64,000 bases of DNA. Origin: Azolla caroliniana. Its lineage: Eukaryota; Plantae; Polypodiophyta. This document shows, piece by piece, positions 1 through 64,000 of the stretch (its first letter is position 1; every line of letters begins with the position of its first letter). The DNA is taken from NCBI GenBank assembly GCA_043228905.1, contig JBHGNT010000013.1, positions 11,842,001 through 11,906,000 of the forward strand, written 5' to 3'. The notes below the pieces were generated by a model that was given only the letters and a program-made list of their open reading frames with translations, was not told the DNA's origin and ran no database searches. Both the position numbers and the translations under genes were made by a program.

Positions 1-10199: not shown

Positions 10200-11164
10200 G
10201 TAGACCATGGGAGAAAGGACATGGATAACAAAAAAACAAAACAATTATATTGTATGACACCTGTATGCTGCACATTGATGTTTCCTACTCAGGAGATGTT
10301 TAGTTTGTTATTCTGAGAATTGTTATGTAAATTGAAGTCATAACAACATTTCCAGTCTGGAGGTTTATAACAAGGATGGGAATGACAGTCATCCTTAGTG
10401 AGCATCAAGCATAAGTATTCCTGTAAGGCTAGCTTTACAAGGCTTAGAAGAAAGTCATGAAAAAGGGTTGGTGTTATAGACATTGCTATAATTGATTGGT
10501 TGCAAAAATATAGCAGCAATAACTGAGGCTTCAGAACATTGTGCCGGATGGATTTGAACTCGTTCCCAACCAAAAAGCATATGCTAAGGTTTTTCCTGTT
10601 AATACACATGTCCATTACTAGGACACATTTTTTCTCTGTTTTTTGACAAAGAGGCATCATCTACCAGAGCTAGGGCCAAAAGGAAAAGAAGATAGTCTAA
10701 CCTTTTTCTGAGAAGAATTGACTATTGATAGAAGATTCAAGTAGTACTGGAGGTAATGAGAAAAATGTATATTTGTGATAAAACTCAAGATGAGAAAAAT
10801 GTATATTTGTAACAAAGCACATTTGCCCCAGACAGAAGGACACAACATATGCATGTATCAGGTGTAAAAAGAATAAAAGATTATATCATGTATTTTGACA
10901 GCAATTGTTGGTTTCTGTCTGAAATTTTCATTTCCCATAATGTTGGTTTTGGAAAGATTATTTTATTCTCTTGGCTTGACTCTGCCAATATGTCATTAAT
11001 AACTACAGCAATATGATGGATATTGTTTTCCATCACGTGTATATATATCTATTTGTGTAAAAACTCCATCATGGAGGAAATTGACCCTCATCTCAAGGAG
11101 AAAAATAAAACAAAATGAGGTGGAATTCTTCCACACTGAGTGCAAATTCAAAAGCATTCTTAAT

Positions 11165-13702
11165 CTATTCAGACTTGTTTGATGGCATCAAACTAGTAAA
11201 ATGAAATTCTATCTGAAGGTGTCGGTGCAAAGGGGTTCTTCCTAAAAGACCCTTCTTCATATCCATCTCAAGTTCTCTCAATGGTAAAGCTGCAAAGAAC
11301 CTTTGGATGAACTCTTTGCATGCATCCTTGCCTCGGTATACAGTTCTATCATCAAGACATTCTTGATTACTGGCATTTTTAAGAGCGTTCACAGATGCAC
11401 TTGTTTCGGTTTTATCGGTAGACTTACCATGCATGTCCTCTTTCTTTTCACCTGTAGATTGAGGCATATCAGATAATATTGTGTCCTTGTCAAAGCGAAG
11501 AATGTATGCTTGTTTGCATCCCTCAAACAGCCTCTCACCTAGGGTATCAATAATGTAGCACACATTGTGCTCCAGTTTCAAGATGAAAAAATGATCATTC
11601 CAGCTGACTATATAAATCATGGATTCAAAGCCTCCATCTAATGAAGCTCTGATTATCTCCTCCCAAATGCCATCAAACGACATTGCACCCTGCAAGAAAT
11701 CATTGCAAACCTCCATCCCTTGAGGTTGAAAAAACCCAACAAAGGAATGTTCTGCTACATTCATCAATGACCGCATTTTGGACTGGAGTATGGTGTCAAG
11801 GTCAAAATGTTTGTCAGGGAAACGCTCCCTATAAGCTTCATTGTTGCAGAGTTTTCTCCATTCAGCAGACCCATCTCTGATTAGTGTATCAAGCTCTGCC
11901 TTGATGGGCATTCTTCCAGGGTTTCGATGAAGCCAATCAGCTATCACAGCCACCAAAGCTGTACAAGCACTCTCTCCTGCCGCTTTCTCATTTCGTTGAT
12001 CAATCGTCGCGAAAAAAACATCCGCAAAAATTTTTGACTGCTTGTCCCTGCTAACAAGTTCTTGTTTCTCCCAAGAACCAATAGCAAAATTCTCCTCCCC
12101 AAAGTCTATAGCTCCACATAGATTTGATGCTGAAGTCTCCCTCGTGTTTCCAGACATCTGTAAACATAGGGTACAAGATTTAAGCAGTGCATCTGAAAGA
12201 AAATTTATACATACATCAAATGAAAATAAAAATATGGATCGGTATACACATATACACACCATAGCAGAAGGATCCATTGGAGAATTGGACAATCTTCTGT
12301 CAAAATCGATATCATCTCCTCCATTCTCACCATATGCTTTTTTCAATAGTGGCTCCTCTTTCCTTCGAGGAGATCTGAAACTCAATTTGCGCTTTTTCCA
12401 AGATAGGATGCTCAAAACAGAGGATTGCACAGAACCCTGCTCCACTTCAGAGCATAGTGGGGCACAGAACTCGTCAGATATTACCGATTCAATGAAATCT
12501 CTCTTACAAGTGGAGGGAGTGTGATCTTCAGCATGCTTATTCTTGTGGCAATGTGAAAGTGCTCCTTCAACTATAAGATTAACACCAGAGACAGTCCCAT
12601 AGCTGTGGATGCAATACTTCTCTGCCTCAAGGACTTCGTCATCCCATTCATCAGAGGTGTCAGAATAAAATGAATTTCTTGAGCTATCAGAGATCTGTTC
12701 ACTCTTGGAAGAATAATCCTCCACATCTGCATTCAATTGCTTTACAGAGGTTAAAGTTTTCAAACACTCTTCTACATCTCCAATCTGATACTGCTCCTTA
12801 TCAGCCCCAAACGACAGTGGCCTGCTGATGCAAGGTAAGTGAGCACGACCAAAACTGACATTTTCTGGTGTCTGTAATTCGATAAAATGTGTGGAAACCT
12901 AAATAGTCCCAAAAAACAGGCATCAAACTTAGATTCATCCAAAATAGGATCCTAGATCACATTCTAGGAACCATCAGAGTAGAAGAGGAATCTTACAATA
13001 ATGGTGGCTTCACATTCTAATCCACTGGATGTTAACACATGAATCTTTGCGTCTCGGTTACTTTTATTTTGCGTCGGCACAAACTCTGCTAGGTTCATCT
13101 TGGCAGTACCCAAGATTGCCAACTTTGAGTTGGCACTTACCTACGACAAGAAAAGGTAATGGCCAATTGAAAAAGAGCTTGCAATTGATTCATAATTTGG
13201 ATATGTCCACAAGCAAGCAAAAGCTCAAGAAGAAAATGTTCTGCATTCTTCAACCAATCTATACCAGCACGTACACTAATGGCATGTTTCTACCAGTATG
13301 CACAATATTTAGGTTAACCTGAGCTTAAAAACCGGTAAGTACCTGAAATATTGTGAAGTTGACATCCCAAGGTAAGAAATGATTGTCTTTCGTGACCGTG
13401 ATACTGCATGTATGTTCAAAATCCTCTTCCCATTTCACAGTAGAGCTATCTTCGGGTCTCTTCATAGAGGTTTTTGCTCGGCAAGGATTTGGTTTGAGGC
13501 ACAGTCCAAGAGCCCGTCGAGGGCCCTTCCATTTCACCTTTATAATGATTTTATTCATTTCACTGATTTTCGTAGATGCCATAGATTTCCCAGGATTAAT
13601 CAAGTGGGAGAGACCATCAAGGCCATGCAATTTCATCTTGACATGGAACCCCTTTGAAGGAAGTGGAAGCCAAGGTTTCCATTTCAACATTTTCACCACC
13701 AT
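11165..13702 (-). CDS. NT-type C2 (EEIG1/EHBP1-like) domain plant protein, 4 coding exons, about 711 aa
   Basis: Exons 13702-13343, 13140-12997, 12898-12260 and 12157-11165, all phase 0 with GT-AG introns; N-terminus MVVKMLKWKPW and IKVKWKGP; conserved C-terminal IDQRNEKAAGESACTALVAVIADW and YIVSWNDHFF. Confidence 0.88.
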
Positions 13703-14446
13703 GTGGACTAATAAGGAACCTGCGCATGTGAAAAATTGGATCTTTAATAACTAATTAGATCAAATAAGAGAGCTTGATAATTATGAATAAAAAATCTGTA
13801 CACATGCAAACACATGATAAGCAATTGCAGAATGCAGGGTTTTCTTGAAGAAACGTATTAGGGAAAATTGAAGAGTTTAGTAAATATGAATCTAACACGT
13901 TTGTTTTTTCCAGACAGACATCCATATGCTAAAACCATTTGCTAAATTTACGTGTTTCGTTAAGAACTGAATTAAATCAATAGAACAACTAACAACAATG
14001 AATCAACGCTTTTAATATCCATTCGGGTTTTCTTTGGCTTTCTTTTGTTAAACTGTTTCTCGGGTTTTTGTACATAACTGGTATAGATCGTACTCCAGAG
14101 CTTGCTACCTTAGTAATTATGAATCGGCCACGTTTACGGTTCTTCAGGGTTTTCTTTGATCATTCTGGGGGTTTCTTAAACAACTGAATTAGATTCATTC
14201 GAATGGCACAGTGCTTATGAATCAAAGGATTTCTCACGGATTCAAAAAGAGGATTGGTGTTGAAATTTGGCAAAACCTAATCCCTTGAGAATCTCAGTTG
14301 GGCACGCTTGGATTCTCTTGTGCATACATACTCAGTTAAAGATAGTCGGGGTCGATGGAGGAACAGAGGAAGGGAGGATCTGATTTGCAGAAAATAGTAA
14401 GGGGAAGATGATTTGAGAGGTATTATTTTGTTTTTTTGGGGGGAGA

Positions 14447-14754
14447 GAAGAAGAAGAAGAAGAAGAAGAGGAGAATCTCTTCTTTGTTTCTCTGTGTTTG
14501 TGGGAAGCTAAGCATATGCTTTTTTTAATTTTGTGTATGTATGTATGTATACATATATGTACATACATATGCATATGATATACATACATACATATGTATA
14601 TGATATACATACATATGTAGGTATATAGGTATGTATGTATGTCAATGTATGTATGCCCGTATATATGTGCATGCATGCATGTATGTATATGTATGTATGT
14701 ATGTATATGTATGTATGTATGTATGTATGTATATATGTATATATGTATATATAT
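14447..14754. repeat. Microsatellites: (GAA)n at about 14447-14468 and compound (TATG/TA/CA)n at about 14532-14754
   Basis: Direct inspection. Confidence 0.9.
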
Positions 14755-17700
14755 GACCCATGGGCCATAGGTGTGAAGTGAATGAAGGGTCCAGCACAAA
14801 CCCATGTGGTGGTAGCCAGCCACATGACTTTGCCTAATGTCCGCTCACCATCGACCCGTGGGTCGAAAGCATTGGCCCCGTCACGGACACGTTTAGATCG
14901 GAGTGTTTTTATTAACTAATTCGCTCCATCACTCCACACGCTCTTTCATGTTTCAAAATCCCTCGTAGCGTGCCCATGTCGAGGGCGGCACACAACCCTT
15001 TGTATGTTTCTTTTATGAATTGTTTTTCCAACCTCGGATTGCCCTTTATTTTTACGCTTGAATATAAAAATGGAGCATGATGTGAAAGAATATATCTTGG
15101 GGCAATCGGATAAACATATGAAGCTTCGTTTTCCTTCTTTTTCAAATGATGTAAACAAGTCGAGTGTTACAAATTTAGATAAAATATACATGGGTTTTTT
15201 GTTATCCTTTGGATATAATTAGCCTACCTGAGCGCCCGTGACTTGGATTGCTAATGTGAGACTTCGGGTACATATAATAAATATATTATATAACCTTCAA
15301 ATTGATGGGCAATCATATATTTCATACTTCAACGATGATGTCTTCATATTTCATTATTATCATTCTTAGGCAACAAAATGTGAAAAATGGCCGTCAATGT
15401 ACAACCTTAGGAGTTGCTCATAGCTCCTTTGCTTCTATGCTCACACATAGAGAATATTACTTGCCCTTTGTGTATACAAGATATATAATCATGGAAATAA
15501 CATTATAACCTTGCTCTTTTTGCCAAAATTTTCAAGTGAGAAATATAGAATTAAGAATGTTTAGGCCTGGTTCATGTTCCACATGCATGCAAACTAAGGG
15601 CATTTTCAGCTTTGCATCATATTTCTTCCCTCTTTGCTAGAACATTCACATAAAAGGGCAGGGTGGCTTTTCCTACCCCATATTGGTGGACATTAATTAA
15701 CTCATACATTTTTCTTTAGCATGTTCTAACATCTCTAAAATAAAACCTAGCAATAACCAACGGAATAATGCACGTAAAGTATATATTCTACTTATAACAT
15801 AACATGTTGGTATCTCAATTCTAAAGCCACAAGAATATTTAGAATCAAAATTATAACTCAATAATCTAGCTATGTACACGGATGTGTGGAAACGTATAAA
15901 AAATGCATGTATACATACACATACGCATACACATACACCACTAGTGCTTACAACATTTGTGCACATTGATATGTCATTTGGAACAAAAACCTTGGTAATA
16001 TTTGTCTCTATAATTTTCTAAAGCCATGTCTTTACTGAACATACTCAAATTAAGTTTAATTAACCACGCCTCTTTACATGCTTATTGTACCCCAAAATAT
16101 TAGTACACTTGGTGGTTAATCTCATATCTCAAATGCAAGTAAAAAAAGGATATGCAATTGGACCAAAAAAACTGCTAACTACCACTCTTTTGCCAACATC
16201 TTATAAGTCAAGTATGCACCAAGAAAACCCATAATCACAAGATGTGTATATTTGGAAAAAATTAAGCACCATATTCGAAATTAAAGACTCCGAAATATTG
16301 CAACTCATGTATATAATGACATTGATTGTCCACCAAAGGGATCTTGTGTGTACATAGTGTCATTGATAAGTCTTCGAAATAACTTTAAATTATGCAAACT
16401 TGATCCACCTTAGGAGGTGGCATGTGGACGGTAAAATGTCACTAATGGATGTCTCTTTTGAAATAGTGACAAGCACTCTCTCGTTTTATAAAGTTGCTTA
16501 TGACTATACAATCATTCTATTGTTCTATTTTTCACCAAGGATTAGTATATTATACGTTAGTGGGGTGCCTTTTCTCCATTGAATTATGAACCATGATTAA
16601 AAAGGAAAAATCAGCTTGGTAGTTCCGACAATGATCCCCTACCACAATTGTTTTCATGTTGGTTTCCCAAATCATTTGAAGGCACATACGTATTCACTAG
16701 ATGGATTTTAAACCTCAAAGAGAGAATATTTTTATTCTTTGGCTTTTCCACCACTGCTAGGCATTTGTTTTATCATTGCACGTTATCATTCATAGCAAAT
16801 ATTCAAACATAATAGAACATTTAAAAGCTTCCTAGATACATATTTGCAAATATATATATGAACATCCTGGTTGACTAGTCTTTGTTGGATTCATTCATGA
16901 GTTACCCTTATTCATTCATGTGCACTTTCCTTTGGCATGACCGAAAATAACACATGATGTGGACCGTCAACCCCACTTTAGATCCATTGAAGACATCATG
17001 CCCGAATGCATGGGAAAACATTATGTTCTTTGGTCTTTGAATGCTGGTTTCTCCATGTCATAAGATTGTGTTTTACTTATTAATTAAATGCGCTCTTCTA
17101 TGAACATCGACTATCCAAATGATGTTCTTGATCAGGTTTTTTCTGGAGATTCTGTAGGCATCCTATTTATACTTGGATCATTATGGTGAATGCCATTATT
17201 CACTTGTTTCTTTCTAATAGCTTTGTTAGCAAGAAATTACATAGGATGTAGAACCTCATAGGCTTCCAACCTTCGCTTGGGCAAAAGGTGCATTGTGAAT
17301 CCTTTGCTCCAAAGTTAGGAGTGCTTCACTCTACATGAAGAAGTTGCCACAGACAACAAATTTGGGGAGCGTGGGGCATCATGTGGCACTTGAAAATAAA
17401 TGAGAAACGGCCCCCTCCCTCATTTCAATCTGATCAACATATTCGTTAGCTCAATATTTGGGTGTTGCTATCGAAACTTTAGACAAAAATGTTGAGTTCT
17501 CAAAGAATTTAATTTTGAAGTCTGGAGCATGATTGCCCTTATCTCACACACTAAACGTATTCAGTGAGCAACATTTTTTTTTTCCCCATAAAAAACATGC
17601 TCCATTGGTATTAAAATTAAAAAGGCTAGAGGCACTATACAAATAGAATATAATCTTGTCCATCTCTACAAGTATATATCATCAACGAATTGAGCAACAT

Positions 17701-18400
17701 TAAACTACTTTAAAGTACAACAAGAAAGGAGCCTTATGAATGCATTAATGATGATAATAATGAGATTAAGGGAAACAAGAAACACGTAATGGGATTGGTG
17801 CTTATATAAGAATTATACGAGCCTACAAAGAGACTGCGAATAAGTAACAACAACACAAGTTTGTGTGGGGTGCCTCTCGTGTGCACTAGACCACAATACA
17901 CAAGATCATTGGGTCCTCATGTATAATGGTGATAACAACACCTCTTTTAGTGTAACCAAGATGAATAAAAAGATAGATTACGTACGAGAGGGACGAGGTA
18001 AGGATGTTGGGTACATTGTGAGGGCGAGAAATGGTGGGACATTGTGTGTAGGGTTTAGGTCTAACATGTTGTTGTGAGGAAAATATACATTTCATGGGTC
18101 TAAATAAAGGCTCATTAATAGTTGAGCTTAGTTTCAGTTTGGTTTGGTTTAATAGGGATGTGGCAAAAGGCCACATGAACGGCGGTGGCGACGACACTCT
18201 TCAAACATAGTACACTTTTGTATTTGGGTCCACTATTTGGTATCGTCACCTTTTACTACCATTATTATGCACCAATTTGTAAAACTTAAAGCTCTATAAC
18301 CTTTTTAGTGGTAGTTTGTGCTCCTCAGATTTAATATGTCTACTGCCATTTTAGAAGCGTTCGCATTTTGTAGGCATGACTTGCTAATATAATTCCTTGT

Positions 18401-18835
18401 TGTTACCGGCCGGCAAAGGAGTCCAGAGTGGGAAACGGGGAGTTATTTAAGTAGTAGGAATGTGGTTGTAATTAAGTTATGAGTGTGGACGGACGGACCG
18501 GAATCGGTATGCCGTTCCGGATCCGGACCGATCCCGAACAGGTGCGGATGGTACCGTTTTGTAATACAGACCGGAAACCTATTTAAAGGCCCGGATACAA
18601 TGTAATGAATAGCGGTTAATTAATAAAGCTTAGTGTTGTTATCTCTCTGTGTTAATTGCCGTTCTGCCTTCATTGTTATATCTTACGCGTGTGATTATTA
18701 AAGACAATCATGCTAAGTAACCTAATTAAGTCGGATTAATCGTTGAGTCTAATCCTGTTGCCGTAACACCCCTTTGGTGAAGTGTCTTCCGTAGACACCC
18801 TGTGTTAGGCCATTGTCCGGCCCTAAGAGATAACA
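18401..18835. mobile_element. Solo LTR (435 bp)
   Basis: TGTTA...TAACA inverted ends with perfect 5-bp TSD CTTGT at 18396-18400 and 18836-18840. Confidence 0.85.
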
Positions 18836-19328
18836 CTTGTTTTTAAGATAACCTTGAATTGTTTCTTGAAAAGATATATATAGCCTTGACAACTTGCCCA
18901 AAGCTTGAACATATATGCCAAATCTATTAACATGCTATCATCAACAATAATTTTGAGTTCTCAAGACATAATATTGAGTTTTTTTCCCCCAAAATGAAGC
19001 TACTTTCCCATTAGTTAGGAAGGATTATTACAAAGAGACTATACAAGGAGTCTTATACATAGATCGGGGAATCTCCCTCCGATCAAGTTCAAGAAAATGA
19101 GACTAGTTACATCGCCTTTCAGACTGACTACTTAATGTAAGTACCTATAGCTAAAAATGACGCCCTTCAATGTTGGCTAGTACGAGACAACTCCTAGGGA
19201 CGATGTCGTGACGATTTTCGGCTACGGTGTGAAACCGAGTGAGACGAATAAACCAAGGATGTGCAACATTGCACATACACTTAGCAAATAAGCCTCCTAA
19301 GGCCTAGTGGCACTTGAGTTCATACAGA

Positions 19329-19402
19329 GGGGTGCAAGCAAGGTTTGAACCTTGCACCTCTAAGATACAAGATAATTGCCTTACCACTAGGACAACTATC
19401 AC
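19329..19402 (-). promoter_or_regulatory. tRNA-like Pol III type-2 promoter cassette in the element A LTR (second copy at about 22207-22280)
   Basis: A-box-like TGTCCTAGTGG, 32-nt spacer, B box GGTTCAAACC inside the hairpin GCAAGG-TTCAAA-CCTTGC. Confidence 0.6.
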
Positions 19403-19855
19403 ATAGTGTAGAATTTATGTATTTCCTTTTCATATACAAATTATAGACGAAACAACCATAGAAAACCATGTACACAAAACCATGGTTTTAAACCCATGGT
19501 TTGTGCATGACATAAGCAAAACCGTGTGCACAAAACCATGGTTTTAGCCCATGGTTTTGTGCATGTCACAAGCATGGAAAGACCTATAAAAGCCTCTAGT
19601 TGGGCTTGTGTAAGGGGGGCTCAATATGTGATATCACCAACACCATTATCATCAATATAATTATATTTGTCTTTATCTTCTTCATTATTTTCTACTTCTC
19701 AAGTGTACAAGCTTTCTTCTTCTCAAGTGAACAAATTCCGTCTAATCTTACATTGATCGTCATCTCTTCGATAATTCGGCGAACATCCTCCCTAGTCCAA
19801 GACCCCGGTGGTCGCTCGAGTAGCACACGCACGCGCGAATCTTCGCGACATCATT

Positions 19856-19873
19856 TGGTGAACCCGACGTGAA
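19856..19873 (+). other. Primer-binding site complementary to tRNA-Trp
   Basis: TGGTGAACCCGACGTGAA is the reverse complement of the plant tRNA-Trp 3' end ..TTCACGTCGGGTTCA-CCA. Confidence 0.85.
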
Positions 19874-19894
19874 GAGCAGTAGGGGAGGACGAAG

Positions 19895-21979
19895 ATGGAT
19901 GGCGAATATCTCATGGAGGCAATGTCAAAAAGGATGATGGAGTTTCTGAGAGAAGGGAAAAGAAGAAATGAAGCCCAACAAGCCGTCGACAAGGTAGTCG
20001 AACGAATGAGCTATTTCAACGGTGCCGAAGTCCAAAGTTTCCTAAAAGTCTACAATGCGGAGATGGATTCAAGAGGTGTGGACAAAGCTATGAGGCTAGA
20101 GTACTTTTGTCGGGTGGTGTCTCAACCGATCTTCAAAGATGTAACAGAGCTTCTAGAAGCTCATGATTCGTGGGCAAATTTCGAGAAGGCTCTATTGGAG
20201 GAATATGGCTATGAGAGACTGAAGGGACGAGATCGACGCAAGTTTGACCAATGGGTGACATCAGCGAAGACCTACCAAGGTGCGACACAAGCATTCGTAG
20301 ACTTCGAGCATCATTTTTCTCAATTGTCGGAGCGGGAACAAAGATTGGTGGGGGTCGATAAGGTCCTTATGTTCGTGAAGTCAATCGATCGAATGGAAAG
20401 GATGGCGATCGGCCTCAAACTCGAAGAAGATGATGGTGCAAATGGCCTCATCGAGGATTGGAGCAAAGTGGAAAGTGTATGCCGACTACACGATAAGGGG
20501 CAAGCGAGAATATCGATGACAACAAGACGGCCCATGAGGGACGATCGAAGAGGGACGAGATGCAACAACGCACCACCAACAAAAGAAATGAAGCTTAGAA
20601 GGGAGACAAAACCGAGGCGAATGGTGATCGAGGAAGAAGAGACCTCCCAACAAATGCGGGTTAATGAAGTGGCCGATACAAAGGCTCTCGTTCGGTATGA
20701 CGGTACCGAGAGAGAAGGTGTGAAACAAGTCACCTTCTTGTCTTACAAAGAAACGACAGCGAAGGAGGAGGCCGATGACTCGAGGACGGCGAACGCCACT
20801 TCGAGGGAGGATAAATGTTTCGGAACACGCATTGTGTACGAAACATCGGGTGATGACGGCGCAAGCATGAGAAAAGCTTGCATGATCGAGGGAGAAAAAG
20901 TGTTTGAGTCTGAAGAGATTGAGGAGGTAGCCATGACAAACGACATCGAGTCGGAGGTGGCTATGGATGAGTTGACGACGGATAGCCATGTCGACACTTT
21001 CTTCACGCTTGTTCCAGAGACTTCGGCGGTTGCGCCCATGTGCCAACGTGAGACCGGAGAGACGGAAGGTGGTGACGGGAAGACGAAGGCCCAACACAAG
21101 GAGGAAGAAGATCGAGGAAGAAAGGATATCCCCACACCTATTCTAGAGACTTCGGCGGTTGTGCACGTGCACCAACGTGAGACCGGAGAGACGGAATGTG
21201 TGGACAAAAAAGAGGACGACCGGAAGGGCGATGAAGAAGACAAGGTAAATGTGCATGAGCGAAGGGGTTCCTTCACACCGGTTCCGGAGACTTCGGCAGT
21301 CGAGACCGTGTGTCGGCATAAGACCGAAGATAAAGGAGGTGGCGAAGAGGAGACAATATGGCTCGCGGCGAGCATACATGGAGGGAAGGATATGGCCGAC
21401 GTGGAGGCCAAGGATGAAGCTGCGGTTGAGTTCGATGGAGAGGTTGCATGCGGGAAGGAAGGAAGAGTCGAGAACCGGTTGAACCGGAAGACGATCCGGC
21501 CGGGATTCCGACCCGAACGAAGGAAGATCCACATGGGAGCCGATCGACCGGGGCCGACCCGGCCGAAACCTGATTCGGCGAAAATCGATCGGACGATTCC
21601 GATCCAGAAGGGGGCCGACCCAGCCAGAATCAATCGGTCGAGCCCGACTCGGGGAAATGTGAATGCAGACGAAGGCCAACCAAGCCAAGAAGCGATCGGT
21701 GGAGACCGATCCGGACAAGGGCAAACCCGGCCTAATCGGAGATCGACACGAACGATCTACAATACCCAGTTGAAGACGATGAGCGTGAGAAGTGGCCAGG
21801 AGTCCAATCGAAGGACACGCATGGTAGACGAAGGAAGAGCGGTCGTATCGACGACATCGTTCGGTAGATCTACTACAACCGATCGGGGAAGAAAGTGTGA
21901 GCGCCGGATATGGTGGATCGGGTGGCAACGGTGGTTCGGTTGGAAAGATTGCGCATACTCGAAGTGGAAGATAAAGTAG
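19895..21979 (+). CDS. Gag-like protein with acidic repeat region and basic C-terminal tail (694 aa)
   Basis: FNG..V..FL..Y..EM and W..FEKALLEEY capsid-like motifs; three ETSAV-core repeats; no PR, RT or IN motifs. Confidence 0.7.
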   Translation: MDGEYLMEAMSKRMMEFLREGKRRNEAQQAVDKVVERMSYFNGAEVQSFLKVYNAEMDSRGVDKAMRLEYFCRVVSQPIFKDVTELLEAHDSWANFEKALLEEYGYERLKGRDRRKFDQWVTSAKTYQGATQAFVDFEHHFSQLSEREQRLVGVDKVLMFVKSIDRMERMAIGLKLEEDDGANGLIEDWSKVESVCRLHDKGQARISMTTRRPMRDDRRGTRCNNAPPTKEMKLRRETKPRRMVIEEEETSQQMRVNEVADTKALVRYDGTEREGVKQVTFLSYKETTAKEEADDSRTANATSREDKCFGTRIVYETSGDDGASMRKACMIEGEKVFESEEIEEVAMTNDIESEVAMDELTTDSHVDTFFTLVPETSAVAPMCQRETGETEGGDGKTKAQHKEEEDRGRKDIPTPILETSAVVHVHQRETGETECVDKKEDDRKGDEEDKVNVHERRGSFTPVPETSAVETVCRHKTEDKGGGEEETIWLAASIHGGKDMADVEAKDEAAVEFDGEVACGKEGRVENRLNRKTIRPGFRPERRKIHMGADRPGPTRPKPDSAKIDRTIPIQKGADPARINRSSPTRGNVNADEGQPSQEAIGGDRSGQGQTRPNRRSTRTIYNTQLKTMSVRSGQESNRRTRMVDEGRAVVSTTSFGRSTTTDRGRKCERRIWWIGWQRWFGWKDCAYSKWKIK

Positions 21980-24454
21980 ACGAGCGTGCAGAGGAACTCG
22001 GTTGATCACCGTTGCCAAAGATCTCACCTCTTCACCTTTCTCGGCACATACCGGAGGATGTGCGGGTTTGGTGGGGGTGGATGTCGTGACGATTTTCGGC
22101 TACGGTGTGAAACCGAGTGAGACGAATAAACCAAGGATGTGCAACATTGCACATACACTTAGCAAATAAGCCTCCTAAGGCCTAGTGGCACTTGAGTTCA
22201 TACAGAGGGGTGCAAGCAAGGTTTGAACCTTGCACCTCTAAGATACAAGATAATTGCCTTACCACTAGGACAACTATCACATAGTGTAAAATTTATGTAT
22301 TTCCTTTTCATATACAAATTATAGACAAAACAACCATAGAAAACCATGTACACAAAACCATGGTTTTAAACCCATGGTTTGTGCATGACATAAGCAAAAC
22401 CGTGTGCACAAAACCATGGTTTTAGCCCATGGTTTTGTGCATGTCACAAGCATGGAAAGACCTATAAAAGCCTCTAGTTGGGCTTGTGTAAGGGGGCTCA
22501 ATATGTGATATCACCAACACCATTATCATCAATATAATTATATTTGTCTTTATCTTCTTCATTATTTTCTACTTCTCAGGTGTACAAGCTTTCTTCTTCT
22601 CAAGTGAACAAATTCCGTCTAATCTTACATTGATCGTCATCTCTTCGATAATTCTGCGAACATCCTCCCTAGTCCAAGACCCCGGTGGTCGCTCGAGTAG
22701 CACACGCACGCGCGAATCTTCGCGACAACGACAACGAAGGGAGGGTGGTAAGTGAGTCGGAAACAACCAGCATGGGGGCTAGTAGTTCCACCTCGGGCCA
22801 CTTCCTCCTTGTGTCACCATAGGCGTGTTTCGCCATTTCTGCCAAAAGCGCAAACGAGTAGTGACCACGCCATTGGAATGGCAACAAACCTCGCCTAATT
22901 GCCCTCGTAGGCAACTAATAAGCGCAAACCATATGTCCATGATCACTTCCTCCGGGGGCCGCACCAGATCTTGAAAGACCTTTAGGCAACGTGCATTCCA
23001 TACATACCACAGGGTGAAGCCTGCGATCGGCATCCAAATTTCCGGGAACCTAGGGGATGCGGACTGCAAGCCTCTCTCAAATTGAATCTTGGCGATTTTG
23101 CCTCTCATGCATACGTAACACTAACTATCTGCATTGAAGACGTCCGTCCACCTATCAACGGAGTGATCAATCCATGCCGCAACACTCCAAGATGTTGTGC
23201 CTTCCACTTCGCAAGCCGCAAGGAGGCGAGTCACTCTATCCCATACATTTTGAGCTTGAGGGAAATCCCACAGACAATGCCTCAGAGTCTCAATAGGTGA
23301 ATGGCAAAGTGGGCAGCCTAACGGGCCACCACGTTTACCTAGCCATTCTCCAACGGGAACCACATTATGACCGATTTGCCACCAAAAAAACTTTATCTTT
23401 TCCGTCTTGTGGCGATGCCATAGACCCTTCCAAAAGGTAATGAGCACCTCATCAAGGATGTCCAATGTACGCCAGCCATTGCGTAAGGTGTCGTCTAGCT
23501 GTAGTTGAAAAGTTCGGCCCAATTTAGTGTTGTACTCGAAGAAATGGCGAAATCTGTCATCATGTTTCCACCTGAAATCCCCTGGGTCCCATTCTAGTTG
23601 GACAAGGGGACGACAACCATATACCCATAACTTCCAATGGGGTTCCACCTTAGTAACATCCGGGTCTGTCTTCCAGATGTTATCAACCTGCGCCACCACA
23701 CGGATTGGGTGCCAAGAGCCCCTACTCTGACTCTCCCCAAAAATTGTATTATCTCTTCCCGATCCGCTCACGCCCTTCAACAACTTAACCCTTCCAGCCT
23801 CATCAAAGAGACCGAACCAAGCATCTTCTCTCACCTCCCCCATCGGAACCCTATCAACTACCTCAACTATCAATCCTCGCATTTTCATGGCTCCCTTGAG
23901 AGGAGGGAGTGGGACCTCCTGGGCTCCTCCTAAAGCCACTGTGCGTCTCCAATCATCTATAGAGTGGAGCCTTGTTTGAGCCAGCTTTCCCCATGCTAGG
24001 CCCTTAAGCTGCCCTAACATCATGTCGTCACTTGTTTGCATCTGAGGGTTCCAAAATAATGGTTGTCTAGAACACTTGATTAGTGTCTCCGGCATGTGCT
24101 TGACCATATGATGTCGTACGTGACACCATGCCCATTGTCATGATATGGCAAGACTCGAATCCATGACCTTATGTTAAATGGGTCGAGCTCTTGACCATTA
24201 TACCTTTTATTATAATACATAAAATATTATTTTCATTTAAGTTTTATTATAGGAAACTAATGTATATTCCAGATTTCTTTAGAACATTCTAGAAGCTTCA
24301 GGACTCCTCCTGAGAACACTATAAAAGGAGGCACAAGGCATTATGTTGAACAAAATTGGTTCAACACCAATCTTAAGCCTCATAGCCATTTTGTACTTAC
24401 TCTTCATATAATATATCATCTGTTATCATCATCTCTCTCTCTCTCTCATCCTCG

Positions 24455-24491
<37 letters not shown>

Positions 24492-24640
24492 GCAGTCCCG
24501 TCCTCTTAGTACTAATAGTACTTCCCTTCTCTAGTACTAATTCTCTCTCTGTTTTAGTACTATTCTTGACAGTTTGAACCAATTTGCCTCTAGTCTTCTT
24601 TTCGGTTTCCCTCATCCTCTTACCCCTTTTTTCCAATACT

Positions 24641-27600
24641 ATGGCTACTGTTAGTGCCCAAGAATATCAATCCATTTTCTCTGAGCTACAGGGTCTAAAA
24701 GAAAAATTTGTTGCCTTGGAACAAGAAAACCAACGATTGTTAGGGGATCTTCAACAAATTGCTCTAGAAAAACAACAAACGCAGCAACAACATGGGGAGT
24801 TGCAACAACAACATGGGGAGTTAGCGTTACGTGTACAACAACTTGAAGCAACCATCGTAGCGTTGCAACAAGGATCAAGTCCCCAAGGATCTCATAAAGA
24901 GCCCAAGATTGGACTTCTTGTGAAATTCAATGGAACGCGATCGCAATTTAGGGGATTTCTTAATAAGTTACGCTTAGTCATTCAAATGCATCCTTCCCGA
25001 TACCCCATTGATGCATCCCGAATCGGCCTAATAGGCACGTTGCTTAGCGGCTCAGCCTTGGCATGGTTCGCTCCGCTTCTAGAAAAACAATCGCCCTTGC
25101 TTAATAACTTTGAAGACTTTATTAGCGAGTTTAAAACCTGCTTTGGAGATACCAACAACATCAAGATGGCGATCAACAAAATCTGACGATTGCGTCAAGG
25201 TGATCGTCCAGCCTCTGCCTACGCAGCGGATTTCCGCCTACTCACCTTAGATATCCCCTGGGATGATCAGGCACTAATGGAGCAGTTTCGCTACGGCTTG
25301 TGAAACGATGTCAAAGATTTACTCTTAACCTTCCCCGAAGAACCAAAGTCTCTTACAGAGGCAATCAATCGAGCGGTCCGATGTGACAACCGCCTTTTTG
25401 AACGACGTTCTGAACGTTAATTACAAATACCACGCCCTAGGCCGGAGCCCACATATGCCTCAGTCACGGCTAAACCGTTTGCACGAGACATATCTCAAGC
25501 AAATACTCTGACACCGATGGAGATCGACACCATGCGTCGACGTGGCCAGTTATCGGAAGAAGAAAAGCAACGACGACGTGCAAATCGATTATGTCTTTAT
25601 TGCGGTGGACTAGGGCATATCGCAATCAACTGTCCCCATAGGCCAAGAAGACAAGTAAATCAAATCGTAGCCTGTACTAAACCCGAATAAATTCTTCCCT
25701 TAGGAGTGTTTGATAGTATTAATAGTACTAATAGCCCAAGTATCTGAAACAAATTTGAAATACTTAGTCAATTAGAAGAAGAGTTAAACGACTGAGTCCA
25801 GCCAAAATAGGAGCCGTCTGTACAACCCATTAGTGGTTCCATTCCCTCCAAGCAAGTTAGCAATGTGTTCTTAGCCCAAGTCATGGTTAGTACTAAAAGT
25901 ACTCCTCCAGTACACGTCCTAGCACTTTTAGATTCTGGAGCCAATTCCTGTTTCATGGATCGAAAATTTGCCCAAGCTTCTCAGATATCCTTAAGAAAAC
26001 TTCCTTTCCCCGCATCTATAATAGTCATTGATGGTTGTCCCATTGCTTCCGGGAATGTTGTAGAAGAGTCAGAACCCATTCAGGTTGTCCTAGGTAGTTT
26101 TGTGTGTGTGGTATCATTTAATATAATTAGTAGTCCAGAGCATCCCATTGTCATGGGATTACCTTGGTTTGAATTACATAATCCAGACATAGATTGGAGA
26201 ACAAGAGAAGTCCGGTATCGACAACTCCAAGAATTTACTCATCAAGTTTTGACCATTTCACTCCATCAATTACACGAAGAAGGACACAAAGAGGCAGTGT
26301 TTCTATTTGCAATATCAATACATCCTTCCAACAATATTAAGAAGGAATCCTTACTGCAACTTCCGGCGAAATATCATCCTTATGCCGATGTATTTGACAA
26401 GGTAAAAGCCGGTACTCTTCCTCATCATCGTCCCTACGATTGTCCCATCGATTTACAACCAGGAACAGAGCCACCATGGGGACCAATTTACAACTTGTCA
26501 CCAACCGAGTTAGAAGTCCTTCGAGCCTACATAGAGGAGAACTTGGCAAGCGGGTTTATTCGTCATTTGAAATCTCCGGCCGATGCACCCATCTTCTTTG
26601 TCAAGAAGAAAGATGGATCACTTCGTCTCGTCGTTGATTACCGTGGCTTGAATAAGGTCACCATCAGGAATATGTATGCACTTCCTCTTATATCAAGTCT
26701 TTTAGAGCGAGTAAATGGTGCCAAGTTTTTTACAAAAATCGATCTACGAGGAGCGTATAACATCGTGTGGATCCTACCGGGAGACGAATGGAAGACCGCC
26801 ATTCGCATGCGGTATGGGCATTTCGAGTATACCGTTATGCCGTTCGGTCTAATCAATGCGCCCGCAGTTTTCCAACACATGGCAAATGATATATTCAGAG
26901 ACCTCTTGGATATCTGTTTGATCATCTATCTAGATGATCTATTGATTTATTTGAAGACCCAGGAAGAGCATGATTCTCATGTACTATTAGTACTAAAAGG
27001 ACTCCGAGAGAATGGTCTTTATGCCAAACTAGAAAAATGTTGCTTTGAATGCAAGCAAGTGGAATTTCTAGGCTACGTCATCACCTCAAAGGGCATCTCC
27101 ATGCATCCGGCTAAAGTTAAAACTGTGCTAGAGTGACAAACTTTCGTTACGAGATGTACAATGTTTCCTAGGTTTTGCTAACCTCTACCGCAAGTTTATA
27201 CAAGATTACCCAAAGATTATTTTACCTCTCACATAGCTTACAAAGAAGGGACAGTCATTTCTTTGGTCCAATGAAGCGAACATGGCTTTTAGGCATCTTA
27301 AGAAAGCCTTTACATCAGCTCGTAGTCTACCTCATGTGGATACAAACAAACCATTCATCATGGAGGTTGACACATCGGATTTCGCCCTCGGTAGCATCCT
27401 TTCTCAACAAGGAGATAAAGAAGAGTTACATCTTGTGGCTTTCCATTTGCGCAAATTTGATGCCGCGGAAATAAACTACGAGATACATGACAAGGAGTTA
27501 TTAGCCATCGTGGATTCATTTGTGCAATGGCAACACTTCTTAGAGGGCTCTCCACATCAGGTCATTGTCTTCAATGATCACAAAAATCTTGCTTATTTGC

Positions 27601-29281
27601 AAAACGCTTGTGTACTAAATCGACGGCAAGCTCGGTGGGCCCAATTCCTCACGCGTTTTGACTTCAAAATCACATATCGACCGGGGAAGCAGCAAGGAAA
27701 AGCAGATGCATTATCGTGGCGTTCATATCTTGCACCTCGTCCTGGTGATCCAACGTTTGATAATAAAAAGCAGGTAATCTTGGGACCAACGTTTGCACAC
27801 AACATGGATTTTTCACACCATTAGATTCTCGGATTATCGATGCCATATGTGCTAACTTGAAGACGGACAGTTTTACTCAAGCCATTCTAGCGCACATTGA
27901 TACCTCTCGGGCATCCTGTTCCCAGTCTCAACAACTAGGTATGGACTACTGACAATTCGAATATCATGATGGTTTATTGTTCTTTAAAAAGCTCGTATAT
28001 GTTCCCGGTTGCTCCTGTCGCCTTCAAATCGTCCAAAATTGTCACAACACCCATTCAACGAGACATTTCGGTAGTATGAAGACATTGGATCTAGTTCAAC
28101 AATCTTTTTGGTGGCCCCATATGCAACGTTTTGTCGACGGCTACGTTTGGACCTGTGATGCTTGCTACTGAGCAAAGATGCAACGACATCATCCATATGG
28201 CTTGTTGGAACCCTTACCGATTCCAAGTAAGCCGTGGTAGTCTATTTGTCCTGATTTTATCACAAATCTGCTGGTCTCGAAGGGTTTCGATGCTATCTTA
28301 ATTGTCGTAGATCGATATACTAAGATGGCACATTTTGTGCCGTGTACTAAGGCCATCACTAGTGAGGAAACCGCCGCCCTTGTCATGCGTGAGGTATTTT
28401 GGCATCATGGCCTCCTAGACAGTATCATCAGTGACCGAGGACCTAATTCGTCTCCAAATTTTGGAAGCCTCTCTTCAAGATGCTCAAGGTCTCTTGTAAC
28501 CTCTCCTCCGGCTACCATCCCCAGACTGATGGGCAGGCGGAACGAACAAATCAAACACTGGAACAATACCTCTGGTGTTTTCTGAGTTATTAGCAAGACG
28601 ATTGGGCTGATATTCTCCACTTTGCGGAGTTTGCTTATAATAACGCTATTCATTCCTCGACTTAGGTCTCCCCATTTTATGCTTATACCGGTTCTCATCC
28701 TCGTTGGTCTGTGATCGACACCCCGGAGCTACCTACCAATCCTCATGCCGAGGATCATTTGGAGAGGCTACGCAAGATCTAGATGGATCTCTTTACTCAT
28801 CTTCGTCATGCTCAACACACACAGAAGACTTATGCGGATCGTCATCGGCTTCCCTCCTCTTTTGCCATCAGAGATCGAGTATGGCTCTTACATTGTCACA
28901 TCAAGACTACTCAACCATGCGACAAGTTGGATTATTGACGACTCGGTCCTTTCCATATTACCGGTAAGGTTAATGATGTCACGTTCCGCCTTGATCTTCC
29001 TCCGCATCTTCGGATACATCCGGTCTTCCATAGTTCTCTTCTTGAACCTTATAAAGCAAACACTATTCCCGATCCCGATCGTGTTACACCACCGCCGCCC
29101 CCCGCTTGAGTTAGACGACGGCCCGGAGTATGAAGTTGCTGCCGTCCTCGACTCCAAATTTGTTCGCAACAAACTTTATTATTTGGTTGATTGGCTTGGC
29201 TATAGTCTGAGTGAACGTACTTGGGAACCTGTCGAGCATGTCGCCAATGCTCAGGATCTTCTTGCTGATTTCCACCGATAG
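24641..29281 (+). pseudogene. gag-pol of Gypsy-1 with many stops and frameshifts; C-terminal chromodomain at about 29125-29281
   Basis: ORF fragments 24641-25186, 25865-27136 and 27282-27824; EYEV..VLDS..YLVDWLGY...TWEP. Confidence 0.9.
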
Positions 29282-29348
29282 TATCCGGACAAACCCGATC
29301 CTCAATCAGCACCGACTCGTTACACTCTTCGTCTTAAGGGGGGGATAG

Positions 29349-29425
29349 TGTCATGATATGGAAAGACTCGAACCCATGACCTTATGTTATATTGGTCGAG
29401 ATCTTGACCATTATACCATCTATTG
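29349..29425 (-). promoter_or_regulatory. tRNA-like A/B-box cassette at the U3 terminus of Gypsy-1 LTRs (also about 24136-24210 and 63900-63975)
   Basis: TGGTATAATGG (29408-29418), 33-nt spacer ending in AGGTC-ATG, then GGTTCGAGTC (29365-29374). Confidence 0.65.
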
Positions 29426-29640
29426 TAATACGTAGGATATTATTTTCATTTAAGTTTTATTATAAGAAATTAATGTATATTCCAGATTTCTCTAGAACAT
29501 TCTAGAAGCTTCAACACTCCTCCTGAGAACACTATAAAAGGAGCCACAAGGCATTGTGTTGAACCAAATTGGTTCAACGCCAATGTTAAGCCTCATAGCC
29601 ATTTTGTACTTACTCTTCATATAATATATCATCTGTTATC

Positions 29641-29685
<45 letters not shown>

Positions 29686-32649
29686 CTCCCTCCCTCTCTC
29701 GGGAGTCTTGCGCAGTCCCGTCCTCTTAGTACTAATAGTACTTCCCTTCTCCAATACTAATTCTGTGTCTGTTTTAGTACTATTCCTGACACCCGCAAGA
29801 TGTGTTGGCATAAAAGGCTGATTCCTGCCAAGTTGTATCCATCCGAGTGTGAACTCGTTAATAAGTTAGGGCTTAGTATATAAGAGAATACCTAACATTG
29901 TAATGAGTGACGAGGAAGAAGACAACGAGCAGACGATTGTAATCTCTGAGAGAGAGAAACGCGTTGTGCAGAAATAAGAAGCTTTCCATTAAAGCTCGTA
30001 TTTGTGTAAGTCTATATCTGCCTTCTCTATCTTTTGTGTGTATGTTGTTTGCTGTTCATAGCCATAAGATTTGAACACACACTTCCACATAACTGTTGAC
30101 ATTAACCAACAACTGGTATAAGAGCTGTGTTCTGCTATGCGACAACAACAGATAACAGAAGAAGAAGCTGAAAGAAAAGACTAGGTTAGAAACATCAAAT
30201 CCATAGAAAGAATATAGCTTCAACATCCGGAACAGGAGGCGAAATCAAAAAGTTCGACGGAAAAAACTTTGCCCTGTGGAAAGAGATGATGCAGAATGTG
30301 CTGATTATTCAAAGACAGGTCGAAGCCATTCGGCATAACGAAATGCCTGCTTCGATGACAGTAGAAGAGTGGAGATGAATGGACGAAATAACACGCTCCA
30401 CCATCCGAATGCATTTGGCTGAAAACGTCTATTTTAGCATGGCAAGAGAGACGACATCGTTCTCATTGTGGGAGAAATTACAGGCCATATATGAGAAGAA
30501 GTCCTCATCTTAAAAACTTATTTTGATCAAATAATTGTTCAACATGAAGATGAAAGAGAATGATCCGGCAACCTTCCACATCAACACCTTCAGCCGAGTG
30601 TTGTCAGAGCTCTCGTCCCAAGGGATCAACTTCGAAGAAGAAGTGAAAGCCCTTGCCCTCCTATCGAGCTTGCCGGTGTGTTGGGAGGTATTCTGTACGA
30701 CATACACCAATAGCTGACCGATCTTGAATTTGGACGAAACAACCGGCCAAGTCCTCAAAGAGGACATAAGGTGAAAATCGATGGGACTAACCATCGATGA
30801 GTCGGCAGAAGCCCATCACTTGACCGAGTCGTTCGACCGACACAGTCGAACGAAAGAACAAGCTAGAGTCGAATGAAAGAACAAGCCTACAGAACCGGTC
30901 GGCGATATAGTCGATCGAGAACGAGGGGAGACCGACAATAGTCGAAGTAAAAAACGGGCCGAACAAACGAGTACTGCACACACTGCAGGAAAGCTGGGCA
31001 CAATGTTTCCGACTGCCGGCCAATAAAAAGAAAAGAGAGTGGTCGGTGATCTAAGTGGAATCAGGGACATTCTGACTCGGACCACTCTCTAGTCGGCAAC
31101 CAGATCAATGTTGCTGACACCCGATCCGGAGAAATCCTCTCCTTAGAGGATTTGATGATTGGAGAAGTTCTCTACAGTGCACGTTGCACACACGTGGCTA
31201 CTAGACTCTGGTGCCACATTTCACGTGACCCCTAACATTGAATGGTTCTCGAACTATTCAACCGACGCCAGCGACACAGTCTAACTGGGAAACAGTGTCG
31301 TGAAGATTTACGGCTATAGTGTGGAACCGGGGTGGAATGGGCAAGTCGGTGGTGTGCAACATGTGCACATGTATAATATGAAAATGGTGTATAGAATAAG
31401 GGGGAGTATTTATCCCACATTGTAATGCATCCCTCTCCTTGGTCTATAAATGGAGGGGAGCGCCTCTTGTGAAAGGGGTTGCCCATTTTTGAGTTAGGAG
31501 AGTATACCACTTAGGTCTAGGGTTTGGAAGTGTTCTTCCTCTTTATCTTATTCTTAGGGTTTCTACTTTGGTCTTTCATCCTATTTCGTTTAGGGTTTCA
31601 TTTTGGGTTTTCTTCTTCTTTGTCTTATGGGTTTGATTCCTTCTTCTTGAGGGGAGGTTTAGTACTTCGTCTTGTTCTTCATCTTGTGAGAGATTATGGG
31701 GGATTTAGGGTTTCGGGTTTCTTTATGTGAGCTAGGTTTCATAAGCTTGGGGTTTTGGGTTTACCTTCTTCTTGGTCGAGTTAACGTTTTGGTTTGGGGT
31801 TTCTACAACAGCGGCTCTTCGGCATTCCGCTGGCGGCACTTGGAGGTTCGGTTTCCTCTCCTTGATTGAGAGCGTTTCACATGGCGGCCGGTTTGAGAAG
31901 GGAGGGCGAAGTGGCACGGGAACACTCCATCGTCTTCGGGGCGTGACCAACGATGGACGTCGTGGTCCCGATAGCCCACTTGACTCGCCTTCACCGGTCC
32001 CCCATTCTTATCTTGATGTATTAGCCAATTGTTTGTAATAGCCACCGGATTTGGGGCATGTAACCATCTTGTTGTAAAGCTCTTGTAATATATATTCATG
32101 TTAGCGTATATTTATCTTCCTTGTAACATATTTGAGTCGTGTCCATATTCGCAGTGAACTGTCTTTTTGTGAAACCCTACATTCGTTGGAGCCGGAAGCC
32201 GATTCAAGACCGAAGCCCACAAAGTTTAAGGACTCCACCATCCGTCTCCCTCGTCCAAGACCCCCGCGGTCCCGCCTAAGATCCTACACATACCTGTGGA
32301 AATCTGCGACATCTTTGGTGAACTCGATGTGAAAGGCGGCAAGGGAGAATGGAGGTGGATGAACAAGGCTTCGTAGTGAAGGCAATGTCGAAGGTGATGA
32401 TGAACGTACACGGAAGAAGGGTGGACAAGAAACGGTTTGGAAGTCATTGAGAGTGCGGTCGAAGAAGTCGACCATTGGAGTGGGGACGGGGTCCCAAAAA
32501 TTTTAAAGGCCACGATGCTCGTTATGAAAGGCAACGAGGACCGGTCCTATGGGTCACTCCATAGCAGGCTAGAGACTTTGGCAGTCGGCAACGAAGCCGA
32601 CGTAAGACCAAGAGACTGACGGTGGTGGCGAGGGGGGATGAGGGCGAAG

Positions 32650-34075
32650 GCAGCGGATGGGCGATGCTACGGCAATCCTCACACCAGTCCAGAGACTCCG
32701 GCGGTCGGCCCGAGAGCCGACGTGAGGCCTAGAGAGATGGACGGTGGCGGCAAGTGAACAGGATCCCGAGATACGGTGTAGAAGTGCGGATGGGCGGTCC
32801 TATGGAATCCTAACACCAATCCGGAGACACCGGTAGTTCAAGCTAACATGGCAATGTGAGAAGGATGGTGGTGGCAGGAAACGGGAATCGGCGATGCGAG
32901 AAGTGCGGATGGGCGATCCTACGGCGATCCTCACACCGATCCGGAGACTCCGGTAGTCGGCCCAAGAGCCGGCGGGAGACCTAGAGAGAAGGACAGTGGC
33001 GGCAGGTGAACGAGATTCGACAAAGCAAAGGATGAAAGAGCGGAAAGAGGTATCAGGCCGGCGATGTAGCCACGAACCAGATACGGACCCGACCGACAAA
33101 GTCGACAAGACAAAGATCGGACATGCTCAGTACACGAGTGGGTGACCCAACAAATCGGAGGCCCAAGACGGATCCTTCACACCTGTCCGGAGACCCCGGC
33201 AATTTGGCCGATGTGGCAACATGAGACCGAGGGTAATGGAAGGTGGCAGCAAGGGGACAAAGGTGGCAACAACAGAAGCACCGAATAACCGAGGCATCAC
33301 GCGAACGAAGGAGGCCATGCGGGCCGGAATGCGGCAAGGGTGATCTTCCGGTAAGATGCCGGGGACACCCGGTCAAGGAGTGGTGCGCCGAGTCGGAAAG
33401 GGCACACCCGAAGTGGATCGGAAGATGTGCGTGTGGCCATCGAGGGCCAAAGCAAAGCACGGGTACAGGATGGCGTTCGGCACAGGTGGTGCTGAACAAG
33501 GAAGGCGGAAGACGGCAAACGGTGGTGCCGGAAATGAGAGCACGGGAGCGTAACAAACTACGTGGACTAGAGACCAGAAACATGATTGAGGGTTGGAGAA
33601 GGATCCTCCACACCCGCTTCGGAGATCTCGGCGGCTCGGTCGGAGTGGCAACGACTGGCGTGGCAGGCCAAACCCGAGGTAACAAGCTGGTGGGGGTGAG
33701 GGGATGACGCCAAGCGGAAGGCTCTGAACCAGTGGTAGCAACGGAAGATGAAAGTGACCAAGCGGGCTATTACGGGGTGTTCCTCATACATGGAGGACAC
33801 CGGTATGCGGAGAAGTGGCGATGCACGATCTGGCCGGGTGAGGGCTGACGACGCGTGCATGGGAAGTAACCGGTGTTCGGCACGGGTGGTGCCGAACTCG
33901 AGAAGGGGATGCGTGGCACACAGAGGTGCCAGAGCGGGAATACATGCGCGAAGATGGGTTGCCGGTCCAAGTGTTCTCGCGTAGAAGGCCGGAGAGGGAT
34001 CCTCCGCACTGATCCGGAGACCTTGGCAGTTCGGCCGTTGTGGCAATGTAAGACCAAGGAGAAGGTAGGTGGCGG
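32650..34075 (+). repeat. Six or more degenerate copies of an internal repeat (ATCCTCACACCGATCCGGAGACTCCGGCGGTCGG...GAGACC.AG.GA)
   Basis: Copies near 32675, 32805, 32925, 33170, 33600 and 33998. Confidence 0.7.
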
Positions 34076-36397
34076 CGAGGGGACGAAGGTGGTGGAGATC
34101 AGCGCGGAACGAGAATCGGGACGACGCGAAGGTCGACGGAGGCCAAGCGGGCCATCACGGGTGCTCCTCGAACGGAGAATACCGTGTATTCGAAGGGGCG
34201 TAAAATGGAGCATGCACTACGGCCGGCGAAGGGCCAAGAAGCAAGCATGCACCCAGAAGAGCGGCAAGGAGTGACCGGCAACAGCGGATCGGTCGAACCT
34301 TTGAGAGGCAAGCACATGGTGAGAGACGGAGCAGGAAGGTGCCGTGATCGGTGGATGCATGGCGGGAGAGAAGGATGGTGCGTGGAGAACAAAGGGGTAC
34401 TCGCCGGGAAGAGAAAGTGCGGCGTCCCGGAGGACACGTGAGGCCAAGAGGGCGCAAGTCGAGGCGAAGCGGTAACAAGAGCTGCGAAGGACACCGACAC
34501 GGAGGTCGGTATGATGGTACACTCTACGGCGAGAGAGCATGAAAAGCAAAGGGGAAGCGAGGAGCGCGTAATGGGGTCACTTATGGACCGAAGAACGAGC
34601 GCGCATTCGGGGGATGACAACGACACACGGAAAGAGCCTACGGAAGGCGAGCGCAGGATGGTAAAAGTTGGCACGAGGTATTCGGGAGGAGAAGACGGTC
34701 GAACCAAAGGAGGGACACACGCGGTACACGGAATCCGGCATGCGATCGGAGTGACCGGGTATCAAGATTCGAACTCTTGACACGACCATGTTATAATCTA
34801 GTATTATGAGTTAACCAAGATATCTAGTACATAGTTATGTATGTAATTGATCCTTATTATTTTGCTAGCATCATGTGCATAGTTGCTCCCTTGTAGTATT
34901 TACACTTGGCACATGCATGCATACCTACATACTCTATTGTAGATTCACATGCGTGCAACAAGTATGCATGCCATGTAGTATAAATAGAGGAGTTCACCTT
35001 GAAGGAATTCAAGGTGAACAACACTAGTTATGGAGTTTTTCCTTTAATACTATCTTCTTTCTTGTCCATTTGGTTATCTTCTTGCTTGTCTCTTGAGCTT
35101 ATGATCCGTGACAGTTTGTTCACCTTCCCATCCTCATAGCTCTCCCTCTCATAAGCCATAGCTATGTCCGACTCAACTAGTGAGTTAGGCCAAATAATGG
35201 TAGCCTTACGAGAACTACAGCTTGAAAATGAAGCTCTTTGAAATTCTTTACAAGAACTTCAAGTTGGTACCTCCCTATCCCACCTCGTTATCCCAAGCGA
35301 TTTCATAAGTAGTTCATTGTGACAATCGTCTTTTCGAATTTCGCCAAGAAGAGTGCCGGACTTGGGCTCCACCTCATTCACTTCCACGCCACGCCCTGGT
35401 CATACAACCCCAGGCATCCTCACACTCGCCTACTTTGGCAGATGCTCCTATCCCCATGGAAATTGATCAAGCCCGATTTCGGCCATTGACTGATGCTGAA
35501 CGACAATTTCGGCGGGCTAATGGCTTGTGCATGTATTGTGGCGCCTCCGGTCATGTCGTTCGCCATTGTCCTAGGAGTACTCGCCCACAATTCCATCGAG
35601 CTAACGAACCCCAAAATCCGGAAAACGACATCGTTCGGTTGCAGTAGGAGCCATGCAATTGGACATCTCCCGTCGCCCACATTCTCTTGGTTCCATTCAG
35701 TCTGTTGCTTTACTTGATTTTGGGGCATCTTCTTGCTTCATCGACGTCGCATTTGCCCAAGCACATGGCGTACCTGTCGTTGGCCTCTCAAAACCCATTC
35801 CAGTTGAAGCCATCGACAGGTGCGTCCTCTCGTCAGGTGCAATTACTCAAGCTACAATCCCATTAGGGCTTCGGGTGGGCTCACACCAGGAGGAGCTCGC
35901 CTTTTATCTCATCGCATCTCCTTGACATCCGATCGTCTTAGGACTAACGTGGTTGGAGGCGCACAATCCAATAGTGGATTGGTGCAACCGCTCGATCACA
36001 TTTAGCAAGCCAAGATGCTCGTGCAAAAGTATGAAGGTAAATTCAGTTTCCTATCCTTCGGAGACGGTCGACTCCGAATTGACTACCCCATCATCGGTCC
36101 ATGATGGGTTTGTTTGTGGCGCCATTTCTAACACACTCCATGTTATACCCGAAAAATACCAACACTTCTCCGACATATTTGAAAAATGTAGTGCTGATAG
36201 TTTGCTTGAACACCGGCTCTACGACTGTCCGATTGATCTTCAAGAAGGTGCGTGTCCACCCTTTGGTCCTCTATATGCGTTGTCAGCACCAGAGTTGAAG
36301 GCCCTTCGTGTGTATCTCGATGATAACCTCGAGAAAGGATTTATTCAACCTTCTAAGTCACCAGCCGGGGCCCCCATTTTATTTGTGAAGAAGAAGG

Positions 36398-39300
36398 TGT
36401 CGAATACAAGTGTATAATGGACGTATTCACACTATCCCTTTGTATAGCTCAAGTTTGGGCCATTTGTGTAATTAGCATAAAGGGTAGTTGCCCTAAGTTT
36501 GTCACTATATAAAGTGACCTAGTAACCTTTTTGTAAGGTTGGGTTGTATTATTATTTCTATTGAATAGAAAGAGTCTTTTGTGCCTCCTCTCTCTCTCTC
36601 TCTCTGTCTCTGTGCACGACCTTGAAACTGTCATACGCAGGTACTCAACAGAATCGAATCCTACTTGATCTTCCGCATCGACACGGCCTTGTCTTCAACA
36701 TCTGGTATCAGAGCCAGGTTCCTCAACCCGTTGTCGGCCGTCGTCTCAGCTTGCACAACATTCGGTTCTTCGCGTCATCACAGCCTGCACAGTATTCGGC
36801 CTTTCGCTTCATCCTAGTCTGCAAAGCATTCGGCCTCTTGCGTCATTCGAAGAAACAAAGAAGAAAGTAGGCAAACACAAGCCTGAATCTCGCTGCGTTA
36901 GATCATCACTCGGAGTAAGCCAGCCGGTTGTACTCTGTTCCTTATGATCGTAACCATTCGAGGTGAAATCCCCTTGTGCAACATTGACACGATCGTGCTC
37001 CACTCGGTTAAACGGCATCCGAAGAGGTCATCAAACGCTGCTCGCCGCTCATTGTAACCACTCGGTGCAGATCGTTCTCAAGACAACAACCCCAATTCGT
37101 GCTTCATCCGGCTGATCGACATTCGGGAGGATCAGTTGGATCCGTCTCTCTCGTCGCTGCAATCACCCGAAGCAGAATCGGTCCAGACAATCGGTTTCAA
37201 TAATCGGTATTTGGCATATATATTCGGAAGCGAACCGGGCTCACTCCGACTCGGCAACATTCGGGAAGACCAGTCGGTTCTGTCCCTCAAGTTACCGGAG
37301 TCAATTCGAGCAAGTTTAACAATACATATATCCGAAGCCGAACCGACTCGGGTTCAAATCCGACTAGAACGATATCGGGTGAGCCAACCGGCTGCACTCC
37401 AACAAGGTTCGTAGTCAACTCCGAACCGAGCTTCGTCAACCGAAACCAAATTTGATGGCATCAACATCCGGCTCGTCAGAAATGAGTCTACGAAAGTTTG
37501 ATGGATCGAACTTCAACTTCTGGAAGGAGCAAATGCAGGACTATCTCATAGTCAAGGGGCAAATCGATCCCATCGAAAATGAAGAACCTCCAGAAGGATA
37601 CAAACCAATTGAGTGGCAGAAGCTGGACAGAATCGTCCGCACCACGATTCGGATGCACCTATCGGAATCGGTATACTTTACGGTGCAATCGTGTACGACA
37701 GCATTCGAACTGTGGAAAACATTGTCGGACACCTACGAAAAGAAGGTCGCTGCAACGAAGATGTTTCTGATCCGGCGCCTCTACAACTTGCGGATGAAAG
37801 AATCCGATTCGGTTCAAGCACATCTCAATGAGTACGAAAGCATAAGCTCCCAAATCTCATCTCAGGGGACGGCAATCGAGGATGAACTCAGAGCAATGAT
37901 ACTCATGAGCAGCCTTCCCTCATCATGGGAAACTTTCGTCACAACCGTGTGCAACGCGTCAACCACGGCTGTTAAATACTCCGAAGTCACGAGCGCAATC
38001 CTGACCGAAGCAGCTCGGAGAAAGTCTTTCGCCAAAGACTCAACAGACGACGCTTATGTAGTACAAGGTTCGACAGACCGATCGAACGTACGAGGAAGAG
38101 ATTCCTCACGGCAGTCGAACAATCAGCGAAGACGGAGCCAGTCACGGGATAATCGAATCTGCAACTATTGCAAGAAACCCGGACACATCAAAGCCGACTG
38201 CCGCGCACTCAAGAACAAGAACGACAAGTCTCAGAAATCAGACAAGAAGAGTGGCCGGCATGAGGAGATCAATTACGTCAGCTTCTCAGCTAATGTGCTA
38301 CCAAACGACCCGAATATACTATCAATCGAAAATCCAGTCGGATCAGAAGTTCTGCTCACGACTGAAGAATCGAGCACATGGCTCTTAGATTCGGGCGCGT
38401 CATTTCACGTGACTCCTCATCGATCCCAATTTCGGCAATATACGATCCGTCACTCCGACTCAGTTCGAGTCGGCAACTCGCAACACTGTGACATCATTGG
38501 AATCGGCACAGTAGAGCTCAACCTTGCAGGTGGCTCTACACTTGTACTTCACAATGTCCGACATGTACCCGAGCTCTCAAGGCCATTGATCTCAGTCGGA
38601 CAACTAGATGAAGACGGCATTCGTGCCGGTTTTTCTTCGGGAGGGTGGACACTCCACAGGGGGAACCTCCTGCTTGCTAGAGGACCCAAGATACACTCAC
38701 TGTATCCGTTACATGTTACGCTCAGAGAGGGTAACCTGTTTTTGGTGGATATTCCTGTGTCATCACTATGGCACAGAAGATTAGGACACCTCAGCAAGGC
38801 CGGCATTACGCACCTATCTAGAGCCGGATACATCCCTAAACTCTCCTTCTCGGACCATCAATTTTGCGAACATTGCCAGTATGGCAAACAAGCAGCCGCA
38901 TCACACCCGACATCAGCACCAAGAGAATCGAGACCTCTTGATTTAGTCCACTCGGACGTCTGTGGCCCAATGCCGCATCAGTCTCTCGGCGGTGCCTCTT
39001 ACTTCGTCAGTTTTATTGACGATTCGACTCGAAAGGTGTGGGCTTATCCAATTCGCACCAAAGATCGTGTCTTCTCGATCTTCTCCGATTGGCTTGCTAT
39101 GGTAGAAAATCAAACTGACCGAAAACTGAAATGCTTTCGGACCGACAATGGGGGAGAGTTCAAATCAGAAGAATTCGTCAAATTCTGCCGACAACGCGGC
39201 ATCCGACGTGAATTTACAGCACCACACAGTCCGGAGCAAAATGGGATTGCAGAACGCATGAATCGGACAATCCAAGAACGGATAGTTTCCATGCTCCAAC

Positions 39301-41982
39301 ACTCCGGACTGTCGGATGGCTTCTGGGCAGAGGCTCTACTCACGGCAGTACACATAATCAATATGTCGCCAAGCAGACCTCTAGGACTTCAAATTCCTCA
39401 GGAACTATGGATCGGCAGTAAGCCGAATTACGACAAGCTGAGGATCTTCGGATGCGAGGCGTACGCCCTTATTCCGAAAGATGATCGCCGAAAACTTGCA
39501 CCTCGGTCCAGGAAATGCATTTTCCTTGGATATGGATCAGACGGCGAAATGGGATACCGACTCTGGGACCCCGAACGCAGACAAATCGTTCGAAGTTCGG
39601 ACGTTGTGTTCAACGAGTCGGCTATGAATCCATCAGTCCAAACACCGATCGAAGTCCGAAGGGTAACATTTTCCGATGTGCCGACCCTTCAAGAAGGCCC
39701 CGCTCTTAACACACGGTCAGCTTCACGGGTAGCTGAACCTTACACTACCGACTCGGACAACTCTGACTCGGCACAACAGAATAACTCACTTTCGGACCAT
39801 CCGACCTCGATACCCGATACGACCAGTCCAATCATACCTCGACGATCCGAGAGACTGTCGCAACCTCCGGAGAGGTATTCTCCTGGAATTTTCTTCACCG
39901 ACGCCGGCGAACCGACGTCTTACGAAGAAGCATCGACATCTGTCGATTCAGCCACCTGGCATCTGGCGATGGAGTCGGAAATGCACTCCATTCGGGCAAA
40001 CAAGACTTGGGATCTGGTCGAATTACCTAAGAATCGACGTGCTCTTCCTTGCAAGTGGGTTTATCGACTAAAAGAGACGTCTGATTCGACCACCCCAAAG
40101 TACAAGGCCAGATTAGTTGCGAAGGGCTTCCGACAAGAATATGGCGTCGACTTTGACGAGATTTTTTCACCAGTGGTGAAAATGACAACCCTTCGTTTTC
40201 TACTCGGCGTAGTGGCAGCCGACAACTTGGAGCTGATTCAGCTAGATGTCAAAACAGCCTTCCTCCATGGTGATCTTGAAGAGGAAATTTATATGGAGCA
40301 GCCAAAAGGCTTCGTGGCACCTGGCCAAGAACATCTAGTCTGCCGACTCAGGAAGAGTCTATACGGCCTCAAACAGGCACCGCGACAATGGTACAAGAAG
40401 TTCGACGACTTCATCCAATCGATCGGCTTCTCAAAAAGCGATGAGGACCATTGTCTTTTTACCAACACAGCTCAAGATGGATCACCCATCTTCCTCATCA
40501 TTTACGTGGACGACATGCTAATTTCTGGACGCCACGCGGGCGAACTTGCCGATCTCATTCGGCAACTACGGTTGAAGTTTGCCATGAAGGACCTCGGTCC
40601 GTCACGACACATACTTGGCATGAAGATTAGTCGGCATCGCGATAAACGACATCTTTTTTTGTCTCAGACCGACTATATCGGACGTGTCTTGGAACGCTTC
40701 AACATGCAATCAGCCAAATCTGCTTCAACCCCGCTCCCCATGAATCTTCGGCTCTCTCAGCGAGACTGCCCGACATCCGGTCCGGAGGGGGAAGATATGA
40801 AGTCGGTACCGTATGCACCGGCAGTCGGCTCCCTTATGTACCTGATGGTCGCGACACGGCCTGATATCTCTCATGCCGTAGGAGTCGTTAGCAGATTTAT
40901 GCACAATCCTGGCCGATCGCATTGGAACGCAGTCAAGCATGTGTTCAGATATCTGGCTGGCACAAAAGACCACGGCATTCTTTTCGGTCCGAACTCAACC
41001 TCAGGCGTAGTCGGTTACACCGACTCGGACTTCGCCGGCTGTATAGACAGTCGAAAATCAACAACTGGATACTGCTTCAAATTCGGCAATGGAGCAATTT
41101 CGTGGAAGTCGAAACTTCAGGAGTGCACAGCGACCTCAACGACCGAAGCAGAATATGTAGCTGCGTCCGACGCTGCAAAAGAAGCTTTGTGGCTCGGCCG
41201 GCTGGCGCACACGTTTCGACAAGTCGACCATGACTCGGCCCCAGTTGTCTATAGCGACAGTCAAGGTGCTGTTGCCTTGTCGAAAAATCCGGTTCACCAC
41301 AATGCCTCCAAACATATCGACGTTCGATATCACTTCGTTCGGGACTGCGTCATTTCAGGGAAAATCGGTCTAGAGAAAATATCCACAACCGACAATGTCG
41401 CAGATGGAATGACCAAGTGTATTTCGGCAGACCGCTTTCGGTCCCTTCGGCATCAGATGGGCGTAACGACAAACCAGTCCGGTTAGAGCCGGACACAGCG
41501 TAGGATGGTTTCAGACAACCGACATCAGTTCCTTAATGATCGGCTTCAACTCTTCCGACCCGACCAGTTCGGTCTTCTGCCTTCGGATCCTGCCGACTCG
41601 AACAAAACTGATATGTCCGAGAACCTAGGTTTATACCTGTAATCTTAGATAACCCATGTATACGCCCATTACGGGGGAGTGTCGAATACAAGTGTATAAT
41701 GGACGTATTCACACTATCCCTTTGTATAGCTCAAGTTTGGGCCATTTGTGTAATTAGCATAAAGGGTAGTTGCCCTAAGTTTGTCACTATATAAAGTGAC
41801 CTAGTAACCTTTTTGTAAGGTTGGGTTGTATTATTATTTCTATTGAATAGAAAGAGTCTTTTGTGCCTCCTCTCTCTTTCTCTCTCTGTCTCTGTGCACG
41901 ACCTTGAAACTGTCATACGCAGGTACTCAACAGAATCGAATCCTACTTGATCTTCCGCATCGACACGGCCTTGTCTTCAACA
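36398..41982 (+). mobile_element. Copia-3: intact, very young Ty1/Copia
   Basis: 303-bp LTRs 36398-36700 and 41680-41982 (one difference seen); TSD GAAGG; Met PBS at 36703-36714; PPT ACGGGGGAG. Confidence 0.98.
37455..41486 (+). CDS. Intact Copia Gag-Pol polyprotein (gag, CCHC, PR, IN, RT, RNase H)
   Basis: Uninterrupted ORF of about 1343 aa; CNYCKKPGHIKADC, WLLDSGAS, FRTDNGGEF, IYVDDM, SKHIDVRYH. Confidence 0.97.
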   Translation: MASTSGSSEMSLRKFDGSNFNFWKEQMQDYLIVKGQIDPIENEEPPEGYKPIEWQKLDRIVRTTIRMHLSESVYFTVQSCTTAFELWKTLSDTYEKKVAATKMFLIRRLYNLRMKESDSVQAHLNEYESISSQISSQGTAIEDELRAMILMSSLPSSWETFVTTVCNASTTAVKYSEVTSAILTEAARRKSFAKDSTDDAYVVQGSTDRSNVRGRDSSRQSNNQRRRSQSRDNRICNYCKKPGHIKADCRALKNKNDKSQKSDKKSGRHEEINYVSFSANVLPNDPNILSIENPVGSEVLLTTEESSTWLLDSGASFHVTPHRSQFRQYTIRHSDSVRVGNSQHCDIIGIGTVELNLAGGSTLVLHNVRHVPELSRPLISVGQLDEDGIRAGFSSGGWTLHRGNLLLARGPKIHSLYPLHVTLREGNLFLVDIPVSSLWHRRLGHLSKAGITHLSRAGYIPKLSFSDHQFCEHCQYGKQAAASHPTSAPRESRPLDLVHSDVCGPMPHQSLGGASYFVSFIDDSTRKVWAYPIRTKDRVFSIFSDWLAMVENQTDRKLKCFRTDNGGEFKSEEFVKFCRQRGIRREFTAPHSPEQNGIAERMNRTIQERIVSMLQHSGLSDGFWAEALLTAVHIINMSPSRPLGLQIPQELWIGSKPNYDKLRIFGCEAYALIPKDDRRKLAPRSRKCIFLGYGSDGEMGYRLWDPERRQIVRSSDVVFNESAMNPSVQTPIEVRRVTFSDVPTLQEGPALNTRSASRVAEPYTTDSDNSDSAQQNNSLSDHPTSIPDTTSPIIPRRSERLSQPPERYSPGIFFTDAGEPTSYEEASTSVDSATWHLAMESEMHSIRANKTWDLVELPKNRRALPCKWVYRLKETSDSTTPKYKARLVAKGFRQEYGVDFDEIFSPVVKMTTLRFLLGVVAADNLELIQLDVKTAFLHGDLEEEIYMEQPKGFVAPGQEHLVCRLRKSLYGLKQAPRQWYKKFDDFIQSIGFSKSDEDHCLFTNTAQDGSPIFLIIYVDDMLISGRHAGELADLIRQLRLKFAMKDLGPSRHILGMKISRHRDKRHLFLSQTDYIGRVLERFNMQSAKSASTPLPMNLRLSQRDCPTSGPEGEDMKSVPYAPAVGSLMYLMVATRPDISHAVGVVSRFMHNPGRSHWNAVKHVFRYLAGTKDHGILFGPNSTSGVVGYTDSDFAGCIDSRKSTTGYCFKFGNGAISWKSKLQECTATSTTEAEYVAASDAAKEALWLGRLAHTFRQVDHDSAPVVYSDSQGAVALSKNPVHHNASKHIDVRYHFVRDCVISGKIGLEKISTTDNVADGMTKCISADRFRSLRHQMGVTTNQSG

Positions 41983-42100
41983 GAAGGATGACTCTCTACG
42001 CTTATGTGTCGACTACCGAGGTCTCAACAAACTCATTGTGCGCAACCGCTATCCGCTACCTCTCATCCCCGAACTCCTTGATCGGCTCCGAGTTGCGCAT

Positions 42101-44310
42101 TGTCGTGAAAAATTTCGACCAGAGGCGGAAACCGGGAAATATTGGCTACATCGGCGGGGTGCAGCATATGCGCTCACCCTTGTACATTTAGTGTGAATAA
42201 CGAGGGCGCCTTTATGGCGCCGAAGGGTAATCAAGTCGGGACAAGAATCTCATGTAAGTCGGGATTTATCCCACATTGTAACGCATCTCCGTCCTTGTTC
42301 TATAAAAGGAAGGGAGCGCCTCTTGTGAAGGGGTTGCCCATTTTGTATTAATAGGGTATACCGTTAGACAGAGCGATGTTCTCTCTTTCTCTCTCTCTCT
42401 CTTGTTTAGGGTTTCTTCTTCTTCTTTTTCTTTTTCTTCTTCTTTTTCTTCTTCTTCCTTGTCCTTTTGTGTGTCGAGCCTTGGCATCTAGCGTTCCAGT
42501 TTTCTGCCTTGTACTCTGTGCAGGACCCCGCTCGGCGCGACAAGCCCGAGAGCTCCCCGACCGGCGGCTTGGTAGTAGACAACGGTTGTATCTCATGCGG
42601 CCTAGGTTCGGCTTGAAGTCGGTGTTGAATCTTGTTATCTTGTAAATACATATACATGTGGTTGTGCATATTCGGGTCTCTGTTGGTGTGTGCGTGTGTG
42701 TCTTAGTGTTTCTTTCTTGCTTATGTACATGTTCGTGTGAGAGTCAATGTTGCATGCCTGCTCTCTATCTCTCTCTCTCTCTCTCTCTCTCGCTCTCCTC
42801 TCCCGTCGGTTGCTTCCGGTGTGCTCCTGGGGGTGCCCCGGAAAAGGTGAAGCGCGGCTTCCTACGCTCCGTCACTCCCTAGTCCACGACCCCCGTGGTC
42901 CCGCCTTTCTACACGCATGCGCGTAACAACGCGACAACGGGCGGTGCCGAATAAAGGAAGCGGAACGCGGCACATGGAGGTGTCGAAGCAGAAAGGCGAG
43001 CACAAAGAATGGATTGCACAGTTCGGAGGTAGCGCGTAGAAGGCCAGGGAAGGATCCTCCACACCGTTTCAGAGACCGTGGCGGTTCGAGCCGACGTGGC
43101 GGCGTAAGACCATGGAGAAGGAAGGTGGCAGCGAGAGGATGAAGGCAACGCGAAACAACATGGGATGGCAATCAAGGCAACCCGAATGGTCGACGGAGGC
43201 CAAGTGGGCCACTACGGGCGTTCCTCAAGCGGGTGACATCGGGCATACAGTGGAGAGCGGAGCGTGCATACAGCCGAACAAGAGCCAGTGGAAGTACGTG
43301 TACTATGGAGATCGCGGCGAAGGACCCATCGACGGGTTGAACGAGCCTACGGGGAGGTAAGCGCGAAGGAAGAACCGAAGCCGACGAATCAAACCGGCAG
43401 CGGGGCCAGGATGCGGATTATGGAAGACCGGTTTTTCACCGGCCGAAATCTCTCACCCTTCACTGGATTTGGCACGTACCGGTGGACGTGCGGTTTGGTG
43501 GGGGCAGATGTCGTGAAGAATTTCGGCCAGAGGCGGAAACCGGGAAATATTGGCTACATCGGCGGGGTCCAGCATGTGCACTCACCCTTGTACATTTAGT
43601 GTGAATAACGAGGGCGCCTTTATGGCGCCGAAGGGAAATCAAGTCGGGACAAGAATCTCATGTAAGTCGGGATTTATCCCACATTGTAATGCATCTCCGT
43701 CCTTGTTCTATAAAAGGAAGGGAGCGCCTCTTGTGAAGGGGTTGCCCATTTTGTATTAATAGGGTATACCATTAGACGGAGAGACGTTCTCTCTTTCTCT
43801 CTCTCTCTCTCTCTCTTGTTTAGGGTTTCTTTTTCTTCTTCTTCTTCTTCTTCTTCCTTGTCCTTTTGTGTGTTGAGTCTTGGCATCTAGCGTTCCAGTT
43901 TTCTGCCCTGTACTCTGTGCAAGACCCCACTCGATGTGACAAGCCCGAGAGCTCCCCGACCGGCGGCTTGGCAGTAGACAACGGTTGTATCTCATGTGGC
44001 CTAGGTCCGTCTTGAAGTCGGTGTTGAATCTCGTTGTCTTGTAAATACATATACATGTGGTTGTGCATATTCGGGTCTCTGTTGGTGTGCGTGTGTGTGT
44101 CTTAGTGTTTCTTTCTTGCTTATGTACATGTTCGTGCGAGAGTCAATGTTGCATGCTTGCTCTTTCTCTCCCTCTCCCGTCGGTTGCTTCCGGTGTGCTC
44201 CTGGGGGTGCCCCGGAAAAGGTGAAGCGCGGCTTCCTACGCTCCGTCACTCCCTAGTCCAAGACCCCCGTGGTCCCGCCTTTCTACACGCACGCGCGTAA
44301 CAACGCAACA
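42101..44310 (+). mobile_element. Element C: short non-coding member of the A/B family, lacking a PBS
   Basis: LTRs 42101-42936 and 43509-44310; 572-bp internal region; same pre-PPT motif and PPT; decayed 4-bp TSD GCAT/ACGT; removing it restores Gypsy-2 RT ..[15 protein letters not shown]. Confidence 0.88.
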
Positions 44311-47300
44311 ACGTGTTTTCTCCAAAGTTGATCTGCGTGGAGCGTACAATCTAGTACGCATCAAGCTGGGGGATGAATGGAAAACCGTATTTTGAACACG
44401 GTATGGGCATTTTGAATACAAGGTAATGCCGTTTGGTCTTACTAACGGTCTCACAGTTTTTTAACATATGATGAACGATATATTCCAGGAATATCTTGAT
44501 CTTTTTGTTGTCATTTACCTCGATGATATTCTCATTTTCTTGCCAAACATGGAGGAGCACACTCGGCAAGTCCGATTAGTTCTTGCCAAACTTCGCGAGC
44601 ATGACCTTTATGCCAAATGCGAGAAATGCGAGTTCGACTGTACCTCGATCGAATTTCTGGGCTACATTATCTCGCCCACTGGCATCACCATGGATATGAA
44701 GGTCTCTGTCATTCAGGCGTGGGTGACTCCAAGGCGACTTAAAGATGTGCAATCCTTCCTCGGCTTCGCGAATTTTTACCGTCGCTTCATCAAGGGGTTT
44801 TCCACCCTAGCACAACCTCTTATCGCTCTCACCCATAAAGGCACTCCATTTTTATGGACCTCGGAGGCGCAAAATGCGTTCGACTCACTCAAACACGCAT
44901 TCATCATTGCCCCGATGCTGCTACATGCCGACCCCACAAAACCCTTCCAAGTCTAAACCGATGCCTCTGACTTTGGCATTGGCGCCATCTTATCCCAGGC
45001 AGACGACAACAACCTAATGCACCCAGTGGCTTACTATTCCCGAAAATTTACGGCATCCGAAATCAATTATCCCATTTACGACAAGGAGGTTGTTGTTATC
45101 ATTGCTGCCTTTGAAGAATGGCGACCCTACTTGGACGGCGCACAACATCGTGTCCAGGTAGTGACTAATCATAAAAATTTAGTTTATTTTTCCACCACTC
45201 GTACTTTGAATCGAAGGCAGGCCCGTTGGTCGACATTTCTCGCCGACTACGATTTTGAGATCGTATTTCGACCTGGTGGCCAACATGGGAAAGTTGATGC
45301 CCTTTCTCGCCGAGCTGACCTTGCACTCCGCCCTAGGGATGCTGCTTATGCTCAACAATCTAGACGTTTGTTGAAACCCTACCAATTGCATCTTTTTGCC
45401 ACTTGTATGTTGCAGGATGATTCTTTAGTCCAACAAATCACTGATGCATCCAAGACCGATGCGTTCGCCAACGAGATTCGAGATAGTCTGCAAAACCCCT
45501 CCAAGGCGACCAAAAGGAAGGATCTTGACACCTTCACCATACAAGAGCTTTTGTTGTTCCGAGATCATCTCTTATACGTCCCAGAGGGCCCATGTCGCAC
45601 CCGAGTGTTGCGGGAATGCCACGATGACCCACTTGCAGGTCATTTCGGGGTCGCGAAAACCCTCGAGCTAATCTCTTGGGGGTATTGGTGGCCACAACCA
45701 TGGAAGTTGGTCAAAGAATACATAAAGATTTGTGAGGTTTGTGCTCACTCCAAAGCCATTCATCATCGGCCATACGACTTACTACAGCCGCTTCCATGTC
45801 CTCGTCGTCCTTGGGCCTCTATCTCTATGGACCTGATAACTGATCTACCCTTGGTCAATAACTATGACTCGGTGTTGGTCGTTGTCGATCGGTTTACGAC
45901 GATGGCTCACTTCACTCCATGCTCCAAAACCATTTCCGGAGAAGGAATGGTGCATCTACTACTCAACAATGTGGTACGCTTGCATGAACTCCCCGATGAT
46001 GTCATCTCGGATCGTGGACCCCAGTTTGTCTCTCACTTCTGGCAGCGCCTGCTACAAACTTTCAGCATCTCTGTCAAGTTGTCCTCCGCTTATCACCCCC
46101 AAACTGACGGGCAAACGGAGCATGTCAACCAAATCCTTGAGCAGTATCTTCGGTGCTCGGTTAGTTACCAACAACATGATTGGGTCAACTTACTTTCGCT
46201 CGCGGAATTCGCCTACAATAATTCTCTCCATGCATCGACTGGCGTCACTCCCTTCTTTGCCAACTATGGTTTACATCCTCGCTTCAACATTTCCCTTCCT
46301 ACCACTTCCGTGAACCCTTCGGCAGAGGATCGCGCCCGCATTTTGGAAGAACTACATCATGATTTATCCTTGGAGCTTAGTCTTGCTAGTGAACGATACA
46401 AGAAGCAGGCTGATCGCCATCGATCTTCCACTCCACACTTTGTCGTTGGAGACATGGTCTAGTTGTTACGTCGACACATCTCTACTACTCGTCCATGTGT
46501 GAAACTTGATTACAAGAAGTTGGGACCATTCCGTATCATCGAGTGCATCAATCCCGTCGCCTTCCGGCTCGCCCTTCCATCCCACTTCCGGATTCACGAT
46601 GTTTTTCATGTCTCCCTCCTCGAACCCAATTATGCTTCACAACTCCCAGGACGTCAGGCCCCACCACCACCACCTGTGCAATTGACGACATGGGAGGAAT
46701 ACGAGGTCGACCAAATCCTTGACTCGCGTTGGCACCGTCGACACTTGCAATACCTCGTCCTATGGAGGGGTTACCCCATGTCGGAGGCCACGTGGGAACC
46801 ATCGGCAAATTTACAAAATGCCCTAGAGGTCGTCCAAGATTTTCATCACTGATATCCCCACAAACCAACGGCTGATTTGGGAAGGTGGTGTAGGAGGGGG
46901 GATAATGTCAAGATTCGAACTCTTGACACGACCATGGTATAATCTAGTATTATGAGTTAACCAAGATATCTAGTACATAGTTATGTTTGTAATTGATCCT
47001 TATTATTTTGCTAGCATCATGTGCATAGTTGCTCCCTTTTAGTATTTACACTTGGCACATGCATGCATACCTACATGCTCTATTGTAGATTCACATGCGT
47101 GCAACAAGTATGCATGCCATGTAGTATAAATAGAGGAGTTCACCTTGAAGGAATTCAAGGTGAACAACACCAGTTATGGAGTCTTTCCTTTAATACTATC
47201 TTCTTTCTTGTCCATTTGGTTATCTTCTTGCTTGTCCCTTGAGCTTATGATCCGCGACACCGGGGACTCGGAAGGAGGACAGGCGCGGTCCGGAAGTCTA

Positions 47301-49775
47301 CGGGTCGGGGCTGGTAAGGAGCGGACGAGACGGTCGGGTGCTGGTAAGGCAGAGGAACCGATTGATCATTGTCGCCGAAATCTCTCACCCTTTTCCTTTC
47401 TTGGCACATACCGGTGGATGTGCGGTTTGGTGGGGGTGGATGTCGTGAAGATTTCCGACTATAGTGTGAAACCGAGGTGGAATGGGCAAGTCGGTGGTGT
47501 GCAACATGTGCACATGTATAGTATGAAAATGGTGTATAGAATAAGGGGGAGTATTTATCCCACATTGTAATGCATCCCTCTCCTTGGTCTATAAATGGAG
47601 GGGAGCACCTCTTGTGAAAGGGGTTGCCGATTCCGGATCGAAGCCAACAAAGCTTAAGGACTCCACCATCCGTCTCCCTAGTCCAAGACTCCCGCGGTCT
47701 CGCCTAAGATCCTACACGTACCCGCGGAAATCTGCGACAACGGGCAAGAGTGTAAGATAGCTGGAACCGGGGAGGTTCCCATCAGATTGCCAAATGGCAA
47801 CACAATAACCTTACACCAAGTTCGGCACGTACTTGATCTAAAGAGGAGTCTGGTCTTCATCGGCATGCTAGCCGAAGACGGGTATCGAATGACTCTACAC
47901 AAGTCGACATGGGTGATCAGCTGGGGAAACCTAAAAATTGGGAGTGGGTACAAGTACAACAATTTGTACCCATTGATGGTGATCAACCCTGAAGGGGCTG
48001 TGAACGTAGCCAAAAAGACCAACCCGAACCTATGGCATGGCCGACTTGGCTATATGTCACAAGCCGGACTTGATCGACTGATGTTGGTCGGCTACATTTC
48101 GAAACTCTAGGCAAAGATGGACTTTTGCGAGCATTGTTGATATGGGAAATAGACCCGAAGTCTGCACTCTCTCCACTACGAGATGGTACGACAACCCCTA
48201 GAGCTCGTGCACACAGACATATGTGGGCCCATGTCAGTGTGATCACTAGGAGGTTCCCGGTACTTCATCACATTCGTAGATGACTGTACAAGGAAAGTTT
48301 GGGCATACTCCATCAAGTCCAAAGATGAAGTGCTCAAGGTCTTCACTCGATGGATACCTAAAGTGGAGAACTGGTTGGGACACAAAGTGAAGACACTTCG
48401 ATCCGACAACGGAGGTGAGTACAACTCTAGAGCCTTCAAACAGTACGTGTCCGAAAAAGGGATCCGGCATCAAAAGACCATTCCTTACACACCCATGCAG
48501 AATGGGGTGGCTGAACGGATCAAGCAAACGATCCAGGAGAGGGTGATGGCAATGCTCCAGCAAGCCGGACTGAAGCCGGAATTCTGGGCCGAGGTATTGC
48601 AGACGGCAGTGTACCTGATAAATCTATTGCCGTCTAGAGCAATCAGGCTCGAAGTGCCACTGGCACTATGGTCAGGCAAACAACCGACCTACAATAGGCT
48701 CTGTATATTCGGATGTGAAGCCTATGCGTTCATCCCCAGGGACAAAAGGACAAAGTTGGTACCCCATGCAACATTTGCATATTTCTCGGTTATGGAACCG
48801 ATGGGAACTTCGGCTACCGACTATGGGACCCTAAGAACCGGAAATTGATCCGAAGCAATAACGTAGTCTTCAATGAAGACTGCATCTTCTCTCAACGGAA
48901 CCAACAGAAAACAGTAGGCGAGAAGGTATCCTTCGAAGATGACGTCATCATAGAGAGATCGACCCACCGGGCCGAATCAAAGAGTCAACAAACAGTTGAA
49001 CTCCAACCAACTGACAACGTCCTAGTCGACACCGAATTGGCAATAAGTCCCAATGTCGAACTCAAAGACAAAGCCGAATTGACAAGAGTCGACAAAGGCA
49101 GAGTCATTAAGAGGCAAGTCAGAACTGAGTCAACGACAACCACAGGGGAGAACAACTAGACACCGCCGAAATCCCAAACCGGGGGCGGAATACCGAACAA
49201 GACTCCTGACTCAACTGGTTTAACAAATGCCGATCGTAAAAAAGAAGCGATCGAAGAATCAAAACCAGATATTACGGCACCTAGTAGATCTGGACAAGCT
49301 CGAAGGCAAACAGAGTTTTATCAACTGGGCCTCGACTACGTCAACTACTCGGATGCAGGCGAACCAAGCACATATGACGAAGTTATGGCCACACCAGACG
49401 CCGAAACATGGCTGCAAGCCATGAAATCCGAAATGGACTGGATTCATCAGAATAAGACATGGGAACTGGTCGAACTACTAGCAGGAAGAAAGCCGCTCCC
49501 TTGCAAATGGTGTTCCGATACAAGTATGTATCCAACTCAGAGAAACCCAAGTACAAAGCTCGGCTTGTCGTGAAAGGATTCAAATAGGAATACGAGGTCG
49601 ACTACGACGAGATATTCTCACCAGTAGTCAAGATGAACACCCTTCGACTCCTACTAGGAGTCGTAGCGATAGAAGACCTAGAGCTCGAGCAGATGGACGT
49701 AAAGACAGAATTCTTACACAGAGATCTGCAAGAAGACATATACATGTCTCAACCGGTAGGCTTCATGGCGACCAG

Positions 49776-52700
49776 TGTTGAAGACAAGGCCGTGTCGATG
49801 CGGAAGATCAAGTAGCATTCGATTGGGGTTGAGTACCTGCGTATGACAGTTTCCAAGATCGTGCACAGAGATAGAGAGGGAGAGAGAGAGGAGGCACAAA
49901 AGACTCTTTCTATTCAATAGAAACAATAATACAACCAACCTTACAAAAAGGTTACTAGGTCACTTTATATAGTGACAAACTTAGGGCAACTACCATTTAT
50001 GCTAATTACACAAATGGCCCAAACTTGAGCTATACAAAGGGATAGTGTGAGTACGTCCATTATACACTTGTATTCGACACTCCCCCGTAATGGGCGTATA
50101 CATGGGTTATCTAAGATTACAGGTATAAACCTAGGTTCTCGGACATATCAGTTTTGTTCGAGTCGGCAGGGTCCGAAGGCAGAAGGCCGGACTGGTCGGG
50201 TCGGAAGAGTTGAAGCCGATCATTGAGGAACTGATGTCGGTTGTCTGAAACCATCCTGCGCTGTGTTCGGCTCTAACCGGACTGGTTTGTCGTTACGCCC
50301 ATCTGATGCCGAAGGGACCGAAAGCGGTCTGCCGAAAGACACTTGGTCATTCCATCTGCGACATTGTCGGTTGTGGATATTTTCTCTAGACCGATTTTCC
50401 CTGAAATGACGCAGTCCCGAACGAAGTGATATCGAACGTCGATATGTTTGGAGGCGTTGTGGTGAACCGGATTTTTCGACAAGGCAACAACACCTTGACT
50501 GTCGCTATAGACAACTGGGGCCGAGTCATGGTCGACTTGTCGAAACGTGTGCGCCAGCCGGCCGAGCCACAAAGCTTCTTTTGCAGCGTCGGACGCAGCT
50601 ACATATTCTGCTTCGGTCGTTGAGGTCGCTGTGCACTCCTGAAGTTTCGACTTCCACGAAATTGCTCCATTGCCGAATTTGAAGCAGTATCCAGTTGTTG
50701 ATTTCCGACTGTCTATACAGCCGGCGAAGTCCGAGTCGGTGTAACCGACTACGCCCGAGGTTGAGTTCGGACCGAAAAGAATGCCGTGGTCTTTTGTGCC
50801 AGCCAGATATTTGAACACATGCTTGACTGCGTTCCAATGCGATCGGCCAGGATTGTGCATAAATCTGCTAACGACTCCTACGGCATGAGAAATATGAGGC
50901 CGTGTCGCGACCATCAGGTACATAAGGGAGCCGACTGCCGGTGCATACGGTACCGACTTCATATCTTCCCCCTCCGGACCGGATGTCGGGCAGTCTCGCT
51001 GAGAGAGCCGAAGATTCATGGGGAGCGGGGTTGAAGCAGATTTGGCTGATTGCATGTTGAAGCGTTCCAAGACACGTCCGATATAGTCGGTCTGAGACAA
51101 AAAAAGATGTCGTTTATCGCGATGCCGACTAATCTTCATGCCAAGTATGTGTCGTGCCGGACCGAGGTCCTTCATGGCAAACTTCAACCGCAATTGCCGA
51201 ATGAGATCGGCAAGTTCGCCCGCGTGGCGTCCAGAAATTAGCATGTCGTCCACGTAAATGATGAGGAAGATGGGTGATCCATCTTGAGCTGTGTTGGTAA
51301 AAAGACAATGGTCCTCATCGCTTTTTGAGAAGCCGATCGATTGGATGAAGTCGTCGAACTTCTTGTACCATTGTCGCGGTGCCTGTTTGAGGCCGTATAG
51401 ACTCTTCCTGAGTCGGCAGACTAGATGTTCTTGGCCAGTTGCCACGAAGCCTTTTGGCTGCTCCATATAAATTTCCTCTTCAAGATCACCATGGAGGAAG
51501 GCTGTTTTGACATCTAGCTGAATCAGCTCCAAGTTGTCGGCTGCCACTACGCCGAGTAGAAAACGAAGGGTTGTCATTTTCACCACTGGTGAAAAAATCT
51601 CGTCGAAGTCGACGCCATATTCTTGTCGGAAGCCCTTCGCAACTAATCTGGCCTTGTACTTTGGGGTGGTCGAATCAGACGTCTCTTTTAGTCGATAAAC
51701 CCACTTGCAAGGAAGAGCACGTCGATTCTTAGGTAATTCGACCAGATCCCAAGTCTTGTTTGCCCGAATGGAGTGCATTTCCGACTCCATCGCCAGATGC
51801 CAGGTGGCTGAATCGACAGATGTCGATGCTTCTTCGTAAGACGTCGGTTCGCCGGCGTCGGTGAAGAAAATTCCAGGAGAATACCTTTCCGGAGGTTGCG
51901 ACAGTCTCTCGGATCGTCGAGGTATGATTGGACTGGTCGTATCGGGTATCGAGGTCGGATGGTCCGAGAGCGAATTATTCTGCTGTGCCGAGTCAGAGTT
52001 GTCCGAGTCGGTAGTGTAAGGTTCAGCTACCCGTGAAGCTGACCGTGTGTTAAGAGCGGGGCCTTCTTGAAGGGTCGGCACATCGGAAAATGTTACCCTT
52101 CGGACTTCGATCGGTGTTTGGACTGATGGATTAATAGCCGACTCGTTGAACACAACGTCCGAACTTCGAACGATTTGTCTGCGTTCGGGGTCCCAGAGTC
52201 GGTATCCCATTTCGCCGTCTGATCCATATCCAAGGAAAATGCATTTCCTGGACCGAGGTGCAAGTTTTCGGCGATCATCTTTCGGAATAAGGGCGTACGC
52301 CTCGCATCCGAAGATCCTCAGCTTGTTGTAATTCGGCTTACTGCCGATCCATAGTTCCTGAGGAATTTGAAGTCCTAGAGGCCTGCTTGGCGACATATTG
52401 ATTATGTGTACTGCCGTGAGTAGAGCCTCTGCCCAGAAGCCATCCGACAGTCCGGAGTGTTGGAGCATGGAAACTATCCGTTCTTGGATTGTCCGATTCA
52501 TGCGTTCTGCAATCCCGTTTTGCTCCGGACTGTGTGGTGCTGTAAATTCACGTCGGATGCCGCGTTGTCGGCATATTTTGACGAATTCTTCTGATTTGAA
52601 CTCTCCCCCATTGTCGGTCCGAAAGCATTTCAGTTTTCGGTCAGTTTGATTTTCTACCATAGCGAGCCAATCGGAGAAGATCGAGAAGACACGATCTTTG

Positions 52701-55149
52701 GTGCGAATTGGATAAGCCCACACCTTTCGAGTCGAATCGTCAATAAAACTGACGAAGTAAGAGGCACCGCCGAGAGACTGATGCGGCATTGGGCCACAGA
52801 CGTCCGAGTGGACTAAATCGAGAGGTCTCGTTTCTCTTGGTGCTTATGTCGGGTGTGATGCGGCTGCCTGTTTGCCATACTGGCAATGTTCGCAGAATTG
52901 ATGGTCCGAGAAGGAGAGTTTAGGGATGTATCCGGCTCTAGATAGGTGCGTAATGCCGGCCTTGCTGAGGTGTCCTAATCTTCTGTGCCATAGTGATGAC
53001 ACAGGAATATCCACCAAAAACAGGTTACCCTCTCTGAGCATAACATGTAACGGATACAGTGAGTGTATCTTGGGTCCTCTAGCAAGCAGGAGGTTCCCCC
53101 TGTGGAGTGTCCACCCTCCCGAAGAAAAACCGGCACGAATGCCGTCTTCATCTAGTTGTCCGACTGAGATCAATGGCCTTGAGAGCTCGGGTACATGTCG
53201 GACATTGTGAAGTACAAGTGTAGAGCCACCTGCAAGGTTGAGCTCTACTGTGCCGATTCCAATGATGTCACAGTGTTGCGAGTTGCCGACTCGAACTGAG
53301 TCGGAGTGACGGATCGTATATTGCCGAAATTGGGATCGATGAGGAGTCACGTGAAATGACGCGCCCGAATCTAAGAGCCATGTGCTCGATTCTTCAGTCG
53401 TGAGCAGAACTTCTGATCCGACTGGATTTTCGATTGATAGTATATTCGGGTCGTTTGGTAGCACATCAGCTGAGAAGCTGACGTAATTGATCTCCTCATG
53501 CCGGCCACTCTTCTTGTCTGATTTCTGAGACTTGTCGTTCTTGTTCTTGAGTGCGCGGCAGTCGGCTTTGATGTGTCCGGGTTTCTTACAATAGTTGCAG
53601 ATTCGATTATCCCGTGACTGGCTCCGTCTTCGCTGATTGTTCGACTGCCGTGAGGAATCTCTTCCTCGTACGTTCGATCGGTCTGTCGAACCTTGTACTA
53701 CATAAGCGTCGTCTGTTGAGTCTTTGGCGAAAGACTTTCTCCGAGCTGCTTCGGTCAGGATTGCGCTCGTGACTTCGGAGTATTTAACAGCCGTGGTTGA
53801 CGCGTTGCACACGGTTGTGACGAAAGTTTCCCATGATGAGGGAAGGCTGCTCATGAGTATCATTGCTCTGAGTTCATCCTCGATTGCCGTCCCCTGAGAT
53901 GAGATTTGGGAGCTTATGCTTTCGTACTCATTGAGATGTGCTTGAACCGAATCTGATTCTTTCATCCGCAAGTTGTAGAGGCGCCGGATCAGAAACATCT
54001 TCGTTGCAGCGACCTTCTTTTCGTAGGTGTCCGACAGTGTTTTCCACAGTTCGAATGCTGTCGTACACGATTGCACCGTAAAGTATACCGATTCCGATAG
54101 GTGCATCCGAATCATGGCGCGGACGATTCTGTCCAGCTTCTGCCACTCAATTGGTTTGTATCCTTCTGGAGGTGCTTCATTTTCGATGGGATCGATTTGC
54201 CCCTTGACTATGAGATAGTCCTGCATTTGCTCCTTCCAGAAGTTGAAGTTCGATCCATCGAACTTTCGTAGACTCATTTCTGACGAGCCGGATGTTGATG
54301 TCATGACTCTGCCCTAAGTCGGCTACGAACTTTGGTGAAGTGCAGCGGTTTGGCCCACTCAGTGTCGTTCTAGCCGAAGTTGGATACAAGTGATGTTGAT
54401 TATGGAGAATCGGGGATTTGGTTCGGATTGACTACCGACAACTGTCTTAGTCGAGTTGAACCTAGATTTAACGATCCGACAGTACTTCAAGCCGATTCGG
54501 TTTCGGTTGACTGCAACGGTGAGAGCAATGGAACCGACTGGTCCTTGCGATTATTGTCCAATCGAATGAAACACGAACTGGGGTTGTCCTTGAAGTCGTC
54601 GTTGTGCAGGAAGCCCACCTCAAGCAGTTACGATCAAGGAAGTAGAGTACAGCCGACTGGCTTACTCCGAGTGATGATCTAACGCAGCGAGATTCAAGCT
54701 TGTGTTTGCCTACTTTCTTCTCTGTTTCTTCGAATGACGCAAGAAACCGAATGCTTTGCAGACTAGGATGAAGCGAAAGGCCGAATACTGTGCAGGCTGT
54801 GATGACGGCCGACAGCGGGTTGAGGGACCTCGCTCTGATACCAAATGTTGAAGACAAGGCCGTGTCAATGCGGAAGATCAAGTAGCATTCGATTGGGGTT
54901 GAGTACCTGCGTATGACAGTTTCCAAGATCGTGCACAGAGATAGAGAGGGAGAGAGAGAGGAGGCACAAAAGACTCTTTCTATTCAATAGAAACAATAAT
55001 ACAACCAACCTTACAAAAAGGTTACTAGGTCACTTTATATAGTGACAAACTTAGGGCAACTACCATTTATGCTAATTACACAAATGGCCCAAACTTGAGC
55101 TATACAAAGGGATAGTGTGAGTACGTCCATTATACACTTGTATTCGACA
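49776..55149 (-). mobile_element. Copia-4: young copy of the Copia-3 family in opposite orientation
   Basis: 304-bp LTRs 49776-50079 and 54846-55149 (one difference seen); TSD ACCAG; Met PBS at 54832-54843. Confidence 0.98.
50273..54304 (-). pseudogene. Copia-4 gag-pol with a single premature stop (TCA>TAA at 52844-52846)
   Basis: Protein nearly identical to 37455-41486; split into 486 aa and 838 aa in-frame ORFs. Confidence 0.93.
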
Positions 55150-56545
55150 ACCAGGGAGGACAATCACCTCGTATGCAGACTAAAGAAAAGTCTATATGGC
55201 CTCAAACAAGCACCGAGAATGTGGTACCAGAATTTTGACTCCCAGATAAGGCAGCTTGGATTCAACAGATTAGACTCCGACCCATGCATGTATGTTCGGC
55301 AACTGGCCGACGAGTCCAGGATCTATCTGATCCTTTATGTCGACGACATGTTGATTCCAGGGAGCAATCAAGCAGAGATCGGAAAGCTCAAGCAGAGCCT
55401 TCACGCAAAGTTTGCGATGAAGGAACTAGGAAAAGCCCGACACATATTGGGCATGAGGATAGAGCGAAATTGGACGACCAAGACTCTCCGACTCTCCCAA
55501 TCCGACTACATCCGCAAGGTGCTGAAGTGCTTCAACATGGAGAACGTGAAGCCAACACCGACACTGCTTCCGACGTCGATCAGACTATTGGATAGAGACT
55601 CTCCTACAACGGACAATGAGAGAGAGCTTAATGGAAAGATACCCTATGCATCGGCAGTAGGAAGTATCATGTAGGCAATGGTGGCGACCCGACCCGACCT
55701 AGCCTATGCCGTAGGGGTAGTCAGCCGGTACATGTCAAACCCAGGAAAGAAGCATTGGGAGGCCGTCAAGCACATTCTTAGGTATTTGAAAGGAACCACG
55801 GATGCACAACTGACATTCGGTTCGACAACATCAACCGAAGTCGAAGGCTACACCGATTCCGAGTACGCTGGAAACACAGATAATCAGAAATCGACATCAA
55901 GCTACATATTCACCTATGGTGGTGGTGCAATATCATGGAGGTCGAAACATCAAGAGTGCACGACTCTGTCTACCACAGAAGTCGAGTACATAGCAGCATC
56001 GAAGCAACAAAGGAAGCGATATGGCTGCACCAACTGTCTGCCGACTTCTGAACTGCAAACCGAATAGACCGACCAACGCTAACCATGTATTGCGACTCAC
56101 AACGCGCAATACAGCTCATCAACAATCCCGTCTACCATGTCAAGACGAAGCACATTGAGGTGAGGTATCATCATATCCGAGAGCTCGTGATTGAGAAGAA
56201 ACTCGAAGTCCGGAAGATCGACACCGAGGAGAACATCGCCGATTGCCTGACGAAGCCACTCCTAGATCAACGCTTCGGAATGCTAAGGACGAAGATGGGG
56301 CTACGACAAGCGACCGAGCAGAAGAAAGCCGAACGAGGAGCAGAAGGTAAGAGCGGACCAACACTCATACTATACCTCTGCCGATTCGGCTACTTGCCGA
56401 CAGACTTGTAACATAAGATCCAGTTAAATTTGTAATCTAGGTTTACGGGAGAGATAACCCCAAGCACTTGTACATGCAAGAAAGAGTAGTCCTTTTACGG
56501 GGGAGTTTGTTGGCATAAAAGGCTGACTTCTTCCAAGTTGTATCC

Positions 56546-59500
56546 TGTAGAAAGTAGCGTGCGGAAGCAAGTATGAAGACCGAACAGAAGAGAGGAAACT
56601 CAGGTTTAATGGAGAGCTTGGGCTTACGCAGTATACGCGGGAGAGACACAGAGAGAAAGACAAAAAACTATATTTCACAATAATACTCAATCTCTCTGTA
56701 CATAAGACGTGCTCAGTGAGCACTTTTATACAAGTCCTAAAAGGACTGACCGAAGTACTGACAGTACTTCAATGCTCATCGAGAGCCCCTACACTAACTC
56801 CCAAATATATTCCTCACGGAATATCTTTCCTAACGATCTAACCGATCGTTCCCAACCGATCCGGTCCTCGGCTTCTTCAGCCGATCCGGCCGATGTTGAG
56901 CTTGTCTCTCAACACTCCCCCTCAAGCTCAACTTGAGGCTCTTCGGGATCCTCGGGCTCACGGCTCCGGTTCCTCCTGGCTTCACGCCTCGCTCGCGCTC
57001 CTCGACCTGTTCATCTCCGCACGCTTCGACCCTTCCGGTCGGCTTGTATGCTTATGCGGCCTTTATCACCTCTTCTGCTGTTGCGGTGTCGATGCTTCTC
57101 CTGCTGCCTTTTCTTCCGCTTGGGCCTTGGTTGATTTAGCGTATCTAAATCAAACATCCGAACAGACTCGGTTACCTCCGATCGGTTTTCGCTCTCGTTC
57201 GAGTTGGTTGTCTCCAACTCGTCTTCGGTCTTCTCGCCCTCGATGGCGTCATCTCCCCTATCCGTGGTTGGCTTCGGCTCTTTCCTTCGGCTGCTCCCCT
57301 TCTGTCCGCTTCCCAACTTTTCCGTGGGTCCGCCCTCGGCTTCTTCAGCCAATCCAAAGTCGAACTTGTCAACCGACTCGGTGTCGTGGTCTCCACTCCT
57401 TTCCTGTTGCCTTGCTTGGTCGCTCGGGACTGTTCTCCCCCTCAAGTTCGACACGTCAAGGTGACGCAATCCGAGCGCACTTGAGAATTGCCGCAACTTG
57501 TCCAGACCAAGAGGCTTGGTGAAGATGTCGGCAGCCTGCCGATCCGTCGGAACGTACTGAAGTTCGACTTCACTGGAAAGGACACGCTCACGGACGAAAT
57601 GGTAATGCACCTCAATGTGCTTGGTCCGTGCGTGGAAAACGGGGTTCTTCGCGAGCTGGATGCTGCTGAGGTTGTCGCAGTAGATCGTCGTTGGATCTGA
57701 CACCTCCTCTTGCAGGTCCTTAAGTAGCCGCTTCAACCATATGGCTTCGCATGTCGCGACAACCGCTCCTCGGTACTCAGCTTCAGTGCTCGATAGTGCA
57801 ATTGTCGGCTGCTTCTTACTGCTCCACGCTATCGCAGCACTCCCGAGAGAGAACGCGTATCCAGATGTGGATCGGCGATCGGCGGCGTCGCCAGCCCAAT
57901 CAACATCGGTGTAGCCGACTAACTGCACGGCTGCACCGGTCCGATATAGCAGTCCTCGGTCCTTAGTGCCGTTGACATACCGAAGTATGCGTTGCACGCA
58001 CTGAAGGTGCTCCTCGGTAGGTCGCGCCATGAACTGACTAATCACCCCAACCAGATAATTGAGGTCGGGTCGGGTGATGGTCAAGTATATGAGGCTTCCG
58101 AAAAATTGTCGGAACCTCGTCGGGTCGCATACCTTTCCCGTATCGGGACGAAGCTTCACGGTTCTATCCAGAGGAGTCGAGACGGACTTACAGTCGGCCA
58201 TCCCAAGCTTGAAGAGCATACTCAGCACGTAATGACGTTGGCTGATCAATATGCCTTCGGGGGTACGGATCACTTTGATCCCGAGGAAGTAATGAAGGTC
58301 CCCCAGATCCTTCATGTCGAACGATGCCGCAAGCTGGAGCTTCACGCGGTCGATTTCACCTAGGTCGGCGCCGGTGATGACCAAGTCATCAACATACAGT
58401 AAAATACTAACCGGTCCGAGTCGACCTTTCCGGATGAACAGGGAAGAGTCCGATTTTGACGTGAAGAAGCCCATCCGACGCAGTTGTTGCGTGATCTTCG
58501 CGTTCCAGGCACGCGAGGCTTGCTTCAGTCCGTAAAGGGACTTCTTCAATCGGCATACTGCCGAGGAGTTCGTTCCGGAGTGAAATCCGGGGGGCTGTAC
58601 CATGTACACCTGTTCCTCAAGGTCACCTTGCAGGAACGCATTCTTTACATCCATCTGATGTAAGTGCCACCCCTTCGCCGCAGCTACTGCCAGCAAAACA
58701 CTGACGGTCGTCATTTTCATGACCGGTGCAAACGTCTCATCGTAGTCGATGCCGTGCTTCTGCGCGTAGCCCTTTGCCACTAGCCGAGCCTTGTACCGGT
58801 TGACCGAGCCATCGGTGTTGTACTTGACCTTGTACACCCATCTACACCCGATCGGCTTTACACCCTTTGGTGCGTCAACTAGGTCCCAAGTCTCGTTCTC
58901 CGCCAATGCGTGCATCTCTTCCTCAATCGCGGCACGCCAATTCACGTCTTTAGCCGCTTCTGCGTAGCTCCCTGGCTCATGCACTTCCGCCACACGGGTC
59001 ATGTACGCATAATGATGCGCCATGTACTCGTTGTATCCGAACCGCACAACTGGGTTCTTTTGGTGGGTAGATCGGTGTAATCTCACATTAGCCGATGTCG
59101 AGGCCTTCTCGGTTGATGCGGTCTTTACCTTTAAGGACCTGTCACCGGTTCCCTCAGAGTCGGACTCGCGTCAGTCTGACTCGTTCCTATCCATGCCGGA
59201 ATCCGACACCTTTTTTCCCTCCTTTCTCTTTGCGTGTAAGCCGTCTCCTCGGCTTCCTACGCGGGGAATGCACGGCCGAGTCTCCACTACTCGCCGGCTC
59301 TTCATCGGACTGGTTGTACCGACTCAGTCGTCCAATCGGTCCGCTTAACCAGATTGAAATCGGACTCTCTTCGTGGGTCTCGATTTCGGGCACATCTGGA
59401 GGCATCTCGGCCTTGCTGAACTCATCGTCAGAACTTGGATTGGACTCGGGGTTCAGAGTCGGGGGCTTGTACCAGGACGCGGACTCGTCAACCACAACGT

Positions 59501-62177
59501 CGCGGCTAACACGCGCTTGTTTGGTGCGAGGGTTATAGCACTTATAACCCTTCTGCTCGTCCGAGTAACCGACCAAGATGCATTTCTCGGCCTTTGCGTC
59601 CAGCTTCCTCCTTTTCTCCTTCGGTACATGCACATACGCAATGCTACCGAACACCGTCAAGTGTCGTAAGTTCGGCTTCGTTCCGAAATATAGCTCGTGC
59701 GCGGACACTTTGTCTCCAATCCGGTTCTGGATGTATACCGCGGTCCTTACCGCCTCGGCCCAGTAGAACTTGGGCAAGCTCTTCTCCTCTAGCATTGCCC
59801 GTGCCGCTTCCACAATCGACCGATTCCTCCTCTCGGCCACGCCGTTCTGCTCTAGCGTGTATCTACAACTGAATTCGCGCCGAATTCCCATTTGTTGTAG
59901 ATAACCGTTGAATTGGCCGGAAAAGTACTCTTTCCCGCCATCCGACCTCAGGCACTTGATCTTTCTTCCCGTTTCGGCTTCCACGAACTCCTTGAGGTCC
60001 CGGAAACAGTCGAAGACTTTGCTCTTCCTCTCAATGAGGTAGATCCACGTGTGCCGCGTGTGGTCGTCGATGAAGGAGACGAAATATCGACTCCCGCCAA
60101 GACTAACGTTTTGTGCCAGTCCCCACACATCCGACTGTATAAGGTCGAGCTTGTTCTGGCTCCGGTTTCGCTCATTGGGGAAGGGAAGTCGGTGTTGCTG
60201 CCCGAGCTGGCAGGCTTCACAAATTTGTGCCTTTTGGCCACTAAACTTGGGCAAACCGAACACTACTTATTTCGTTTGTAGATCTTGAAGCCGCTGGTAG
60301 TTGACGTGGCCTATCCGCTTGTGCCACAAGTCGATGTCCGACTCGGTCTTTTGTCCCTTCGCGAACATTGTGGTGCCGCCGTAAGTGGAGTCGAGGATGA
60401 ACATCCTCCCTTCTCTGCGCCCTTGTGCAATCACACGGCCTTCTTCCTCAATGAAGCACTCGAGGTGTGTAAACCGAACCTCCATCCCTTGGTCGACGAT
60501 CTGTCCGACCGAGACCAAGTTTTTCGTGATTGTCGGGACGTGCAACACGTTCATGAGTTTCCCTTTTTGCCCGACATGGCTAAGGGGAACTTCTCCGACA
60601 TTTGCGATCGGATGCGGAGTGTCGTCTCCTGTTGCGACTACTCCAGGTTGTATCGGTTTTTCAAGGTACGAGAACCACTCCTTATGGCTCGTCATGTGGT
60701 TTGACGTGCCGGAGTCTACGTACCACACCTCGTCCGATCTCGGGGTGCTCTGTTTCATTGAGTTTGCTTCGTGTCTCGTCACGAAGACAGACCCTTCTCC
60801 AGCTCTCCCGGAGTCTTCAGCGTAGTGCGATCGCTGCCGATTTCCCTTGTCGGTATGTCTGGAGCCGTTCCCGGAACTAGTTCTCTCCGAATCGGCGCGC
60901 TTCTTCCAGCACTCGCTTTCCCTGTGGTCTTTCTTGCGACAATACCAGCACTCCGCGATGGACTTCCCTTGCTGGTTCTCATCGCTTCGACTCCCCCTGT
61001 TTCCGGAGGGTCCGGAGTTGCTGTCGGCATCACTTCGGTGCCTTCTTTCTTGATCTCGTCGGCCACCTCCATTGCGTGCCGACTCGCCTCGTCCTCCACG
61101 TCCACGGGGCCTATCTCCCTCCGTATACAACATTCTACTGTCGGTGTGCGTGCTTGTAGACGCACCCGCGTGGTTCTCCTCTACCAGGAGCATCGACTGT
61201 AAGTTGAAAAAGGACGGCGTATTCTCCCGGGTACACACAGCCGTTCGGAACGCTCCGAACTTCGACGCCAAACCTCCGAGATAGATCTGGACCATCTCGC
61301 TCTCCTCGATGTTCACCTCTATGGAGGCGAGGGAGTCGCAGATATCCTTTATCTTTGAGGTATAGTCCGCCACCGACAAGTCGCGTTGTCGTAGGTTGCT
61401 CAACTCCTGTCGGAGCTGAAGCTTCCTGGCTGTGGTGCTTGCGGCGAAAATCTTCTTCAGATTTTCCCACGCACCCTTCGGCGTCTTTGCATCCCGAACA
61501 TAGCTCAATAGCTGTTCGCCCACACACGACGCGAAGCAATATAGTACCCTGCTCGCTGATTGCTCCCACGACGGGAAGTCTCTGTGTGACGATTCGTGTG
61601 CCGCGTCATTAGCTCCTTCGACATAACTCTAGTAGCCGTGCCCGAGCAGGTACTGGTGCATCTTGTAAGACCAAGACGCGTAGTTGGTTCTGTCGAGCTT
61701 CTCTGTTGGAAGTGAGCTCGCCATGCCTCTATCCATCGTTCTTCTTGTTCTTCTCCGTCAAGCTGTGTCGGGTGCAGAGAGGTTCTCAATCCTCACACTC
61801 TGATACCATGTAGAAAGTAGCTTGTGGAAGCAAGTATGAAGACCGAACAGAAGAGAGGAAACTCAGGTTTAATGGAGAGCTTGGGCTTATGCAGTATACG
61901 CGGGAGAGACACAGAGAGAAAGACAAAAAACTATATTTCACAATAATACTCAATCTCTGTGTACATAAGACGTGCTCAGTGAGCACTTTTATACAAGTCC
62001 TAAAAGGACTGACCGAAGTACTAACAGTACTTCAATGCTCATCAAGAGCCCCTACACTAACTCCCAAATATATTCCTCACGGAATATCTTTCCTAACGAT
62101 CTAACCGATCGGTCCCAACCGATCCGGTCCTCGGCTTCTTCAGCTGATCCGGCCGATGTTGAGCTTGTCTCTCAACA
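56546..62177 (-). mobile_element. Copia-5: full-length Ty1/Copia inserted into the 3' LTR of Copia-H
   Basis: 369-bp LTRs 56546-56914 and 61809-62177 (about 8 differences); TSD TATCC; PBS TGGTATCAGAGT at 61797-61808; PPT AGCTTGAGGGGGAG. Confidence 0.96.
57011..61724 (-). pseudogene. Copia-5 gag-pol with a few stops or frameshifts
   Basis: ORFs 60267-61523, 59187-60263 and 57011-59086; WYVDSGTS, LRSDGGKEY, LYVDDL, RTKHIEVHYH. Confidence 0.92.
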
Positions 62178-63899
62178 TATCCGTCTAAGTGTGAACTCGT
62201 TAATAAGTTAGGGCTTAGTATATAAGCGAATACCTAACATTGTAATGAGTGACAAGGAACAAGACGATGAGCAGACGATTGTAATCTCTTAGAGAGAAAA
62301 ATGCATTGTGTAGAAATAAGAAGCTTTCCATTAAAGCTCGTATCTGTGTAAATCTATATCTGCCTTCTCTATCTTCTATGTTATGTTGTTTGCTATTCAT
62401 AGCCATAAGGTCCGAACACACACTTCCGCATAACTGTCGACATTAACCAACAAGATGGAGTTCATGACCCTCTCCTCCGGATGACAAGCCATCTTGGGTG
62501 GGACTTTGCTCGTGCAACACTAATTCAAGGAGTCAGGCCAAGGCCTACCATACTTGGGAGTCCCTGCCTACAACCTATTGTGAAGTAGAACCTTCTAGCA
62601 CCCCTTACCTGGCAGAAGGCATCAAACCGCCATTTTGGCTGGTAATGCTTGGCTCGACATTAAGGGGTCTATGAGGCCAAGCCCCCCTTTGGCCCGCGGT
62701 TGTGTTAACCAATGCCATGACACTCTGGCGGCCACCATCGGGTTGTCCTTACCTAACCATATAAACCCCCTGATGGCAGCCTTAATCGCGTGCAAACCTG
62801 AAGGGTCCATAATCCAGCAGGAGACTGAGTGGCACATGGTGGCGAGCATCACTTGGTTTGCAATAAGAACCCTACCAACGAAGGATAGTTTAGACCTGCT
62901 CCATTGGTTCAGCTTCTTGCTTAGTTTCGCTTGCACATAGGATAATTGCGCTCCCTTGGGGATTGCCCTCCCCATCGTAAATCGGAGGTACTTGAATGTT
63001 GTCTCATCAGGGACCCATGCAAAATCAGCATGGGGATGCCACCTTGGCTTCTCTTGTTCGCTGAACCAAACGCCTTGGGTTTTATCCCGGCAGCCTAACA
63101 AAAGTCCTCAACAAGATGTTCAGCTCGCTACAAATTTGCATCATCGCCCTGCAAGAAAAGGACCATATCGTCGGCATATTCAGATAATAGAAGATCCTCA
63201 ATCACATTGGGCATGGGCAATCCCCTCAGTCCGCTGCTTAGTGCTTGTAAGTAGGCAGAGAAAGCCTCGGTTACAAATAGATAGAGTTATGGGGCTAGGG
63301 GACAACCTTGTTGCACTAAGCGATGTAGTTGGAAGACGGGGCCCCTAACACCAGATACCAACACGCTACTGGTAGCAGTCCGATAGAGTGCAGAAGTGCA
63401 ATTCCTCCGTTGTTGGGGAAGGCCCATAGCTCTCATCACTCTTTCCAAAAAGGGCCATAACAACATGTCGTAGGCATTCTCAAAGTCTAACATCCGAATA
63501 GCCGAGCTTGATACGACGCGATCTGCCAATGCCATAACTTCCCGAAGAAGCAGCACATTATCAAAGATACACCTACCCCTGATACACCTGTTTGATTCTC
63601 ATGTATGAAGCCCGATAGGAAGCTTGCTATCCACCTAGCTAGGACCTTTGCGAGTATCTTATATATCGTGTTAAGGATCGTGATTGGACGCCATTGGCAC
63701 AGCTTGAGGCTTCGCCTTGCCGCTTTAGGGATGAGGTAGATAATCCCCTCAGCTGGGTCAGTTGGCATCGCTCCTGAGGTCCAAATCTCCTGAATCCCGA
63801 CTTCCAATGACGAGATAACAGTTTCTCAATGAATCTCACTAAAATCTCGTGAGAGACCATCGGGGTTGGGGCATGCACCTCTCCGCAAATCCTTAAGTG

Positions 63900-64000
63900 T
63901 GTCATGATATGGCAAGACTCGAACCCATGACGTTAGGTTACATAGGTCGAGATCTTGACTATTATACCATCTATTGTAATACATAAGATATTATTTTCAT
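63900..64000 (+). mobile_element. Start of another Gypsy-1 family LTR inserted into the LINE RT (truncated by the window edge)
   Basis: TGTCATGATATGGCAAGACTCGAACCCATGAC matches the LTR starts at 24136 and 29349. Confidence 0.92.

Follow-up and report, generated by a model that had tools for sequence, protein, structure and literature searches.

A Gag-only LTR retrotransposon family with 4-bp target site duplications centred on CG in a window of the Azolla caroliniana assembly

The window analysed here, meaning the whole stretch of 64,000 nucleotides taken from an Azolla caroliniana contig (JBHGNT010000013.1, positions 11,842,001 to 11,906,000), consists entirely of transposable elements (TEs) between 19 and 64 kb. 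Three of these elements, A (19204-22727), B (31296-47739) and C (42101-44310), all on the forward strand, form one LTR family with common TGTCGTGA...GCGACA termini and a single polypurine tract (PPT) cassette. They are recognizable as LTR retrotransposons by direct repeats with TG...CA ends (TGTCG...CGACA), short target site duplications (TSDs), a PBS and a PPT. The PBS is of the Trp type across the family, exact in A, with two mismatches in B and decayed in C, and the LTR-end motif GTCCAAGAC(C/T)CC was matched eight times, as against 0.8 matches expected. The coordinates, termini, LTR-end motif, PPT region and Trp-type PBS (in A and B) given by the initial annotation were all recovered. The interiors measure 2.2 kb in A, 2.6 kb in B and 0.57 kb in C.

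Element A has an LTR pair and a single open reading frame in 3524 bp. Its 5' LTR (19204..19850, 647 bp) pairs in a self-BLAST comparison with the 3' LTR (22082..22727) at ~99.3% identity (99.2-99.4%). Five nucleotides past the 5' LTR lies an exact PBS, TGGTGAACCCGACGTG (19856..19871), which is probably the complement of the known 3' end of plant tRNA-Trp; the sequence itself is conserved. The open reading frame (19895..21979) encodes 694 residues and is followed by the PPT cassette (22044..22081), composed of a 6-bp hairpin, GCACAT at 22044-22049 with ATGTGC at 22058-22063, and then the polypurine tract GGGTTTGGTGGGGGTGGA. Copies of ACGA flank the element on the left (19200..19203) and on the right (22728..22731). 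The surrounding DNA was called repeat on the basis of read depth, paralogous empty sites and a neighbouring LINE-type zf-RVT reading frame; no Pfam domains were found in the direct flanks.

Element B is interrupted by a much larger insertion. Its 5' LTR (31296..32311, 1016 bp) is followed by a Trp-type PBS with two mismatches, TGGTGAACTCGATGTG (32316..32331), and by a decayed internal region without pol (32312..34754), which matches contig L002 by blastn and is related to the long Gag-only reading frames P0016 and P0024; residues 861-1047 of the latter align with 34190-34702 at 47% (tblastn). An unrelated Ty3/gypsy element (34760..47259) is nested here between 5-bp TSDs (CCGGG) and itself contains a copia element (36398-41982, TSD GAAGG) as well as element C. 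The remainder of B comprises the 3' end of its interior, including the PPT cassette (47265..47440), and a 3' LTR of 299 bp (47441..47739) that lacks ~710 bp found in the 5' LTR. Across the parts common to both, the two LTRs are ~94% identical. B is flanked by ACAG on the left (31292..31295) and ACGG on the right (47740..47743).

Element C has LTRs at 42101..42936 and 43509..44310 that are 91-94% identical, separated by a short internal region (42937..43508) in which the PBS is decayed or deleted, no open reading frame was found and the PPT cassette stands at the end. Its flanks are GCAT (42097..42100) and ACGT (44311..44314). In both B and C, about one in three differences between the LTRs is a CpG transition. 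The four letters ACGG directly behind the left LTR of C (42937-42940), which had been put forward as supporting a further target site, are indeed present; since an alignment as a variable spacer between LTR and PBS plus a decayed PBS is just as good, they are ambiguous as a fourth target site or as the footprint of a self-insertion into the PBS and were left uncounted.

The description of the family as pol-less is upheld. Neither Pfam searches of the A reading frame nor tblastn with the pol of related elements detected any pol domain (protease, reverse transcriptase, RNase H, integrase) inside A, B or C, the interior of B proper included, and a Gag frame is all that is carried. Within the window, the partner pol matches only two unrelated gypsy elements, and the pol of the gypsy element nested in B is just 24% identical to it. 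The N-terminal ~210 residues of the A product correspond to a Gag capsid (CA) domain, the remainder being variable and repeat-rich with a Trp-rich tail. Pfam returned no match for this product, even at an E-value of 10, and Foldseek searches with its AF2 model (pLDDT 80.8) gave weak capsid matches only (E 0.25). A second structure comparison aligned the capsid with dArc1 (Z 10.4) and with the Arc N-lobe (Z 9.2, rmsd 1.7 Å over 65 residues), and profile alignment by hhalign with the Gag of an autonomous relative in contig L008 gave a probability of 99.4 (E 7e-22). Among eight copies from several subfamilies, which have a ~2-kb Gag-only interior wherever a contig holds both ends, dN/dS is 0.2-0.5 and there are no stops, while Gag-only subfamilies are just 64% identical in the capsid domain. 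On these models and alignments, the A reading frame encodes a protein with a predicted retroelement capsid fold, shares ancestry with the Gag of autonomous relatives and is under purifying selection.

The flanks set this family apart from its neighbours. As originally described, the other LTR elements of the window have 5-bp TSDs (GAAGG, ACCAG, TATCC and CCGGG), the exception being a chromovirus (24136-29791) whose flanks, CCCAT/CCCGC, are imperfect. The flanking 4-mers of the family are ACGA/ACGA for A, ACAG/ACGG for B and GCAT/ACGT for C, and a duplication of 4 bp is now established for all three. In the case of A, contigs from four public runs contain the single-copy, empty form of the site, joining 19200 to 22729 and skipping 3528 bp, that is, the 3524 bp of the element plus 4; three bases at the joint are ambiguous, and paralogue variants show identical spacing. 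For B and C, each host flank was aligned on its own to the pol proteins of paralogues. The host reading frame (that of a copia element for B) and the residue spacing correspond to exactly 4 bp at both, whereas 5 bp would break the frame. At C, the left copy of the duplicated host codon is CAT and the right copy CGT, aligned to K287 of a paralogous reverse transcriptase.

The proposal that these sites reconstruct to NCGN, with CA as a product of CpG decay, was examined in a collection widened by metagenome contigs. The three window insertions and 13 more from metagenome contigs give 16 events and 22 flanks. Some contigs of a single study could sample the same genome, although their flanks differ; most metagenome contigs have the form interior-LTR-interior without flanks (L003, L004/L014, L027), or have one flank (L002), and inform on cis signals rather than on TSDs. 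Of the 22 flanks, 17 have CG at the two central positions, three have CA and two have TG, with no others, and counted by event the centre is CG in 14 of 16 and TG in the remaining two; the target consensus is ACGT. Autonomous relatives show the same pattern in perfect 4-bp duplications, L008 having CCGC/CCGC and a solo LTR of L005 having ACGC/ACGC, while the flanks of L007 do not match (ACGG/GCAT). The binomial probability of so many CG centres lies between 1e-12 and 3e-17, about 1e-13. That the CG centre reflects chance or selection in a small sample could be argued from the initial three sites, two of which have mismatched flanks and which taken alone give P ~1e-3 to 1e-4, but CG in 14 of 16 independent events (P below 1e-12), together with the same motif in 186 published elements of the Phygy lineage (PMC6317226), leaves this explanation with practically no probability.

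A further alternative is that integration favours any flexible pyrimidine-purine (YR) step within a 4-bp stagger, with the CA and TG flanks dating from the insertion itself. All 22 flanks do have a YR centre, RY, RR and YY being absent, and YR enrichment is general among integrases and strongest with 4-bp TSDs (PMC4422553). However, CG is the rarest YR step of the background (4.7%, compared with 6.8-6.9% for CA/TG and 5.2% for TA) and yet occupies 17 of the 22 flanks, whilst TA occurs in none. In B and C, moreover, one flank has CA where the other has CG, which requires mutation after insertion, and the CGT codon at the right flank of C suits the host protein better than CAT. A general YR preference is accordingly judged improbable, and the CG-centred reading, with CA as decay, is retained; the two TG flanks (GTGT in L001 and CTGC in L017) are without a partner copy that would prove decay.

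The PPT cassette connects the family to elements that do carry pol. Twelve copies conserve it, among them autonomous relatives and copies from the liverwort Riccia sorocarpa, and in its hairpin alignment 97% of the cells pair, one of the pairs being compensatory. The 125-bp bin that contains the cassette of A (21975-22099) has a read depth several-fold to more than 10-fold that of other bins, from which it follows that a larger clan shares this region. The three R. sorocarpa loci (L006, L025 and L026) have no detectable LTR pair within 10 kb and hence yielded no TSD. Contig L003 reads, in order, pol (RNase H-integrase), PPT cassette, LTR, Trp PBS, Gag-only reading frame, PPT and LTR; the nearest pol partner is known from this one contig only, which could be recombinant or chimeric through assembly. 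The same cassette is found in the autonomous elements L005, L007, L008, L009 and L027. The two of these that have full flanks (L007 and L008), from another sample, are ~11.1 kb long with 2.4-kb LTRs and a ~6.3 kb interior filled by gag-pol, but their PBS differs from that of the family and is probably of the tRNA-Thr type. Pfam searches of the reading frames of L003, L005, L007, L008 and L009 found only RVT_1, RT_RNaseH(_2), Integrase_H2C2, rve and DUF4100, with no chromodomain, and the Gag-protease and pol frames of the partners revealed no extra archaeal-type RNase H.

In its shared diagnostic features, the family matches the published profile of Phygy, a non-chromovirus Ty3/gypsy lineage of Physcomitrella patens in REXdb, from which it appears to derive. 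Phygy has 4-bp TSDs in 100% of elements, an NCGN motif and a tRNA-Trp PBS in 81% (PMC6317226 main text, Additional file 5; Neumann 2019), and its TSDs are elsewhere given as mostly 4 bp (PMC6911290). The likeness extends, besides the putative tRNA-Trp PBS, to a partner pol lacking both chromodomain and extra RNase H, and the probable tRNA-Thr PBS of the relatives corresponds to the published minority type. The differences are that the window copies have no pol and measure 2.2-3.5 kb without nested inserts, as against 7.7-10 kb for Phygy, whose polyprotein fills the interior; that the autonomous L007 and L008, owing to their 2.4-kb LTRs, exceed this range at ~11.1 kb, size being a descriptive trait; and that Phygy was described as Physcomitrella-specific, whereas the host here is probably a fern and relatives occur in Riccia liverworts. 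The target habit had been taken as new by the initial annotation, but was already published for Phygy in 2019 (PMC6317226, Additional file 5). Membership of TatI, a clade of lycophyte Tat elements from Selaginella, would also account for 4-bp TSDs (100%) and a tRNA-Trp PBS (75%; PMC6317226 Additional file 5). This assignment is very improbable given that the archaeal-type RNase H that defines TatI was not seen in the Gag-protease and pol frames of the partners, that a large non-coding region or extra reading frame is likewise lacking, and that NCGN has been reported for Phygy only.

With two LTRs, a PBS, a PPT and one Gag-only reading frame, and with a related autonomous family as the presumed source of pol, the Phygy-like elements of the window also resemble TR-GAG elements, such as AT5TE33540 of ATCOPIA63, which transpose in Arabidopsis (PMC8704663). 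Most TR-GAG elements described so far, however, are copia elements or members of other lineages that have 5-bp TSDs and insert without sequence specificity, whereas here the Gag-only state has split into subfamilies and is under purifying selection. Taken together, A, B and C very probably represent a non-autonomous Gag-only family of the TR-GAG type and of Phygy-like origin, which would obtain pol functions in trans and integrates with 4-bp duplications centred on CG. Each element would retain its cis requirements and its own capsid, namely TGTCG...CGACA LTRs, a putative tRNA-Trp PBS and Gag, and the conserved hairpin and polypurine cassette may direct plus-strand priming. Protease, reverse transcriptase, RNase H and integrase would be supplied by the pol-bearing relatives, and the original suggestion, a partner integrase that prefers targets centred on CG, remains the best reading, since these relatives share both the cis signals, namely PBS type, PPT cassette and LTR termini, and the 4-bp CG-centred TSDs. 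This integrase would cut with a 4-bp stagger, almost always requiring a central CG within an A-C-G-T consensus, and thereby generate the observed pattern of NCGN duplications; where one flank has CA or TG, this is probably later CpG decay.

The physical basis may be a sharp bend at the central pyrimidine-purine step combined with symmetric base contacts, by analogy with retroviral intasomes of 4-bp stagger. Those of prototype foamy virus and MLV likewise have a palindromic target consensus with a central pyrimidine-purine step, whose flexibility is strongest for short staggers, but their preference is a weak statistical one (PMC4422553), whereas the central CG here appears nearly obligatory (22 of 22 flanks being CG or its deamination products). 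The integrase might instead, as originally suggested, recognize methylated CG and so steer insertions into silenced transposon DNA as a safe haven. All three window insertions do lie within other TEs, as originally noted, and contig insertions are found in a copia gag (L002), beside CACTA transposase genes (L005) and in an LTR of the element's own clan (L009); the CpG transitions among the LTR differences of B and C further suggest that these regions are probably methylated. Nesting in three of three cases is nevertheless uninformative, being expected by chance where 19 to 64 kb is all TE, and sequence preference alone accounts for the CG pattern, in line with the finding that local base preference in retroviruses is largely independent of chromatin (PMC4422553). 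A role for methylated CG is therefore considered unlikely. The more specific proposal, that the partner integrase reads the CG methylation state or a methyl-CpG-bound factor, so that the lineage and its Gag-only parasites home to silenced DNA, is distinctly unlikely; if true, this would be the first LTR-retrotransposon integrase to couple near-absolute dinucleotide specificity to an epigenetic mark.

Few LTR retrotransposons integrate in a sequence-specific manner. To our knowledge, the only earlier report of a near-obligatory central CG concerns Physcomitrella Phygy and consists of one sentence and one supplementary table. While the habit itself (4 bp, NCGN and tRNA-Trp) is thus already known from Phygy, what is new is that Gag-only derivatives have diversified and that the host is probably a fern. 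The present observations widen the CG habit to this probably fern genome and to liverwort relatives, show that it goes together with a conserved hairpin-plus-PPT cassette and indicate that it has been inherited by a diversified Gag-only parasite lineage kept by selection. For annotation, LTR finders that assume 5-bp TSDs would miss or mis-bound such abundant elements. The family also offers a natural system for asking how an intasome gains dinucleotide specificity and whether CpG methylation matters.

Self-comparison of the window reveals that, from 19 kb on, LTR retrotransposons are nested within one another, among them three copies (A, B and C) of a Gag-only family. Element A (19204-22727) possesses two 647-bp LTRs that are ~99.3% identical, an exact 16-nt primer site assigned to tRNA-Trp (TGGTGAACCCGACGTG, 5 bases past the 5' LTR), a sole ORF of 694 amino acids (19895-21979) and, directly upstream of the 3' LTR, a cassette composed of a hairpin and a polypurine tract (PPT). 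Element B (31296-47739) has a 5' LTR of 1016 bp, a 3' LTR of 299 bp that is without ~710 internal bases, a decayed interior and the primer site of A with two mismatches. It is split by a gypsy element unrelated to the family (34760-47259), which in turn hosts a copia element (36398-41982) and element C (42101-44310), the LTRs of the latter (42101-42936 and 43509-44310) having only 0.57 kb between them. The termini TGTCGTGA...GCGACA, the PPT cassette and the U5 motif GTCCAAGAC(C/T)CC (8 matches against 0.8 expected) are common to all three copies. Their nesting within other transposons is the chance expectation in a TE-saturated window. A is probably located within or next to a LINE-like repeat; its flanks are multi-copy by read depth, and a zf-RVT ORF (LINE-type reverse transcriptase C-terminus; 23121-24107, minus strand) lies immediately to its right. 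Elsewhere in the window, an array of ~160-340-bp tandem repeats (2.3-4.8 kb) contains eight minus-strand genes called by ARAGORN as tRNA-Pro(UGG) (2571-4445), and represents either tRNA-Pro genes clustered in tandem or a satellite of tRNA origin. The top named matches of a PPR gene (7365-10199) come from Adiantum and Ceratopteris (40-51% identity), which makes a fern the probable host.

The initial annotation had assigned 4-bp target-site duplications (TSDs) to A, B and C and 5-bp TSDs to the other LTR elements of the window with both flanks visible, and both assignments hold. The latter carry GAAGG (the copia), CCGGG (the gypsy splitting B), ACCAG and TATCC, together with an imperfect 5-bp pair, CCCAT/CCCGC, in a chromovirus (24136-29791) that encodes capsid, protease, reverse transcriptase, RNase H and a chromodomain and whose LTRs are 91% identical. 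The termini of this chromovirus, TGTCATGA...TGACA, resemble those of the Gag-only family, and an LTR of its kind also begins at 63899. Element A is flanked by ACGA on the left and right, and its empty site was sought in Logan contigs of four public runs, one of them under a second species label. Contigs of all four runs join 19200 to 22729 and so omit 3528 bases, 4 more than the length of the element (3524 bp), with 3 bases that could belong to either side; the same spacing was found in variant paralogues of the host repeat. For B and C, the left and right host flanks were aligned separately to paralogous pol proteins from the window. Along the copia polyprotein used for B, the left flank stops at residue 342 and the right resumes at 344, leaving exactly the single residue expected of a 4-bp duplication; with 5 bp the frame would shift. 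Both flanks of C cover residue 287 of a paralogous gypsy reverse transcriptase, where the left one reads CAT and the right one CGT, so the codon is duplicated; CGT (Arg; reference Lys) is the likelier original. The unequal pairs ACAG/ACGG (B) and GCAT/ACGT (C) are therefore decayed copies of ACGG and (A/G)CGT, respectively. In both elements the LTRs have diverged by 6%, about a third of it through CpG transitions, which accords with such decay. The earlier reading of the left-hand CA variants as CpG decay agrees with these observations.

The sites of A, B and C alone yield a P of about 1e-3 to 1e-4 for a CG centre. More junctions were obtained by a word search with the ORF of A, which returned 24 relatives, all in ENA metagenome assemblies, and 15 further contigs were found with the capsid domain. 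The flanks recovered were GTGT (L001), GCGT (L002), CCGT (L013), ACGT (L015 and L023), ACGG (L016) and both ACGT and CTGC (L017), while long contigs with pol-bearing relatives contributed ACGT and a solo LTR with ACGC/ACGC (L005), ACGG/GCAT (L007), CCGC/CCGC (L008) and CCGT (L009). In total, 16 insertion events provide 22 flanks, in which the central dinucleotide is CG in 17, CA in three, TG in two and never any other. The NCGN target proposed from the window copies is upheld: CG occurs in 14 of the 16 events, its background frequency being 3.5-4.7% (binomial P 1e-12 to 3e-17), and the CG centre is beyond chance. Counted over events, the first position is held by A (10), C (4) and G (2) and never by T, and the fourth by T (9), G (3), C (3) and A (1), such that the target consensus is the palindrome ACGT. 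The autonomous relative at L007:3006-14098 has LTRs that are 98.2% identical and unmatched flanks (ACGG left, GCAT right), which suggests recombination between elements instead of simple insertion.

No Pfam domain was detected in the 694-residue ORF of A. Relatives conserve residues 1 to ~215; beyond these the sequence varies, and it comprises reiterated PETSAVAP..QRETGETEGGG units and a tail rich in Trp. The number of repeat units (window 20900-21330, past the capsid domain) differs among relatives, and the Trp-rich C-terminus of the ORF (WWIGWxRWFGWK) is conserved. As a CCHC zinc knuckle was not noticed past the capsid domain of A, nucleic-acid binding may depend on the basic, aromatic C-terminal tail. 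An AlphaFold model of residues 1-227 (pLDDT 80.8) matches retroelement capsids, including dArc1 (Z 10.4, 156 residues), the human Arc N-lobe (Z 9.2, rmsd 1.7 Å, 65 residues) and the Ty3, copia, PNMA2 and HIV capsid proteins. As middling Z scores come easily to helical folds, a profile comparison was added, in which hhalign matched the family to the 886-residue Gag-protease ORF of L008 (probability 99.4, E 7e-22, 174 columns). Across eight copies from several subfamilies (64-96% amino acid identity), the capsid region contains neither gaps nor stops and has a dN/dS of 0.2-0.5, and wherever a contig holds both ends (L010, L014, L015 and L017) the interior is Gag-only and ~2 kb long. Together, these observations identify the family as a long-lived and diversified Gag-only lineage rather than a recent deletion derivative.

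Across subfamilies, 2, 4, 5 or 8 nt separate the CA end of the LTR from the Trp primer site (window 19851-19855 and 32312-32315; L003:3535-3542; L004:222-223), which implies that the U5 end undergoes unusually long 3' processing or that priming is spacing-tolerant. No recognisable Trp primer site follows the 5' LTR of C (42937-42960), where the bases ACGGGCGGTGCCGAATAAAGG allow two readings: a variable spacer followed by a decayed, shortened primer site or, less likely, a footprint left by insertion into ACGT inside the primer site and subsequent LTR-LTR recombination. The hairpin ahead of the PPT comprises GCACAT, an 8-nt loop and ATGTGC (22044-22081, 43472-43508, 47404-47440 and L025:14240-14281, the last from the liverwort Riccia sorocarpa). 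Its 6-bp stem and the PPT are retained in autonomous relatives and in R. sorocarpa, where the loop differs. Two of 12 cassette copies (C and L004) carry a compensatory A-U to G-C change, although both arms may also be read as products of CpG decay. Read depth in the 125-bp bin with the cassette (21975-22099) is several-fold to >10-fold that of other bins, indicating a region common to a much larger clan.

On contig L003, a pol region with RNase H and the integrase zinc finger and core is followed by the PPT cassette of the family and an LTR that begins with TGTCGTG; beyond this LTR come a Trp primer site, an ORF for Gag alone and then a second PPT and LTR. The two LTRs are only 85% identical, so the contig arose either by recombination or by an assembly that ran through a shared LTR; whichever its origin, LTRs and cis signals are common to pol-bearing and Gag-only elements. 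Metagenome contigs are often of the form interior-LTR-interior(-LTR) (L002, L003, L004 and L027) and join different family members through the LTR, with LTRs or interiors differing by ~15% within L003 and L027; they may reflect either paths taken by the assembler or genuine three-LTR recombinants. The pol of L003 shares only 24% identity with the gypsy nested in B; among its relatives are complete elements carried by long ENA contigs and, at 47-64% identity, many proteins of the liverworts R. sorocarpa and R. fluitans. The complete elements possess the same PPT cassette, termini TGTCC...CGACA, 4-bp NCGN duplications and a Gag-protease ORF with DUF4100, and neither a chromodomain nor an extra RNase H was found in their ORFs. 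Their primer site, TGGTGCTTCCACTGAGAG, differs from the Trp site and is presumably that of tRNA-Thr.

The observed cis anatomy, capsid, lack of pol, 4-bp stagger and CG centre accommodate a mechanism in which proteins of pol-bearing relatives would carry out reverse transcription and integration. A symmetric intasome would bend the target at the central pyrimidine-purine step, with added base contacts selecting C and G. Such a model agrees with the palindromic consensus and with the rule by which selection for a central YR step peaks at short staggers (PMC4422553).

The triad of 4-bp TSDs, NCGN targets and tRNA-Trp priming matches the published signature of the Ty3/gypsy lineage Phygy, in which, among 186 elements, TSDs are 4 bp in 100% and NCGN, primers are tRNA-Trp in 81% and tRNA-Thr in 6%, and extra domains are absent (PMC6317226 Additional file 5, Neumann et al. 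2019); mostly 4-bp Phygy TSDs were also described by Jedlicka et al. 2019 (PMC6911290). From these shared features we infer Phygy clade membership. TatI likewise combines a 4-bp TSD with tRNA-Trp; however, its defining feature is an archaeal RNase H, a domain not found in the ORFs of the pol-bearing relatives. Gag-only LTR elements, known as TR-GAG, have been seen transposing in Arabidopsis (PMC8704663). The initial observation of a family without pol and with 4-bp, CG-centred targets is upheld and reinforced, and its interpretation was largely right, although the phenomenon was already published for the parent lineage. Neither dependence on methylated CG nor homing to heterochromatin, both raised in that interpretation, gains support from the present observations. 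No literature was found on Phygy-type NCGN targeting in ferns or on Gag-only Phygy derivatives. What is new here is the existence of Gag-only derivatives of a CG-targeting lineage, in a new host group.
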